64,000 nt of DNA from Candidatus Spyradenecus sp. (GCA_045535075.1 JAZSKX010000014.1:64001-128000); one strand, 5' to 3'; shown: positions 1 through 64,000, counted from the stretch's first letter. Notes: generated from the sequence alone by a model not told the origin. Translations and numbers: made by a program.

Positions 1-465
1 CGGAACGCCTTGCGCGACGCATTGGTCAATGATGGCGTTGGAAACTTCGGCGAGGCGATAAACGTTGGCTTCGCGGGCACGGAAGTCGCCGCCTTTAACC
101 GTATCGTAGAAAAGGCGATAAACGGAGTCGCCGTCGTTTTGGTAATTTTTTGCGGCGTTGATCCCGCCTTGAGCGGCGATGGAGTGAGCGCGGCGCGGGC
201 TGTCCTGATAGCAGAAGCAGCTGACGTTGAAGCCCATTTCGCCGAGCGAAGCGGCGCAGGCGCCTCCGGCGAGACCGGAACCGACGACGATTACGTGATA
301 TTTACGACGGTTTGCCGGGTTGACGAGTTTGAGGTCAAACTTGCGCTTGCTCCATTTTCCGGCAATCGGACCTTCCGGAATTTTGGAAATTTCCGAAACA
401 AACTTCTGATTGTCCGTGCAAGCCTGCCAAGTTTTCGAGAAAGAAACTTCAGGGGTGTTACTCAT
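1..465 (-). CDS. sdhA: Succinate dehydrogenase/fumarate reductase flavoprotein subunit, 5' part (runs off window start)
   Basis: My translation from ATG at 465: MSNTPEV...[14 protein letters not shown]...[26 protein letters not shown]. It has the FAD-binding GxGxxG and the covalent-FAD His motif, and lies directly downstream of sdhC. Confidence 0.95.
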
Positions 466-491
466 GGTATAAATTCTCCTTTAGTGTTAGA

Positions 492-1355
492 TTATTTTAC
501 GTCGGCAGCGGGAGCGTCGCAGCTGTTGCAGCAGGAAACCGGGCAACAAACTTTTTCAACCGGAGCCGTTGTGTTCGGATTCGGTTTGATAACGCCTGTC
601 AGCACGCCGACGGGAACGGCGATGAGTCCGAAGCAAACGAAGAGCGCGTAGAGCACGGCGATACCGCGGAAGATCGGGCGCATTTTTTCGTTGCGGAGAC
701 CGACCGATTGGAACATCGAATGTGCGCCGTGCGAAAGGTGCGAGAGCAAAAGAAGCATCGCGACGATGTAGCCGAGCGAAATCCACGGATTGGCGAATGC
801 GTTGTAAACCATTTGGTAGACGTCAAACACCTTGTAGGAAACAGCCGCCGTGTCGTTCCCGTGTTGTCCGAGATAGCCGAAGATGCCTTCGCCGCCGACA
901 GCCGTAATCGTCGTCGCGTTTTCATAAGCCGCGAGGCAACCCGCTTCTTTGAAAATCGTGAATTGGCAGAGGTGCCAAATGATGAACGCGATGATGGCAA
1001 TTCCCGTGAGAATCATGGCGCGTGCCGACCAAGCCGCGTAGCGGGTCGATTTAACCGCATAGCTTTCGGTTCCGCGAGCCGCGAGGTTTTCAAGCTTGAG
1101 CTTGATTGCCAAAGCGAAGTGGACCACGATGCAGGTGAGAATCACTACGCGGAATCCCCAAAGCGCTACCGGCGGCAACGCATGAAGAAGGTGCGCATAG
1201 GTATTGATTTTTTCCGGAGCCTGGAACATCTGCAAGTTACCAACGACGTGGACAAGCAGGAACAGGACGAGGACGAGACCCGTCACAGCCATCAGGTATT
1301 TTTTTACCAGAGAAGGCATGCGGCAGGAGCAGGAACAACAGCACTTTTTGCTCAT
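492..1355 (-). CDS. sdhC: Succinate dehydrogenase cytochrome b subunit (b558 type)
   Basis: KKYLMAVTG...FLLVHVVGNL, several TM helices with conserved His (VHF, WHL, SHLSHG); adjacent to sdhA. Confidence 0.92.
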   Translation of the reverse strand: MSKKCCCSCSCRMPSLVKKYLMAVTGLVLVLFLLVHVVGNLQMFQAPEKINTYAHLLHALPPVALWGFRVVILTCIVVHFALAIKLKLENLAARGTESYAVKSTRYAAWSARAMILTGIAIIAFIIWHLCQFTIFKEAGCLAAYENATTITAVGGEGIFGYLGQHGNDTAAVSYKVFDVYQMVYNAFANPWISLGYIVAMLLLLSHLSHGAHSMFQSVGLRNEKMRPIFRGIAVLYALFVCFGLIAVPVGVLTGVIKPNPNTTAPVEKVCCPVSCCNSCDAPAADVK

Positions 1356-1528
1356 AGTTTTTGTGGGTGGTTTATTTTTGGTTAGAAAAGTGTATTACTC
1401 GGCGGGAACGCGCCGAACTTCACTCAACAATGATTTTCCCGGCGGATTTTTTCAAGAGTAAAACAGGTTCGCGTCGGGTGTTTTCCCGTCTTGTTTTTAC
1501 TATTTTTAAGGTTGTTCGGGAGCGCTTT

Positions 1529-2506
1529 TCAGAGCCCGGCGAGCACCGATTCGACGGCGCGGCATTCTTCGGGCGAGAAACCCGGGGAATTTAGCGCCTC
1601 GAGGTTTTCCGTCAGTTGCTCAGGAGAGCTGGCGCCGAGCAGTACGCTTGTTACGCGGGGATTGTGAAGAAGCCGGGTGATTGCCATTTGCGCGAGCGTT
1701 TCGCCGCGGGAACGGGCGATTCGGTTCAGTTGGCGAGCGGCGGATATTTTCTCTTCGGTAACCTGTTCCCGCTTGAGAAAACCGCTTGCTTTGCCGGCGC
1801 GGGAATTTTCGGGAATGCCGTTCAGGTATTTATCCGTGAGTAAGCCTTGTGCAAGCGGCGAAAAGGCAATGAAGCCGGCTCCGTTTTTGTACGCCGTTTC
1901 AAGGCGATCGTTTTCGACGCCGCGTTCGAAAAGACTGTAGCGATCCTGAAAGACAAGACAGGGAGTTTTATTTTCGTTCAGTATTTTACATGCCGCTTCC
2001 GCGATTTCGCTCGGAAACTTAGAGAGACCGACGTACAGCGCTTTTCCCGCACGGACCAAATCCGACAGCGCATTGGCGGTTTCTTCAATCGGCGTAAGCG
2101 CATCGTAGCGATGTGCGTAAAAAATGTCGAAATAGTCCAAGCCGGTGCGTTTTAAACTTTGGTCGCAACTTGCGATGAGGCTTTTGCGGGAGGTGCCGTC
2201 GCCGTACGGGCCGTTCCACATGCGGTGTCCGGCTTTCGAAGAAACAATGATTTCGTCCCGATGCCCGGCAAGCGACCCGCGGAGCATTTTCCCGAAATTT
2301 TCTTCCGCTGCTCCGGGAGGCGGGCCGTAGTTATTTGCAAGGTCAAAATGTGTGATTCCGCGTTCGAACGCCGTGAGAAGAATTTTTTCGGAGACGGAGA
2401 AATTGTCGCAGTGCCCGAAATTGTGCCAAAGCCCGAGAGAAATTCTGGGAAGAAAAAGCCCGCTGTTCCCGCAACGAACATAGAGTGTTTCCGGAGTTGC
2501 TTTCAT
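1529..2506 (-). CDS. Aldo/keto reductase (YghZ/Gpr-like)
   Basis: LPRISLGLWHNFG, THFDLANNYGPPPG, SSKAG, DIFYAHR motifs. Start placed at ATG 2506 (MKATPET). Confidence 0.9.
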   Translation of the reverse strand: MKATPETLYVRCGNSGLFLPRISLGLWHNFGHCDNFSVSEKILLTAFERGITHFDLANNYGPPPGAAEENFGKMLRGSLAGHRDEIIVSSKAGHRMWNGPYGDGTSRKSLIASCDQSLKRTGLDYFDIFYAHRYDALTPIEETANALSDLVRAGKALYVGLSKFPSEIAEAACKILNENKTPCLVFQDRYSLFERGVENDRLETAYKNGAGFIAFSPLAQGLLTDKYLNGIPENSRAGKASGFLKREQVTEEKISAARQLNRIARSRGETLAQMAITRLLHNPRVTSVLLGASSPEQLTENLEALNSPGFSPEECRAVESVLAGL

Positions 2507-2592
2507 AATCGGATTTTCAGTCGTTGCGGGAATTATCGCAAGCGGCATTTTCGATTTGCGCGGGAACGGGAGCGCGGATTTTATTAAACTAT

Positions 2593-3528
2593 ATGAAAAA
2601 ATCATTGGAAAACATGCCGGGAATGGCACATCAACTGACGTGGGAAAAAATCGATCCCGCGTATGTCGAAAAAGTTATTTGCCTCGCACGCGACGAAGAT
2701 ATCGCGGGAGAAGGTCTGATTGCCGCGATGCGACCGGCGCGCGCCGGCGATCCGACGACCGAAGTTTCCGCACCGCGCGGGAAAATGGCTGCTGCCTATT
2801 TGGTGGCGCGCAAGCCTTGCACGCTTTCCGGGTTGAGCATGATTCCTGCGATTTTGAAAATCTACGGCGGGAACGCGACGGCGGAATTTCACGCTAAAGA
2901 CGGTGATTCCGTTCCCGCGGGAACGGTTGTAGCGACCATTCGCGGCGATGCCTCCGAAATGCTTATGGCGGAACGCATCATGTTGAATTTCCTACAGCGA
3001 ATGAGCGGAATCGCTACGCAAACCGCGCGTTACGTCGCCGCGCTCGGAAACACGAAGACGCGCTTGCTTGACACTCGAAAAACCACGCCTTGTCACCGCG
3101 TTCTCGACAAATACGCCGTTGCCTGCGGCGGTGCTTGGAATCACCGATTGGGATTGTTCGATCAATTGATGCTAAAAGATAATCATTTGGCGGCGGACGA
3201 TGCGACGGCGGGGGCGGCGCTCGCGAATTTAGTGAGCCGCGCACGTGCCGAGCGTCCGGATTTGCCCTGTGAAGTCGAAGTAGATCGCATTGAGCAAATT
3301 CCGCCGGTTTTGGAAGCAGGAGCGGACATTATTCTCTTGGATAATTTCTCTGTCGAAAATCTTCGCAAAGCCGTTGAACTTATCGGCGATGCCGCGTGGA
3401 CGGAAATCAGCGGCGGGGTTTCGCTCGAAAGCCTTCCCGTGCTCGGAACCGTCGGCGCAGACTTTGTTTCCTGCGGCGCGCTTACGCACAATGTTCCGTG
3501 GATTGATATCGGTTTGGACTGGAAATAA
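2593..3528 (+). CDS. nadC: Nicotinate-nucleotide pyrophosphorylase (quinolinate phosphoribosyltransferase)
   Basis: ERIMLNFLQRMSGIAT, DTRKTTP, NHRLGL, LKDNH, EVEV, LLDNF motifs. Start could be 2593, 2614 or 2623. Confidence 0.95.
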   Translation: MKKSLENMPGMAHQLTWEKIDPAYVEKVICLARDEDIAGEGLIAAMRPARAGDPTTEVSAPRGKMAAAYLVARKPCTLSGLSMIPAILKIYGGNATAEFHAKDGDSVPAGTVVATIRGDASEMLMAERIMLNFLQRMSGIATQTARYVAALGNTKTRLLDTRKTTPCHRVLDKYAVACGGAWNHRLGLFDQLMLKDNHLAADDATAGAALANLVSRARAERPDLPCEVEVDRIEQIPPVLEAGADIILLDNFSVENLRKAVELIGDAAWTEISGGVSLESLPVLGTVGADFVSCGALTHNVPWIDIGLDWK

Positions 3529-3546
3529 TTTTGCGTTCCCGTAATT

Positions 3547-3583
3547 GAAAAAAACGACGAGCCCGAAAGTTCGTCGTTTTTTT
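3547..3583. terminator. Bidirectional intrinsic terminator
   Basis: A-tract, ACGACGAG...TTCGTCGT stem, T-tract, between convergent genes. Confidence 0.75.
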
Positions 3584-3597
3584 GTATAAACAGTTTC

Positions 3598-6513
3598 TTA
3601 GTGCTCCGTTTCGGAGGGTTCCTTGACGTAGTTGTCGGAGCGTCCGCGAGCGGTTCCCCAAAGCTCAAAAAGTTTCCACGCGGATATTTTAGGTTGGGCG
3701 TGTTGATCGTCGCGTAATTCTGCCCCGACGGAAAAACAGAAGTTCAGTTGCTTATAAATACGGGCGTAGGCTTTGCCCATGCGCACGTAGCCGTCGTAAA
3801 GCGCGGAGGAGGTTGCGCCGGCGCCTTTGACGCTTGTGATGCGGATGTTTTCTCCGTTGGAAAGTGCTTCATCGCTTGCGGCTCGAATGTCGAGGCAAAC
3901 GTAATGAACGTCTCCGCAAGCATCCGCGATTGCATCAATCGCCTTAGAGAGCGTTCCCGCGCGCAGTTCCGGCCGTGCGATAAAACGTGCGCCGCGAATG
4001 CGGGATCCGGTCGGAGCCAAGGGATAATACTTTCCGGGTTTGAGCACCATATCCGCTTTTCGGAAGTTTTGTTTCGAAAAAAGTTTTCCGTTACAAACAC
4101 CGTGATCATCAGCCCAAATGAGATCTTCGAGCTTGCGTTCTCCGTCGCCTTTCACGCAGACGAAGTCCTTCTGGACGACGGATTGGATTCTGCCTTCCTT
4201 GCGTCCGGGGCGGCGCGACCAAATCACTTCATATTCGTTCCCGCCGACAAATTCCTGTGCTACGGCATCGTCCACGTTTGCGTCCAGCCATGCGCGCAGA
4301 TGTGCTGCGGACTGCGCGATGTAAACGCCGATCCCGCCGTCTCCGATTTCGGGTTTGATGACGCACGGGAACGCGATTTTCTCATTCTTGAGAATTTTAA
4401 GCGCATTTTCCCAGCGCATATTTAAATCTTTTTCTGCGGGAATGCGGACGGTTTTTACGCCGACGGAGTTATTGCCGATGAATTTTTTGTAAATGTCGAA
4501 TTTGGAGCCTGCGGGAACGCCGCCGTCCGGACCGAACGCACGATTGGCGAGCGTGAAAATCGTAAATGAACGGTAAATGATTCCGAGCCAAATAAATTGG
4601 AAAAGAACCGGCGTGTTCAGGATGAAATTCGGCCAAAATTCGTGGCGCGTGATTTGTCGTCGCGTCATGACGTGGCGCCGCCTGCCGCGCCATGTAAACG
4701 CGGGAATAATGTAATGGCTGATTAAATACAGCGCGAGAATGGCGCCGATGACAATCCATGCGGCATTGTGGTGCCATTCCTTAAACTGCTCAATGACACC
4801 GGCTCCGACGTATTCCGCGAGGAGAATCAGTGGCGGCGTCCAAAGCGCTGCGGCTATGAAGAAAAGGAAAATGAGTTTGTGCCAGTCGAGCTTCATAATC
4901 CCGGCAGCGACAAACGTCGGCACACGCGAGCCGGGAATAAAGCGAGAGGAGACAATGAGCGCGAGGCCTTTCGGATTTTTGGAAAAACGTTCGGACATTT
5001 CGTCGATTTGCTGCTCCGAAACAAGCCATTTCAGAGGCGGCTTTCTTAAAATGGGGCGACCGAGGAAACGACCGATAAGGTAAAGCGCCAAATCGCCGAT
5101 GAAAATTCCGATGAGGCAGGCAAGCGACGCGGGAACGAAGCCGATTAAGCCTTGGGCTACTAACAAGCCGGCAGCAAGGCAGGTCGGGTCTTCCGCGACA
5201 AAGGTGCAAACAAGAATGATGAGCATGAGAACGACGACGCGTGCGCCGCCGGCAGGCTCAATCGGCGGATAGTTGTCGTTGCCGTTGTTCGCGGGAACGC
5301 TTTGTTCCGGGCGTGAAAGTGATTTGACTTCGGCGGGCGAAGCTAACCGGATGAGGAAGCTCGCGTAGCTGTCGGCAAGCGCTTGCGGGTTCTCTAAAAG
5401 CGCGTAGTGCCCGCCGTCGCAAAAGTAGGTTTGAGCTTGCGGTGCGAGTGCGGCGGAATACTCCGCAGAGGCAAACGATGAAAGCAAATCGTCCTTCCCG
5501 TGGGCGATGTAGGTCGGTCCGTTCCATTCATGAATGTATTTTTTCAATTCGCTGATGTCGGAATCCCAAAGTACACGGGCATAGGCTTTATTGACGTTCC
5601 CGCGATCCATCAGCCCAAAATGCGGCAATACGTCTTGTGCGATTTTAAAAAATCCCAAATGGAACGTATAAACGATTTTGTTGACGATGTGGTTGCCGAG
5701 TAATTCGAATTCCTGGGCTCCGACGGACGAAACGAGCGCGAGCGATTTTACGCGAGCCGGTTGCTGGTGAGCCATGTAAACGGCAACGCCGCCGCCTTCG
5801 CCGAAGCCGAGTACATTAACCGAGGAAACCCCGAGCTTGTCGAGGAGTGAGTAGAGCATTCCCGCGTAAGCTTCGATCGAATAATCGTCAAGCTCGCGTT
5901 GGCTCGAACCTGCTCCCGGGAGATCCGGAACGATGACGCGCTCAACGCCTTTTTTCGTAAGCTCCCGCGCAACGGCATCCAGTTGTGTTCCGTCGGCGCC
6001 GACTCCGTGAATCAGCAAAACCGGCGCTTGTTTTTCCGTCGTGAATTTTTCCCACGTTTCTTCGATGAACTTGCGGGATTTTTCCAGAAATTCATCGGTT
6101 TTTCCGCGAATTGAGGTATTTTCGTTCGCGGGAACCTTAGGCGTTTCCGGAGCGGGAACACGAAAAAATTCTTTGTATGCGATACGCACGTTCCCGCCGG
6201 TTTCAACAAGCTTCGAAACATAAACACCGCTCACGCGTGCTTTGCGCGGTTTACCTTTGATCGCCTCGGCTAATTTTTCCCTATTTTGCGGAGAAATCTC
6301 CTTTTTCGCCGCATCCGGCGTTTCAAAAACAGTTTCGACGCTGAGCTCTTTAACGTCCGCAAATTGTTGTCCTTCCCGTAGCGACGGCGTCATCGGGAAA
6401 AAGTGTCGAACACCGTAAGATGCGGCAATTAACGCGATTATCGTAAAAATAACCCGCCAGCGGACGGGAAGGCGTTGCCACAAATTTTTCTCGGAAGTTG
6501 TTTTCGGGGGCAT
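3598..6513 (-). CDS. Alpha/beta-hydrolase + DedA/VTT membrane domain + ATP-grasp-like fusion protein
   Basis: LLIHG...PDLPGAGSS (hydrolase); EDPTCL...IFIGDLALY...SRFIPGSR (DedA); FPCVIKPEIGDGGIGV...QEFV (ATP-grasp). Confidence 0.8.
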   Translation of the reverse strand: MPPKTTSEKNLWQRLPVRWRVIFTIIALIAASYGVRHFFPMTPSLREGQQFADVKELSVETVFETPDAAKKEISPQNREKLAEAIKGKPRKARVSGVYVSKLVETGGNVRIAYKEFFRVPAPETPKVPANENTSIRGKTDEFLEKSRKFIEETWEKFTTEKQAPVLLIHGVGADGTQLDAVARELTKKGVERVIVPDLPGAGSSQRELDDYSIEAYAGMLYSLLDKLGVSSVNVLGFGEGGGVAVYMAHQQPARVKSLALVSSVGAQEFELLGNHIVNKIVYTFHLGFFKIAQDVLPHFGLMDRGNVNKAYARVLWDSDISELKKYIHEWNGPTYIAHGKDDLLSSFASAEYSAALAPQAQTYFCDGGHYALLENPQALADSYASFLIRLASPAEVKSLSRPEQSVPANNGNDNYPPIEPAGGARVVVLMLIILVCTFVAEDPTCLAAGLLVAQGLIGFVPASLACLIGIFIGDLALYLIGRFLGRPILRKPPLKWLVSEQQIDEMSERFSKNPKGLALIVSSRFIPGSRVPTFVAAGIMKLDWHKLIFLFFIAAALWTPPLILLAEYVGAGVIEQFKEWHHNAAWIVIGAILALYLISHYIIPAFTWRGRRRHVMTRRQITRHEFWPNFILNTPVLFQFIWLGIIYRSFTIFTLANRAFGPDGGVPAGSKFDIYKKFIGNNSVGVKTVRIPAEKDLNMRWENALKILKNEKIAFPCVIKPEIGDGGIGVYIAQSAAHLRAWLDANVDDAVAQEFVGGNEYEVIWSRRPGRKEGRIQSVVQKDFVCVKGDGERKLEDLIWADDHGVCNGKLFSKQNFRKADMVLKPGKYYPLAPTGSRIRGARFIARPELRAGTLSKAIDAIADACGDVHYVCLDIRAASDEALSNGENIRITSVKGAGATSSALYDGYVRMGKAYARIYKQLNFCFSVGAELRDDQHAQPKISAWKLFELWGTARGRSDNYVKEPSETEH

Positions 6514-6645
6514 CGTTTTCAAAATTTCCTCCAAGAATAACGCGTTTTTCGATTTGCGGGAACGTTTTTTTTGTGAGTTGTTGAATGTTTATTGATTTTG
6601 TCGGAAAAAAACTATATGAGTTAAGCCAAGTATAAAAGTGGATCT

Positions 6646-7134
6646 ATGACTATCTCGACAAAAGGACGTTACGCATTGCGCTTCATGATTGATCTTGCCA
6701 GTCACGGGGACGATGCCTGTGTTAATCTCAAGGAAATTGCGGTGCGCCAGGAAATCTCCGTTAAGTATTTGGAGCAAATCGTCATTCGCCTTTGTCAGGC
6801 GGATTTGTTGGTGAGTGTTCGCGGCGCACACGGAGGTTATTGCCTTACGCGTCCCGCAAAGGAATACACGGTCGCTGATATTCTTATTGCAACGGAATCT
6901 TCGCTTTGTCCGGTTACTTGCTTGGAAGGAGATGAAAACAACTGTCCGCACCGCGAGCGGTGTACGACGCTTAAGTTTTGGGAGAAACTGGATACGATTG
7001 TTTGGAATTATTTCAGACGGACGACACTTGCTCAACTTGCCAAAGGCGGTCCGAACAGAGGCTGCCGAAAGGCCCCGGCGAAGAAAAAGAATTCGGGAGT
7101 TGCGAAATCCCAAGCGGAAGAAAACAAAGCTTAG
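6646..7134 (+). CDS. Rrf2-family transcriptional regulator (IscR/CymR-like, three Cys retained)
   Basis: STKGRYALR...YLEQI...SVRGAHGGY, and C-x7-C-x5-C near the C-terminus. Confidence 0.92.
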   Translation: MTISTKGRYALRFMIDLASHGDDACVNLKEIAVRQEISVKYLEQIVIRLCQADLLVSVRGAHGGYCLTRPAKEYTVADILIATESSLCPVTCLEGDENNCPHRERCTTLKFWEKLDTIVWNYFRRTTLAQLAKGGPNRGCRKAPAKKKNSGVAKSQAEENKA

Positions 7135-7145
7135 TTGTTCTGACG

Positions 7146-7183
7146 CGAAAAAGGCGTTCCTGGTTGCGGGAACGCCTTTTTCG
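7146..7183. terminator. Bidirectional terminator built from an inverted GCGGGAAC-motif pair
   Basis: CGAAAAAGGCGTTCCTG-GTTG-CGGGAACGCCTTTTTCG between convergent genes. Confidence 0.85.
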
Positions 7184-7202
7184 TAATTGCACCTTAAAAT
7201 TT

Positions 7203-8468
7203 TCAGTCTCCCGGGATTGCGTTTTCGGAGAGCAGGGCTCGGATTTCGGCATGAAGTTGTTCCGCTTCGCGCCGGGCTGTTTCTGCTTTCTTCCATTGCT
7301 CGCGGAGCGCGGTGATTTCAATCTTGGCACGGGTTCCGCGTTCCGGAGCCCAGACGGAACTGCCTTCCTGCAATTCTCCGGACGTGTCGTCGCGCAAAAC
7401 AATCATTTCAAAAAAAATACCGAGTTCGATGAAGGCGTTGTGCCAGACGGGATTGGTTTGCGAGAGCATTTCGTTGAGTTCCCGCAGTCGGATGTAGGCG
7501 AGTTTTTTGATGCCGAGCAGTTGGCGATGTTCAATCAGTTGTTCGGCGTCTAAAATTTTTTCCGCTGATTCGATTTGAACATGAAAACGCCGCATGCGCT
7601 CGAAGCGCTCTTTTGAATCGGAAAGCGATTCCGTTCCCGCCGGCGTCTTGTCGATTATCGCAAAAAAGGCAGTTGCCCAAGCCAAATCTTCGGCGCCTTC
7701 CGCCGCGTCTTTTTCTGCGGGAAACGCCAGTTCGGGATTTTTCAAAATTCCGCGTAAAAAGCTCGGAAAATTTTGCCAGGACGCTAATTCGCGCCTGCGG
7801 AGAGAACGGTAAAACCAAAATGCGCTTGTGCGGAATTGTACGTCGGGAAGGGAATCCGGTCTTGCGTTGCAACGCGGCTCTAAAAGAGGCTTCAGCGGTA
7901 GCGGAACGGCTTTTTCCGAGCGTTCCCGCAGAAGTAAAAGGCGCCCGCTATTGTGCGTGATTGCAGTTTCCGTCGCAATTGCCGAAACCGCCCAAAGCGG
8001 GGGAAGCAAATCCTTAAATTTTAAGTCGAATTCGCTCCCGTATTGAAGAAGTACCGTTTGCGACAGCCCAAATGCAACGGCGTAATCACTGAGCCGGGTT
8101 GTATCCGAAAAATAAGTACAAGTGGCGTTGTGTCGAAAGTCGTAAGACGTTTCAAAGAGAAGTTTTGATTTGGGATCGGGAGCGACCCAAACGGAAAGTT
8201 TGGCTCCGTCTGCGACCAAATTCCAGCCGAGAACGGTCGAAAGATGCCCTTCGAGTTTTTTGGCGATTGCGGCAACGCGGCGCATCTGAGCAACGTCCTC
8301 GGAGAGAATCGTGAAGACGCGTGTGCGGGTTTCATAAATCGTCGGAAGCGATTCCAAGGCTTCCTTGACGAGCGCATCTTCGCTTTTTTCGGCGGGAACG
8401 GATTCTTGTGCCGGCAAAAGAATCGCCGCGAGCGCGAGCGTCGACAGGGCTGCGAGCGATTTTTTCAT
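7203..8468 (-). CDS. Hypothetical exported protein
   Basis: 421-aa ORF with N-terminal signal peptide (MKKSLAALSTLALAAILLPA); tightly spaced with the upstream gene. Confidence 0.75.
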   Translation of the reverse strand: MKKSLAALSTLALAAILLPAQESVPAEKSEDALVKEALESLPTIYETRTRVFTILSEDVAQMRRVAAIAKKLEGHLSTVLGWNLVADGAKLSVWVAPDPKSKLLFETSYDFRHNATCTYFSDTTRLSDYAVAFGLSQTVLLQYGSEFDLKFKDLLPPLWAVSAIATETAITHNSGRLLLLRERSEKAVPLPLKPLLEPRCNARPDSLPDVQFRTSAFWFYRSLRRRELASWQNFPSFLRGILKNPELAFPAEKDAAEGAEDLAWATAFFAIIDKTPAGTESLSDSKERFERMRRFHVQIESAEKILDAEQLIEHRQLLGIKKLAYIRLRELNEMLSQTNPVWHNAFIELGIFFEMIVLRDDTSGELQEGSSVWAPERGTRAKIEITALREQWKKAETARREAEQLHAEIRALLSENAIPGD

Positions 8469-8480
8469 TGTCGGAAGCGT

Positions 8481-9728
8481 TTATGCGTTCGGCGAAAACG
8501 CGAGAGTCGTTACTTTCCCCGCGCGCAGTTTGAACGGCGCTCCGAGCGCTTCGTTGGTGTCGTTGCGAAAGATTGTAATTTCCGCATCTTCTTTCATCGG
8601 ACCGAAATCAAACCGCCAAACATGCGAACCGGAATAATCCATGGGAACGGATTTTTTCTTTGAAAGTCCCGGGGCGTTCCCGCGCAGATAAGGGCGATCG
8701 CCGGTTCCGAATTCCGCTTTGAGAATCAGCGCCGTGTGCGGTAAATCTTCAATTAGCGGTAATTCGTCCGCCGCAATCGGACGCTGCTCGGAGACGATTT
8801 CTTCCGAGATTTTCGGCGCTTCCGGAAGATTTTCGGAAACGTTTTTTTCCGGAGTCGAAAAATATTCAATTACGAGCAGGCGTTTGGGCGACGCGGGATT
8901 TGCTTCCTTGGCGGGAACGTCGGAAATAAGCTTGGAAACGGCAGAAGCAACACTTTCCGCATTTGCCGCCTGTGCACGTTCAAACATGTTTTGCGGGAGC
9001 GGGAAATCCGCATCGGAGCTTTCTTCCTCGCCTTCGTTTTCGTCGATGAAAATTTCGTCGCCGAGCGTTTCCTCGTCGCTGAGGGCGTTCGCAAATTCGA
9101 GTTTTTCAAGAATTTCGTCTTGCGTGGCAGCGATGGCTTCGAGGCGTTCGTTGACTTCGTTTAAGTCGGCGCTTTCGTTCTTCGCGGGAGCCAAGCGCGT
9201 CTGAAGCGCATCGGTTTGCTCGTCAATGCGTTCGGCAAATTCTTTGGAAATTTCGTTGAGCTTTTCCTGGAGCTTTGCAATTTCCTCCGCGAGCTCATCC
9301 GTCGAATCGGCGGCGGGAGCGGTATTCTTGGCGGTTTCCTCCTGGCGGTTTGCCAAATACTTCAGCGCATTTTCAAGCGAAGCCAGTTGCTTGGAGAGGG
9401 CTTCGAAATCTTTGTGAACCTCGTTGTGGATGATTTCCTGATTTGCGAACGACTGCTTCATGCGCATGTCGAACGCTTCAAGAATGCGCGGCGCGGCATC
9501 GTTGACGGCCTGGCGTTTGGATTCCCGATACCATTGATATGCCGCCAAAATTTCTCCGACGAGAAGAACCGAACACAAAATCGCGAGAGTAACGATGTCG
9601 TGTTCCTGCTGAGAGGCATAAACGAGCACTGCGACAACGGCGATAACGAAAACGATAATGCCGAGCCAACGCGTTCCCGCGCCGGACGGACCGGTCGAAG
9701 TAGGAGTTTCCTGTGACGAGAATTCCAT
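8481..9728 (-). CDS. Membrane-anchored coiled-coil protein with C-terminal CBM20-like beta-sandwich
   Basis: Two N-terminal TM helices, acidic coiled coil, C-terminal ...GDRPYLRGNAPGLS...VPM...W. Confidence 0.7.
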   Translation of the reverse strand: MEFSSQETPTSTGPSGAGTRWLGIIVFVIAVVAVLVYASQQEHDIVTLAILCSVLLVGEILAAYQWYRESKRQAVNDAAPRILEAFDMRMKQSFANQEIIHNEVHKDFEALSKQLASLENALKYLANRQEETAKNTAPAADSTDELAEEIAKLQEKLNEISKEFAERIDEQTDALQTRLAPAKNESADLNEVNERLEAIAATQDEILEKLEFANALSDEETLGDEIFIDENEGEEESSDADFPLPQNMFERAQAANAESVASAVSKLISDVPAKEANPASPKRLLVIEYFSTPEKNVSENLPEAPKISEEIVSEQRPIAADELPLIEDLPHTALILKAEFGTGDRPYLRGNAPGLSKKKSVPMDYSGSHVWRFDFGPMKEDAEITIFRNDTNEALGAPFKLRAGKVTTLAFSPNA

Positions 9729-9746
9729 GGGGTTTTTCAATAGATC

Positions 9747-10763
9747 TTAACGGGCGCGTTCGGGAAAACCGACTTTGCGGTAAACTTTAGAAAGTGTTTT
9801 CCAAGCCGTTTTTTGTGCAGCTTCCGCGCCGGCTTTGAGCACTTCGTCGAGATAAGCCTGATTCTTAATTAACACATCGTAGCGTTGGCGAACGGGATCG
9901 AGCACTGCGATAACGGCATCGGCAACGGTTTTTTTGAAGTCGCCGTAGCCTTTCCCTGCGAATTCGTCTTCGATTTCGGGAACGGTTTTTTCGGTAATCG
10001 CCGAATAAATTGAAATCAGATTCGTAACACCGGGTTTGTTTTCCGCATCAGCGCGAATCGAACCTTCCGAGTCCGTAACCGCCGACATGATTTTTTTGCG
10101 AATGACGTCCGCCGTATCAATCAAATCCACGGTTCCGAGCTGGTTCGGATCGGATTTCGACATCTTCGAAGTCGGATTTTGCAATGACATGACGCGCGCG
10201 CCCGCTTTGCCGATATAAGGCTCGGGAACGTTGAACGTAGGCGAGTAAGTGGCGTTGAATTTTTCCGCAAGGTCGCGCGTGAGCTCAAGATGTTGCTTCT
10301 GGTCTTCGCCGACGGGAACGACGTGCGCGTTGTAGAGTAGGATGTCCGCCGCCATGAGCACCGGATAAAAGAGCAGGCCGGAGTTGACGGAAATTTGCTT
10401 TTTCGCTTTGTCCTTAAACTGCGTCATGCGCTCAAGCTGGCCGAGCGGGCAGATGCAGGAAAGGACCCACGCGAGCTCGTTGTGCCCGTAGACATGGCTT
10501 TGGACGAAGAGGTGGCTCTTGGCGGGATCGAGTCCGCATGCCATGTACTGCGCGAGGCAGGAGTAGGTATTTTTGCGAAGTTCGGCGGGAACTTTCGGAA
10601 GCGTGATTGCGTGCTGATTCGTTACGAAAAAATAACATTCGTAGTCATTTTGCATCGCGCTCCAATTGCGCACGGCGCCGAGGTAGTTCCCGAGATGGAG
10701 CCTTCCCGTGGGTTGCGCTCCCGTTAAAATGACCGGTTTGGAAATAGGTGCAGAATCTGCCAT
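9747..10763 (-). CDS. trpS: Tryptophan--tRNA ligase
   Basis: TGAQPTGRLHLGNYLG (HIGH-like), YPVLMAADIL, VPVGEDQKQH, KMSKS. Confidence 0.97.
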   Translation of the reverse strand: MADSAPISKPVILTGAQPTGRLHLGNYLGAVRNWSAMQNDYECYFFVTNQHAITLPKVPAELRKNTYSCLAQYMACGLDPAKSHLFVQSHVYGHNELAWVLSCICPLGQLERMTQFKDKAKKQISVNSGLLFYPVLMAADILLYNAHVVPVGEDQKQHLELTRDLAEKFNATYSPTFNVPEPYIGKAGARVMSLQNPTSKMSKSDPNQLGTVDLIDTADVIRKKIMSAVTDSEGSIRADAENKPGVTNLISIYSAITEKTVPEIEDEFAGKGYGDFKKTVADAVIAVLDPVRQRYDVLIKNQAYLDEVLKAGAEAAQKTAWKTLSKVYRKVGFPERAR

Positions 10764-10829
10764 AAATTTTGTTGTAAAAAGTTGCCGGGGCATTTCGCCC
10801 CGGAGTGAAAACGCTGCGCCCGGCGTGCC

Positions 10830-13800
10830 TTACGCAAAGTAAGCAACACCGGCGGCGAAAAGCGGTTGGTTTTTGTTGCCGGGAATGTTTTTCCCGACGT
10901 TGTTCCCGCGGCGTTCCGAGTGGCCCATTTTCCCGAGTACGCGTCCGTCCGGCGAGATGATGCCTTCAATCGCCTGATACGAACCGTTCGGATTGCAGGA
11001 AATGTCGTAGCTCGGCGTTCCGTTTGCCGTACAATACTGGAATGCGATTTGTCCGTTCGCGGCGAGTTGCGCGACAACTTCCGGCGATGCCGTGAAATTG
11101 CCTTCGCCGTGAGACGCGGGAACGGTAAACACGTCGCCCACGTTTACGTTTGCAAGCCACGGCGACTTTACCGTCGCGACGCGCGTGTGAACGTAACGCG
11201 AGATGTGGCGTCCGATGCGATTGTGGAAAAGCGTCGGGCAATTGGCGTCCATGTCACGGATTTCGCCGAACGGCACCAATCCGAGTTTGATCAATGCTTG
11301 GAAGCCGTTGCAAATACCGAGAATTAAGCCGTCGCGCTCCTTGATGAGCGCATTCGTGGCATCGCGAACCGCCGGGTTTTTGAAGACGGCGGCAATGAAT
11401 TTTCCGGAGCCGTCCGGTTCGTCGCCGGCGGAGAAGCCGCCCGGAATCATCAGGATTTGCGTGTTCGAGATTTTGTCTGCAAGCGCACGCAGAGATTCGT
11501 CAACGGCGGCGGTTGTCAGATTGCGCACGACGAAAATTTCCGGTTCGGCGCCGGCTTCACAGAACGCGCGCGCCGTATCGTATTCGCAGTTCGAGCCCGG
11601 GAAGACCGGGATAAGAACACGCGGCTTTGCGACGCTGATTTTGGCGTGTTTTTGTGCCGGGCGCTCGTTGCAGGAGAATGTTTGCGGCGCGGGAGCGGTG
11701 TCTGCGGGAACGGCGCGCGTCGGGAAGACGTTTTCGAGAGCAAATTCCCAAGCATCGCGCATTTCGGAAAGGGCGAGCGAATCGCCGTTCCAAGCGGCTT
11801 CCGGTTTTTCCTGTGTTGTCCCGATGACGCAGTGTTCCAAGCCGTCGAGCGTTTCGCCGGCGTTGACCTCGAGAATCCATGCGCCGTGTTCGACTGCAAA
11901 GAACGAAGCATCCGGCGCTTTCTCCAACTTGAAACCGATTTCGTTCCCGAGCGCCATTTCCGCAAGAGCAACTGCTTTCCCGCCTTCGCGAATCGTACGC
12001 GCCGCAAGGATTTTTCCTTCCGTCGCGAGAGTGTAAATTTTTGCGAGTTTCGCGCGCAGATCCGCCCAGTCCGGCATTTGATCCGCCGCGAGCTTTGCGG
12101 GAACGTAAACAATCTTTGAGCCGACTTTCTTAAACTCCGGAGAAATCACCCGGGAAGCCTTCGCGGGAACGATGGCGAAAGAAACTAGAGTCGGCGGAAC
12201 GTCGAGATTTTTAAACGAGCCGGACATCGAGTCCTTCCCGCCGATGGCACCGTTGCCGAGCTCAAGTTGCGCCGTGAACGCGCCGAGCAAGGCGGCAAGC
12301 GGTTTGCCCCAGCGCTTCGGATCGTCGCCGAGCTTTTCAAAGTATTCCTGAAGCGTCAGTCGCGCATTCGCGGGATTGCCGCCGGCGGCAACGAGGCGCG
12401 CCACGGAATCGACGACGGCAAACGCCGCGCCGTGTGCCGGAGACCAGCTCGAGACTTCCGGATCGAAACCGAAGCTCATCAGCGTGCAATCATCGGTTTC
12501 GCCTTCGAGCACCGGAATTTTTGCCGCCATGGCTTCGGTCGGCGTCGTTTGCGTTTTTCCGCCAAACGGATGCAAAACCGTTCCCGCGCCGATGGAGGCG
12601 TCAAAGCGTTCCACCAAGCCGCGTTGTCCGCAGCAGCGCAAATCGCCGAGCGCATTCAGCCAAGTTGCTTTCGCATCGCCGTTTAGAAGCGGTTTCGGCA
12701 AGAACGGATTGGCAATCGGATCCGGCGCGCAAACGTGCGCGTCCGCTTCCTGCGTCGCTCCGTTCGTATCAAGAAATGCGCGCAACAAATCGACGATCGT
12801 GTTGCCTTGCCAGAACATGCGCAGGCGACCGGTGTCGGTAACGTCCGCAACGTGCGTGGATTCCAAATTTTCGCGTTCGGCGGCAGCGCGGAATTTTTCC
12901 AAGTCCGCGGGATCGATGACAACCGCCATGCGTTCCTGCGATTCGGAAATTGCAAGTTCCGTTCCGTTCAGTCCTTCATATTTGCGCGGAACGCGGTCGA
13001 GATGAATATCGAGCGACGGCGCAAGTTCGCCGATGGCAACGGAAACGCCGCCCGCTCCGAAGTCGTTGCAACGCTTGATGAGGCGGGAAACTTCCGCGTC
13101 GCGGAAAAGGCGCTGCAATTTGCGCTCGGTCGGAGCGTCGCCTTTTTGAACTTCCGCGCTGTTTTCGAGCGCTTTTTCCGTGTGTTCTTTGGACGATCCC
13201 GTCGCGCCGCCGATTCCGTCGCGCCCGGTGCGTCCGCCGACGAGCACGATAATGTCTCCGGGAGCGGGCGTGCCGCGAACAACGTTTTTCTTCAATCCTG
13301 CGGCGACAACGGCTCCGATTTCAAGACGCTTGGCAACGTAGCCCGGGTGATAAATTTCGTGAACCATTCCCGTTGCGAGTCCGATTTGGTTTCCGTAGGA
13401 AGAATAACCCTGCGCCGCGCCGCGCACAATTTTGCGCTGCGGGAGCTTGCCCGGAATCGTTTTGGAGAAAGGCACGCGCGGATCCGCCGCGCCGGTAACG
13501 CGCATCGCCTGATAAACGTAGCTGCGCCCGGAAAGCGGGTCGCGAATCGCACCGCCGAGGCAGGTTGCCGCACCGCCGAAGGGCTCGATTTCTGTCGGGT
13601 GATTGTGCGTTTCGTTTTTAAACATCACGAGCCAGTCTTCCGTTACGCCGTCAATGGTGACGGGAACGACGATGGAGGCGGCGTTGATTTCTTCGGAAAC
13701 TTCGAGATCGTCGAGCTTGCCCTGCTTTTTGAGTTCGCGCATCGCGAGCAAAGCGACGTCCATGAGACAAACGGTTTTTTCTTCGCGACCGAGTGCTTTG

Positions 13801-14570
13801 CGGAGTTCGAGATAATTTTTCCACGCTTTTTCGACGGGCGCGACAAGCGGCGAGTTGTCGAAAGAAACTTTGTTGAGGCGCGTGAGAAACGTGGTGTGGC
13901 GGCAGTGGTCGGACCAATATGTGTCGAGCACTCGGATTTCGGTGAGCGTCGGGTTGCGCTTTTCTTCGTCGCGATAATATTTTTGAACAAAAGCAATGTC
14001 CGCATCGCTCATCGCTAAGCCGAGCTCTTTGCGCAGAGCAGAAAGTTCTTCGGCGGATTTTTCGCAGAAGTTTTCAATGCTCGGAATTGCGGCGGGAGCG
14101 GGAATTTCCTGCTTAAGCGTCGCGGGAACGTCCAGAGAGGCTTCGCGGGAATCGACGGGGTTGATGAGGTAAGCCTTGATGCGTTCCAAGTCCTCCGCAC
14201 TTGCTCCGCAAACAGCGTAGACACGAGCCGACGCAATGAGCGGACGTTCCTTGAGCGTGAGCATTTGCACGCACTGCGCGGCGGAATCGGCGCGTTGGTC
14301 GAATTGTCCGGGTAAGTATTCTACCGCGAAAACAGCCGCGTCTTTGTCGCACGGGAACACGTCTTCGTAAACATCGTCCACTTGCGGTTCTGCAAAGACG
14401 GTCGGGAGTGTTTTGCGAAAATCCTCTTCGGAAAGCCCGTCGATATCGTAGCGCTGGGCGATGCGCAAATCGGAAAGCCCGGAGAGTCCGAGCGATTCGC
14501 GAAGGTCCTGAAGGACACTGTGCGTTTGTTCACGGAAAGCGTTTTTTTTCTCAACAAAGATGCGTTTCAT
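10830..14570 (-). CDS. purL: Phosphoribosylformylglycinamidine synthase (large fused PurL/PurQ form)
   Basis: DTYWSDHCRH, KNETHNHPTEIEPFGGAATC, GGKDSMSG, PGGFSAGD, LGICNGFQ, GKMGHSER. Confidence 0.97.
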   Translation of the reverse strand: MKRIFVEKKNAFREQTHSVLQDLRESLGLSGLSDLRIAQRYDIDGLSEEDFRKTLPTVFAEPQVDDVYEDVFPCDKDAAVFAVEYLPGQFDQRADSAAQCVQMLTLKERPLIASARVYAVCGASAEDLERIKAYLINPVDSREASLDVPATLKQEIPAPAAIPSIENFCEKSAEELSALRKELGLAMSDADIAFVQKYYRDEEKRNPTLTEIRVLDTYWSDHCRHTTFLTRLNKVSFDNSPLVAPVEKAWKNYLELRKALGREEKTVCLMDVALLAMRELKKQGKLDDLEVSEEINAASIVVPVTIDGVTEDWLVMFKNETHNHPTEIEPFGGAATCLGGAIRDPLSGRSYVYQAMRVTGAADPRVPFSKTIPGKLPQRKIVRGAAQGYSSYGNQIGLATGMVHEIYHPGYVAKRLEIGAVVAAGLKKNVVRGTPAPGDIIVLVGGRTGRDGIGGATGSSKEHTEKALENSAEVQKGDAPTERKLQRLFRDAEVSRLIKRCNDFGAGGVSVAIGELAPSLDIHLDRVPRKYEGLNGTELAISESQERMAVVIDPADLEKFRAAAERENLESTHVADVTDTGRLRMFWQGNTIVDLLRAFLDTNGATQEADAHVCAPDPIANPFLPKPLLNGDAKATWLNALGDLRCCGQRGLVERFDASIGAGTVLHPFGGKTQTTPTEAMAAKIPVLEGETDDCTLMSFGFDPEVSSWSPAHGAAFAVVDSVARLVAAGGNPANARLTLQEYFEKLGDDPKRWGKPLAALLGAFTAQLELGNGAIGGKDSMSGSFKNLDVPPTLVSFAIVPAKASRVISPEFKKVGSKIVYVPAKLAADQMPDWADLRAKLAKIYTLATEGKILAARTIREGGKAVALAEMALGNEIGFKLEKAPDASFFAVEHGAWILEVNAGETLDGLEHCVIGTTQEKPEAAWNGDSLALSEMRDAWEFALENVFPTRAVPADTAPAPQTFSCNERPAQKHAKISVAKPRVLIPVFPGSNCEYDTARAFCEAGAEPEIFVVRNLTTAAVDESLRALADKISNTQILMIPGGFSAGDEPDGSGKFIAAVFKNPAVRDATNALIKERDGLILGICNGFQALIKLGLVPFGEIRDMDANCPTLFHNRIGRHISRYVHTRVATVKSPWLANVNVGDVFTVPASHGEGNFTASPEVVAQLAANGQIAFQYCTANGTPSYDISCNPNGSYQAIEGIISPDGRVLGKMGHSERRGNNVGKNIPGNKNQPLFAAGVAYFA

Positions 14571-14741
14571 AAAGGAAAGTGTAAGCGCCGATTCTCCCTA
14601 ATCCGTTCCCGCGAGGCAATGAAAAATCCCTTGAAGGAGGTTTAGTTTTAAGAAATCGGAATTAGGTAAAGCGAAACGGAAACTGCGAATGAATGCTGAC
14701 AAACGCAGTTTTTTATTTGACTCTAAGCGCTCGGAGCGGCT

Positions 14742-15461
14742 TTAAAGCATGGCGACTGCGGGAACGTAATCCCGGACGGCAAGCATGCACGCTTGTATCG
14801 CTTCAGGAGACATTTCCTGTATGGCATCAAGGGTGAGTGCTCGATCGAGGTTAAATTTTCCTGATGCGATGCGGCGAAGCGCTGTCAGGTGCGCGCCGGG
14901 GCCGAGTTTGCGCCCGAGATCGTGTGCGATTGTTCGTACGTAGGTTCCTTTTGAACATTCGACGTAGAAATCGACATCCCGATTTTCGCGCATTTCGCGC
15001 AATTCGAATTTGGAAATACGGATAAAGCGCTTTTCGCGTTCGACTTCTTTGCCTTTTCGTGCGGCTTTGTAAAGCGGTTGTCCGTTGATTTTAATCGCGG
15101 AAAACATCGGCGGAATCTGGTATTGGTCGCCTTCCATCTCGCGCATGGCATCGGCAATTTTTTCGCGGCTCAAATCGGCGGGAACGGGATTTGTTTCCAT
15201 GATTTCGCCGTCGGCATCCTGTGAATTGGTAATAACACCGAGGCGTAGCGTTCCCGTGTAGATTTTGTCCTGGCTCATCAGGTATTGGGAGGCTTTACAA
15301 GCGGGCCCGACGAGAATGACGAGCAGTCCCGTCGCGAGCGGATCGAGCGTTCCCGCGTGTCCGATGCGTTTGGTATGCAAAATGCCGCGTAATTTGGCGA
15401 CGACGTCATGCGAAGTCCATTCCTGCGGTTTGTCGATGAGAAGGATGCCGTTAAAATCCAT
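14742..15461 (-). CDS. truB: tRNA pseudouridine(55) synthase
   Basis: [39 protein letters not shown]. Confidence 0.96.
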
Positions 15462-15581
15462 GCGAACATCTTTCCCGAAAATGAGCGGGAAATCAATGCT
15501 TGAGAAAATCCGTATGTTTTATTTCTTGCCGATTCTTTAAAAATCGGACATCCTCTGCAGCTTAATCATTTTTTTACCAAC

Positions 15582-15794
15582 GTGAGAGAAGAATATCTTA
15601 AACAAGCTAACAAAATCGTTAAAGACCCGAACATTCTTATCAATGTCGTCTCGCGCCGCGTTCATCAGCTTCAGCACGAAGGTATGGAGCCGCTCGTTGA
15701 TACGCTCGAAAAGCTCGCTCCCGAAGATATCGCATTGCGCGAAATCATCGAAGGAAAGCTTTCTTTCGAACTGCCGGACGATTTGTTGCAATAA
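15582..15794 (+). CDS. rpoZ: RNA polymerase omega subunit
   Basis: 70 aa; LINVVSRRVHQL...DIALREIIEGKL is typical of omega; GTG start. Confidence 0.85.
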   Translation: MREEYLKQANKIVKDPNILINVVSRRVHQLQHEGMEPLVDTLEKLAPEDIALREIIEGKLSFELPDDLLQ

Positions 15795-15814
15795 TTGCGA
15801 TTATGTAAATTTCG

Positions 15815-15855
15815 GGCAGGCTTTCCTTGCGGGAAGGACCTGCCTTATTTTTTTT
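15815..15855 (+). terminator. Hairpin plus T-tract between rpoZ and smpB
   Basis: GGCAGGCTTTCC-TTGC-GGGAAGGACCTGCC followed by TTATTTTTTTT. Confidence 0.5.
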
Positions 15856-15857
15856 AA

Positions 15858-16331
15858 GTGAGCAAAAAAAAGGACAACAACAAGCAAGCCGAAATTCGGA
15901 ATCCGAAAGCATCACGGGATTACGAACTCGGCGAACGTTACGAGGCAGGGCTCGTTCTCACGGGAACGGAAGTCAAGGCGTTGCGTGCCGGGCGTGCGAA
16001 TATTGCGGACGCGTTTATACGCATCGATTCCGACAATATTCCGACTCTTTATCATGCGCATGTCTCCGAGTATGATTTCGGGAACACCAACAATCACAAC
16101 CCGTACCGTCCGCGCCGCCTCTTGCTTCACGCAAAGGAAATCCGGAAAATCCTCACTTCAATCCAATCCGGAGGCATGTCAATCGTCCCTTTAAAAATTT
16201 ACTTCTCTCACGGACTTGCGAAGTTGCAGTTGGCTGTCGGAAAGGGGAAAAAGCTTTTTGACAAGCGAAACGACATTAAAAACCGGGATGATGAGCGCTA
16301 CATTCGCCGCGCGCTCTCTTCAAGACGCTAA
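15858..16331 (+). CDS. smpB: SsrA-binding protein
   Basis: NPKA...YEAGLVLTGTEVKALR, RRLLLHAKEI, GKKLFDKR. Confidence 0.96.
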   Translation: MSKKKDNNKQAEIRNPKASRDYELGERYEAGLVLTGTEVKALRAGRANIADAFIRIDSDNIPTLYHAHVSEYDFGNTNNHNPYRPRRLLLHAKEIRKILTSIQSGGMSIVPLKIYFSHGLAKLQLAVGKGKKLFDKRNDIKNRDDERYIRRALSSRR

Positions 16332-16391
16332 ATACGACTTGACTGACGCTTTGTAAATAGTAAACTTAAAATCTTTAGTGTTAATTTGGAT

Positions 16392-16865
16392 ATGAAAACG
16401 AAAGCAACGAAAAGCAAAACCACGAAAAAAGTTACCGAAAAAGCGGCTCCGAAGGCAAAAGCGGCTCCCGCGAAACCGGTTGCGAAGGTAGCGGAAAAAC
16501 CGGCGGCAAAAACCGCTGCACCTAAAAAAGCTTGCGCTACGAAAAAGGTTTGCGAAAAGAAGACGACAACGGAGAAAAAAACGACGGCAAAGGCTGCTCC
16601 CGCTAAATTGAAGCTGACGCGCATTGTCGCTCACGTCGATGTCGGGTGGGGAAAACAACTCTACATCCGCGGTGAAGGCGCCGGACTGAGCTGGGAACAG
16701 GGAATTCCGATGCTTTGCGAAAACGATACCGAATGGCATTGGGTTGCGGAAACGGACGTTTGCCCGATTTCCTTCAAATTCCTTATCGACGACAAGGTTT
16801 GGGCGCTCGGCGAAAATATTACGATTAACGCCGGCGACGTTCATATCTCCGAACCGAGCTTCTAA
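16392..16865 (+). CDS. Histone-H1-like K/A/T-rich N-terminus fused to a CBM20-like domain
   Basis: KAAPKAKAAPAKP-type low-complexity region, then VDVGWGKQLYIRGEGAGLSWEQGIPM...FKFLIDD. Confidence 0.8.
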   Translation: MKTKATKSKTTKKVTEKAAPKAKAAPAKPVAKVAEKPAAKTAAPKKACATKKVCEKKTTTEKKTTAKAAPAKLKLTRIVAHVDVGWGKQLYIRGEGAGLSWEQGIPMLCENDTEWHWVAETDVCPISFKFLIDDKVWALGENITINAGDVHISEPSF

Positions 16866-16879
16866 ATTTTAGCTTAGAC

Positions 16880-16913
16880 GAAACGCGCAGTTTAAAAATC
16901 TGCGCGTTTTTTT
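16880..16913 (+). terminator. Intrinsic terminator
   Basis: AAACGCGCAG...CTGCGCGTTT stem followed by a T-tract. Confidence 0.75.
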
Positions 16914-16957
16914 ATTTCTTAAAAAATCGAAGCTTCCGTTGAATCCGGTTTCGAAAA

Positions 16958-16994
16958 AAAAGCGCGTTCCCGTGGACTGCGGGAACGCGCTTTT
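16958..16994 (-). terminator. Terminator (rph side) built from an inverted motif pair
   Basis: AAAAGCGCGTTCCCGTG-GAC-TGCGGGAACGCGCTTTT. Confidence 0.85.
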
Positions 16995-17003
16995 CGCTTC
17001 TAT

Positions 17004-17729
17004 TTAGCCCAAAATGCGTTTTTGAATTTCTGAAATCTCGCAGATGCCTTTCTTCGCCAGGTCGATCATCGAGGCGAGTTCCTCAGGCGAGAAAGTGGCT
17101 TCTTCGCCGGTGGATTGAAGCTCGACGAAACGTCCCGTTCCCGTCATGACAACGTTTGCGTCTACTGCGGCATCTTTGTCTTCGATGTAGCATAAATCGA
17201 GAATCGGCGTTTCCTGATACATGCCGACGCTGATGGCGGCGACGGAGTCCGTAAACGGATCTTCTTTAATTTTCCCGGCTTCCATGAATTTACGAATTGC
17301 CATTTTGGCGGCGACGTAAGCCCCGGAAATTGATGCGGTTCGCGTTCCGCCGTCAGCCTGCAAAACATCGCAATCGATCCAAAGCGTCATTCCCTCTAAT
17401 TTTTCTAAGTCGAGCACGGCTCGGAGAGAGCGCCCGATGAGGCGTTGGATTTCAACCGTTCGCCCGTCGAGCTTACCGCGTGAAATATCGCGTGCTTTGC
17501 GGTCGAGTGTCGAGTAGGGCAGCAGGGAATATTCGGCGGTTAACCAACCGCCTTTTACGCCTTGAACACGCATCCATGTCGGAACTTTTTCTTCGAGCGT
17601 TGCGGCGCAGATGACGCGTGTGTTGCCGAAGCAGGCGAGCACGGAGCCGGCGGCGTGCGGCGCAATGCCGGGTTGGAAGGAAATCGGGCGAAGTTCGTTT
17701 GCTTCGCGGTTGTCAGGTCGGATAATCAT
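17004..17729 (-). CDS. rph: Ribonuclease PH
   Basis: Start at ATG 17729 (MIIRPDNR); GWLTAEYSLLP, EIQRLIGRSLR, CDVLQADGGTRTASI. Confidence 0.96.
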   Translation of the reverse strand: MIIRPDNREANELRPISFQPGIAPHAAGSVLACFGNTRVICAATLEEKVPTWMRVQGVKGGWLTAEYSLLPYSTLDRKARDISRGKLDGRTVEIQRLIGRSLRAVLDLEKLEGMTLWIDCDVLQADGGTRTASISGAYVAAKMAIRKFMEAGKIKEDPFTDSVAAISVGMYQETPILDLCYIEDKDAAVDANVVMTGTGRFVELQSTGEEATFSPEELASMIDLAKKGICEISEIQKRILG

Positions 17730-17772
17730 AGTTTGAAAAATCGGAGGATTGCGGAAAGTTTTTTGCTTTGTC

Positions 17773-18606
17773 CTACTTGTGAGTGGAGATTGCGCGCTGG
17801 CGAACGGCTTCGAAGAGACAGATTCCCGCTGCCATGGAAACGTTGAGCGAGTCCGCCAAGCCGCGCTGCGGAATCGCGACGGGAATGACCGATTTAGCTT
17901 CCGGATTCTCAAGCCAAAAAGGAGAAAGTCCGGTCGCCTCCGTCCCGAGGAGAATTGCGCAGGATTGGCGAAAATCGCAGCTCCAATAAAGTTTTTCCGC
18001 GTCGGGAGTGGTTGCGAAAACGGCGACATTGCGTTCCCGCAACCACGTGTAAACCGTTTCTGCGGGAGCGATGGCAAGCGGCATGGAAAAGAGCGTTCCC
18101 TGCGAAGCACGCACGGCGTTCGGATTGTAAACGTCCGTTCCCGCGCCGCAACAAATCAGTGCCGTGCAACCGGCGGAATCCGCGGTTCGAAGGAGGGCGC
18201 CGAGATTTCCGGGCTTTTCGATGGATTCGGCAACAAGGTAGAGCGGAGCTTCTCCGGGATGAGGTTGCGGGAGCGCATCCAGCGTGTGTTTGCGCATTTC
18301 GGCGACTGCAAGAACGCCTTCGGGTTTGTCGCGATAACTGATTTTTTCGAATGCGCTCGCCGAAAGTTCAAAGCAGTTTTCCTCGGGAACGATTTGCCGC
18401 ATTTTTTCGGCGATTAATTGAGCCGGGCGCGAGCGGATTTGCTCCGGGCAAAAATAAAATTCCGTGATGCGAATTCCTCCGGTTACGGCGCGTTCGATTT
18501 CTCGAAGTCCTTCCAAAAGAAAGACGCCTTCGCGTTCCCGCGAGGAGCGTTCCCGTAGGCGGACAAGGCGCAAAATTCTGGGGTTTTGGCGGGATGTGAT
18601 CAGCAT
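17773..18606 (-). CDS. TrmH/SpoU-family RNA methyltransferase
   Basis: EKPGNLGALLRTAD, LGTEATGLS, DSLNVSMA (SPOUT motifs). Confidence 0.92.
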   Translation of the reverse strand: MLITSRQNPRILRLVRLRERSSREREGVFLLEGLREIERAVTGGIRITEFYFCPEQIRSRPAQLIAEKMRQIVPEENCFELSASAFEKISYRDKPEGVLAVAEMRKHTLDALPQPHPGEAPLYLVAESIEKPGNLGALLRTADSAGCTALICCGAGTDVYNPNAVRASQGTLFSMPLAIAPAETVYTWLRERNVAVFATTPDAEKLYWSCDFRQSCAILLGTEATGLSPFWLENPEAKSVIPVAIPQRGLADSLNVSMAAGICLFEAVRQRAISTHK

Positions 18607-18608
18607 AT

Positions 18609-19910
18609 TTATTCTCCCAAAAATTCTGACGGCATATCCGTGTGGTTGAGGCGCACGATGTCGACTCCGAGTTGAGCGAGTTGAACTTCAAATTTTTCGT
18701 AACCGCGGTCGAGGTGATAAATTCGCTGGACCCAGGTTTCTCCCTCAGCGGCAAGCCCGGCAAGGACAAGCGCTGCCGACGCACGTAAATCTGATGCCAT
18801 CACCGGAGCACCTGAAAGCGCGGGAACGCCTTTGATAATTGCACTCGGACCTTCGATTGCGATGTCTGCGCCCATGCGCAGGAGCTCGGGAACATGCATA
18901 AAGCGATTCGGATAAATGCGTTCCGTAATGATGCTGAGGCCGGAAGTCAACGCAAGTACGGCGGAAAATTGTGCCTGCAAATCCGTCGGAAAGCCCGGAT
19001 GCGGAAGTGTAACGATGTCAATCGGCCGCAGTTTTTTTATTAAATCGCCTCGTACTCGAATCGTATCCTGCGAGAGAACATCAAACGGAATTCCCGCTTC
19101 ATCCATTTTGTCCAAAAACGCTCCGAGGTGTGCGGAAACGGCACCATGAACGGTAACATCGCCGCGCGTAATTGCTCCGCAAAGCAGATGAGTTCCCGCT
19201 TCAATGCGGTCCGGAATTACGGAATATTCACAGCCGTGAAGTTTTTTTACGCCCTCAATTTCAAGCATCGGGGACCCGATTCCCGAAATTTTCGCTCCCA
19301 TTTTAACGAGCATGCGGCAGAGATCCTGCACTTCGGGCTCACAGGCGGCACAATCAATCCGAGTAACTCCCGGCGCAAGAACCGCCGCCATCAGGATGTT
19401 TGCCGTTCCCGTGACCGTGCTTCCGTAGCGCCCGCCGAGAAAAACGTAATCGCCGCGCAGTTTTGAAGCGTCGATGCGCATCATTCCCGCATGGTTTTCA
19501 ATTTCACAACCGAGTTTTTTTAGCCCTTTAATATGTAAGTCAATAGGACGTTGCCCGATGACGCAGCCGCCCGGAAGCGGAATTTCCGCATGCCGGAGGC
19601 GTCCGACAAGCGCACCCATTACGCATATGGAAGCGCGCATTTTCCGGACGAGTTCGTAGGGCGTTTTAGCCTGAATCGTTCCCGCGCAAACGCGCCACGC
19701 GTTCCCGCCGAGAGGCTCGACCGTCGCGCCCTGATGGCGCAGAATTTCAATCATGAACCGAGAATCGCTCAGCTCCGGGACATTACGTAAAATACAGGCT
19801 TCGTCCGTTAAAAGCGTTGCAGCGAGTAAAGGCAGGCAGGCGTTTTTTGCGCCGCCGACCGTAACTTCTCCGTGCAAGGCTTTCCCGCCTCTGATTCGTA
19901 AAACATCCAT
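18609..19910 (-). CDS. murA: UDP-N-acetylglucosamine 1-carboxyvinyltransferase
   Basis: GAKNACLP, MRASI, LPGGCVIGQRP (active-site Cys), PGFPTDLQAQ, DLRASAAL. Start at ATG 19910. Confidence 0.97.
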   Translation of the reverse strand: MDVLRIRGGKALHGEVTVGGAKNACLPLLAATLLTDEACILRNVPELSDSRFMIEILRHQGATVEPLGGNAWRVCAGTIQAKTPYELVRKMRASICVMGALVGRLRHAEIPLPGGCVIGQRPIDLHIKGLKKLGCEIENHAGMMRIDASKLRGDYVFLGGRYGSTVTGTANILMAAVLAPGVTRIDCAACEPEVQDLCRMLVKMGAKISGIGSPMLEIEGVKKLHGCEYSVIPDRIEAGTHLLCGAITRGDVTVHGAVSAHLGAFLDKMDEAGIPFDVLSQDTIRVRGDLIKKLRPIDIVTLPHPGFPTDLQAQFSAVLALTSGLSIITERIYPNRFMHVPELLRMGADIAIEGPSAIIKGVPALSGAPVMASDLRASAALVLAGLAAEGETWVQRIYHLDRGYEKFEVQLAQLGVDIVRLNHTDMPSEFLGE

Positions 19911-20071
19911 AAATAGACTAAGTCTGAAGATTGCACCCTTGTTCCGCGATTCAAAAAATGAATAAACACCCGCGTGTGCATAGTTTCCGGTTCCCGCGTT
20001 CAGAAAAATCAATATCTGAAAGAAATCAAAACATTGTGAAGTTTATTTAATTTTGTAATAATTTCAAAAAC

Positions 20072-20524
20072 ATGAAACAAAATATCTATAAAAATCATTC
20101 TCTTCCGGAAGGGCTTGTTCCCGCACTGCGTGTTGAACCGATGCCCAAAGATACAAATCAGAACGGAGATGTGTTCGGAGGCTGGGTTATGAGCCACGTT
20201 GATTTGGCGGGAGCAAGCACCGCGATGCGTTATGCTCAAAGTCGTTATATTGTTACGCGAGCCGTGAGTAGCCTGACGTTTGAGGCGCCTGTTATGGTCG
20301 GCGATGTTGTTTCGTTTTATGCCGATATCATTAAAATCGGTCGTACGTCCCTAACGGTAAAAGTCGTTGTCTATTCCGAGCGCCTTGCGAAACTTTGCAA
20401 TAGTGTGGAAAAAATCACCGAAGCGGAACTTGTTTTTGTCGCTTTGGACGAGCATAAAAATCCGATTGCTCTTGATGAGTCGCGAGCCCGATTCGCGGAA
20501 TCATGCCCGCTTTCGCCTCGATGA
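20072..20524 (+). CDS. Acyl-CoA thioesterase (YciA-like hotdog fold)
   Basis: MPKDTNQNGDVFGGWVMS, GRTSLTVKV, FVALDE. Confidence 0.9.
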   Translation: MKQNIYKNHSLPEGLVPALRVEPMPKDTNQNGDVFGGWVMSHVDLAGASTAMRYAQSRYIVTRAVSSLTFEAPVMVGDVVSFYADIIKIGRTSLTVKVVVYSERLAKLCNSVEKITEAELVFVALDEHKNPIALDESRARFAESCPLSPR

Positions 20525-20614
20525 GTGTTGCGGGAACGAATTCTTCTTGATGCTTGCAAGTGTTTCTACACAATAAAGCGGATTCTTCCTTCCGCTAACT
20601 CCGATTTCGTTACA

Positions 20615-21439
20615 ATGAAGCTTTCTATTTTCCTTCTTATGATTGCGGGAGCGTTTGTTTCCGCTTACGCGTCTGCTTCCGGCGATGATGAAATTGTCGT
20701 AAAGTGGGTGCGCGGCGAGTGGTTACTTTCTGCGGAGTCGGATGAGTCGCCCAAGGAAGCGTTTTTCAAGGCTCAAAACGAAGCGCGGCGCAAAGCGATT
20801 GCGGAAGTTTGCGGGGAAACCGTTGCTTCTTGGGAGACGCTGATGTCGCGCACGAACGAACAGATTTACAGCGGAGTTGTTGTTACCAACAGCGTCGGTA
20901 TTGTTCATCGCATGAAAGAGTTGCGCCGAGGCTGGATTTTCCCTCGGGCGGGTGAAGTCGACGCTCGCGATTATCCCGGCGTTTTTTTCGAGGCGGAAAT
21001 TGCCGTGAAGAAATCGACCCGGAGCCCGGATCCCGCGTTTACGGCTTTGATTGAAGGCGGGAAGAGCCGTTACAAACACAACGAGCAGGATATTTTTTCC
21101 GTGACGGTGGCTCAGGATGCATTCCTTACTGTTTTTTGGCTGAATCACGATTTTCAGGCGGACGTTGTTTTTCCCGCAAATCAGTGGGAAAGCAATCGAA
21201 TTCGAACCGGGAAAAAATCTCCGAATTTCCCGCTTGTTTTTCTTATCTCGTCCCCGCGAGCCAAAAAAGAAACGGGAACGCTCTTTTTCGTACTGACGAA
21301 AAAATATTATCCCTTTCTTAAGACTGATTCCAAGCAGCAAAGCCTTGAGGCAAATCGCGAGCGTATTGAACAATGGATGGCGTCCGTTCCCGTGGACGAG
21401 CGTTTTATCTACGCTGTTCCGTTTGTAATCGAACGATAA
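20615..21439 (+). CDS. Exported hypothetical protein with possible DUF4384-like C-terminal domain
   Basis: Signal peptide from ATG 20615; C-terminal Y...FSVTV.QDAFLTVFW...VFP pattern. Confidence 0.6.
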   Translation: MKLSIFLLMIAGAFVSAYASASGDDEIVVKWVRGEWLLSAESDESPKEAFFKAQNEARRKAIAEVCGETVASWETLMSRTNEQIYSGVVVTNSVGIVHRMKELRRGWIFPRAGEVDARDYPGVFFEAEIAVKKSTRSPDPAFTALIEGGKSRYKHNEQDIFSVTVAQDAFLTVFWLNHDFQADVVFPANQWESNRIRTGKKSPNFPLVFLISSPRAKKETGTLFFVLTKKYYPFLKTDSKQQSLEANRERIEQWMASVPVDERFIYAVPFVIER

Positions 21440-21458
21440 TTACAAAAAAATATTCTCT

Positions 21459-21494
21459 AAAAAAAGTCGCTTCCCGAACGAGAAGCGACTTTTT
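21459..21494. terminator. Bidirectional terminator
   Basis: AAAAAGTCGCTTC...GAAGCGACTTTTT between convergent genes. Confidence 0.8.
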
Positions 21495-21497
21495 AGT

Positions 21498-22109
21498 TTA
21501 AGCAAAGAAAATGTCCTCGAGTGCGAGGCAAATTGCGTGGTAAATCGGCAAGTGCATTTCCTGGATTTGAAAGGTTTCCGAATCCGGAACGCAGATGCAG
21601 ACCGATGCGAGAGTTTTGAGCTTTCCGCCGCTCTTTCCGGAAAGCCCGATTGTCGTTAGGCCTTTTGCTTTTGCGACTTCCATCGCGTGGCAAACGTTTT
21701 TGGAATTTCCCGAGGTCGATATGCCTAGGAGCGCATCATTGGCGTTCCCGAGCCCCCAAACTAACTGCGCGTAGCCGTAATACGGGTCGCAGTCGTTGAG
21801 CCATGCGGTATTGATTGCTCCGAGCGAGTGCAGGGAAATCGCCGGAAGTGCATCCTGAAGCTTGGACGCGAGCTCTTCGCCGAGGCGTTCCCGCGCATCG
21901 GATTTGAGCGGGCGTTTGGAGCAGAAGCCTTTCAGGAGTTCGCCTGCGATATGATCGGCATCTGCCGCACTCCCGCCGTTCCCGCAAAGCAAAAGCTTGC
22001 CGCCGGACTGATAGGTCGCCGCAAGTGCGTCAACCGCTTTTTGAATGTCGTTCCCGCAAGGAGCGAGAACCGGATAACGGGTGAGAAGCTTTTCGATTTG
22101 CGGATGCAT
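21498..22109 (-). CDS. gmhA: Phosphoheptose isomerase-like SIS-domain protein
   Basis: CGNGGSAADADHIAGEL, ISTSGNSKNV, IQEMH...YHAIC. Confidence 0.8.
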   Translation of the reverse strand: MHPQIEKLLTRYPVLAPCGNDIQKAVDALAATYQSGGKLLLCGNGGSAADADHIAGELLKGFCSKRPLKSDARERLGEELASKLQDALPAISLHSLGAINTAWLNDCDPYYGYAQLVWGLGNANDALLGISTSGNSKNVCHAMEVAKAKGLTTIGLSGKSGGKLKTLASVCICVPDSETFQIQEMHLPIYHAICLALEDIFFA

Positions 22110-22130
22110 GGTTTTTGCGGGGGAAGGGGA

Positions 22131-23519
22131 TTATTTGTAGGAGGCGTTGATTTTTTCGGAAACGTCCTTATAAGACGCATCTGCCATGTAGATTGCTTTG
22201 TACTCGGCAATGGCGTTTTCCTGTTTGCCGGCTTTTTCGTATGCCGTCGCCAATTCGTAGACGATGTCTTTTTTGATTTCGGACATGACTTTGATTTCGT
22301 CTTTGGCAACGGAAAGCTGGTCGGCAGCGAGGTCAAACTTGCCGCTTGCGATAAAGGCGCGTCCGAGATTGAGCATCGCGGCATGGCGATTTTTCGGCGC
22401 GCGTTGTGCGAGCTGAAGTTCGCGAATTGCGCCTTCGACGTTGCCGGATTCGAGCAATTTGATCCCGAATTCGTAACGATAATTGTAATCGTTCGGGTAT
22501 TTTTCGACGAGCGTCTGAATTGCCTGAAGCGTGTATTCCTCGAACGATTTGCGCAATTCTTCGAGGTAGTTTTTGTATTCTTCGTTTGACGGGTCTTCGG
22601 CAATAACAGCTTCGGCTTCCTTGATACGGCGTTCGTAGTTTTCCCGAGTGAGCTCGTGTTCCTGTTTTTCGAGCGTTGCGTCAACTTTCCCGTTGGTCGT
22701 TTCGCGGGCACGCTGAATGGCGAGAACCGCATTGTCGAGGTCGCCCATGATTTTATAATTGCGGGCAAGGTTGCGGTAGAGCTGGAGGTCTTCCGGATTC
22801 TTTTCGATGGCTTCGAGAAGCTTCGGAACTTCCTCTGCTGCAGAATCGGCATCGGAGACGACACGGCTTTTCTTTTCGAGTTCGAGAGCCTTTTCCGTAT
22901 TTGCCAGCTTTGAACGATAGTCCTTGCTTTCGTCCCATTGTCCGTTGTCCATCGTTTGTGCGACGGAGACTTGGCGGGCCAATTCCTGGAGATCCCCGTT
23001 ATTCGGATATTTTTTGAGCGCGCCGTCAACCGCCTTGAGCGCTCCCGCGACATCTTTGTCTTTCAGATATGCGGAGACGAGCAAAGAGTAGTTTTCCGTC
23101 TTAGGCTCAACGGCGACAATATCTTCGTACGCGAGCGCCACAACATCCCAAAGCCCGGCGGCTTCGGCGGCAAATGCGAGTTGTTTGTTGGCGTTAATAT
23201 CGTAGGGGTTGGCGTTAAGCTTTTTTTCCGCTTCAAGCATCGATTTTTGCGGATCTTTCGCGCAGGCGGCTTTGCTCGGAGCTCCGATGGCACCAAGCAG
23301 TTTCCCCAAGCCGCTCACGGGAACGGGGCGTTTGCCGGTGGCGACTTTCTGCGCGCGACGCAAAATACGACGAACTTCCGTGCACTCAGGGTGGCGGCGG
23401 AGAACGGCGGAGCAGGTTTCGACGGCAACTTTGGCATTACCTGTTTTGATGGCTTTTTCGGCGGCGTCCACTTGCGCCTGTTCGCGTTTGTCGATGCTGG
23501 AGAGGAGAACTTTTGGCAT
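22131..23519 (-). CDS. Tetratricopeptide-repeat protein
   Basis: 462 aa, helical, with multiple TPR-like repeats (YRNLARNY..GDLDNA; YELATAYEKAG...AIAEY). Confidence 0.85.
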   Translation of the reverse strand: MPKVLLSSIDKREQAQVDAAEKAIKTGNAKVAVETCSAVLRRHPECTEVRRILRRAQKVATGKRPVPVSGLGKLLGAIGAPSKAACAKDPQKSMLEAEKKLNANPYDINANKQLAFAAEAAGLWDVVALAYEDIVAVEPKTENYSLLVSAYLKDKDVAGALKAVDGALKKYPNNGDLQELARQVSVAQTMDNGQWDESKDYRSKLANTEKALELEKKSRVVSDADSAAEEVPKLLEAIEKNPEDLQLYRNLARNYKIMGDLDNAVLAIQRARETTNGKVDATLEKQEHELTRENYERRIKEAEAVIAEDPSNEEYKNYLEELRKSFEEYTLQAIQTLVEKYPNDYNYRYEFGIKLLESGNVEGAIRELQLAQRAPKNRHAAMLNLGRAFIASGKFDLAADQLSVAKDEIKVMSEIKKDIVYELATAYEKAGKQENAIAEYKAIYMADASYKDVSEKINASYK

Positions 23520-23662
23520 TTTCCGATAGAATAGGGGGTGAATTAAATGAATGTGTTAGAACCAGTATGAAGCGCCCGACGGGAACGTCAAGCGTTCAAA
23601 CATGAGTGAGGCGATTCCTGAAATTAAAATTTACGAAAAGGCGGTTTGAATTTCGGGTTGAG

Positions 23663-25852
23663 CTACTGTTTGTGTGTTTGCGTCGTTTGATAAAGCTTCC
23701 ATTCGCTTGTGGCATCGCGTGCGGCAAATGCCGCATAAACGGCATTTCCCCAGTCGCCCATTTCGGCATAAACTTGAGAAATCGCTTGCCAGTAGGCGGA
23801 GGCATAAACGTCGCCGCTTCCGATGATGTTGCGATATGCGAGAATTAAAACGGGAAGATTTGCCGCACGAAGATCCAGATTCGAATTGAGGATGTTGAGT
23901 TGCATTTTTGCAATGTAGTCAACATTCGGATACGTTTGCATGATTTCTTCGCAAAACTTTCCGACGGCGGCGAAATCGTTGCGCGCATAAGCTGTTTCCG
24001 CGAGAATATTGGTTGCACGCATGTAGAGCGTCGGCTGCTCTTTCAACGTTTCGCGAAACGCTTTGATTTGCTCTTCGCTTTCGGGCGCTCCGGAGCTCGC
24101 ACTTTGCCGTATTTCGCGAAGGCGGTTTAATTTTCGGCGATAGTCCTTTTTCTCGCGGGAACGCCGTGCTTCCGCGTCCGAGTGATTGTAGTCCGGAAGC
24201 GCAGCTTCTTCAATTATCCACGCGGGAAGGTCTTGCGCGCTGCCTTGCCAGATGGCTTTTCCGTCGCGCAAAATTTGCGTTGTCGGCAGGTGTTGTGCGT
24301 CGATTTTGCTTCCGAAATCTTTAAGGAATCGTTCCTGCGAAATAACGCCTACGGGGAAATCCGTTGCGTAGGCGGGAGAATTTAAAACTTTTCGGGCTCT
24401 TCCGGGTTTATTTTCAATTGCGATTATGATGACGGGAACGCCCGTGTCGGCGAGCCATTCGTCGGGGCGGCGCATGAGAAAATCACGCGGTCCGGGGTGC
24501 GGAGTGTTCCAGAAGTTAAGGGCTACGATGCCGTTTGCGGGAAGCTCTTTCGGCGCGTTCCCGTGAATCCACTCGATTGAATCAAAAAATTTCAATATCT
24601 GCGCGCTTTCCGGTGTTTCGGATTTTTCGCTTGCAGGCGCAATTTTCGTTTTTCCCTCTGTGCTCAGGGGCTGTGAAAACTCGCGCGGAAGCGTTGCTTC
24701 GCCGTTTGCAAGCGCTGTGTAAATTTTCAAGGAATCGGAGTTCCCGGAGTCGTCTTTAAGTTTTTTCTCGATTTGATTTAGCCAATCGCACTCCGAACTC
24801 GAGAGCCAAGACGCTTCCCGGGCTTTTGCCTCGGCTTCTCTGTCGCCGCGCCTTTGATAAATATCGCCGAGCATGCGCAGTTGTTTGCGGTGGAGCGAAA
24901 TGAACGAGCGGATTTCGCGGGTAATTGCCGTCGAACGAATCAGGCATTCTTCGGCAAGAGCAAGGTCGAGTTCGTCGCTCGGAATGTCGTTGCTTGTCAA
25001 AATGAAATAGGCGACCGCGTGAAGATTTTCGGGGCTTTGCGGGAACGCGTCCGCTTTGCGGCGCAGGCAAGCGTTCATTTTCCGGTAGTCTTCGCGGGCG
25101 AGCGCATTAAGAGCCGGAAGTTCCAGCGCATTTTGTTTTATTGAGGACGGAATGCGTTTGTCATCCAAAATTCGGCTGAGTTCTTTTTCCGCGAGTTCCG
25201 TTTTGCCGCTTGCATAAAGCCCGGCGATTTTTTCGAGATGCACGCGGAATGTGCTCGGCTCTATCTTTTCGGGTTTCTTTGGTTGTGTTCCCGCGACAAA
25301 ATCCGGCGATGTCATTGACTCGACAAAATCCGCATTCAGTTTTGTCGGATGCCCGGCCCAAATGACGTTCCCGTTTTTGATGGCGATTGCGTGCGGAATT
25401 CCGATGACCTTTCGCGGACGCAACCAAAGATTTTCCGTGTTTCGTGATGTGTCCACTGCGATTGCGTAGCTCGGTTTCACGGTGCGCTTCGCGAGAAACT
25501 GCTTAAGCCGTTCCGGAGAAGAGGCGTCTTTTACATTTACGCCGACAATCTGCGCGTTGATGTTTTTTGCGGTAATTTGCTTGTGAATCGCGTCAATATG
25601 CGGAATTGCGGCAAGACACGGGCCGCACCAGGTTGCCCAAAATTCGAAGACATAAACCTTATCCTTTTCCCAGTGCGTCACGGGAACGCCTTGAATCCAG
25701 GTTGCGGGAATTCCTTTTTCGGGAAGTACGGAAATCGGTTCCAATTCCGCTTGTTTTCGGGGATTGTCGGCTTCCGTAGCATCGGAAGAAATCGCGGGAA
25801 CGGTCGCGATAAGCGGAAGCAGGGCGAGGGCAATCAGTTGGCGGAAAAGCAT
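23663..25852 (-). CDS. Exported TlpA/redoxin-family protein with two thioredoxin-like domains and helical repeats
   Basis: Signal peptide; EFWATWCGPC...GIPHA; a second, degenerate Trx-like domain. Confidence 0.8.
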   Translation of the reverse strand: MLFRQLIALALLPLIATVPAISSDATEADNPRKQAELEPISVLPEKGIPATWIQGVPVTHWEKDKVYVFEFWATWCGPCLAAIPHIDAIHKQITAKNINAQIVGVNVKDASSPERLKQFLAKRTVKPSYAIAVDTSRNTENLWLRPRKVIGIPHAIAIKNGNVIWAGHPTKLNADFVESMTSPDFVAGTQPKKPEKIEPSTFRVHLEKIAGLYASGKTELAEKELSRILDDKRIPSSIKQNALELPALNALAREDYRKMNACLRRKADAFPQSPENLHAVAYFILTSNDIPSDELDLALAEECLIRSTAITREIRSFISLHRKQLRMLGDIYQRRGDREAEAKAREASWLSSSECDWLNQIEKKLKDDSGNSDSLKIYTALANGEATLPREFSQPLSTEGKTKIAPASEKSETPESAQILKFFDSIEWIHGNAPKELPANGIVALNFWNTPHPGPRDFLMRRPDEWLADTGVPVIIIAIENKPGRARKVLNSPAYATDFPVGVISQERFLKDFGSKIDAQHLPTTQILRDGKAIWQGSAQDLPAWIIEEAALPDYNHSDAEARRSREKKDYRRKLNRLREIRQSASSGAPESEEQIKAFRETLKEQPTLYMRATNILAETAYARNDFAAVGKFCEEIMQTYPNVDYIAKMQLNILNSNLDLRAANLPVLILAYRNIIGSGDVYASAYWQAISQVYAEMGDWGNAVYAAFAARDATSEWKLYQTTQTHKQ

Positions 25853-25880
25853 ATTGAGGAGAGAAATTTTGAGATAAAAG

Positions 25881-25915
25881 AAAAATTCCCTCCGCCGAGA
25901 TGCGGGAGGGAATTT
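25881..25915 (-). terminator. Terminator after the FKBP gene
   Basis: AAATTCCCTCC-GC...GCGGGAGGGAATTT stem with an A-rich left flank. Confidence 0.65.
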
Positions 25916-25932
25916 CTGTGTGAGAAAACGCG

Positions 25933-26787
25933 TTAGGCGCCTTCTTCTTCCGGTGCTTCCTGTTCGGGGGCTTTGTCTGAAATATCGACCAGCTCGACAT
26001 CGAAAACAAGCGTCGAACCCGGCGGCAATTGCCCTGGTTGGTCGCCGTAAGCTTGGTCGGACGGGATGACGAGCGTTGCTTTTGCGCCTTTCCCGAGTTG
26101 TTGGAATGCTTCAATCCAACCCGGGATAAGTCCTTCAAGCGGGAAGGGGAATTTCGCCGGTTCGCTGTCGGCTGTAAATTGTTTCGGTTCGCCGGTTTCC
26201 GGATCGCGAAGCGAGCTGTCGAAAATCGTGCCGTCAACAAGCTTTCCGGTATAACGAACGGTGAGGAAACTTTCCGGCGTCGGCTTATTCTCTTTATCTC
26301 CGGGATTTTCGACTTTCATGAGAACGCCGGACTCAAGAACTTCAAACGCCTTGTCCTGCTTGCATTTTTCGATATAGGCGGCTCCGAGGGCTTTGTTCTT
26401 TTCTGCAATTTCCCCGATTTCAGCGATGGATGCGGCTTGTGCATTCGCGCTGATTTTGCTCATGAGACCTTGCATGAACATCGTGAATTCGGCTTCATTC
26501 GCGCGAACGTCGGGTTCCATGTCCTTGAATTTTCCTTGGATTCCGAGCTTGAAGCCTTCGAGAAGCGAAGCGCTTTCTTCCGGCGTAAATTCGGCAAACT
26601 CGAGTCCGTTTTGTGCGGCGAAATAGCAGCCCGCAATTTTCAGAAAAAGCGCTTTCTTTTCTGCGGAAAGCTCGGGCGCTTGTTGTGCGAGGGCTTCCGG
26701 CGCGGGAGTGGCAGTGTCTGCTTCTGCGGCTCCGAGGAACGGAGCGACGGCAAGGGCTCCGATGAGGGGGAGAATTTTTTTAATCAT
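25933..26787 (-). CDS. FKBP-type peptidyl-prolyl isomerase (FkpA/Mip-like)
   Basis: Signal peptide; VRYTGKLVDGTIFDSS, LIPGWIEA, IPSDQAYG, STLVFDVEL. Confidence 0.93.
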   Translation of the reverse strand: MIKKILPLIGALAVAPFLGAAEADTATPAPEALAQQAPELSAEKKALFLKIAGCYFAAQNGLEFAEFTPEESASLLEGFKLGIQGKFKDMEPDVRANEAEFTMFMQGLMSKISANAQAASIAEIGEIAEKNKALGAAYIEKCKQDKAFEVLESGVLMKVENPGDKENKPTPESFLTVRYTGKLVDGTIFDSSLRDPETGEPKQFTADSEPAKFPFPLEGLIPGWIEAFQQLGKGAKATLVIPSDQAYGDQPGQLPPGSTLVFDVELVDISDKAPEQEAPEEEGA

Positions 26788-26817
26788 AATCTTTTAATGT
26801 AATAAAATCGGGTAATT

Positions 26818-27498
26818 TCAAAAGCTTTTCGTTTTTTGTGCGGGCTGTCCACGCTTTAATTTTTCCCCGGAAGGCTTCTCGCCGTTGAGCGTGCGGCAAA
26901 TTTCGCAACTGTGGCCGTCGCAACCGCGCGCCGTGCAGTGTTCCCGCCCGTAGAAGATGATTCGGAGGTGAAGCTTGTTCCAGTTTTCCCGGGGAAAAAC
27001 TTCTTTTAAATCCTTTTCCGTTTGAACGACATTTTTCCCTTCGGAAAGTTTCCAGCGCGCCGCTAGGCGGTGAATATGCGTGTCCACCGGAAACGCGGGA
27101 ACGCCGAACGCTTGAGACATCACGACCGAAGCCGTTTTGTGCCCGACGCCGTCCAGCGACTCCAGCGCTTCAAATGTCGCGGGAACGCGTCCGGCAAAGC
27201 GCTCGGCGATCGTCTTCGAAAGATTTTTAATGGCCTCGGATTTTCGCGGAGCCAAGCCGCACGGACGGATGACGGATTCGATACGCTCCCGCGGAAGCCG
27301 AGCCATCTTTTCCGGCGTGTCGGCAAGCGCAAAAAGTTCCGGCGTTACTTCGTTTACACGCTTGTCCGTGCACTGGGCTGAAAGAACGACGGCGACGAGC
27401 AAGGTGAACGGATCTTTGTGTTTTAGCGGAATCGGCGTCTCCGGATAAAGGCGTTCCAACACGGATTCGATGAATCGGGCTCGTTCGAATTTGTTCAT
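26818..27498 (-). CDS. nth: Endonuclease III
   Basis: LLVAVVLSAQCTD, HhH motif LDGVGHKTA, VDTHIHR, C-terminal 4-Cys cluster. Confidence 0.93.
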   Translation of the reverse strand: MNKFERARFIESVLERLYPETPIPLKHKDPFTLLVAVVLSAQCTDKRVNEVTPELFALADTPEKMARLPRERIESVIRPCGLAPRKSEAIKNLSKTIAERFAGRVPATFEALESLDGVGHKTASVVMSQAFGVPAFPVDTHIHRLAARWKLSEGKNVVQTEKDLKEVFPRENWNKLHLRIIFYGREHCTARGCDGHSCEICRTLNGEKPSGEKLKRGQPAQKTKSF

Positions 27499-27604
27499 AA
27501 AGGCAATTCTTTCAGCGATGAAAAAACAAATTTTTGTTTTTTTATTTTTTACGGGCAATCCATTTTGCTCGCGGGAACGCCGAAATTTGTAATTATCGTT
27601 AATT

Positions 27605-28174
27605 ATGAAAACTCAATCTCACGGGAACGACACGACTACGCCGGCGGCGCTTTTCCTTGATCGCGACGGAACGCTCATTTTCGATAAAGACTATTTGCAC
27701 GAACCGGAAAAGGTAGAACTGATTCCCGGTGTTCGCGATGCCGTTCATCGTGCGCTTGAGTCCGGATGTAAGTTGTTTTTACTTACGAATCAGAGCGGAA
27801 TCGGACGCGGATTTTTTTCGATGGCGGATTATGAAAAATGCCATGCCCGCTTTCTTGAATTGCTCGGAATTCCCGCGTCTGCGTTCAGCGCGTGCGGTAT
27901 TGCCCCGGAAGCCCCGGATCAACCGTCAAAATACCGAAAACCCAAGCCCGATTTTATTCTCGAACAACTTGCCGCGTTCCCGGACCTGAACCCGCAATGC
28001 TGTTGGATGATCGGCGACAGAAAATCCGATTGGCAATGCGGCTTAAACGCGGGAATTCGCTCTGCGGCAGTTGCCACGGGAAAGCCGATTGATGACGCAG
28101 CGCGCGCGTGGCTTGCGGAAAACGCCGTTCCGCTTTACGACGACTTCCCGGGTTTTGTCGGCGCGCGATTTTAG
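27605..28174 (+). CDS. gmhB: D,D-heptose-1,7-bisphosphate phosphatase-like HAD IIIA hydrolase
   Basis: FLDRDGTL, TNQSGIGRG, RKPKP, MIGDRKSD. Confidence 0.85.
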   Translation: MKTQSHGNDTTTPAALFLDRDGTLIFDKDYLHEPEKVELIPGVRDAVHRALESGCKLFLLTNQSGIGRGFFSMADYEKCHARFLELLGIPASAFSACGIAPEAPDQPSKYRKPKPDFILEQLAAFPDLNPQCCWMIGDRKSDWQCGLNAGIRSAAVATGKPIDDAARAWLAENAVPLYDDFPGFVGARF

Positions 28175-28794
28175 TTGCCGAGAGCGACGCGGACGAGCGT
28201 TTCCGTCGAAGCCGAGGCGCCGCATTTTTGAAGCGCTTGGCGAACCGCTTTGTCTGCTTGGTCGAGTTTGAATCCGAGCGCTGTCAGCGCGGCGACGGCA
28301 TCGGCTTGCGCTGAAGGCGCTTCCGAAACCGGAGGAAGCGGCGTTCCCGTGACACCGGAAGTTCCCGCCGCAACGGCGGATTTTTTGACAACTCCGATTT
28401 TGTCGCGCAATTCGACGACGAGCCTTTCCGCAGTTTTTTTCCCGATCCCGGGGCACTGCGAGAGCTGGGCAATGTCGCTATTTTGAATCGCGTGCTGCAA
28501 GACGGGCAGGGAAAGGCGGGAGAAAATTTTTAGCGCGGTGCCGGGGCCGATGCCGCTGACTTTTTCTACCAGCATCTTGAAAAAATCGCGTTCCTCTGCA
28601 GAAGAAAATCCGTAGAGCGATTGCCCGTCTTCGCGAAATGTTTGCAGAGTGAAGAGCCGGACGTTGCCGCCGATGTCCGGAAGTTTTTCCGCGGTCGAAA
28701 CGGGAATGTTGACTTCGTAGCCGACTCCGGCGCATTCGATTACGGCGCGAAAAATGCCTGCTTCAATGAGTTTTCCGTTTAGGGAGACAATCAT
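28171..28794 (-). CDS. ruvA: Holliday junction branch migration protein RuvA
   Basis: GVGYEV, LYGF, VSGIGP, PGIGKKTAERLVVEL, ALTALGF. Confidence 0.96.
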   Translation of the reverse strand: MIVSLNGKLIEAGIFRAVIECAGVGYEVNIPVSTAEKLPDIGGNVRLFTLQTFREDGQSLYGFSSAEERDFFKMLVEKVSGIGPGTALKIFSRLSLPVLQHAIQNSDIAQLSQCPGIGKKTAERLVVELRDKIGVVKKSAVAAGTSGVTGTPLPPVSEAPSAQADAVAALTALGFKLDQADKAVRQALQKCGASASTETLVRVALGN

Positions 28795-29804
28795 GATTTT
28801 CCTTTGTAGATATTTACTAAGTCCGAAAATGCTTCGTCGGGATTGATGGCGGGCGCGTAGCCCAAATCGCGCCGGATCGCATCGATTTTAAACCAATGAT
28901 TTTTGGAGAGTTCCGACGCAACGAAGCGCGTCATCGGAGGTTCGCCTGCCACGGCGAAAATTTTCCAAAACGTTTCGAGAAGCGTTCCCGCAAAGTAGGC
29001 GGCTTTGAACGGCACGGCAGCTTCCGCGCGCAAACGGGACAGACCGATTGCCTCAAGAAAACGGTTGATCCAATCCCAAAGAACGACGGGCGATCCGTCC
29101 GAAACAAAATAGGCGTTCCCGCAAGCTTGCGTTTCTTCCCGAAAAAGCGATTCCGCCGCGAGCAAGTGTGCGTGTGCGGCATTTTCGACGTGCGTCAGGT
29201 CCACTTTATTTTTCCCGTTGCCGACAATGCGCAGTTTGCCTTGCGCAGCTTGCTCGACGACGCGCGGAATCAGGTGCGGATCTCCCGGCCCCCAAATCAG
29301 ATGCGGGCGAATGGAAATCGTCCGAAGCGAATTGCCGTCTGCCGCGCGCACGCGTTGTTCGGCTTCCGCCTTGCTTGCCGCGTAATGGCTCAGTTTTGAA
29401 CGACAATACGGGAGCGTTTCGTCGCCGCCCTCGATTTCGCATTCGTTGAACGTAACGCTCGGCGTGCTTGTGTAAACGAGTTTAGCAACTCCGGCGGCGC
29501 AGCAGGCATCCAAAACATTTTGCGTTCCCGCGACATTGACTTTGAAAAATGATTTGTGCGAGCCCCAAACGCCGGCTTTGGCGGCGACATGAAATACGAG
29601 ATCCGTTCCCGCGAAAATTTCTTTGAGCGCGTCGGCATCGCCGGAAATATCCGTTCGGACAAATTCTATGCCGGGAGTCGCGGCAAGATCCGGTTGCTCG
29701 CTTCGTCCGATGGCGCGCACCTGCCAGCCGCGGGAAAGGCAATGGCGAATAATGGCTCTTCCGAGGAATCCGCCTCCGCCCGTAACCGCAATTTTTTTAC
29801 TCAT
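28791..29804 (-). CDS. NAD-dependent epimerase/3-beta-HSD-family extended SDR (OleD-like)
   Basis: VTGGGGFLG, HVAAKAGVWG, YTSTPSV, YAASKAEAE, RPHLIWGPGD. Confidence 0.88.
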   Translation of the reverse strand: MSKKIAVTGGGGFLGRAIIRHCLSRGWQVRAIGRSEQPDLAATPGIEFVRTDISGDADALKEIFAGTDLVFHVAAKAGVWGSHKSFFKVNVAGTQNVLDACCAAGVAKLVYTSTPSVTFNECEIEGGDETLPYCRSKLSHYAASKAEAEQRVRAADGNSLRTISIRPHLIWGPGDPHLIPRVVEQAAQGKLRIVGNGKNKVDLTHVENAAHAHLLAAESLFREETQACGNAYFVSDGSPVVLWDWINRFLEAIGLSRLRAEAAVPFKAAYFAGTLLETFWKIFAVAGEPPMTRFVASELSKNHWFKIDAIRRDLGYAPAINPDEAFSDLVNIYKGKS

Positions 29805-29952
29805 AGAAAAAACATAACTCATCGGGCAATTTCTAGAAATTCAAAATTTTATAAGAAAGCCCCGTTCCCTGCGTCGAAAGCGAAAGCTTCCCTTTGAGGC
29901 TTGTTTTTATTCGGGAAAACAAGATTAAATCTGTGAAAAACTCCATTCCGCC

Positions 29953-31035
29953 ATGCACGCAATTGACGAAATAATCGAACACGCTTACAAAACAACGGAT
30001 TTTCCCGCACTCAATTTCCAGACGGAAACGTGGGCAAAAAATCGCCCGCTCGACGGCTTGCGCATTATTGATGCGTCGCCGATTTTCCGTAATACGCTTA
30101 CAAAATATCGTGCGCTGATTGCGGCGGGAGCACAACTTTCCGTCGGATTGACCGAGCTGTTCCCGCATGACCCGAAAATCAAAAAAATGCTCGAAGAGGC
30201 AGGCGTTCCCGTGGTTCGCAATGACGGACAAACATTCGACGTTGACCTGATTTTAGATAACGCCGGATCGTTTTCCGCGTGGTCGCCGCGACTCGGATAC
30301 GTTGAGCTGACACGCTCCGGAGCCGAGAAATATGCCGTTGCGGAAAAACCTGTTTTCTTTGCGGATGGCGGCCGGATTAAACGCATTGAAACCTGTCTCG
30401 GAACCGGCGAAGGTTTTTACCGCGCGATGGAACAGCTTGGCTACGCCGATTGGAACGGGAAAAAACTGCTTGTGTTCGGTAGCGGAAAGGTCGGCTCCGG
30501 GCTTGTCTTTTATGCGAAACGTAAAGGCGCGCATGTTACCGTTGTTTCTGACCCGGCAAGCGCGACTCCGCTGGTGCGTTCCCGCGCCGACGCAATTATT
30601 GATTTTCGCGATGAAGCTGCCGTGATTGCCGCCGTTTCCGATGCCTTTGCCGTTGTTTCCGCAACCGGAGTTTGCGGCGCGCACGACCGGGGAAGCCTTC
30701 CCGAAGCGCTCGCGGCTTCGTCGGCATTGCTCGCAAATATGGGCGTGGAAGACGAGTTCGGACCGCGCGTTCCCGCAACGCGTGTTTTGGGAGAGAAAAA
30801 ATCTCTGAATTTTTTCCTCGAAGAACCGACGCACTTGCGCTACATCGACGCGACTTTGGCGCTTCACAATGCGGGAGCGGTTTTTCTCGCAAAACATGCG
30901 GGAACTCTTGCATCCGGTTTGTTGACCCCGCCGGAAAGCGTTGAAGAGGAAATTCTGCGCATTACGCGGGAACGCGGAATTATCGCGGAAGAAATGAAAA
31001 TTCTCGGCGAGCTTGAAGACGGAAAGAAAGCTTAA
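29953..31035 (+). CDS. Divergent S-adenosylhomocysteine-hydrolase-like NAD-binding protein
   Basis: ELTRSG, IETCLGTGEG, VFGSGKVGSG (Rossmann) and LANMGVEDEF resemble AhcY segments. Confidence 0.65.
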   Translation: MHAIDEIIEHAYKTTDFPALNFQTETWAKNRPLDGLRIIDASPIFRNTLTKYRALIAAGAQLSVGLTELFPHDPKIKKMLEEAGVPVVRNDGQTFDVDLILDNAGSFSAWSPRLGYVELTRSGAEKYAVAEKPVFFADGGRIKRIETCLGTGEGFYRAMEQLGYADWNGKKLLVFGSGKVGSGLVFYAKRKGAHVTVVSDPASATPLVRSRADAIIDFRDEAAVIAAVSDAFAVVSATGVCGAHDRGSLPEALAASSALLANMGVEDEFGPRVPATRVLGEKKSLNFFLEEPTHLRYIDATLALHNAGAVFLAKHAGTLASGLLTPPESVEEEILRITRERGIIAEEMKILGELEDGKKA

Positions 31036-31150
31036 AACTCAAAGATTAGAGGCGGAAGAGTTCTCAGACAATTTTCCTCTCCGCTCTCGCTTTTCTTGCA
31101 TGTCTGCAACCGGCAGAGTAAATTTCCCGCGAAGTTTAATGACATAAATT

Positions 31151-33667
31151 ATGAAAATTTCTGAAAAAATCGGAGTCCTGAAATTCGGATTCTGTATTCT
31201 TGTTTTACTTACATTATCCGGAATTTGCGCGCTAGCGGAAGATTTGCGCGTCCGTATCTCGCCCGGACGAGTCACGGAAAATCAAATGGCGCATCTCAAT
31301 ATTTATAGCGACGACGGCGGAAAAATTAGGATTAATGCGCTCCCGCAGGTCGACGGTTTAACGTGGCATCCGAATGTGACGGGTTCGCAAACAACGATTG
31401 TCAACGGAAAGCTTTCTTCTTCTGTCAGTATCGGCTTCACGGTTTCTCGGGCCGGCGAGGTTGTCATTCCGCGAATTCAACTTGAAACACCCGAAGGAAA
31501 ACAGTTTACGCAGTCCGTGAAATTTACGGTCGGCAAACTTTCTACGGGAATGTTTCGCGAAGACGGAACGGAAATGCCGCTTTCCGAAGCCGTTTTTTTG
31601 CACATTCAGCCGCAGGACCAAACGCGCACGACCTATTTTGTCGGAGAAGAAATTCCGCTTTACGTCGCCGCGCTTTCGCGTCCTGACATTAATGTTTCTT
31701 TGAATGCGGCGCCGCAACTCGGCGGGAACGACTCCGCGTTCACCGCTACGGAACGCGGGGCGACGCGTCAGGAAGTGCGTTTCCGTGGTGAAGCTTACAA
31801 CGCGTCCTTATTTCTCTTTGATTTACGCGCGATGAAAACCGGGAAATTCGACATCGTGTTTTCCGCAACGGCGTCTTGCGTTTTCGGCGGCGCGCGCGAC
31901 CCGTTTGAAGAACAATTCTTCGGAGGAAGTCTTCGCGTGAGCGGACTCGGATTCGGGATGTCCGGCGGGAATCGCGTCGCGCTCCCGCTCAAAGGAGAGC
32001 TTAAAAATGTTACGATTCTTCCGCGCCCGCCCGTTCCCGCAGGTGCGATTGATCTGGGCGTTATTTCCGAGGAAACTCCGCAATGGACGCTTTCGAGCAC
32101 GACGCCGAGGCAGGGCGATCCGGTTTACCTCGACTTAACGCTTGCGGGAAACGCAACGGGGCTTATTCCTCCCGAGCCGAAAATTGACGGATTTCGCACT
32201 TATCCGGCGGAAGTTTCGACGCTCGACAATCGTGCAACCCGTGTCCGTATGATGCTCATTCCGCTTGCCGCCGGAGAACAAAAGCTGGCGCTGAACTTTG
32301 CGACGCTGAATCCGGCAACACAGCAATACACGATCACGCGGATTGAAAAAACGCTTCAAGTGGAAAAAAATGCAACACTCGCCGCTCCCGCGACGACAGC
32401 CGTTGTTCCGCTTGAACCCGAAAATTCGGATTCGGCGGTTTCCGCAGAAAATAACGCACCGCAGACAATCGCTTATATCCGACCGCTCGATGCGAAAATA
32501 CTTGAACGCGGGAAAACGCCTCCCGGAAAAAAACTTTGGATTCCGTTTGCCGGTACGGGCGTCATCTTGCTCGCGTGCGCCGGAATTATGATTTTCCGTT
32601 CCCGTAAGCATGACGATTCTTCGGAGGCGCTGCGTAAGCGGGCGCGTTCCCGCAAGAATGAACTTCTGAAAAAACTTGCGGCAAGTACGCCCGAAAATTT
32701 TGATGCGTTGGTTCGCAGTGAAGTTGCCGATTATCTTGCCGATGCCAATGCCGCGACTTCGCTGGATGCGATTCGCGGTGAAATGAAGAAAAAAAATGCC
32801 GCACTTGCCGAAGTTATCGATGCTGCAGAAAACGCAGGATATCGACCGAATGCGCGCTGCGAGCATTTTGAAAAATTCCGGGAAATTGTCGTTAAAGCCG
32901 TGAAGCGCGGAGCATTTCTTTTCGTCGCGGGAATTCTTTTTCTTGCACTCCCGCAACGCGCCGAGGCATCCGCCGAGCCCGTTGCCGTCGAACAGAAAAT
33001 CCTCGAAGCGGAAAATGCTTACGCTAACGGGAATTTCGAAAAAGCGCGGGAAGGCTTCGCAGAGCTCAGCAAGCTTGCCCCTTATTCGCCTGACATTTGG
33101 TTCAATCTCGGCAATGCTCTTTACGGGCAAAAACAATTTGCTCCGGCCTTGGCGTGTTATGAGCGCGCGTGGCGACTGGACGTCGGACGTTCCGATATTT
33201 TGGCAAACCTCAACGCCGCCCGCGTAAAACTCAAGCTTCCGCTGGTCAACGAAGTCAAAAATCCCGCAGATTTTTTTGTCGTTTTGCGCGATTCTTTTTC
33301 TCCGTTCATGTGGACGATTTTTGCCTGTACCGCTTTGTCTGCGGGAGCAATCGTCTTCACTCTTATCCGTAAAAAGCGCGCACTTGTTGTCGTGCTTGCC
33401 TTCGGAATTTTCGGGTTCTGCATGGCGAATTTCTTTTCTCAGCAAAAAGTCTTGCGCGATGATTCGGCGGCAATCGTTGTCGCAAACGGCGCGGCGCTTT
33501 ACAGCCTTCCGATTAAAAATGTCGGGACAGCGCGCGAACTTTCTCAAGTTCCCGCGGGAACGGAAGTCTCCGTTTTGGAAGCGCGCGAATCCTGGTTTCT
33601 TGTCCGGCTTGCCGACGGTTTCGAAGGATGGGTGGAAAAAAGCGCAATCACCCGCCTTTGGGAATAA
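31151..33667 (+). CDS. BatD-like protein fused to a BatE-like TPR/TM/SH3 module
   Basis: Signal peptide, BatD-style beta domains, TM, TPR (WFNLGNALY...YERAWRL), SH3-like W..VRL.DG.EGWV. Confidence 0.8.
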   Translation: MKISEKIGVLKFGFCILVLLTLSGICALAEDLRVRISPGRVTENQMAHLNIYSDDGGKIRINALPQVDGLTWHPNVTGSQTTIVNGKLSSSVSIGFTVSRAGEVVIPRIQLETPEGKQFTQSVKFTVGKLSTGMFREDGTEMPLSEAVFLHIQPQDQTRTTYFVGEEIPLYVAALSRPDINVSLNAAPQLGGNDSAFTATERGATRQEVRFRGEAYNASLFLFDLRAMKTGKFDIVFSATASCVFGGARDPFEEQFFGGSLRVSGLGFGMSGGNRVALPLKGELKNVTILPRPPVPAGAIDLGVISEETPQWTLSSTTPRQGDPVYLDLTLAGNATGLIPPEPKIDGFRTYPAEVSTLDNRATRVRMMLIPLAAGEQKLALNFATLNPATQQYTITRIEKTLQVEKNATLAAPATTAVVPLEPENSDSAVSAENNAPQTIAYIRPLDAKILERGKTPPGKKLWIPFAGTGVILLACAGIMIFRSRKHDDSSEALRKRARSRKNELLKKLAASTPENFDALVRSEVADYLADANAATSLDAIRGEMKKKNAALAEVIDAAENAGYRPNARCEHFEKFREIVVKAVKRGAFLFVAGILFLALPQRAEASAEPVAVEQKILEAENAYANGNFEKAREGFAELSKLAPYSPDIWFNLGNALYGQKQFAPALACYERAWRLDVGRSDILANLNAARVKLKLPLVNEVKNPADFFVVLRDSFSPFMWTIFACTALSAGAIVFTLIRKKRALVVVLAFGIFGFCMANFFSQQKVLRDDSAAIVVANGAALYSLPIKNVGTARELSQVPAGTEVSVLEARESWFLVRLADGFEGWVEKSAITRLWE

Positions 33668-33703
33668 GCCTCGGTTCCGGATTTTACAATTCGCGGGAAC
33701 GCC

Positions 33704-33772
33704 AAAAAACTCCGAAGCTTTCAATCTTACGGGAGCGCGATGGCTCAAGATTGAAAGCTTCGGAGCTTTTTT
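33704..33772. terminator. Long inverted repeat/bidirectional terminator
   Basis: CTCCGAAGCTTTCAATCTT ... AAGATTGAAAGCTTCGGAG with A and T tracts, between convergent genes. Confidence 0.8.
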
Positions 33773-33815
33773 GTTTATAGGCGTGTAATTGAAGCCGCCT
33801 TTTTAAAAACGACAA

Positions 33816-35264
33816 TTACTTCATCGCGAGCGCCATTTTGTTCGCGGTGATGACGCCGTAATTGATCGTGCCGAGCCAGCCCGACATGATGATGCCGACC
33901 GATCCCGCGTGGTAAAGCCCGCGCACTTTTTCCGGCAATTCCATCGAAATCTTCAAACCCTCGAATTTCGTGCCGAACGAGGTGCCGTCGCGATGGCGCA
34001 CGTAGCGTTTGACGGTGCGCGGCGTCGCGGCTTCCACCCAATCGACCTTGGCGCGGATGTCCGGAATGTATTTTTCAAGCCCGGCAAACGATTCTTCGAT
34101 GATACGTTTTTTCTCCGCTTCGTAGGCTTCGTCGGAAAGATTTTCCCAGTTCGAAAAACGCTGATTAATCGACGTTACAATCGCGTAATGCGGGATTTTG
34201 CGTTGCGGGCGCGTGTCCGGATAGTAAACCGAGTAAGTGCGGGAGCTCGTGTGCAAATCGACGAGGTCGTCGCTGTCGAATTTCGGTGCTTCCGAGGTGA
34301 AAACGAGATCGCCGATGTGCGGGATCGTTTCGCCTTCGCGAATGCCCATGTAAACCTGGCAGGAAGAGGTGTTGACGCGCACGGCTTCGGATTCCGCGAG
34401 AAAATCGGCGGGAACGGTTCCCGGTTCAAGCATCTCTTCCACGGTATTGCGGATATTCGCGTTGGAAAGCACGGATTTGCAGGCGATTTCGACCGTTTCG
34501 CCGAAGCGCATATCGCGGACGCGCACGCCGCGCACTGCGGGAACGCCGTCGGTGCCGGTTTCGGTCAGAATCTTTTCCGCGAGGCAGTTGCGGCGGATGT
34601 CGACACCGTTTTTCTTGAGCTCTTCCGTCATTTTTTGAATGAGCAAATCGGTTCCGCCCTGGAAAATGTAAACGCCGCGGCTCATGAAGTTGGAAAAAAC
34701 AATTCCGTAGGTAATCGCGGGTTCGTTGAGCGTGGAACCGTTCGCGTAGGCGATCGGCTCAAGCAACAGGCGCCAAACGTCGGTGCGTCCGGGGAAAAAT
34801 TCTTCGAAGAGTTCCCGCGTTGTGCGTTTGTCGTTGTCGTAATAATTCATCTGCGCGAGATGCTCGAAAAATCCGTGAACGCGCTCGGCGGGAACGTTGA
34901 ATTTTTCGATGAGAATGCGCGTGAAATCTTCGCGGTCGAATGTCGTTTGAATATTAAATTCCGGATTGATGAAGCGGATGTCTTTGAGCTGGCGAATCGA
35001 ATCCGCGATTTCCTTGCTCCAGTATTTGCGGCAGGACTTAATCATGCCGTGCGGGAAACCGTGCAGGGAGATGTCAAAAATGTGTCCGCCCGGACGCTTA
35101 AAATACGTCGCGAGTCCGCCGAGCTGGTAGTGGTGTTCCAAGAGCAAAACGGAATGTCCCGCCTTGGCGAGATAGTTTGCGCCGGTGAGCCCGGCGAGCC
35201 CGCTGCCGATGACGATGGCGTCGTAAGATTTTTGAATGCCGAAAAGCGGATTGGAAGCTTGCAT
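33816..35264 (-). CDS. Phytoene-desaturase-family FAD-dependent oxidoreductase
   Basis: [13 protein letters not shown]...[26 protein letters not shown]. Confidence 0.85.
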
Positions 35265-35671
35265 CTTATTTGAACTTATAAAAATAGACGAAAATAATGA
35301 ATCATATATTTTTGTTGTTCATTGTGCAACGGAATAAAAGAGTTGTCTTCGGATTTAGCAGTGTCGATGAAAAATTCGCTCCCGGACGGAAAATCACTCG
35401 CGGGAACGCGAATCGCCGAAGAAAATAAACTCCGATTAGCCCGGTTTCTGCTTGGCGAACTTTGCGATCTCTGCGAGAGAAAATTTTTTTGCGGGAACGC
35501 GAATATACAATCGAGAAATCCGCGTTTTCTTCGTGTATTCTGTGGAAAATTTACGCTTCCCCTAAGTCGTACGCCTTTTTGCTTCGCAGGACGGGCGGGA
35601 ATGTTTGTACGTATGCGATTTTTCGCTTATAAAATCTTGCCAGTGTTCCCGTAGAATCGTGAAATGAAAGC

Positions 35672-36298
35672 ATGAATATTTTTAAGAATTTTCAAACCGG
35701 AATTTTGCGCTTTTGTTGCGCGTTGATTTGTCTCTTAGGCTTTGCCGCCTGCTCGGAAATTTCTAATCAAAATACTATGAGTACCAATACAGTAGAAGAA
35801 GTGGCTGTCCTCACGACGAGTGACGGCGAAATGGTCATTAAATTCTGGCCGGAAGTCGCTCCCAAAACCGTCGAAAATTTTAAAAAGCTCGCACGCGAAG
35901 GCTTTTATGACGGAACGGCGTTCCACCGCGTCATCAAAGGCTTTATGATTCAAGGCGGCGACCCGCTTACGAAAGACGAAAGCAAGCGCGGCTTGTGGGG
36001 AACCGGCGGACCGGGCTACAATATCCGTGCCGAATTCAATACGAAGCCGCATGTCCGCGGTGTGATTTCGATGGCGCGTTCGCAGCATCCCGACAGTGCG
36101 GGTTCGCAGTTTTTCATTTGCCATGGCGATGCCCGTTTTCTTGACCGCCAATACACGGCATTCGGCGAATTGATTAAGGGCGACGAAGTGCTCGAAAAAA
36201 TCGCTTCCGTTCCCTGCACGGGGCCGGAGCGCAGTTCTCCGATTGAGCGCAAGGGGCTTGTCAGCGTGAAAATCGTTCCCGCAAGCGAAGTGAAATAA
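35672..36298 (+). CDS. Cyclophilin-type peptidyl-prolyl isomerase (possible lipoprotein)
   Basis: APKTVENF, FHRVIKGFMIQGGDP, SMARS...SAGSQFFI. Lipobox-like FAAC if the 35672 start is used. Confidence 0.93.
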   Translation: MNIFKNFQTGILRFCCALICLLGFAACSEISNQNTMSTNTVEEVAVLTTSDGEMVIKFWPEVAPKTVENFKKLAREGFYDGTAFHRVIKGFMIQGGDPLTKDESKRGLWGTGGPGYNIRAEFNTKPHVRGVISMARSQHPDSAGSQFFICHGDARFLDRQYTAFGELIKGDEVLEKIASVPCTGPERSSPIERKGLVSVKIVPASEVK

Positions 36299-36322
36299 CG
36301 TTGCGCATTTGAATTGATTTGC

Positions 36323-36357
36323 AAAAGAAACCGGTCGCCTTACCGGTTTCTTTTTTT
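36323..36357. terminator. Bidirectional terminator
   Basis: AAAAGAAACCGGT...ACCGGTTTCTTTT. Confidence 0.75.
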
Positions 36358-36738
36358 ATTTTTACGGGAACGGATGCTACCGGAAACGCCGATGCGCGGA
36401 TCTCCGCGCAAGATAAGCCGGACAATCGCTTCGGCAGTTTCTTCGTAATCCTCACTTTGGGCTCCGAGGCAGAGCCATTTTTTCAAAAAAGAGTGCTGCG
36501 CGAGCGCCGGAAATTCCGCCGAGAGCGACGCATGAAATTCCGGCGAAGTCGGAATCAAAATGCCTTCGCCGTCTTCGTCGCCGGCGGGAACGTAAAGCAA
36601 AACGTTTTTTTCTCCGATGTAAAACGACCAGCACCCGAAAGTGCGCCGCACAAAAAAGCCCTCGCGGGAGCGCAACGGTTCAATCAGCCATTCGCAGGGT
36701 GTTTCGTCACGGGAACGTTTAAACGAAGTAAATCGCAT
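36340..36738 (-). CDS. Small hypothetical protein, weak TfoX-N/YjbR-like signature
   Basis: 132 aa; RRTFGCWSFYIG, GILIPT, KWL, DPRIG. Confidence 0.6.
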   Translation of the reverse strand: MRFTSFKRSRDETPCEWLIEPLRSREGFFVRRTFGCWSFYIGEKNVLLYVPAGDEDGEGILIPTSPEFHASLSAEFPALAQHSFLKKWLCLGAQSEDYEETAEAIVRLILRGDPRIGVSGSIRSRKNKKRNR

Positions 36739-36947
36739 GGGGAAAAACGTTCTTCCGAACGATAAATGTATTCAGCCCGGGAGTAAACCGGATTCTCTCG
36801 CGGCAAACGTTGTTTAGGTTCGGATTTCCGTAAAACGGCAAAATCAAACGGCGAAGGCAAGCAAGCGTAGCGTGGAGCGATGTTCTTGCGCCCCGAAAAA
36901 ACCGTTCTCATTTCTTTGTAAAACCTCTCTGCTGTAGCTCCCCAATG

Positions 36948-36987
36948 AAAAAAGCGTTCCCGTGAGGAAATTCCGCGGGAACGCTTT
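36948..36987 (-). terminator. Terminator after the M18 peptidase, built from an inverted motif pair
   Basis: AAAAAAGCGTTCCCGTG-AGGAAATTC-CGCGGGAACGCTTT. Confidence 0.8.
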
Positions 36988-37008
36988 GTTGCTTCGAAAC
37001 AGCAAAAG

Positions 37009-38451
37009 CTACTTCGCTTCGAAGAAGGCTTTATACGCCTTGTATGTCATGTAGGTGTCGTGCTTGGAGGCGATTTCCCACGGCGCGTGCATGTTCAGAA
37101 GCGGTGTGCCCATGTCGATGACGTTCATGCCGTAGCGCGACATAAACATCGCAATCGTTCCGCCGCCACCGACGTCGACGCGCCCGAGCTCGCCGACTTG
37201 CCAGACGACGCCTGCCGCGTCGAAAATCTCGCGCAACTCGGCGACAAATTCCGCCGAAGCATCGTTGGCGCCGCCTTTCCCGCGCGCTCCCGTGTATTTA
37301 ATCATGCTCACGCCCGCGTTGAGAGCTGCCATGTTGCCCGGCGAGCTACTGTTCGGGAAGAGCGGATCGTGCGCGGCGCAAACGTCGGCGGAAAGCATTG
37401 AGGAGGCTTCGAGAGCGCGGCGGACGATAATGTCGGAATAATTTTTTTCCTGTCGGAAAATGAGTTCGGCGACGGAATTTTCAAAGAAGGTGGAATCCAT
37501 ACCGGTGGCACCGACGGAGCCGATTTCTTCCTTGTCGCAGAGCAGGACGACGGCGGTTTTCGCGGGAACGCCCTTGATGTCGAGCATTGCCTGAAGCCCG
37601 GCGAAAGCGCAAATGCGGTCGTCATGTCCGTAACCGGCGATGAGTGAGCGGTCCAAGCCCATTTCGCGCGGCATTCCGGCGGGAACGATTTCGAGTTCGG
37701 CGGAAATCAAATCCTGCTCGGTCAGTCCGTATTCTTCTTCGAGAATGCGCAGAACGTGGAGTTTGACTTTTTCCTTAACTTCTGAATCGTCCTTGGCTTC
37801 GGGGCAGGGCGTGGTGGCGATAACGAGGTCGAGATCTTCGCCCGGGAACGCTTCGCTGAGGACCTTGGCGGCTTGTGCCTGTCCGAGGTGCGGAAGGATG
37901 TCCGAAATCATGAAAATCGGGTCGCCCGGCTTGTCTCCGATGGCGATTTCGACTTTCGTGCCGTCCTTTCGGACGACGGTTCCGTAGAGAGCGAGCGGGT
38001 GCGCGACCCACTGGAATTTTTTGATGCCGCCGTAGTAATGTGTATCGAAATAAGCGATACCGTTTTTCTCGCAAAGCGGAACCGGCTTGAGGTCGATGCG
38101 CGGAGCGTCCGTGTGCCCGCCGACGACGCGTACGCCGCCCGAAACGGCGTCTTTCCCGATGACGGCTGCGAAAAGTGTTTTCCCGTGGTAGCCGCGATAA
38201 ACCTTGTCGCCGGGCTTGAGCGTTTTGGCGGACGCGAGCGGTTTGAAGCCTTGTTTTTCGAGCAGGCGAACGGCTTCCGAGTAGGCGCGGCGCTCGGTTT
38301 TCGCGACACTGAGGTAATTCATGTAGGTCGCGATGTAATTGTCGAGCGCTTTGCGTTCGGCGGGAACGAGTTTGTTGACGGAATCCTCGCGCTTGAAAAC
38401 GCCTTTCACGGCGGCGGGGGATTTTTTGTTTTCGGATTTTTTCGTAGCCAT
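37009..38451 (-). CDS. M18-family aminopeptidase (ApeA-like)
   Basis: GGHTDAPRIDLK, YYGGIKK, GHDDRIC, DKEEIGS, SADV, NMHAPWE. Start at ATG 38451. Confidence 0.92.
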   Translation of the reverse strand: MATKKSENKKSPAAVKGVFKREDSVNKLVPAERKALDNYIATYMNYLSVAKTERRAYSEAVRLLEKQGFKPLASAKTLKPGDKVYRGYHGKTLFAAVIGKDAVSGGVRVVGGHTDAPRIDLKPVPLCEKNGIAYFDTHYYGGIKKFQWVAHPLALYGTVVRKDGTKVEIAIGDKPGDPIFMISDILPHLGQAQAAKVLSEAFPGEDLDLVIATTPCPEAKDDSEVKEKVKLHVLRILEEEYGLTEQDLISAELEIVPAGMPREMGLDRSLIAGYGHDDRICAFAGLQAMLDIKGVPAKTAVVLLCDKEEIGSVGATGMDSTFFENSVAELIFRQEKNYSDIIVRRALEASSMLSADVCAAHDPLFPNSSSPGNMAALNAGVSMIKYTGARGKGGANDASAEFVAELREIFDAAGVVWQVGELGRVDVGGGGTIAMFMSRYGMNVIDMGTPLLNMHAPWEIASKHDTYMTYKAYKAFFEAK

Positions 38452-38573
38452 ATTGCGACGAATTTTGGTGTCTAAAAAACGTTTTTTCAAACGCAAATAA
38501 CATCTTCGAATTCTATTCTTTTTCGAATTTTCCCCGAAAATTTAGAGCCCAAGCTGATACGTATTCGCTCACC

Positions 38574-38936
38574 GCTTTGCCTTGATTCCAAAAGTTCTTT
38601 CGGCAAAATTCACAGAACATCACGGGTAGACCAACGTAGCTTTGCCTTGATTCCAAAAGTTCTTTCGGCAAAATGCGCCATTCCAATTAGCCACCGGGCT
38701 TGACGCTTTGCCTTGATTCCAAAAGTTCTTTCGGCAAAATTATTCTTCTCCTTCTTCGATCCCCGAGATTGCTTTGCCTTGATTCCAAAAGTTCTTTCGG
38801 CAAAATTAAGCTCTCAACTCTCCTACGCCATCGGAGCTTTGCCTTGATTCCAAAAGTTCTTTCGGCAAAATCAGCGGAACTGTCGGCGGCGTTTTCATTG
38901 GCTTTGCCTTGATTCCAAAAGTTCTTTCGGCAAAAT
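38574..38936 (+). CRISPR. CRISPR array: 6 identical 36-bp repeats (GCTTTGCCTTGATTCCAAAAGTTCTTTCGGCAAAAT) and 5 spacers of 29-30 bp
   Basis: Repeats start at 38574, 38639, 38705, 38771, 38836 and 38901; adjacent to cas2. The + orientation is inferred from anti-repeat pairing and the 3' AAAAT end. Confidence 0.98.
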
Positions 38937-39001
38937 AGCAGTCTCCAAACCCGCTTAAATACTTGGGTTGGAGATATGCGTTTTGTCGAAAAACTATTTT
39001 T

Positions 39002-39334
39002 TTACCAAAAAAGCAGCTGCTCCGGGAACGTTTCCGGAGAGTCCGAGTTTGGCGGTCCGTGAACGATATACATACGTTCCCATTGTGCTTGCGTAACGTA
39101 GAGCGCTCGCACATGTCCTTCCGGCGGAATGTTCATTTTCAGGCGACGCATCTGAGTTTGCATCCGGTTGTGACTGACGCAGGCACGCGCGTAAACCGAA
39201 TATTGGATCATCAGATAACCTTGTTCTAAGAGAAATTTTCGAAAATCCGTCGCGCGTTTTCGCTGAGGCGGAGTCATCACAGGCAGATCAAAAACGACTA
39301 ACATCCAGCCCATTTTGAATCGATAGCCATCCAC
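39002..39334 (-). CDS. cas2: CRISPR-associated endonuclease Cas2
   Basis: WMLVVFDLP, FRKFLLEQGY.MIQYSVYAR, type II-style C-terminus QLLFW. Confidence 0.96.
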   Translation of the reverse strand: MDGYRFKMGWMLVVFDLPVMTPPQRKRATDFRKFLLEQGYLMIQYSVYARACVSHNRMQTQMRRLKMNIPPEGHVRALYVTQAQWERMYIVHGPPNSDSPETFPEQLLFW

Positions 39335-40215
39335 GGTTCGTAAGCGTTAATATCGTTTTCCAATAGACTTTTTCGGAAAGAGCGGATGCTTTGCTCCATT
39401 ACGGTTTGCGCTTGTTGCAACGTTCCCGCGTAGAGAATTCGAAGCTGCAAAAAAGGAAGCAAATGTTGCTTGAAGGCTTTGTCCAGCTCTTGCGGAAACG
39501 CGTCGTTGATTTTCAGCCACGACATAACGCGGGCATCGACAAGCGGGCGAAACGGTTCCATAAGGTCATAGGCAAGCGGCGTGGAGCGCTCTGCGGTAGC
39601 GTGCCCGATTCCGAACGTCGGATCTAACCCGTAAGCGTAGCAAAGCTGCAACACGCGTGCGAGCAAGACGGAATAGCCGTAATCCAAGAAAGAATTAATA
39701 ATACCTTCTCCGCGGGAACGCAAAAAGGCATCTGCGTCCAAATGCTTACGGAAAACACTCCAAAACAAACGACTTACCGTGCTTTCGCGGGCGCGGTAGC
39801 GGAGAAATTTTTGAGTTTCGATATCGGCAACGGCGGGCGCATTGGGCTCCCAAGTTGAAGCTAAAATGCCTTGGTTGTGGCATTTGGCATCGAGTGTTTT
39901 TTGCCAAAGCTCTTTGATGAATTTTGGATTCGCATGTTCCCAAGTCCGTGTCAATAGAGTGTCCGTGCTACGAATCGCAGGCAGGACGATGCAAACCGGC
40001 TTAAAGGCTTCACAAAGAATGACTCCGATCCCGCGCTTGGCGGCTTCTGTCAGAAGCCGCATCTCGATTTTTGCCGAAAACGAGCAAACGATGATTGCAC
40101 CGACATCGTCGAGCGGGATTTGTTGCGTTCCCGCGTCCGACGTGCAAATAAACTGCCCGCGCGCGCAATTGAGTTCCGCAGTTGGGCTTTCGATCGTGAT
40201 TACATGGTAGGACAA
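39298..40215 (-). CDS. cas1: CRISPR-associated endonuclease Cas1 (type II)
   Basis: TTG start; NSFLDYGYSVL, GLDP.FGIGH, LAYDLMEPFRP.VD. Confidence 0.95.
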   Translation of the reverse strand: MSYHVITIESPTAELNCARGQFICTSDAGTQQIPLDDVGAIIVCSFSAKIEMRLLTEAAKRGIGVILCEAFKPVCIVLPAIRSTDTLLTRTWEHANPKFIKELWQKTLDAKCHNQGILASTWEPNAPAVADIETQKFLRYRARESTVSRLFWSVFRKHLDADAFLRSRGEGIINSFLDYGYSVLLARVLQLCYAYGLDPTFGIGHATAERSTPLAYDLMEPFRPLVDARVMSWLKINDAFPQELDKAFKQHLLPFLQLRILYAGTLQQAQTVMEQSIRSFRKSLLENDINAYEPWMAIDSKWAGC

Positions 40216-43200
40216 AGCGTTCCCGTGTAGCGAGGTTTGAGGATTTTGATTCCGGATCGGAGAAGCGTGTTTAAAACAACACCTTGCTTCGAATCTGGAG
40301 TGCCATTTTCCAACTTTATTTTATCTAAAGAATTCAGGTCTAACCAAATGCCCCGAATGGTATCTTTAATCGAAACAACGACCCACACACCCTTGTAATT
40401 ACCGGACAAAACTTCAATTTGTTGCCCGCGCCTCAAGATTCTCACCGGATTACCGCCGTTGCGCTCCCGCAGTTCCCGTAGCTTGGGGAAGACTTTAAAA
40501 TGCGGAATAACAACAGGTTCCGGATCAAGCGCGCAACCCCAATTTTCACAAATTTTCATAACGCCTTTGATATTTTTCAGCTTACTCTTTTTCTCTGCGG
40601 GAACGTTGTATCCGAGAAGTAATGACGGCTTTTCCGAGCCGAATTTAACAAAGCGTTTTCCTGAAGAATCAAGGCGTTCTTGCTTCGGTCCGCTTGTATG
40701 CTGCGATAGCGAAACTTTGTTGCCTTCGCCCTCTGTACCCTTGATGCTCCACGTCGTTTGTTCGACGGACATCCCGTGCATTTTTGCGGGAACGTGCTGA
40801 ACAACCCGGCATTCTTTGAGCCGCGCAGAAATCGCGTTTATCAAAGATTCCGGAAGTTCCTTCATCCTGATTTTTCCGCTCTCCGAAAAATCCAGAAGAT
40901 GTTCATACTTTGCATGAAGGATAAGGCGTTCCCGTTCCGTGAGATGGCGTTTCACGAGAAGTTTCCAATCCTCGGTGCGGAAAAAGATTCCGGTCAAGCC
41001 TTGAGTTACCGCGTCCATCGCATGGTGCAAGTGAGAAAGCTCCCGCATTTCCGATTTCGTCAATTTTCGGGAATCGTTGTCCCCGACACGCGCGATGCGT
41101 TGCATGCGCGGGACGGCTGCAACGAGGCACTCGTCAATGTTGAGATTTTTGCGAACGAATCCGGTAATCGCTCCCGCGAGATGGCGCGCGTGGATATTGA
41201 GATTTCTCTTTACGAGGCGAATCGCCATTTTGTTCAAATGCGAAGTCTGCGTAAGGTCGCGTTCGGTAAAATCAGCGTTGCGCTCGTCATATCTTTCAAG
41301 AAGCAAAAGCTCGGCGCGTCGGCGACACCGCGCTTGGTCTTCTTTGGAAAATCCCTTACGCAGTTTTTGCTTTTTGTGTGCGTCCACCCATTCCGTAAAG
41401 TTTTTAAGCGGTTGAATTTGGATGTTTAATCCGGGAACGTTTTTCCCGGCGAATTCCTTCATAAATTGCATTGCCGTACGTTGACCTTTCAAATCGTTTA
41501 CCGCTCGAAAAGTCATCACACACGAACTGAGCGCGTCAGACGGGCGCAACGAACGCGGAATAATGTGTTCAATATCCAAAATTCCGCCAAACAAATGCGG
41601 ATAATCAATCTTTTGCCCCGTGTAAGGACACGTAAAATTCTGGTCTTCAAGCAAGCGAGCCTTACGAATCAGCGAGCCGTTTACAACAATCCCTGCTTCA
41701 TCTGCCGCGTCCTCCAATTTTTTTGACACCAGCGAGAAATTTGCATTCTTCTCGTTGAGTTTTGCGGCAATTTCTTTCGAGTTCATTCCGGAAAATTCCC
41801 TTAAATCCCGAACGACTTCGATGATGACATCGCCGATATTTTCCGCGTTCCCGTCGGCGTATTCTTCGATAATGTCTTCCAACAAGCGGGAAAAGATCAA
41901 AAGACGGTGGCGTACCATGTGGTTGTTCGTCTGAGACGCAATCCACTTTTCGGTTGAATCTGCGGCGATGTCTTGTTCAACCCGTCCGAGCAAACGTTCC
42001 CGAATTTCTTCCGTCTCATACAAACAACCGCCGCTTTGCGTCGAATCCGTTCCCGCGAGAGCCTCCTCGAATGTTTTCCTAAGAATTTCGCGACAATAGC
42101 TTGCGCGCCCGCTCGGGAAATCGGCTTTAAATTTCAGATTTTTCAGATTCCGCCGTTTCCCGGATTTCCTTCTGTTTTCCGCATTTTGTAAAGTTTCAAG
42201 AACGGCGTGAAATTGCGCTTCCGCCTGCCAATTGCCCCACGTATTCATTTGTTCGATACATGCGGAAAGCTTTAATGTTTCTCCGCGCGCGAGCTTTGAC
42301 GCGAAAATCTTTTTCCCGCGATCGGAGAAGTATTTCCATAAATCTTTGATATATGTTTTCTTGGCGAGGAGTTTTTTCACGGGATCGAGAACGAGAGCGT
42401 CCTCCATTTCTTCTGTGAGAAAATAACTTTCCGTGTTGGCGGGTTTACAACCGGAAACTTCCTCAAGCGCGGCATTGATTGATTTTTTATCAAAGAAACC
42501 GACTTCCTGCATTTTCGCATGAAGGGCTTCGCGTTCCCGCGGAAGCAAAACGCGGACGTTCCCGTCAACGCCGAAAACCGTGAGATTATTCATCAAGCGT
42601 CCCCAGCGATACAGCAGATATTCCCGGCAGGATTTTAGCGGTACATTTTTTCCGGTGATGCGGCATTTGCCGATGATGCGGTTATCAAAACGCGGAACGT
42701 ATTGCCCGAAAAGTAATCCGCCTTTATCCGAAAACCTCGCGGGAAGATCTAGCGCGGAAACAACGTTTCCCGGAACCGCTTTCGTTAACGTGTCCATGAC
42801 GGCTTCGTCCAATTCCGGCAAAACGTTGATGTGCATCGAAAGAATTTTGCGCGTTTCCGCTTCCACGACATCGCGCGGGAACGCCGCGTTTTTCTCCTTA
42901 AAATAAACACGAGATGATTTTTTGTCGCCGAGAGGATTTAGTCCGAGGACGGCGCAAAACGTTTCCGCCATGCTTCTCGTTCCGTATTTCTCCATGAGAG
43001 AGCGTGCCGTATTCACTTTTTCAGTGTCTTCGCCGAGTTCTTCTTCCTCATCCAACGAATCGCCCGCCCAGAGCGCGTTCCCGTCGTAGCCGCGATTGTG
43101 TGCATACCAGCGAAGTACCGCCCAAAGCTCCTGCCACGAAAGTTTTTCGGAACCGGCGGACGCCAAAACGCGGGCGGCGAGAAACCACGGATAGCTGTTT

Positions 43201-43463
43201 GCGTTTTCGTTGAGTTGCGCTTTCGTAAGAACGCCCAAGGACTCCAAATAATTTTTCAAATGCGCAACGCGGGAACGCTTCGCCGCAATATTTCTGCGGG
43301 AACGCCGAAGTTCCCGACGCGCCGAAGCAAGACAGGAGTCCTTCGGGAAGAGAATCGTCCCGGCACCGAGCGACTCCGGAAATGTTTCTGAAACACGAAA
43401 AACGGACCAGCCGATAGACGCGTGACCGATGTCGAAAGAAAGAGTCAATTTTTGAGGAGGCAT
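40200..43463 (-). CDS. cas9: Type II-C Cas9 (1087 aa from ATG 43463)
   Basis: RuvC-I SFDIGHASIGW, Arg-rich bridge helix, RuvC-II IIEVVRD, HNH CPYTG...DIEHIIPRS...VNDLKG, RuvC-III HLHHAMDA. No csn2 or cas4 in the locus. Confidence 0.97.
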   Translation of the reverse strand: MPPQKLTLSFDIGHASIGWSVFRVSETFPESLGAGTILFPKDSCLASARRELRRSRRNIAAKRSRVAHLKNYLESLGVLTKAQLNENANSYPWFLAARVLASAGSEKLSWQELWAVLRWYAHNRGYDGNALWAGDSLDEEEELGEDTEKVNTARSLMEKYGTRSMAETFCAVLGLNPLGDKKSSRVYFKEKNAAFPRDVVEAETRKILSMHINVLPELDEAVMDTLTKAVPGNVVSALDLPARFSDKGGLLFGQYVPRFDNRIIGKCRITGKNVPLKSCREYLLYRWGRLMNNLTVFGVDGNVRVLLPREREALHAKMQEVGFFDKKSINAALEEVSGCKPANTESYFLTEEMEDALVLDPVKKLLAKKTYIKDLWKYFSDRGKKIFASKLARGETLKLSACIEQMNTWGNWQAEAQFHAVLETLQNAENRRKSGKRRNLKNLKFKADFPSGRASYCREILRKTFEEALAGTDSTQSGGCLYETEEIRERLLGRVEQDIAADSTEKWIASQTNNHMVRHRLLIFSRLLEDIIEEYADGNAENIGDVIIEVVRDLREFSGMNSKEIAAKLNEKNANFSLVSKKLEDAADEAGIVVNGSLIRKARLLEDQNFTCPYTGQKIDYPHLFGGILDIEHIIPRSLRPSDALSSCVMTFRAVNDLKGQRTAMQFMKEFAGKNVPGLNIQIQPLKNFTEWVDAHKKQKLRKGFSKEDQARCRRRAELLLLERYDERNADFTERDLTQTSHLNKMAIRLVKRNLNIHARHLAGAITGFVRKNLNIDECLVAAVPRMQRIARVGDNDSRKLTKSEMRELSHLHHAMDAVTQGLTGIFFRTEDWKLLVKRHLTERERLILHAKYEHLLDFSESGKIRMKELPESLINAISARLKECRVVQHVPAKMHGMSVEQTTWSIKGTEGEGNKVSLSQHTSGPKQERLDSSGKRFVKFGSEKPSLLLGYNVPAEKKSKLKNIKGVMKICENWGCALDPEPVVIPHFKVFPKLRELRERNGGNPVRILRRGQQIEVLSGNYKGVWVVVSIKDTIRGIWLDLNSLDKIKLENGTPDSKQGVVLNTLLRSGIKILKPRYTGTLCPTM

Positions 43464-43514
43464 AGGGGCAAAATACAAGAAATTAAACGCATTTGTGATG
43501 ATTGAAAAAATAAC

Positions 43515-43542
43515 TTGCGCTACAAGGAGTTTAAAGCACAAT
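43515..43542 (+). promoter_or_regulatory. Candidate sigma70 promoter for the tracrRNA
   Basis: TTGCGC-N16-CACAAT just upstream of the anti-repeat. Confidence 0.4.
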
Positions 43543-43548
43543 TAGTTT

Positions 43549-43663
43549 CGTCTTTTAGGAATCAAGACAAAGTTAATTAAGGCAGTTTGCTTCCCTTTCG
43601 TTCATGACGATACATTCAAATTCTGAAAGCCTTTTAAAAACCGCTCGTAAGGGCGGTTTTTTT
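43549..43663 (+). ncRNA. tracrRNA candidate
   Basis: Anti-repeat CTTTTAGGAATCAAGACAAAGT (43552-43573) versus repeat reverse complement CTTTTGGAATCAAGGCAAAGC; nexus-like AAGGCA-GTT-TGCTT; terminator AAAAACCGCTCGTAAGGGCGGTTTTTTT. Confidence 0.85.
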
Positions 43664-43757
43664 GTGTGGAGAAAATTCGACATGTTTTTCGGCTGATGTC
43701 GGGGCGGTAAAAATTGTTTTCACTTGGCGGGGGGAATTTGAGAGGATAGAACACAAG

Positions 43758-44891
43758 ATGTTTTCTTCTTTTCAAAAAAAGTTGATTGCGGGGGCGGTGA
43801 GCGGGCTTGCGATTGTGGTTTTGTTGGCTCTTGTGGTCGGCTCGATCGGGATGGCGGCAAAGTTTATTGCGGCGTTCAATACGGTTATTTGGCCTTTGGT
43901 GATTGCGTCTCTTCTGGCGTTACTTTTACAGCCGATTTGTGATTTTTTGGAGTTGCGCTTGCGCTTCCCGCGTCCGCTCGCGATTTTCTCGATTTTTGTT
44001 TTATTGGCGTTGGCGGTTGCGGGAATGCTGTTTTGGTTTGTTCCCGTGATTATTCGTCAGGCGACGGAGTTTATTCAGCACATTCCGGTATTATGGGGGC
44101 AGCTTTTGGAAAATTGTCCGGCGTTGGCAGATTGGATTGAAGAACGTTTGGAGGACGGCGGGATTGTTGAGCGGATTCGCGAGAATCGGGAACTCGGAGC
44201 ACATCTTAAGGCGGTGGCTTCGGCTGCGCTTCCGAAGTTACAACAGATTTGGATGAAAGCGGAAGGACTTTTCGCTCAGGTGGTTGCGGCAGCCGTCGTG
44301 CCGATTTATTTTTATTATTTCATCAATGAACGACGTGATTTAATCGGAAAGGTCGAGACGGAGTTTGCCGCGATTATTCCGCGTAATGTTGCCGCAGATA
44401 TGGCATTTTTGATGCGGCAGTTCCGCGACATCGTTATTGCGTTTTTCCGCGGTCAATTCATTGTCGTAACGTGCTACGGGATTATTCTTGCCGTCGGCTT
44501 TTTCTTTTCCGGGCTTCCCGGCGCGATTCTTTTCGGGCTTGGGCTTGGCTATCTGAATATGATTCCGTATTTCGGTACGGTTGTCGGTCTGTGCGTGATT
44601 CTTCCGATTGCGTTTTTTTCCGGCGGGATTTGGATGCTTGCCGCCGTTATCGGTGTTTTCTGTGTTGCCCAGCTTGCTGAAGCCTACTGGCTTACGCCGA
44701 AAATTATGGAGCGCCACACGGGCTTACACCCGATGATAATCATGATTTCAATCTTCTTTTGGGCGATTGCGCTCGACGGAATTCTCGGTATGATTTTGGC
44801 GGTGCCGCTGACGGCATTTTTCGTCGTTTTCTGGCGCTTATTAAAAGAACGTTATCTAACGAAAAAAACGCCTACGCTTTTGCAGGATTAA
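43758..44891 (+). CDS. AI-2E-family (PerM-like) transporter
   Basis: Multiple TM helices; FFRGQF, NMIPYFG, LTPKIM...GLHP, GILGMILAVP. Confidence 0.92.
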   Translation: MFSSFQKKLIAGAVSGLAIVVLLALVVGSIGMAAKFIAAFNTVIWPLVIASLLALLLQPICDFLELRLRFPRPLAIFSIFVLLALAVAGMLFWFVPVIIRQATEFIQHIPVLWGQLLENCPALADWIEERLEDGGIVERIRENRELGAHLKAVASAALPKLQQIWMKAEGLFAQVVAAAVVPIYFYYFINERRDLIGKVETEFAAIIPRNVAADMAFLMRQFRDIVIAFFRGQFIVVTCYGIILAVGFFFSGLPGAILFGLGLGYLNMIPYFGTVVGLCVILPIAFFSGGIWMLAAVIGVFCVAQLAEAYWLTPKIMERHTGLHPMIIMISIFFWAIALDGILGMILAVPLTAFFVVFWRLLKERYLTKKTPTLLQD

Positions 44892-44900
44892 AAATCGATT

Positions 44901-46343
44901 ATGCCGGACTTAGGATTTTCTCAGTTTCAGAAGCTGTCGCAGGAGCAGACGCTTTCGCCGCAGATTATCCGTGCGTTAAATTTGTTGCAGACTCCGTCGC
45001 CGGAGCTCGGGCGCGAGATTTCCGAAGAACTTGCCAAAAACCCGCTTTTGGAGCTTTCCGATGACGGGCGTTCTCCGCTTGCAATGCAGCTTCCCGAAAA
45101 CCCTGAAACTCCGCGTGAGTCGACGACGAGAGAACTTCCCGAAGACGGAGAGGACAATGCCTTGCGGCGCGATGATTGGCGGGAACGCGATGATTTTCCG
45201 AGCTATACGCGCGTTTGGACGCGGGAGGACGATGAGCGTCGCGCGCATCTTTTCAATTCGCTTGTCGAAAAAGATTCGCTTCACGATGTTTTGGACGAAC
45301 AAATCGGTCTTGCCGACGCGGATGCGGGAACGCAGAACATTTTGCGGGCAATTGCCGAACGATTGGACGAGAAGGGCTTTCTTGAAGTTCCCGTCGAAGC
45401 GCTTGCTGAGGAAATCGGCGTTCCCGTGCGAAAAGTCGAGCAGGCGCTTGATATTTTTCAGGGCTTTGAGCCGGCGGGAATCGGAGCGCGTAATCTGCGG
45501 GAGCTTTTTAAAATTCAATTAAAACGCAACGGGCGGGAACGTTCGTTGGCGTATCGCATTGTCGATGAAGCTTATGAGATGTTTCTCGGAAGAAAGTTTC
45601 CGGCGATTGCTGACCGGTTCGGTGTCAGCGATTCGGCTTTGCGCGACGCAATCGAAGAAATTTCGCGCATCAATCGCGTTCCCGCGAAGGATTTTGTAGC
45701 CGACGACAATCGCGAGATTTTCCCGGATTTGACTTTTTTCTTTGATGAAGAAAATGCGGTTTGGTCCGTGAAGTCTAATTTCGACTACGTTCCGAAGTTG
45801 CGAATTTCCCGAGACTACAAGCAAATGCTTGCGACCGGAAAAATTCCGGAAAAAGAACGTGCGTATTTTACGGAAAAATTACGCGACGGAAAATCGTTGA
45901 TTACCGCATTGGAGGAGCGCTGTAAGACGATTGAAAAAATCGGAAAGGTGCTTTTGGAAATCCAAGAAGATTTTCTTGAAAAAGGACCGGCGGCATTGCG
46001 CCCGCTGACGATGGCGGAGGTGGCTTCCTGTATCGAAATGCACGAAACGACGGTTTCCCGTGCAGTCGCCAATAAATACGCCGAAACGCCTTGGGGTATT
46101 TGGGAATTGCGCAAGTTTTTTACCGCCTCGATTCCGACAAATTCGGGCGTGTCGATGTCCAATGCCGGTGTCCGGGAAGTACTCAAGGAAATTCTCGCCG
46201 AGGAGCCGCCGACGGCACCGCTGAGCGACGAAAAAATAGCGGAAGTGCTTGCCGAGCGCGGGATTCAGGTTGCCCGGCGCACAGTTGCCAAATATCGCGG
46301 CATGTTGAATATTCCTCCTGCGCATCTTCGCCGAAAATTTTAA
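44901..46343 (+). CDS. rpoN: RNA polymerase sigma-54 factor
   Basis: NPLLE, EPAGIGARNL, HETTVSRAVANKY, RpoN box ARRTVAKYR. Confidence 0.97.
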   Translation: MPDLGFSQFQKLSQEQTLSPQIIRALNLLQTPSPELGREISEELAKNPLLELSDDGRSPLAMQLPENPETPRESTTRELPEDGEDNALRRDDWRERDDFPSYTRVWTREDDERRAHLFNSLVEKDSLHDVLDEQIGLADADAGTQNILRAIAERLDEKGFLEVPVEALAEEIGVPVRKVEQALDIFQGFEPAGIGARNLRELFKIQLKRNGRERSLAYRIVDEAYEMFLGRKFPAIADRFGVSDSALRDAIEEISRINRVPAKDFVADDNREIFPDLTFFFDEENAVWSVKSNFDYVPKLRISRDYKQMLATGKIPEKERAYFTEKLRDGKSLITALEERCKTIEKIGKVLLEIQEDFLEKGPAALRPLTMAEVASCIEMHETTVSRAVANKYAETPWGIWELRKFFTASIPTNSGVSMSNAGVREVLKEILAEEPPTAPLSDEKIAEVLAERGIQVARRTVAKYRGMLNIPPAHLRRKF

Positions 46344-46537
46344 AATTTCCCGGCATCGCGCCGCGAAGCTTTTTGCGAAACGAATCCGCCTCCGTGATTC
46401 GGCTTCCGGTATCACGCAAGATTAGTTGTTTTGCAAAAGTTGTTTTGAGAAACTTAGGTCGTGTGAAAATCTTTGTCGCGTTCTTGCGGGAACGTTGATT
46501 ATAATCGGCGAAAACATTTTTATCCCGCTCCGATTCC

Positions 46538-47710
46538 GTGAAAATTCTCTCTCGCTACATGTTTGTTCAGCTCGCGACCGCCGTGGTGATGTCGCTCGGG
46601 CTTTTCATTTTCGTTTTGGTTACCGGTAATGTGTTGCGGCGCGTTGTCGGCGAATTGGTAAACGGGCGTATTTCGATTCCGATGCTTTTCGAGATTATCG
46701 GCTTGATCTGCGTCAGTGTCGTTCCGTACGCGATGCCGCTGGGAATGCTGACGGGCGTTTTGCTGATTCTCGGGCGCATGTCGTCTTCAAACGAAATTCT
46801 TGCGATGAAGGCTTCGGGAATGAATCTTTGGCGTATCGTTTCGCCGATTTTCTTTATCGCATTTATCGGAGTCTGCGTTTCCGCCTACATCAATTGTTTT
46901 TGGGCACCGAGTGCGACCAATAAATACCGGACCATTCTCAAAAGCACATTTCGCGATTCCCCGACAAAGCTCATCGTCCCGGGAACGCTTTTTACGGAAT
47001 TTCCGGGATATTCGATTTACGCTGAATCGCGGGAAGGCGATGAGTTGAGGAATTTTTGGATTTGGGAACTGGACAAGGCTTCGCGCCCGATTCGAACGAC
47101 TCATGCCGAAAAAGCTTCAATCCGATTCGTCGAAGCGCAAGGCATTGACGACGAAGATTCGTTGAGCATTGAGTTGACAAACGCCGTTACCGAAGAACGT
47201 TCCCGTAAACATCCGGACAAAATTGCGGACGAGCATTTGCGCTTTTCCAACATTGAACGCGTACCGAAAATATCTATTTCGCTCGGCAATATTTTGAGCA
47301 AAGACGTTGTCTCCAAGAAAAAACGAAAGTTGCGCTGGTTTACCTTGCCGGAGCTTTTCGAGTTACGCGAAGAAGGTTGGCGTTGTGATCCGAAAACGGC
47401 TTCGGAAGAAGAACTTTTTGCCGAACGCGTGCAGATTCAGTTCCAAATGCAGAACTACCTGACTTCTGCCGTTGCCTGCTTCTCGCTCGCGATTTTGGGA
47501 ATTCCGCTGGGCATTCGGGTTTCCCGATCGGAGACATTTGTAAACATCGGCATTGCGCTGGCGCTGGCGCTGACATTTTACATGCTGACGACGTTTATTT
47601 CATGGCTGGAAGATCATCCGAGCCTGCGTCCGGATATTCTTGTTTGGATTCCGAACATTCTCTATCAGGTGGTCGGGTTTATTCTTTTGCGAAAAGCTGC
47701 CAAAAATTAA
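46538..47710 (+). CDS. LptF/LptG-family LPS export permease
   Basis: KILSRY, GRMSSSNEILAMKASG, LGIPLG, WIPNIL. Confidence 0.88.
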   Translation: MKILSRYMFVQLATAVVMSLGLFIFVLVTGNVLRRVVGELVNGRISIPMLFEIIGLICVSVVPYAMPLGMLTGVLLILGRMSSSNEILAMKASGMNLWRIVSPIFFIAFIGVCVSAYINCFWAPSATNKYRTILKSTFRDSPTKLIVPGTLFTEFPGYSIYAESREGDELRNFWIWELDKASRPIRTTHAEKASIRFVEAQGIDDEDSLSIELTNAVTEERSRKHPDKIADEHLRFSNIERVPKISISLGNILSKDVVSKKKRKLRWFTLPELFELREEGWRCDPKTASEEELFAERVQIQFQMQNYLTSAVACFSLAILGIPLGIRVSRSETFVNIGIALALALTFYMLTTFISWLEDHPSLRPDILVWIPNILYQVVGFILLRKAAKN

Positions 47711-47727
47711 CTCTAGCGGGAACGAAA

Positions 47728-48483
47728 ATGGAAAACGCCGAATTAAAAAAACTTTTGAAAATCGCCGAAGATGCGGCACGCGACACGGGCGCAATTTTGC
47801 GTGCCGGCGGCAATCGTAGCGTGTCTTTAAATTCGGCGACCGATGTGAAACTTGCCGCAGACGTCGATTCCGAAAAACTTGTGCGGGAACGCCTTGGAGC
47901 AACCGGACTGCCGATTATCGGTGAAGAACTCGGCGGCGATCCCGCGCTTTATGATACGGCGGGAGCGTTTTACTGGGTCGTCGATCCGCTCGACGGAACG
48001 TTTAATTATCAGCGCGGGCAACCGCTCACCTGCGTCAGCATCGGCCTGATGTGCGGGAGCGAGCCGGTTCTTGGCGTTATTTATAATTTTAATGCCGATG
48101 AAATGTTTTCCGGATTTGTAGGCGAAGGCGTTTTCTTAAACGGAGAAAAAATCGTTCCCGCATGGGCGACGGAGATTTCGCAGGCTTGCCTGATGACCGG
48201 GTTTCCCGCGCTTGCGGACAAATCGCCCGAGGCGCTTGCTCCGTTCATCGCGGAAGTCGGCATGTTTAAAAAGATTCGCATGATCGGGACGGCGGCGCTT
48301 GCCGTTGCATACGTCGCCGCCGGACGCGCCGATGTTTACAGCGAAAAAGGCACGAATCTTTGGGACGTCGCTGCGGGAATGGCGCTTGTCAAAGCTGCCG
48401 GCGGGTTTATCAAAATCGAGACAACCGGAAAACGCGCATTGAATTTTAATTTGCGCTGTGCCGCTCGCGAAGAGTGGCTTTAA
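47728..48483 (+). CDS. Inositol monophosphatase family protein (SuhB-like)
   Basis: IIGEE, WVVDPLDGTFNY, LWDVAAG. Start at ATG 47728. Confidence 0.9.
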   Translation: MENAELKKLLKIAEDAARDTGAILRAGGNRSVSLNSATDVKLAADVDSEKLVRERLGATGLPIIGEELGGDPALYDTAGAFYWVVDPLDGTFNYQRGQPLTCVSIGLMCGSEPVLGVIYNFNADEMFSGFVGEGVFLNGEKIVPAWATEISQACLMTGFPALADKSPEALAPFIAEVGMFKKIRMIGTAALAVAYVAAGRADVYSEKGTNLWDVAAGMALVKAAGGFIKIETTGKRALNFNLRCAAREEWL

Positions 48484-48643
48484 ACCTGCGGGAACGCGCT
48501 TTTTTGCCGACAGATTTTACGCGCCGACTTTGCTCGCGTCTCGCTTCGCGGGAACGCAAGGCGGAGCCTTTTCCGTCGGATAAATTTCTCGTTGTTGCGC
48601 GGGAAAGGGTTTTTCTTTTTAATTAACCCTTAATTTTAAAGTT

Positions 48644-50446
48644 ATGCCGGATATTTCGCTCATTCGTAATTTTTGCATTATCGCGCACGTTGACCACGGG
48701 AAGACGACGCTTTCCGACCGTTTGCTCGAACAGACACAGACGGTTGAGTTGCGCCAGATGAAAAACCAGCTGCTCGACGCGATGGACTTGGAACGCGAGA
48801 AGGGCATCACGATTAAGAGCCATCCGGTTTCGATGAATTACACCGCGAAAGACGGGAAAACATACCTGCTTAACCTGATTGATACGCCCGGCCACGTCGA
48901 TTTTTCCTACGAAGTTTCCCGCTCGCTCGCGTCTTGCGAGGGGGCGTGTTTGCTCATCGACGCGTCGCAGGGCGTGGAAGCGCAGACGGTTGCCAATGCG
49001 ACGCTCGCCATGCAGCAGAATCTCGAAATCATTCCGGTGATTAACAAAGTCGATTTGCCGAGCGCGCAGCCCGATCACGCCAAAAAACAGGTGGAAGACG
49101 TTTTAGCGATTCCCGCCGACGATGCGGTTTTGGCATCGGGAAAATCCGGAATCGGAATTACCGAAATTCTCGAAGCTGTCGTTACGCGCGTTCCCGCGCC
49201 GCGCTGGTCGGATTATCCGTCGCCGCGGGCTTTGATTTTCGACTCTAAATTCGATACTTACAAGGGCGTGATTTCCTACGTTCGCGTGTTTTCGGGAACA
49301 TTTAAGGCGGGTGATACCATTTCGCTGATGGCGACGGGTGCAAAAAGTCAGATCAAGGAAGTCGGCATTTTTTCTCCGAAAATGAAGCAGGCGGATGCTC
49401 TTGAACCCGGCATGGTCGGCTACATCGTTACGAATATTCGCGATGTTTCGGAGGTAAAAATCGGCGATACGATGACACATGCAAACGTTCCCGCGAAAGA
49501 TCCGGTTCCGGGATTTAAAGAAGTGCGCCCGATGGTTTTCAGCGGTATTTATCCCTTGGATACAACGGATTACGAAAAACTCAAGGCCGGAATCGCCAAG
49601 CTCGCGATTAATGACGCGGCGCTGACCTACGTCGCCGAAAGTTCCGTCGCACTCGGATTCGGTTTCCGTTGCGGATTCCTCGGCTTGCTTCACATGGAAA
49701 TCATTCAGGAACGCCTGCGCCGCGAGTATGATTTAGACATTCTTTCAACGTATCCGAGTGTTATTTACAAAGTCTATTCCAACGGAGGAAAACTCACTCA
49801 CGTTGATAACCCGACGCTCATGCCGGATGCGGCGGAAATCGAACGCATGGAAGAACCGACGATTCGTGCGCACATTCATATCCCGGGAACGAGCATCGGC
49901 GATATGCTGACGCTCATTCAGGAAAAGCGCGGAATTTGCGATCACATCGATACGATTGACGAACAGCGCGTCATGCTCTCCTGTGTGCTCCCGCTCAATG
50001 AAATTCTCGTCGATTTTAACGACCGCATGAAATCCATTACGCGCGGCTACGGCTCGATGGATTACGAACTCGGCGATTACGTCGAAAGCAAACTCGTCAA
50101 ACTTGATATCCTCGTCAACGGCGAACCGGTTGATGCGTTTTCGAGTATTGTTCACGAATCGAAGGCGGAATCCAACGGACGCAAACTCTGCGAACGCCTC
50201 AAGGACTTGCTCCCGCGCCAGCTTTTCAAAGTCGCCATTCAGGCCGCCGTCGGCGGGAAAATTATTGCCCGGGAAACACTCGGGTCGGTCGGGAAAGACG
50301 TTTTGGCAAAATGTTACGGCGGTGATATTACGCGCAAACGTAAACTTCTCGATAAACAAAAAGAAGGTAAAAAACGCATGAAGCAAATCGGCAAAGTGTC
50401 GATCCCGCAAGATGCGTTTATTAAAATTCTGAAAAACGAAGGCTAA
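48644..50446 (+). CDS. lepA: Translation elongation factor 4
   Basis: IRNFCIIAHVDHGKTTL, DTPGHVDF, GFRCGFLGLLH, KCYGGDITRKRKLL. Confidence 0.98.
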   Translation: MPDISLIRNFCIIAHVDHGKTTLSDRLLEQTQTVELRQMKNQLLDAMDLEREKGITIKSHPVSMNYTAKDGKTYLLNLIDTPGHVDFSYEVSRSLASCEGACLLIDASQGVEAQTVANATLAMQQNLEIIPVINKVDLPSAQPDHAKKQVEDVLAIPADDAVLASGKSGIGITEILEAVVTRVPAPRWSDYPSPRALIFDSKFDTYKGVISYVRVFSGTFKAGDTISLMATGAKSQIKEVGIFSPKMKQADALEPGMVGYIVTNIRDVSEVKIGDTMTHANVPAKDPVPGFKEVRPMVFSGIYPLDTTDYEKLKAGIAKLAINDAALTYVAESSVALGFGFRCGFLGLLHMEIIQERLRREYDLDILSTYPSVIYKVYSNGGKLTHVDNPTLMPDAAEIERMEEPTIRAHIHIPGTSIGDMLTLIQEKRGICDHIDTIDEQRVMLSCVLPLNEILVDFNDRMKSITRGYGSMDYELGDYVESKLVKLDILVNGEPVDAFSSIVHESKAESNGRKLCERLKDLLPRQLFKVAIQAAVGGKIIARETLGSVGKDVLAKCYGGDITRKRKLLDKQKEGKKRMKQIGKVSIPQDAFIKILKNEG

Positions 50447-50530
50447 CGCAATCGCGGTAACGCCCCACGGAAATTTCCTGTTGCACGGATTCTGCCGGCG
50501 CGATAGGATACGACGGCAACAAGGTTACTT

Positions 50531-52105
50531 ATGGCAATGCACATCGACGATCAATTCTATAAACACTCTGACGACTTTTTCGCCGCGAACGCGGGAACGG
50601 GACTGACTTACGACGACGTCTCGCTCGCGACATGCTTCTCTGACGTGCTCCCGCGCATGACGCGCCTCGACACGACAATTTCCGACAAAATTTCGCTCTC
50701 GCTTCCGATTATGTCCGCCGACATGGACACCGTTACGGAATCGACGATGGCAATCGCCATGGCTCTTCACGGCGGGATCGGCATGATTCACTACAACATG
50801 TCGAACGCCGACCAAATTGAAAAAGTCCGCCGCGTCAAAAGCTACATTCACGGCATGATTGATCGCCCGGCGACCGTTCCCGCAGACATCACCGTCGGCG
50901 ACGTGCTCGCGATGATTGAAGCGAACGATTACAATTTTTCCACGTTCCCGGTGGTCGATAAAAACGGCGTTTTGCTCGGCTTGCTCCGCGGCGGCGTCGT
51001 CAAAAGCCGCCACGCCGCGCACAAAGTTGCCGACGTGATGATCCCGCGCGAACAGGTTTTGACGATTCAGGAAAAAGATCTCGGCGGCGACCCGATTGCG
51101 ACTGCCGACCGCATTTTCCTTGAACACATCGGCACGAACAAACTTCTCGTCGTCAACGAAAAAGGTCAGCTTCGCGGTTTGTTCACGCTTTCGGACATTG
51201 AGCGCATTCGCGACGAAGCGGGAACGGATGCGATTCGCCCGTCGCGCGACGAAAATTTCCGCCTGCGTTGCGGAGCCTCCGTTGCCGTGCCGCGCTTTCC
51301 GGACGGACGCGTGAATTACGACGCGCTCAACGAACACGTTTCCAATCTCGTCGCCGTCGGCGTTGACGCGGTTATCATTTCCACGGCGCACGGTCATTCG
51401 GCGGGCGTCGGCGAATGCGTGCGTTTTGTGCGCGACCATTTTCCGGAACTGACGATTATTGCCGGGAACGTGACGAGCGGCGAAGGCGTGGAGTTTTTGG
51501 CGGACGCTGGAGCGGATTCCGTTAAAATCGGGCAGGGTCCGGGTTCGATTTGCTCAACGCGCATCGTTGCCGGCGTCGGGATCCCGCAGCTTACGGCACT
51601 TTACGTTTCCGCGCAGGCGGCAAAGAAAAAAGGCGTGCGCATTATCGCGGACGGCGGCATCACGAAGTCCGGAGACATTGTGAAAGCTTTGACGCAGGCG
51701 GATTGCGTGATGCTCGGCGGCATGCTTGCGGGTTGCAAGGAAGCGCCGGGGAAGATCATGGAAATCAACGGCAAACTTTACAAAGAATACCGCGGCATGG
51801 GCTCGCTTGAAGCGATGCGCCACGGCTCGGCGGCACGCTACGGGCACGACCTGCGCAACAGCAAAATCACGAAGGTTGCTGCAGAAGGCGTGGAAGCGCT
51901 CAAGGAAGTTTCCGGAAGCGTGGATCAGATTCTGATTACGCTCGCGGGCGGCGTCCAAAGCGGTTTGGGCTATCTCGGCGCTCCGGATTTGAAAACCCTG
52001 CGGGAACGCGCGCGCTTCATTCGCGTTACGCCGGCGGGACAACGTGAATCTGCGCCGCACGACATCGTCGAAATCAAAACCGCACCGGGAACACCGCGCC
52101 GGTAA
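50531..52105 (+). CDS. guaB: IMP dehydrogenase (with CBS pair)
   Basis: [38 protein letters not shown]. Confidence 0.97.
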
Positions 52106-52120
52106 GCTTAAAATTAGGCT

Positions 52121-52172
52121 AATAAAAATCCCGAATTCCGTACGAATGATGGCGGAATTCGGGATTTTTATT
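52121..52172. terminator. Bidirectional terminator
   Basis: AATAAAAATCCCGAATTCCG...CGGAATTCGGGATTTTTATT perfect stem between convergent genes. Confidence 0.85.
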
Positions 52173-52195
52173 AGTCTGAGCTCGCGGGAACGGCC

Positions 52196-53839
52196 TTAAT
52201 TCCTGCGCCAGACGATGATAAAGAAAAGCCATGTCGTAAGCATCGCGGCGATGACGAATCCGGTGATTCCCAAGTGCTTGGCGAAACCGAGTCCGTCTCC
52301 GATACTCGCGGCGCAAACTAAAAGCGAGCTGGCGACCAAGAGCGCCGAAATAATCATCGCGAGCGCGATTCGGTTCGCAGAGCGATCCAGCGTCAGGCGT
52401 GTTGCGTTCAAGCCTTCGTGGTCAATATTCATACGCAAATCGCCGCTTTCGAGCTTCCAGAAAATGCGTTGGACAGACTCCGGAATTTCTTTGATATAGG
52501 CGAGTTGTCGTTCCGCCTGCCAATAGAAATCGCGTCCGAGGGTTACGGGATTTCGGCGTTGGGCGTAGAGATTTTTCAGGGCAACTGTCGCAAATGCCGT
52601 GAGGTCGAAATCCGGATTGAGCGCGCGTCCGGATTCTTCCATAACGGTAACGGACTTTGCGAGCAGCGCGTAATCGCGCGGGAGCGGCAATTGGTTTTGA
52701 GCGAACACGCGTAGCATGTCGAAAATAATCCGCCCGACGGCGCCTGCGTCTGTTTCGAAATTTGCGTGTTTGCGGAGGACTATCGCGATTTCAGTTTCTA
52801 ATTTCGCTTTGTTGATATGTTCCCGCGGCGGATTAATACAAAGGGCGATTTGGAGAACTTTTTCCGGATTAAGCTCTGCGACGGCGGCAAAAATATCTGC
52901 CAGGAAATAGCGCATTTTTCGCGAAAGCGTTCCCGCGCATCCCCAGTCGAGGAAGCAAAGTCGAGCGTCTTTTGTTATCAGGATATTTCCCGGATGCGGA
53001 TCTGCGTGAAAAAATCCGAAAGAGAAAATCTGGCGGAAAACGGATTCTCCGCCGGCGATGCTGAGTTCCCGTGCGACCGCTTTCGGAATGTGCTTGTCGC
53101 CGGGTGTCATGCCGTCAACCCATTCCGTCACCAAGAGCCGGGCAGAGGAAAGTTGCGGATAAACGCGCGGAGCAAAAATGCGCGGATCGTCATTAATTTT
53201 CTCGAAGTGCTGAGCATTCTTGGCTTCAAAGGTGAAATCGATTTCCCGCAAGACGCCGTCGCGGATTTCGTTGAGAATTCCCGCGAAATCGTAGGCTGCG
53301 AGCTCGGGGATATTTTCCGTCGCCTGATTGACAATCCACTCCAAAATTTCGAAATCCGCCTTCATGGCCTTTCCCGCGCCGGGGCGACGAACCTTTACCG
53401 CGACGCATTCGCCGGTTTTGAGAACGGCTTTGTAAACCTGACCGACGGAGCCGCAGGCGAACGGCTCCCGATTAAAACTTTCAAAATTACTTTCGATCCC
53501 GCCTTTGAGTTCTCCCGCAATCACGGGCTCAACGGCTTCCCAATTGACCGGCGCGACGTGATCCCGCAACTTTTTAAACTCCTCCAAAAGCGGCGGCGGC
53601 AAAATATCTTCGCGTGTGCTGACGATTTGGGCGAATTTTACAAAAGTGGGACCCAATTCTTCGCAGGTAACGCGAATGCGTTGCCACAGTGAAAGGTCGG
53701 ACGACTCCGGAAGAATTTTATTCAGCAAAAAGCCGTGCGGACGCAATTTCCCCGCAAGCTCGGCAAAACCGTTGCGAAGCAGGACAAGCGCGATTTCCTT
53801 TGCGCGTATGCTGTTGCGCAGAAAAGAAATTGTGCGCAT
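52196..53839 (-). CDS. AarF/UbiB (ABC1) family kinase with two C-terminal TM helices
   Basis: ELGPTFVKFAQ, GSVGQVYKA, VAVKVRRP, FFHADPHPGN, LDWG. Confidence 0.92.
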   Translation of the reverse strand: MRTISFLRNSIRAKEIALVLLRNGFAELAGKLRPHGFLLNKILPESSDLSLWQRIRVTCEELGPTFVKFAQIVSTREDILPPPLLEEFKKLRDHVAPVNWEAVEPVIAGELKGGIESNFESFNREPFACGSVGQVYKAVLKTGECVAVKVRRPGAGKAMKADFEILEWIVNQATENIPELAAYDFAGILNEIRDGVLREIDFTFEAKNAQHFEKINDDPRIFAPRVYPQLSSARLLVTEWVDGMTPGDKHIPKAVARELSIAGGESVFRQIFSFGFFHADPHPGNILITKDARLCFLDWGCAGTLSRKMRYFLADIFAAVAELNPEKVLQIALCINPPREHINKAKLETEIAIVLRKHANFETDAGAVGRIIFDMLRVFAQNQLPLPRDYALLAKSVTVMEESGRALNPDFDLTAFATVALKNLYAQRRNPVTLGRDFYWQAERQLAYIKEIPESVQRIFWKLESGDLRMNIDHEGLNATRLTLDRSANRIALAMIISALLVASSLLVCAASIGDGLGFAKHLGITGFVIAAMLTTWLFFIIVWRRN

Positions 53840-53935
53840 CGGGGACGAATGACTGACCGGTCGGGAGGGCACGGATTCCGAAAATTAAAAATCGGCGTTC
53901 CCGCCAAGGACTTGACGGGAACGCAAAAAACAAAA

Positions 53936-54310
53936 CTAGTCAACGACTTCGGCGTCGCTTGCGGGAACGGCTTCTTCCGCCTTTTCCTTATCGCAACAGC
54001 AATCGCATTCCGTCGCGATTCCGAGTTTTTCTTCAATCGCCTTGAGGCGCTTGTTGATTTTGCAAACTTGTTCCCGCGTGGCAAACGGCCACTTTTTCCC
54101 GAGTTCTTCGGTCTTTTCCGAGAAATCGCAACGCGCCTTTTCCCAATTTTCTTCTCCGATTTTTGCCGCTTTAGAGAAAAATTCCTTAGCGTCGTTTTGG
54201 GAAATTTTCCCTTTCGCCACCCAGTCGTTGAGGACTTTTTCGATGGCTTCCTTCGAAAGCGTTGCTGCTCCGAGCCCGGCGTAGAGTGTTTTCTTCAGTG
54301 TTTCAAACAT
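53936..54310 (-). CDS. Phasin-like protein
   Basis: LKKTLYAGLGA...KGKIS..DAK; sits directly upstream of the ABC1 kinase, a common pairing. Confidence 0.75.
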   Translation of the reverse strand: MFETLKKTLYAGLGAATLSKEAIEKVLNDWVAKGKISQNDAKEFFSKAAKIGEENWEKARCDFSEKTEELGKKWPFATREQVCKINKRLKAIEEKLGIATECDCCCDKEKAEEAVPASDAEVVD

Positions 54311-54361
54311 GTTTTTCCTTTCCTTGTCTTGGTTAAATTTTACTAAAAGCGTCGCGTGTTA

Positions 54362-55150
54362 TTATTTTTTGTTTACGTCCTGGCGTTCGATTTCCGTCGC
54401 GACGGTGTCCGGAGTTCCCAGTGTAAAAAGCAATCCGCTGAGCCCGCTGACAACGATGCGTTCCGAGTCGCGAACGACATCATTGGATTTTGCCGCGTCT
54501 GCCCAATCTCCCGAAGGCGGCGGAATTTTCACGCCGATGAAGTTTTTTTCGTTGATAATTTTGGAGCTTCCCGAGGCGATAGAGCCGCTGTAGCGATAAT
54601 CCTTTCGGTCCCGCAGGTAATAGATGTTGAAAAGCTTGTAAAATTCTTCGATTTCGGCGGCATCGGGAAGCCGGAATTCAATCGTCTTGGCGTGTGTCGA
54701 GTGCGGGTAGGTTTTGACGACGAGATATTCCGCGATGTCGGCGGCATTGGATTTTGTCGCTTTGTTAATCGTTGTTTTAAGGCGCGCCTTGGCGTTCCCG
54801 TATTGCGGAATTTTTTGAGCGATGCGAATCGGGTCGAATTCTTCCATGGCGTAGATGCGGATTTGCCCGGGCGTTCCTTCGAAATCAATGGTCATTTCCG
54901 TGACATATTGCGGCGGCGTGCTGACGCGGGAACTCTCCGTCGCTTGCGCGGAAATATATTTTTGCAAAGAAACATGCACTACTTTTCGGGCGTCTCGGCA
55001 GTAAAAGCTTTGGTAAGGCTCCTTAATTTCAATGCCGAATGCATTTTGCGGCAACTTGGGGGTAGAGACCGTTACGCCTTGGGCGGCAAGCGGTAAGAGC
55101 GTTCCCGCGAAGACGAGAAGCGGGAGATCGGGGCGTCGCAAGTTTCTCAT
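54362..55150 (-). CDS. Hypothetical exported protein
   Basis: 262-aa ORF with a signal-like N-terminus; VVKTYPHSTHAKTIEFRL segment. Confidence 0.65.
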   Translation of the reverse strand: MRNLRRPDLPLLVFAGTLLPLAAQGVTVSTPKLPQNAFGIEIKEPYQSFYCRDARKVVHVSLQKYISAQATESSRVSTPPQYVTEMTIDFEGTPGQIRIYAMEEFDPIRIAQKIPQYGNAKARLKTTINKATKSNAADIAEYLVVKTYPHSTHAKTIEFRLPDAAEIEEFYKLFNIYYLRDRKDYRYSGSIASGSSKIINEKNFIGVKIPPPSGDWADAAKSNDVVRDSERIVVSGLSGLLFTLGTPDTVATEIERQDVNKK

Positions 55151-55258
55151 ACGCGGGCGATTTTGTTGGAAAGTTTTTCCGAGTGCAATTATGAATTTTC
55201 CGCTCGCCGGGAAAGTCTCCCGTTGCGTTGAAATCGCGTCTTGTCTAATCTCCCGAGA

Positions 55259-57268
55259 ATGCGCTTTTCCCCACGAAATTTAATTTTTCCGTTTTTTTGC
55301 TTTCTTGCTGTCGGCTTAAGTGCGCAGGAGGAAGACGGCGAGCCGAACGCAGAGCAGGGCGCAACGGAATTTGTTTCCAAATGCGCAAAGGCGGAACGTA
55401 TCATTCGCGGGCGTAAGGAAAGCGAAATCGCCGAGCGTCTCAACGAAGTGGTCCCGACGCCGGAAAATCCTTTTCCTGCAGGCATCACGCCGGAACGGCC
55501 GGCAAAGCACAAAATGATTGTTCCGCGTATTTCGGAAACCGAGAAGCGCCGCATTGACAAGGAAGCCGCCGCCAAGCGCCGCAAAGAACTTCAGGAAGAG
55601 AAAAAACGCCTTGCCGAGGAACGCCGAGCCGAGCGTCAGGCGCGTTCGTGGATGCTTTTTGACGAGCGCGAAAAAGAAGATGCCAAGCGCCGCGCCGAGC
55701 AAAAAAAACTCAAGGAAGAAGCGGAAGAAAAGAATCAGCTTCAGGAAGATTTCGAGCAGTTTAAATCGCTTCCCGCAGAGGAAGTCTTTAAGCACGCGGC
55801 AGCAAAAATTTTTCCTGGCGATGTCCCCGAAACGATTCAGCGCGTAAACAAAGCTTTTAAAACCGACAACGAAATCCGCGAATGGCAGTTTACCGGGCTT
55901 TATGCGCCGCCCGGCGAAATTATTCGCGTACACGTCTCGACGGCGGGAATCAACAGCGGCTACCGCATTCGCATCGGAACGCACGAAGACGATCTTCTCG
56001 AAGGACGAAAAAAAGATTATTGGCATCGCTTCCCGACGATTGTTCGGGAATTCGGCATAAATAATTCCACCGTCGAGATCGCCAATCCGTTCGGCGGAAT
56101 GATTTACGTGAAAACGCCGCCGCCGCCCGCCCGCAGCAAAGTTTCTTCGTCTTCGCAACGCCGCGTCCCGCGCTACGCCCGCTTCCAATTCATCGGCGTC
56201 GTCGAAGCTCCGAATTTTGAACTCGGCGAAACCAAGCCGGCGGAATGGATGCACCTGCGTAACGCTCCCGCACCGTGGGCGCAACTCGCGGGAAAGTATT
56301 TTATCGCGACCGTGCCGTCCGAGGCCGTACGCAAAATCGACAAACCGCAGGAAATCGTCGAGTTTTGGGATAAAATCCTCGAAGGATTGGACAAGCTTTC
56401 CGGACGTGAAGAACGCGCAAAAAACGCGCCGCGGGAATGCATCGTCTTTGACGCGGATTCGACCGGATTTGCGGGGCATGACGGCGACACCGTCGTTTTC
56501 CCCGTCGAACTCGTAAATACGTTTCTTGATTTGGATTATATCCGAAAAAACGGTTCGTGGGGGCTGTTTTTCTACCTCGCAAAAAATCGCGTGCGCCGCG
56601 AATGGACGCTCAACGGGAACGCCGATGCGCCCGCCGCTCTGCTCGCGCTCTACTGCATGGAGCGGGCAACGGAACGAAAAGCACACACGTTTTTTGACGC
56701 GAAGGCGCTTCATTCGTTTGCGTTAACTCATCCCGCCGACGCGGGAACGCCGGAAATCATCGGATCGTATCTTCCGCTGCTCGAAGCATTCGGCTGGGAA
56801 CCGCTTTTCAAAGCGTTTGACGTTTACAACAATAAAAAACCGCCGCTAAGCGCCACCGAACTCGACAAAGCGGAAAGTTTCGTTACCGTCTGGTCGCGTG
56901 CCGCAAAAAGCAATTTCGGACCGTATTTTGAAAATTTCGGAATCGAATATTCGCCGAAACTTAAAATGCGCCTCGAAAAGCTTCGGAAGTTCGCTCCGAA
57001 GCAGTTCCCGCCGCCCATCGGCTTGGAAAAACCGAGCGAGGATTGCTTCCTCGGCGACGCTCCGCTCGGAAGTATTTCCATTTTCTTTAGCGATTATTTC
57101 CCGCCGGAAGGCGATGAAGAAACTTTCATCAATCTTGAGGACACGGAAGAAACAAACGAGGCCGACGAAGAACCCGAATCTGAAGAAGAGGTTCTCGAAG
57201 AAGATGCCGCCGATACGGATGCCGGCGGGCCCGCATCGGAAGTTTTCGGAGAAAAAATTCGCGTATGA
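55259..57268 (+). CDS. M60/enhancin-like protein lacking HExxH
   Basis: WQFTGLYAPPGE, IANPFGGMIYV, APAPWAQL, FWDKIL, GSWG are typical of M60; acidic C-terminal tail. Confidence 0.75.
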   Translation: MRFSPRNLIFPFFCFLAVGLSAQEEDGEPNAEQGATEFVSKCAKAERIIRGRKESEIAERLNEVVPTPENPFPAGITPERPAKHKMIVPRISETEKRRIDKEAAAKRRKELQEEKKRLAEERRAERQARSWMLFDEREKEDAKRRAEQKKLKEEAEEKNQLQEDFEQFKSLPAEEVFKHAAAKIFPGDVPETIQRVNKAFKTDNEIREWQFTGLYAPPGEIIRVHVSTAGINSGYRIRIGTHEDDLLEGRKKDYWHRFPTIVREFGINNSTVEIANPFGGMIYVKTPPPPARSKVSSSSQRRVPRYARFQFIGVVEAPNFELGETKPAEWMHLRNAPAPWAQLAGKYFIATVPSEAVRKIDKPQEIVEFWDKILEGLDKLSGREERAKNAPRECIVFDADSTGFAGHDGDTVVFPVELVNTFLDLDYIRKNGSWGLFFYLAKNRVRREWTLNGNADAPAALLALYCMERATERKAHTFFDAKALHSFALTHPADAGTPEIIGSYLPLLEAFGWEPLFKAFDVYNNKKPPLSATELDKAESFVTVWSRAAKSNFGPYFENFGIEYSPKLKMRLEKLRKFAPKQFPPPIGLEKPSEDCFLGDAPLGSISIFFSDYFPPEGDEETFINLEDTEETNEADEEPESEEEVLEEDAADTDAGGPASEVFGEKIRV

Positions 57269-58020
57269 ACCGGCAAAATCCCGAACATAAAAACGCGTGC
57301 GCCGTCTTTCTCGCCGGCGGCTCCGGAAGCCGGATGCGCGGCGCGGTCGACGATAAAATTTTTGCGCAGTTGGCGGGAACGCCCGTTATCGCGCACGTCA
57401 TTCGCCGATTTCTCGCGTGCGGCATTACGGAAACTGCCGTTTTTGTCTGTCGGGACGATGCGCAGGAAGCCGATTTGCGCCGCGTGCTTGCGGGATTTCC
57501 CGCTTCGGAGCTTTTCCCGAAAATTGTGTTTTGCCGCGGAGGCAAAGAACGTCGCGACTCCGTTTTAAACGGTTTGCGGGCTGCGCAACTCGCGGGAACG
57601 GCGCCGGATGCGATTACGCTGATTCACGATGCCGCGCGACCGCTCGTTTCGCCGGACGCGTTGCGCGAAGTTTACGCTGTCGCGTTGCGCGAAGGCGCGT
57701 CCGTGCTTGCGCATCGTTGCGTGAACACGATTAAACGCGTGCCTGCGGGAACGGCGCCGGGAAAAGCCTGCATGGCGGAAGATTTGGACCGCGGGCGACT
57801 TTGGGAAATGGAGACGCCGCAGGCGTTCCCGTTGGAGAAAATCCTTGCTGCCTACGAGCGCGTAACGCGTGAAAATCTCACGATCACCGATGATGTTTCG
57901 GCGTTCGTCGCTGCATTCGGCGGAACCGTCGCGCTTGTCGAAAATCTGTCGCCGAATCTTAAAATCACCGCTCCCGCGGATATTTTTATCGCCGAAGCGA
58001 TTTTGAATGCGGAAAAATAA
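57265..58020 (+). CDS. ispD: 2-C-methyl-D-erythritol 4-phosphate cytidylyltransferase
   Basis: LAGGSGSRM, GGKERRDSV, IHDAARP, ETPQAF, TDD, NLKIT. Confidence 0.93.
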   Translation: MNRQNPEHKNACAVFLAGGSGSRMRGAVDDKIFAQLAGTPVIAHVIRRFLACGITETAVFVCRDDAQEADLRRVLAGFPASELFPKIVFCRGGKERRDSVLNGLRAAQLAGTAPDAITLIHDAARPLVSPDALREVYAVALREGASVLAHRCVNTIKRVPAGTAPGKACMAEDLDRGRLWEMETPQAFPLEKILAAYERVTRENLTITDDVSAFVAAFGGTVALVENLSPNLKITAPADIFIAEAILNAEK

Positions 58021-58028
58021 TTTTACCG

Positions 58029-58610
58029 ATGGGAAAAATTAATCTTGTTGCCCAAGCTCATGCATTTGCGCGGGAACGCTTGCACGGCGACGGCTTGCGC
58101 GCAGTCGACGCAACGGCGGGAAACGGGAATGACACGCTTTTTCTCGCGCAAATTACGGGAAAGGATGCACGCATCGCCGCGTTTGACGTACAAGCGGAAG
58201 CAATTAGCGCAACGCGTTCCCGCCTCGAAAAAAACACCTGCAGCGACAAAGTCGAATTGTTTCTTTGCGGACATGAAAAAATGGCGGAAATCCTCGGCGG
58301 AAGTTGGCGCGGAAAGACAAATGCCGTTTTCTTCAATCTCGGCTATCTCCCGAAAAGCGATCACGCCGTAACCACTTCCGCCGAAACGACGCTTCCCGCG
58401 CTTGATGCCGCATGGGAATTGCTCGCGCCCGGAGGATTTATTTCGCTGACGGTTTACACGCGCCATGCCGGCGGATTTGATGAGTCCGGGCGCGTCGCGG
58501 CATGGCTCGAAAAGATGCGTTCCCGCGCCGAAATCGTTACCTGCGGCGAGCACAATCCCGTTGAACCTTGGTGGGCGGGAATCGTGAAAAAATCCGAATT
58601 GCGCACGTAA
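58029..58610 (+). CDS. Class I SAM-dependent methyltransferase (YtqB/rRNA-methylase-like)
   Basis: VDATAGNGNDTLFLA, AFDVQ, FNLGYLP..DH, YTRHAGG..E. Confidence 0.9.
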   Translation: MGKINLVAQAHAFARERLHGDGLRAVDATAGNGNDTLFLAQITGKDARIAAFDVQAEAISATRSRLEKNTCSDKVELFLCGHEKMAEILGGSWRGKTNAVFFNLGYLPKSDHAVTTSAETTLPALDAAWELLAPGGFISLTVYTRHAGGFDESGRVAAWLEKMRSRAEIVTCGEHNPVEPWWAGIVKKSELRT

Positions 58611-58716
58611 AAATACTCGACGTCGTGTTTTTAATCGGATTTCCTATTGCGAAACTATTTTATTCATTTGCGGTGTTAGAGGTTAGTGTCCCGCAAAATC
58701 AAACTGCTTATTACCC

Positions 58717-58742
58717 GGGAGCCGAAAGGCTCCCTTTTTTTT
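58717..58742 (+). terminator. Intrinsic terminator
   Basis: GGGAGCC-GAAA-GGCTCCC followed by T8. Confidence 0.85.
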
Positions 58743-58789
58743 GTTTGTCCGAATTCCGGGCGTGGGTTCGCGTCGGCGCTCGGCGCGTT

Positions 58790-59545
58790 TTAAAGCACTT
58801 TGGAGAGAAAATCCCGAATGCGCGGCGACGGCATTTCGCCGAAAAACCGCTGCGGCGAGCTGTCGCTGATGATTTTTCCGTGATCCATGAAAAGAATTCG
58901 CGAGGCCACTTCCCGCGCAAACGCAATTTCATGCGTAACGACAATCATCGTCAGCCCGCCTTGCGCGAGGTCTTTCATCAGCGCAAGCACTTCGCCGACC
59001 ATTTCCGGATCGAGCGCGGAAGTCGGCTCGTCAAAAAGAATAACATCGGGATTCATTACCAACGAACGCACAATCGCGATGCGTTGCTTTTGCCCGCCGG
59101 AAAGTTGTTGCGGGAACGCCAACCGTTTCTCGTACAAGCCGATGCGCTTGAGCAGGCGTTCCGCTTCGGCAACCGCTTCCGCTTTGCTTAAGCGCCCGGT
59201 TTTCACGGGAGCGAGCGTAATGTTGTCCAAAACATTCAGATGCGGGAAAAGATTGAAATGCTGAAAAACCATGCCGACTCGGGCGCGGAAGGCGTTGACG
59301 TCCGTGCGGCGGACATCGTTCCCGCGAAAAAGAATTTCCCCGGCGTCCGGCATTTCCAAGAGATTCAGGCAACGCAAAAACGTGCTCTTCCCCGAGCCGC
59401 TCGGCCCGAGTACAAATACGGCTTCACCGCGGCGAATTTCCGCAGAAACACCGTCAACGGCAACGTGGTTCCCGAAGACTTTTTTCAAATCGGAAATGCG
59501 AAAGAGCGTTTCGGCATCTCCGTTCCCGCCGGACGTTTTGCTCAT
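58790..59545 (-). CDS. Polar amino-acid ABC transporter ATP-binding protein (GlnQ-like)
   Basis: GPSGSGKSTFLRC, MVFQHFNLFPH, LSGGQKQR, DEPTSALDPE, VVTHE. Confidence 0.93.
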   Translation of the reverse strand: MSKTSGGNGDAETLFRISDLKKVFGNHVAVDGVSAEIRRGEAVFVLGPSGSGKSTFLRCLNLLEMPDAGEILFRGNDVRRTDVNAFRARVGMVFQHFNLFPHLNVLDNITLAPVKTGRLSKAEAVAEAERLLKRIGLYEKRLAFPQQLSGGQKQRIAIVRSLVMNPDVILFDEPTSALDPEMVGEVLALMKDLAQGGLTMIVVTHEIAFAREVASRILFMDHGKIISDSSPQRFFGEMPSPRIRDFLSKVL

Positions 59546-59546
59546 C

Positions 59547-60149
59547 TTAGACACGCATTTTTGCCGCCGCGTAAATTGCGCGAATGCGGGCAAAGTCCGA
59601 TTCGCGATCGCCGGAAACGAGGCAGTAATCGTACTCGCTCCAGCGCTTCATCTCATCAAGCGCAACGCACATGCGGCGCTCGATTTCGTCCGGCGCGTCC
59701 GTGCCGCGTCCCGTCAGGCGGGAACGCAATTCTTCAACCGAAGGCGGCATGATAAATACCGAAATCAACGCTTCCCGGATGCGGGTATTCGTCGCGGCAA
59801 GCTTGCGGACCGTTGCCGCGCCTTGGACATCAAGGTTGAGCAAAACATTTTTTCCGGTGGCAAGAATCGATTCCACTTGCGCGTGGCGTACACCGTAGCG
59901 ATTCGAATGCACCTGCGCGTGCTCAAGAAAATCGCCGTTTTGAACGCCCGCCTCAAACGCTTCGTGCGTGAGAAAAAAATAGTCGACTCCGTCTTGCTCG
60001 TTCCCGCGCGGCGCACGCGTCGTGCAGGTTACGGCGCGCGAAATCTCCTGCGGGAACGCCTCCAGCATACGGTCGCAAAGCGTCGTCTTCCCGCAACCGG
60101 CAGGGCCGGATACAAGCAATAAAATCGGCTTCGAGGAAAATGTATTCAT
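59547..60149 (-). CDS. gmk: Guanylate kinase
   Basis: SGPAGCGKTTL, TTRAPRGNEQDGVDYFF, DVQGA, PPS..EL..RL..RG. Start at ATG 60149. Confidence 0.95.
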   Translation of the reverse strand: MNTFSSKPILLLVSGPAGCGKTTLCDRMLEAFPQEISRAVTCTTRAPRGNEQDGVDYFFLTHEAFEAGVQNGDFLEHAQVHSNRYGVRHAQVESILATGKNVLLNLDVQGAATVRKLAATNTRIREALISVFIMPPSVEELRSRLTGRGTDAPDEIERRMCVALDEMKRWSEYDYCLVSGDRESDFARIRAIYAAAKMRV

Positions 60150-60151
60150 AA

Positions 60152-60691
60152 TTATTTTACAAAAAAGACTGCGACAAGGTTCGCGATTCCGATGAGGAAA
60201 ATGCCGCCGCCGACAAGGCGCGCGCGCGTCGTGTTGTCCGTGGAAAACGTAATCGCGTTGCGAAGCACGTAAGGCGCTGCTCCCGCCCAAAGTGCACCGA
60301 TAATCAGCAAATAAGCCGTTCCCGCAAGGACGCAGGAATACGGCGTGTGCCCGAAGCCGATTTTTAAAAGCTCGTTGCAAATAAAAAGCGCCAGCACCGC
60401 AAGCGCACGCAACGGCAATAAATCGGCGAGAAATTTGAACGCCAAAATCCCGGCTCCGCCGAAGAGCGCAAAAAACGACCAACGCGGAAAGCCCGCCAAG
60501 TCAACTTCGCTAATCGTCGTAAGGTGATAAAAAAACCAGGTCAACGCCGCCGACCACAGCAGAACGCCCGCCAAGTACGAACGCGGGAACGCGCGAAGCT
60601 GCGGCGCAAAACGTGCGCCGAACAAAAAGAACAGCGCTCCCGCAAGTGCGAAAACACCGCCGACGCAAAGGTATGCAGAGGACAAATCCAT
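60152..60691 (-). CDS. Hypothetical integral membrane protein
   Basis: 179 aa with about 6 hydrophobic segments; 2 bp from the gmk start. Confidence 0.75.
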   Translation of the reverse strand: MDLSSAYLCVGGVFALAGALFFLFGARFAPQLRAFPRSYLAGVLLWSAALTWFFYHLTTISEVDLAGFPRWSFFALFGGAGILAFKFLADLLPLRALAVLALFICNELLKIGFGHTPYSCVLAGTAYLLIIGALWAGAAPYVLRNAITFSTDNTTRARLVGGGIFLIGIANLVAVFFVK

Positions 60692-60761
60692 AAAACCGCA
60701 ACACTACAAAAAGCCTTTCGCCGAGTGAAGCGAGAAATTGAATTCGCATTAGAGCAATGAA

Positions 60762-61042
60762 AGATTACTCGGCTTTCAGCCGAATCTAATTCACGGGAAC
60801 GCGCGGATTCGCCAAATTTTGTTCGTCGACGAAAGCGCGGATAAAATGGCAAAACGTTCCCGTGGACGTAATCCTCGGCTGGAATCCGGACGAAATTTAA
60901 TCCGGTGTGCAAGCCATTGTCCGCACGTGACGCAATCCTCGGCTGAAAGCCGGACGGATGCTAGCCCAACGGCAAGTTCGCGGAGCGAACGCCGCCTTGG
61001 GTCCGAAATATTATAATCACCCGCGCCCTGAAAGGGCAAAAG
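60762..61042. repeat. Cluster of REP-like short palindromes and a 28-bp direct repeat
   Basis: CGGCT(GAA/TTC)AGCCG hairpins at 60770 and 60940; 28-bp repeats at 60865 and 60929 (25/28 identical); GCCCTGAAAGGGC at 61025. Confidence 0.6.
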
Positions 61043-61241
61043 AAACAAACGGCGATGCCCATTCCGCCGTTCCCGCAAAATCGTTCCCGTGAAAGAAATT
61101 TTTCCGCGATGCAATAATAAAAACTTGCAAAAGTATTTTTTTTGTCCAAAAATTGCCCAAAATTCATTTTCGGCACTTCACTTTCACCCCGGAAATGAAC
61201 TCTCACTTCACATATTTACAGTCTTAACTTCATTAATCCTC

Positions 61242-64000
61242 ATGAACTCAGCAAAATTCCTGTTTTCAACCCTCATTGCTGCTGCCGCAATGACCGCTCC
61301 TGCGTATGCGGAGAATTATACAATCGGGACGAGTAATAACAATGATCCTAGACTTACTTCTGCAACAAGTGAGGATACGATTACATTTGAAAAAGAGAGT
61401 GGATTTCTTACCGCAGGAGGAGGAACGGTTAATGCGAATGTCGTGATTAATTCTTTGAAACTTACCGATGGTTATTCCAACGTAACGTACACGTTTAACG
61501 GGACGGTTACGGGAAGCGGCGAGTTTTCTTTTAACCCGACGACTAGCGCAAATAATCAGAACTACGTTTTCAATGGAGACGTAAGCGGTTATTCCGGAAA
61601 CATGATTATTAATGCGAACAAATACGGGAGTTTCACATTTAATAACAATGCGACCGGAACGGGGGCAATTACTGCGACAAGTGCGTGGTGTGCCGTGAAT
61701 TTTAATGGCGCGACGATTAACAATTCCGAAGTCAACGCCGCGACAATCAATATCAGCGGAACAACGTCTTTCGTCGCAAACACAAGCTTAATCGGCAAAG
61801 TCGTCGTTGCGTCCGGTGCAGAGACTTCCAATACGGGAACGCTTAATCTTTCGGGTGCGAAAGTTTCGTTGAATGGAGGTGCGCTTGTCAACACGGGAAC
61901 GGTGTCGGTTGGTTCCGAAACGATTTTTGATCTTACGAGCGTTGATGGAGCGCAAACGCTCATCTCCGGAGGGGCGATTACGGGATGGAACACGTTGGGG
62001 GTATCTAATTTTACTGTCAATGGAAAGGTTCTTGCTGGGCGTTCGACCGTGGAACTTTCTAATGCCGGGCAGGTCTCCATCACGGAGGTTGTTGCAACCT
62101 TGGTTTGGAATGGCGGTGAGCAGGGAACGTGGGATGTGGAATCTTCGGAAAATTGGTTGAACAACGGACAAGCCGATAAGTTCTACGTGCTCGACAGTGT
62201 TGAATTTACCGATAGCACTACTAACGGAACAATTGACGTTGCCTCAGCTGCTACCGTTACGGATTTTACTGTTCGCTCCGGGATCCATACCCTTACTCGT
62301 AGCAACGGTGGGTATGTTGCAATTGCGGGTAGTGCGACAATTGAAGATGGCGCAACGTTGATTTTGGGAACGGAAACCGGAGCCACGGGCTTGCTTCGCG
62401 GAGCCATTACAGTAAAAAATGGCGGAACGCTTCAATTTAACGCTAAGGATGTTACCGGTTATAATGGTGGCGCAAATTCTCTTCAGACGATTACCGTTGA
62501 TGAAGGCGGTTCTTTGGTTATGAATGTTGATGGGAACGAAACCTTTGCGGGAACGTTAAACTTGGGCGGAACTATTGCAAAAGGTGATAATGCAGGCAAC
62601 ACAACTGCTTGGGATATTTGGGGAAATTCTTCCATTAATGTAAAATCTGCAACAGCTAAGATAGCGACTAATATTCGTATAGGGCGTCAAAATGCGGTTA
62701 TTACCTTAGACGACGGCTCTATGCTTACCGTTTCCGGAAATATTGTGCTTCGCGATAGCGGTTCGGATACGTTGAAGGTTGACGGGGGGAATGGAAGCGG
62801 AAGCTTTGTGTTTACAGGAACATCCGGAACAATTGGAAGTGGAGTAAAACTGGGAAATGGGGCTTTGACCGTTGGCGATGGTGAAAATGCATCGTTTTTA
62901 ACTGTCGGGCGTATCGAGATTGGAGATAACGGATCCGGAAACGGAGAGGAGAATTCGGCTGTAAGTCGTCTTAACATTGAAAAAAACTCAACACTTAAAG
63001 TAACAGGAGCAACAAATACATGGAGTTCGACGACTGATTACAAGCAGAACTCCGTAGTATTGGGAGAATGGAGTAACACCACTCATGCTTCCATCAAAGG
63101 GACACTCCTTGCGAAAGATGCGGAAATCGGAATGGGTGATTGGGGGGCTCTCATTACGGTTGACGGCTTGCTTGTGGCGAAAGGACTGGGGCAAGCCGTA
63201 AAAAATGCGGGAGATTTTGCGGTGACGTTAAATGATGGCGGAAAAATTCTCGTTGGAGAGAGCGGGATTTCTGATAAGCGTAGTGCTCAAGGAAATATTA
63301 CTCTTAATGCGGGAACAGTTGGAACTTACTCCGATACGACTACGCTTGCATTGGGTATGACTTTGAACAGCGACGACGGAACGATATTTGATACGCAGAA
63401 ATACGTTTTTGCAGAAGACGGGAACTCCGTTTCTCAAGGTAGTGATGGCGGAGAGATTTCCGTAACGGGAAAACTCTCCAGCACAGGTAAACTCATTAAA
63501 TCCGGGGCAGGAACGCTTACGCTTTCGGGAGATAACACCTATTCCGGCGGCACGACGGTTTCCGCGGGGACGTTGGTTGCGGCGCATCAGAATGCGCTTG
63601 GATCGGGACCGCTCAAACTCAACGGCGGGACCTTCGGAACATCTTTGGACGCGTTTAGTGTCGCGGGAGCGGTCGAGCTCGGCGAAGGCACGACATCGAC
63701 GATTAATCTTGGTAAATACACCAACGGAGCGTTTGATACGAGCGTAGTCGCCAGAATTACGATTGACAACGAGATTTCCGGATCCGGATCGCTTGCGGTT
63801 GTCGGTAGAACAGACGCAGATGACGTTACCAATCCGAATGACCGTGAACAAAGATTGACTCTTTCCGGAAACAATTCTTACACGGGTGGGACGACGCTTA
63901 ACGGTGCGCGTGTTATTGCGAAGAGTGCAAGCGCTTTGGGGGCGGGCAATCTTTCTATGGACGGCGCTGAAGTTCAGATTGATACGGGATCTCTTACCGT
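61242..64000 (+). CDS. Large surface protein with autotransporter-associated beta-strand (PATR) repeats; runs off the window end
   Basis: Absent from the ORF track because no stop falls in the window. My translation gives signal peptide MNSAKFLFSTLIAAAAMTAPAYA, G/T/N/S-rich beta-helix-like sequence, and in-frame GKLIKSGAGTLTLSGDNTYSGGTTVSAGTL (~63486) and LTLSGNNSYTGGTTLNG (~63855). Confidence 0.9.
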   Translation, partial: MNSAKFLFSTLIAAAAMTAPAYAENYTIGTSNNNDPRLTSATSEDTITFEKESGFLTAGGGTVNANVVINSLKLTDGYSNVTYTFNGTVTGSGEFSFNPTTSANNQNYVFNGDVSGYSGNMIINANKYGSFTFNNNATGTGAITATSAWCAVNFNGATINNSEVNAATINISGTTSFVANTSLIGKVVVASGAETSNTGTLNLSGAKVSLNGGALVNTGTVSVGSETIFDLTSVDGAQTLISGGAITGWNTLGVSNFTVNGKVLAGRSTVELSNAGQVSITEVVATLVWNGGEQGTWDVESSENWLNNGQADKFYVLDSVEFTDSTTNGTIDVASAATVTDFTVRSGIHTLTRSNGGYVAIAGSATIEDGATLILGTETGATGLLRGAITVKNGGTLQFNAKDVTGYNGGANSLQTITVDEGGSLVMNVDGNETFAGTLNLGGTIAKGDNAGNTTAWDIWGNSSINVKSATAKIATNIRIGRQNAVITLDDGSMLTVSGNIVLRDSGSDTLKVDGGNGSGSFVFTGTSGTIGSGVKLGNGALTVGDGENASFLTVGRIEIGDNGSGNGEENSAVSRLNIEKNSTLKVTGATNTWSSTTDYKQNSVVLGEWSNTTHASIKGTLLAKDAEIGMGDWGALITVDGLLVAKGLGQAVKNAGDFAVTLNDGGKILVGESGISDKRSAQGNITLNAGTVGTYSDTTTLALGMTLNSDDGTIFDTQKYVFAEDGNSVSQGSDGGEISVTGKLSSTGKLIKSGAGTLTLSGDNTYSGGTTVSAGTLVAAHQNALGSGPLKLNGGTFGTSLDAFSVAGAVELGEGTTSTINLGKYTNGAFDTSVVARITIDNEISGSGSLAVVGRTDADDVTNPNDREQRLTLSGNNSYTGGTTLNGARVIAKSASALGAGNLSMDGAEVQIDTGSLT

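Follow-up and report, generated by a model that had tools for sequence, protein, structure and literature searches.

Background

The DUS of Neisseriaceae is GCCGTCTGAA with its dialects, and its receptor is the minor pilin ComP, which is a basic protein in Neisseria. The USS of Pasteurellaceae is AAGTGCGGT, for which ComN, a minor pilin, is a proposed receptor. The palindrome HIP1 (GCGATCGC) of cyanobacteria has a link to methyltransferase sites and no known function. Chi and KOPS show strong strand polarity and a much weaker enrichment than the word described below. Enzymes of the MmeI family have non-palindromic sites of 6-8 bp, often ending in AC, and restriction targets are usually avoided, not enriched, in host genomes.

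For DUS and USS, inverted repeats in terminators are described in 10.1101/2025.10.24.684340 and PMC13020248. The uptake sequences listed in PMC2817400 number 765-1892 per genome, and the tripeptides encoded by them are given there as roughly doubled. In 10.1101/2025.06.16.659825, the receptor of USS is treated as not established.

Here, we present the octamer CGGGAACG, a word that occurs every 200-400 bases, wherever the proteins allow, in a genus of gut Verrucomicrobiota known from MAGs of uncultured organisms; elsewhere, such a saturating pattern has been described for the DNA-uptake tags in relatives of Neisseria and Haemophilus. The word was detected in a stretch of 64 kb, below called the window. 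The earlier note on this DNA had guessed an origin in Opitutales/Verrucomicrobiota; in agreement with this, the closest named record to a protein of the window is an Opitutales MAG from goat rectum. That note had also spoken of an uptake-sequence dialect, which is a misnomer, as the word has no relation to either DUS or USS.

Like DUS, as far as it is described in PMC3630211, PMC3868556, PMC2817400, and 10.1101/2025.10.24.684340, the word is short and non-palindromic, occurs thousands of times, on either strand of genic and intergenic DNA, forms inverted pairs that are putative terminator stems here, is shared within a taxon, is depleted in foreign DNA and enriches the tripeptides it encodes; moreover, DUS hosts and this genome both possess components of a type IV pilus, ComEC and DprA. 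In contrast to DUS, it belongs to another phylum, fills most permissive codon contexts, has a tripeptide excess of about 5x (about 2x for the known uptake sequences covered in PMC2817400) and lacks dialects in the sister genera examined; neither ComEA nor a basic ComP-like pilin was found here, and a role in uptake is putative. The density of the word is about three times that of DUS and of known uptake sequences in general, an observation that speaks against a role in uptake. With USS, the word shares a core that is strict inside and weaker at its outer positions as well as a mostly coding location (81% of the copies here, 65% in H. influenzae according to PMC2817400), and in both cases the accumulation can be explained by molecular drive as treated in PMC1939737. 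It differs from USS by its much higher density and its flat logo without AT-rich phased flanks.

Results and discussion

Abundance of the word in the window and in the genome

The earlier note had reported a motif spanning 1402..63316 with at least 24 copies in the first 10 kb (14 forward, 10 reverse), 20 of these 24 extending to a longer form, and a frequent variant. This observation is confirmed, and the pattern is real and stronger than first stated. The first copy begins at 1402 and the last one occupies 63309-63316; a recount of the first 10 kb gave 26 copies (14 +, 12 -), 21 of which extend to GCGGGAACG, and the variant, ACGGGAACG, was counted 43 times in the window. For GCGGGAAC/GTTCCCGC, the window count is 141 (77 +, 64 -), whereas 100 dinucleotide-preserving shuffles gave a mean of 4.68 (sd 2.29, max 16). 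The core is better defined as CGGGAACG, which has 176 copies in the window; CGGGAAC has 215. The logo around the word reads y-Y-R-C-GGGAAC-G-c, corresponding to the extended form yYR-CGGGAACG-c, with a strict 5' side and a tolerant 3' side. The flanks are random; the logo is flat beyond +/-5 nt, and no information is left beyond about 10 nt. A dispersed repeat of the REP/MITE type was rejected, because there is no conserved unit beyond the core and the flank information falls to zero. Individual ORFs of the window contain 0-14 copies, usually 2-6 per kb.

In the genome of 1,949,087 bp (G000), CGGGAACG is the top 8-mer with 5159 copies, i.e. one per 378 bp. The null model proposed in the earlier note, a codon-preserving one, was run on 1365 ORF calls: 20 synonymous-codon shuffles, which preserved each protein and the codon usage of each gene, gave 450 +/- 17 copies and a permutation of codons within ORFs gave 151 +/- 11, whereas 4178 were observed. 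Thus, the enrichment persists and is about ninefold over the protein-preserving shuffle. The word uses all six reading frames, both strands, genes and intergenic DNA; non-coding DNA contains 3.11 and coding DNA 2.56 copies per kb. The spacing is near Poisson (CV 1.10), and the metagene profile is flat except that the density drops at start codons and peaks 0-60 nt past stop codons.

Could the pattern have arisen artificially, from codon or peptide usage, from a miniature mobile element or from the assembly? Frame usage is indeed unequal: two frames dominate, namely frame 1 sense with 1445 copies and frame 2 antisense with 1140. All three artefacts are refuted by the random flanks (beyond about 10 nt), by the excess over the shuffle and by the recurrence of the same in-frame sites in 13-16 separate genomes; in addition, the non-coding density at least equals the coding density. 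The probability that we assign to an artefact is practically negligible.

A replication-oriented signal of the Chi/KOPS type, which would likewise be an over-represented G-rich octamer, was considered since a weak polarity exists: 20-kb windows of positive GC skew contain 1293 forward and 1121 reverse copies, those of negative skew 948 and 1206 (r = 0.58). However, the overall bias is only about 55:45 and is gone in intergenic DNA (492:442), which bears out the lack of strand polarity claimed in the earlier note. The bias tracks the genes, with 2510 sense and 1668 antisense copies and 59% of the coding bases co-oriented with replication; two outlier windows are explained by giant Gly-Thr-rich genes. 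Hence, the polarity is due to gene orientation. As enrichment and saturation are also far above those of Chi, a polar signal is very improbable and close to refuted.

Inverted pairs

Pairs of the arrangement 5'-CGTTCCCG-N0-22-CGGGAACG occur 181 times genome-wide, compared to 28 pairs in the opposite arrangement. Among the 181, 141 are intergenic and accompanied by T/A runs, which makes about 140 putative terminator hairpins; predicted folds are in the range of -19 to -29 kcal/mol with z down to about -5. Table 1 lists the examples from the window. The hairpin at 16965..16987 looks like a bidirectional terminator. The perfect palindrome listed in the table is one of 13 of the CGTTCCCGCGGGAACG type in the genome.

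Table 1. Features of the window related to the word
Feature	Position	Strand	Remarks
Field of dispersed word copies	1402..63316	both	genic and intergenic
Perfect 16-nt palindrome CGTTCCCGCGGGAACG, two abutting copies	2910..2925	.	within coding region; weak fold in context, z -1.7
purL (FGAM synthase, 1246 aa)	10830..14570	-	TIGR01857; 8 CGGGAACG copies
Hairpin CGTTCCCG-N7-CGGGAACG	16965..16987	.	intergenic, coding fraction 0; A-run and T-run flanks; -28.7 kcal/mol, z -5.2
14-nt palindrome GTTCCCGCGGGAAC, overlapping opposite-strand copies	33548..33561	.	copies at 33548- and 33554+
Inverted-pair hairpin	36955..36983	.	intergenic; AAAAAAG and CTTTG flanks; -24.6 kcal/mol, z -4.9
cas9	40200..43541	-	14 word copies, 4.2 per kb
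Inverted-pair hairpin	53896..53923	.	intergenic; -19.1 kcal/mol, z -5.1

Saturation of permissive codon contexts

Permissive codon contexts hold the word in 75-82% of the cases. Ala-Gly-Thr is written GCG-GGA-ACG in 960 of 1167 occurrences (82%), compared to 7% expected from codon usage, which corresponds to an odds ratio of about 60 for the word spelling. For Thr-Gly-Thr, 338 of 438 occurrences (77%) carry the word, and for the eligible x-Val-Pro-[AVGDE] contexts the number is 1140 of 1521 (75%). The tripeptides most over-represented in the proteome are those which the word encodes: VPA (5.0x), AGT (4.9x), RER (3.8x) and TGT (3.6x).

Distribution, conservation and loss

In one gut Opitutales genus, 15 of 19 genomes contain the 10-mer GCGGGAACGC 1591-3301 times, and the other four contain it 138-341 times. 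It is at background level in 102 genomes of four sister genera (0-64 copies) and in eight other families of the order (0-49 copies). In sampled loci of the 15 high-density genomes, the word is the top 8-mer at a local GC content of 46-68%.

A codon alignment of purL from 19 species contains 6-7 word sites common to 13-16 species, in frame; at these sites, silent third positions are frozen, and the flanks are variable across species. In aligned DNA, 14 high-density genomes retained the word copies of G000 at rates of 0.44-0.75 (about 156/260, summed), compared to 0.09-0.36 for any 8-mer in the same DNA. In the four low-density genomes, word retention equals or undercuts the background (0.16-0.22 versus 0.20-0.21; 0.06 versus 0.115), and the surviving copies are mostly relics common to G000 (0.73-0.82 in the G001 clade). 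For the 19 species, the purL tree requires two independent losses. Two lineages, comprising four species, have lost the constraint on the word, and decaying relics remain. Two Mu-like prophages are depleted (1-2 word copies per 5 kb); cas9 is an example of a long-resident gene at host-like word density.

These genomes also bear on the methylase alternative raised in the earlier note. In the form considered here, the word would be the target of a methyltransferase or restriction-modification system, e.g. of the MmeI-family type IIL enzyme of this genome, and would owe its abundance to that system. A complete MmeI-family enzyme of 995 aa is encoded in G000 (C2:15779-18766), and the word contains GAAC. 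However, MmeI_Mtase is present in only 10 of the 19 genomes of the genus; the densest genomes (G003, G006, G009) lack it, and the low-density G001 has it. The other families searched are patchy as well (PF01555 in 16 genomes, PF02384 in 15, PF00145 and PF02086 in 10 each), and none of the five is common to the 15 high-density genomes: G003 and G006 have none of them in common, and G021 has the MmeI type only. Moreover, the Dam-like genes of G000 lie inside a prophage. Like HIP1, the word is a hyper-abundant octamer that has entered genes via silent positions; unlike HIP1, CGGGAACG is not its own reverse complement, and no searched methyltransferase family tracks it. The enrichment of the word also runs counter to the usual avoidance of restriction targets. 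On the basis of the five families searched, a methylase origin is disfavoured and improbable.

Competence and pilus genes

The genome encodes two PilB-like ATPases, one PilT-like ATPase, PilC, PilM, a secretin and seven pilin-like proteins, as well as ComEC (Competence domain only), DprA and ComM. Of the competence genes named for a search in the earlier note, ComEC, DprA and those of the type IV pilus are therefore present, but canonical ComEA was not found in the genome, where HHH_3 occurs only in Tex and, weakly, in DnaE. ComEA was likewise not found in G003, G009, G002 and two sister genera, which have the same HHH_3 pattern. The seven pilin-like proteins are all acidic (pI 4.3-5.9), so that none of them is a basic ComP-like pilin, and all seven are matched in low-density species, too; none of them stands out as a receptor. 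Four clustered minor pilins are kept in G002 at 79-90% identity; the other three proteins are matched in 19 of 19 genomes, one of them with a TGA in G023 and split across two contigs in G002. All four word-losing species possess ComEC, a PilT-like ATPase, the secretin, DprA and ComM; consequently, loss of the word is not explained by loss of competence genes. Note that competence and pilus genes are also widespread in control genomes of bacteria not known as competent.

What reads the word?

We tentatively prefer to regard CGGGAACG as a genus-specific, DNA-uptake-like self tag spread by molecular drive, with the uptake machinery as its most likely reader; this reading is possible, though somewhat less likely than not. 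The word would be held in the chromosome by a drive acting on DNA, not by needs of proteins or codons. Cells would preferentially bind and import word-carrying fragments via the type IV pilus/ComEC route, a surface DNA receptor reading the word and uptake bias being the driving step, and DprA and ComM would help to recombine the imported fragments. Word-bearing alleles would then be transmitted more often than word-lacking ones, so that the word accumulates wherever proteins tolerate it; inverted pairs may have been co-opted as terminator stems. The likeness to DUS and USS seen in the earlier note extends to both strands, all frames, intergenic DNA, terminator pairs, restriction to one taxon, prophage depletion and a reshaped proteome. 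The uptake reading given there agrees with the sequence-statistical hallmarks of DUS and USS that were tested, but not with the lack of a detectable ComEA, the acidic pilins and the persistence of competence genes in the species that lost the word. Because of these three points, and of the matches of the pilins in low-density species, the function is one that we infer.

Almost as likely, and ranked just behind the uptake tag, is a reader unrelated to DNA uptake, which would write and keep the word and would have been lost in the four low-density species. Abundance, strand and frame neutrality, frozen silent sites, saturation, genus restriction, prophage depletion and the two losses would follow equally from any orientation-blind genome-wide reader or drive. 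That competence genes are intact in the word-losing species would place the lost factor elsewhere or make it subtle; the failure to find ComEA or a basic pilin fits as well, and one copy per 200-400 bp exceeds the density of any known uptake sequence. On the other hand, a candidate protein for such a reader was not found, and each of two options meets a difficulty. Sequence-directed mismatch correction or gene conversion could turn near-matches into the word; contrary to what repair of the very-short-patch type would predict, no specific one-mismatch neighbour is strongly depleted (observed/expected values of 0.4-6.4), although the word inflates the Markov expectation used here. Alternatively, the chromosomal sites of a highly abundant DNA-binding protein could be kept by selection; given the odds ratio at Ala-Gly-Thr, ordinary selection on more than 5000 sites needs an implausibly strong benefit per site. 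The latter argument favours a drive, without saying which one.

Conclusion

Besides the self tag that we prefer, a bolder reading, which we consider doubtful, is that the word is not an uptake tag but the trace left by a sequence-specific, genome-writing drive of an undescribed kind: every permissive site would be turned into CGGGAACG by an intracellular reader, e.g. one of directed mismatch correction or gene conversion. If this were true, the drive would be strong enough to reshape a proteome and would have been switched off twice in one genus. The four species that have lost the word offer a natural route to finding its reader.

Abundance and form of the word

The window contains 141 copies (77 forward and 64 reverse) of the 8-mer GCGGGAAC/GTTCCCGC, to which the earlier note had drawn attention, compared with a mean of 4.68 (sd 2.29, never more than 16) in 100 dinucleotide-preserving shuffles. 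For the first 10 kb, at least 24 copies had been claimed, 14 forward and 10 reverse, with 20 of the 24 extending to GCGGGAACG. The forward count was exact; the other figures were slightly low, as this segment holds 26 copies (14 forward, 12 reverse), 21 of which reach GCGGGAACG. The window corresponds to C1:64001-128000 of the source genome G000, which has 1,949,087 bp in 18 contigs and is 99.45% complete. A k-mer census of G000 showed that the real core is CGGGAACG, in the following the word, which ranks first among all 8-mers with 5159 copies, one per 378 bp. The same census gave 6528 copies of CGGGAAC, 3244 of GCGGGAACG and 1614 of the 10-mer GCGGGAACGC. A logo of 6921 GGGAAC sites has the consensus y-Y-R-C-GGGAAC-G-c and no signal beyond about 10 nt; because the flanks are flat, this is a word and not a repeat element, and a mobile element is ruled out as its source. 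On each large contig the density is 2.4-2.9/kb, and the distances between copies follow a near-exponential distribution (CV 1.10) in which very long gaps are over-represented.

Coding DNA and proteome

A simple codon-usage caller written for this analysis delineated 1365 ORFs, which make up 84% of G000. They contain 4178 copies (2.56/kb) and the remaining DNA 981 (3.11/kb), in agreement with the earlier observation that the motif is both genic and intergenic. Shuffling synonymous codons per gene, which keeps protein and codon usage, left 450 +/- 17 copies, and permuting codons left 151 +/- 11 (20 shuffles each); the enrichment, which the earlier note had feared might vanish under a codon-preserving null, persists. 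A codon or peptide artefact is ruled out by the synonymous shuffle together with the density outside genes. The probability that the excess is an artefact at all is negligible. Copies occupy all six reading frames (1445, 1140, 694, 371, 271 and 257).

According to a codon-context count in G000, the word fills the majority of the contexts able to hold it. Ala-Gly-Thr is spelled GCG-GGA-ACG in 960 of 1167 cases (82%, versus 7% expected from codon usage; odds ratio about 60), the word is carried by 338 of 438 Thr-Gly-Thr (77%), 54 of 107 Pro-Gly-Thr and 93 of 256 Ser-Gly-Thr, and C-GTT-CCC-G is used in 1140 of 1521 eligible x-Val-Pro-[AVGDE] contexts (75%). The composition of the proteome itself is altered by the word: of the tripeptides found 150 times or more, those in greatest excess are word-encoded (VPA 5.0x, AGT 4.9x, RER 3.8x, TGT 3.6x, VPV 3.0x, RSR 2.8x). 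For the uptake words of Haemophilus, Actinobacillus and Neisseria, excerpts of the literature give a tripeptide excess of about twofold (PMC2817400), compared with up to 5.0x for CGGGAACG.

Orientation and inverted pairs

The earlier note had seen no strand polarity. This holds for intergenic copies, which are split 492:442; over the whole genome there is a weak, gene-driven bias, as word orientation correlates with GC skew (r = 0.58 in 86 windows of 20 kb; 1293:1121 at positive and 948:1206 at negative skew). Relative to genes, 2510 copies are sense and 1668 antisense, and genes running with the inferred leading strand account for 59% of the coding bases. Orientation bias thus tracks genes, not replication. 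Local outliers are caused by giant Gly-Thr-rich genes: the two most extreme windows coincide with those encoding 4791 and 4270 aa, where 61 and 47 copies are all sense. As the bias is gene-driven and the intergenic split near even, a polar, replication-oriented signal of the Chi/KOPS type is unsupported and, in our estimation, highly improbable. The three giant x-Gly-Thr-rich genes of G000 (Table) carry 37-61 copies each, nearly all on the sense strand and in frame 1.

Along genes, the word stays at a flat level of about 1.2-1.5/kb per orientation, dips across start codons and peaks 0-60 nt past stop codons. The peak is due to inverted pairs of the form 5'-CGTTCCCG-N0-22-CGGGAACG-3', in which the word follows its reverse complement; G000 has 181 of these, with a modal spacer of 12 nt, and 28 in the reverse arrangement. 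Among the 181 pairs, 151 are intergenic, 147 are flanked by T/A runs and 141 are both. The most frequent 14-mer of the genome is CGGGAACGCTTTTT (103 copies). For three inverted pairs of the window, the predicted folds have energies of -19 to -29 kcal/mol (z about -5). Inverted CGGGAACG pairs with T/A runs resemble the inverted-repeat uptake sequences which, in the excerpted reports, lie within terminators of Neisseriaceae and Pasteurellaceae (10.1101/2025.10.24.684340; PMC13020248).

Distribution among genomes

The closest named record to a window protein belongs to an Opitutales MAG from goat rectum (89% identity), whose locus L004 contains 25 copies in 9.7 kb. The other purL loci have 1-3 copies each where they are among the matches listed; the rest belong to a set of 72 loci without a match. 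In whole-genome counts for the genus (19 species genomes; MAGs 82-98% complete), GCGGGAACGC occurs 1591-3301 times in 15 species, in the following called high-density, and 341, 334, 318 and 138 times in the low-density species G024, G001, G002 and G023, respectively; the reversed control word occurs 3-26 times per strand. Outside the genus, four sister genera within the family (102 genomes) have 0-64 copies of GCGGGAACGC, which is not above control, and eight further families belonging to the order have 0-49. The surroundings of purL, sampled over 12-20 kb, have CGGGAACG as their most frequent 8-mer in each of the 15 high-density species (1.9-5.2/kb), at a local GC content of 46-67% (68% in one 3.7-kb sample).

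No dispersed hyper-abundant word appeared when 57-100 kb were sampled from a single genome per sister genus (four genera). Dialects among relatives, which the earlier note had proposed to look for, thus did not emerge: the sister genera lack a dispersed word in these samples, and the clade of G001, G002 and G024 has only relics of the old word in place of a new one. Two candidates were rejected, CGGGTACG in the sister-genus genome G027, as its excess is nearly all in frame at one locus, and CACCACCAACCC in G023, which is a clustered array repeat and not dispersed. The CACCACCAACCC arrays (L099, L115-L121) have a spacing of 15-18 bp, often lie at contig ends and are a repeat of a different kind. 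G027 also contains CGTACCCG 31 times in frame on one strand of one locus (L134) and a clustered repeat of at least 10 nt, GGTAGGGACG (L135); in a second sister-genus genome, G029, a repeat of about 14 nt around GGCGTTGCCC has about 15 copies in 60 kb (L143-L147). The repeats of G027 and G029 are local or REP-like, not dispersed words.

Conservation and two losses

The 1246-aa protein of the window is FGAM synthase (purL). A codon alignment of purL from the 19 species contains 26 sites at which one or more species have the word; six or seven of these are common to 13-16 species, the deepest pair (G008 and G009) among them. Within these shared words the silent third positions are identical among species (GCG GGA ACG; GTT CCC GCG), and adjacent codons are variable. 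The four low-density species have changed the same codons synonymously, e.g. GGA to GGC, CCC to CCG and GTT to GTC.

The pattern is general: in all sampled DNA that can be aligned with G000, exact retention of G000 copies is 0.44-0.75 in 14 high-density genomes versus 0.09-0.36 for any 8-mer; the listed fractions add up to about 156 of 260, the same G000 sites recurring among genomes. In G002, G001 and G024 the values are 0.17, 0.16 and 0.22 (together about 100 of 547 copies), and the background is 0.20-0.21; in G023 retention is 0.06 versus 0.115. Since 0.73-0.82 of the copies surviving in the G001 clade are common to G000, they are relics and not new gains; for G023 this fraction is 0.29 (17 copies). 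Neutral decay at about 80% nucleotide identity predicts 0.8^8 x 2.65 = 0.45 copies/kb, close to the observed 0.5-0.7/kb. Synteny between G000 and G001, G002 and G024 is fragmented, extending over blocks of no more than about 1-8 kb with 72-88% nucleotide identity.

In a midpoint-rooted maximum-likelihood tree of this single gene, G000 is sister to (G001, G002, G024) with 100/99 support, nested within high-density species, and G023 forms a long branch elsewhere; each of the 200 bootstrap trees requires two changes of the low-density label. It follows that the ancestor of the genus carried the word. The word is actively kept in place, and this keeping stopped twice.

Foreign DNA and long-term residents

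Just 14 5-kb windows of G000 have two or fewer copies, and ten of these lie within C16:185-222 kb and C8:22-33 kb, regions which encode Mu Gam, a MuB-like ATPase, Mu portal, terminase and Gp27. The force that maintains the word has not yet acted on these resident prophages. One ORF of the Mu-like prophages encodes an ADP-ribosyltransferase-exoenzyme domain; one of the two prophages contains genes for Dam-like methylases (Table). No word-rich phage, i.e. none above 0.42 copies/kb, was found among at least 80 IMG/VR loci with one 14-mer match. The 14 copies in cas9 identify the CRISPR-Cas locus of the window as a long-term resident. The word is a near-perfect marker for binning the genus and for flagging foreign DNA such as prophages and islands.

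Table. Positions of the features of G000 discussed in the text
Feature	Position	Strand	Remarks
MmeI-family type IIL restriction-modification enzyme	C2:15779-18766 (L153:1779-4766)		995 aa, complete, all five MmeI domains
Mu-like prophage	C16:~185-222 kb (L128, L129)		word strongly depleted
Dam-like methylase genes	C16:218.7-220.1 kb		within Mu-like prophage
Mu-like prophage	C8:~22-33 kb (L130)		word strongly depleted
Type II CRISPR-Cas locus	window 38574-43541
cas9	window 40200-43541	-	14 word copies
cas1	window 39298-40215	-
Small CRISPR array	window 38574-38936		~5.6 units, 65-66-nt period
Giant x-Gly-Thr-rich gene	C5:125845-140217		4791 aa
Giant x-Gly-Thr-rich gene	C8:185333-198142		4270 aa
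Giant x-Gly-Thr-rich gene	C9:13798-25875		4026 aa

Candidate readers

A methylase had been offered by the earlier note as the alternative driver, and G000 does encode a complete MmeI-family enzyme (Table). Among the 19 genus genomes, 10 have its family, MmeI_Mtase, 16 have PF01555, 15 have PF02384, and PF00145 and PF02086 occur in 10 each. None of these five families is common to all 15 high-density genomes or follows the word among the 19 MAGs (82-98% complete): of the five, G003 has PF01555 and PF00145 only, G006 PF02384 only and G021 the MmeI type only. MmeI_Mtase was not found in G003, G006, G009, G007, G022, G008 and G012 and was found in low-density G001; being missing from the densest genomes, this enzyme is rejected as the driver. 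A link to methylation or restriction is thus improbable.

With respect to competence and pilus genes, which the earlier note had suggested searching for, the outcome is mixed. G000 encodes ComEC (570 aa, Competence domain only), DprA, ComM and type IV pilus genes, namely two PilB-like and one PilT-like ATPase, PilC, PilM, a TPR-secretin and seven pilin-like proteins, all acidic (pI 4.3-5.9). However, a stand-alone ComEA (HHH_3) was found neither in G000, G003, G009 and G002 nor in two sister-genus genomes, HHH_3 matching only frames of about 790-1200 aa (Tex in G000) and, weakly, of about 1290-1376 aa (DnaE in G000). This speaks against an uptake tag, as does the lack of an obvious receptor among the candidates.

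ComEC, T2SSE ATPases, secretin, DprA and ComM are present in all four low-density species. Three pilin-like proteins were matched in 19 of 19 genomes (in G023 one of them contains a TGA, and in G002 the same one is divided between contigs), and four clustered minor pilins are present in G002, the one genome examined for them, at 79-90% identity. Loss of one of these genes, in the low-density genomes examined for it, is thus rejected as the explanation. That the competence genes are intact in species which lost the word argues against an uptake tag and for a reader other than the uptake machinery. A second secretin (frame of about 790 aa) occurs in 7 of the 19 genomes, G001, G002, G024, G023, G021, G012 and G004; as the last three are high-density, it is no clean correlate and is rejected as a low-density marker. 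A fourth T2SSE ATPase is present in all four low-density species but in neither G003 nor G000 (six genomes examined). The second secretin and the fourth ATPase suggest an extra secretion or pilus system. Among the methyltransferase, competence and pilus candidates tested, there is no gene whose presence tracks the word.

Interpretation

What maintains this genus-specific word of 8-10 nt is a force at the level of DNA, which does not distinguish strands or frames and can be lost; its strength suffices to fix silent positions and to alter protein composition. With such a force acting on more than 5000 sites, biased transmission is an easier explanation than a fitness benefit at each site. A model of such transmission was worked out for uptake sequences, as outlined in excerpts of two papers (PMC1939737; PMC2817400). 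In the present case, biased uptake of word-bearing DNA, followed by recombination, would result in biased transmission of the word.

To our knowledge, biased uptake with subsequent recombination is the only established drive for non-palindromic words, and we know of sequence-specific DNA uptake documented in two proteobacterial families only. On sequence evidence, CGGGAACG displays every hallmark examined of the DNA uptake sequences (DUS) of Neisseriaceae and the uptake signal sequences (USS) of Pasteurellaceae. Because the only established drive and all testable sequence-level hallmarks coincide, we favour an uptake-type self tag; it may be the single most likely mechanism, a preference that we hold tentatively. 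Its density, about three times that of known uptake words, argues against it, and the hallmarks examined are also expected from any orientation-blind reader. Maintenance by such a reader outside the uptake machinery is accordingly almost as likely as an uptake tag.

No earlier description of the word, or of uptake sequences in Verrucomicrobiota, was found in the published literature, supplements aside; among the matches listed, 9-mers had only unrelated uses, e.g. as primers. In its excerpted text, a 2026 survey of the most frequent terminator k-mers of thousands of genomes names uptake words in Neisseriaceae and Pasteurellaceae only, and its supplements may add taxa (PMC13020248).

The 15 species that keep the word and the four in which it decayed, with two independent losses, constitute a natural experiment on the reader of an uptake-like word, and gene-content association, a straightforward computation, makes the long-standing question of the reader answerable ahead of cultivation. 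We know of no other drive of such strength for a non-palindromic word; the finding would therefore be more important if the reader were not the uptake machinery. The word would in that case be new in kind rather than a variant of something known. As an uptake tag, it would be the third independent word of its kind, in an uncultured gut genus of Verrucomicrobiota, as well as the densest and most saturating one known, and it would point to frequent gene exchange within the genus in the animal gut.
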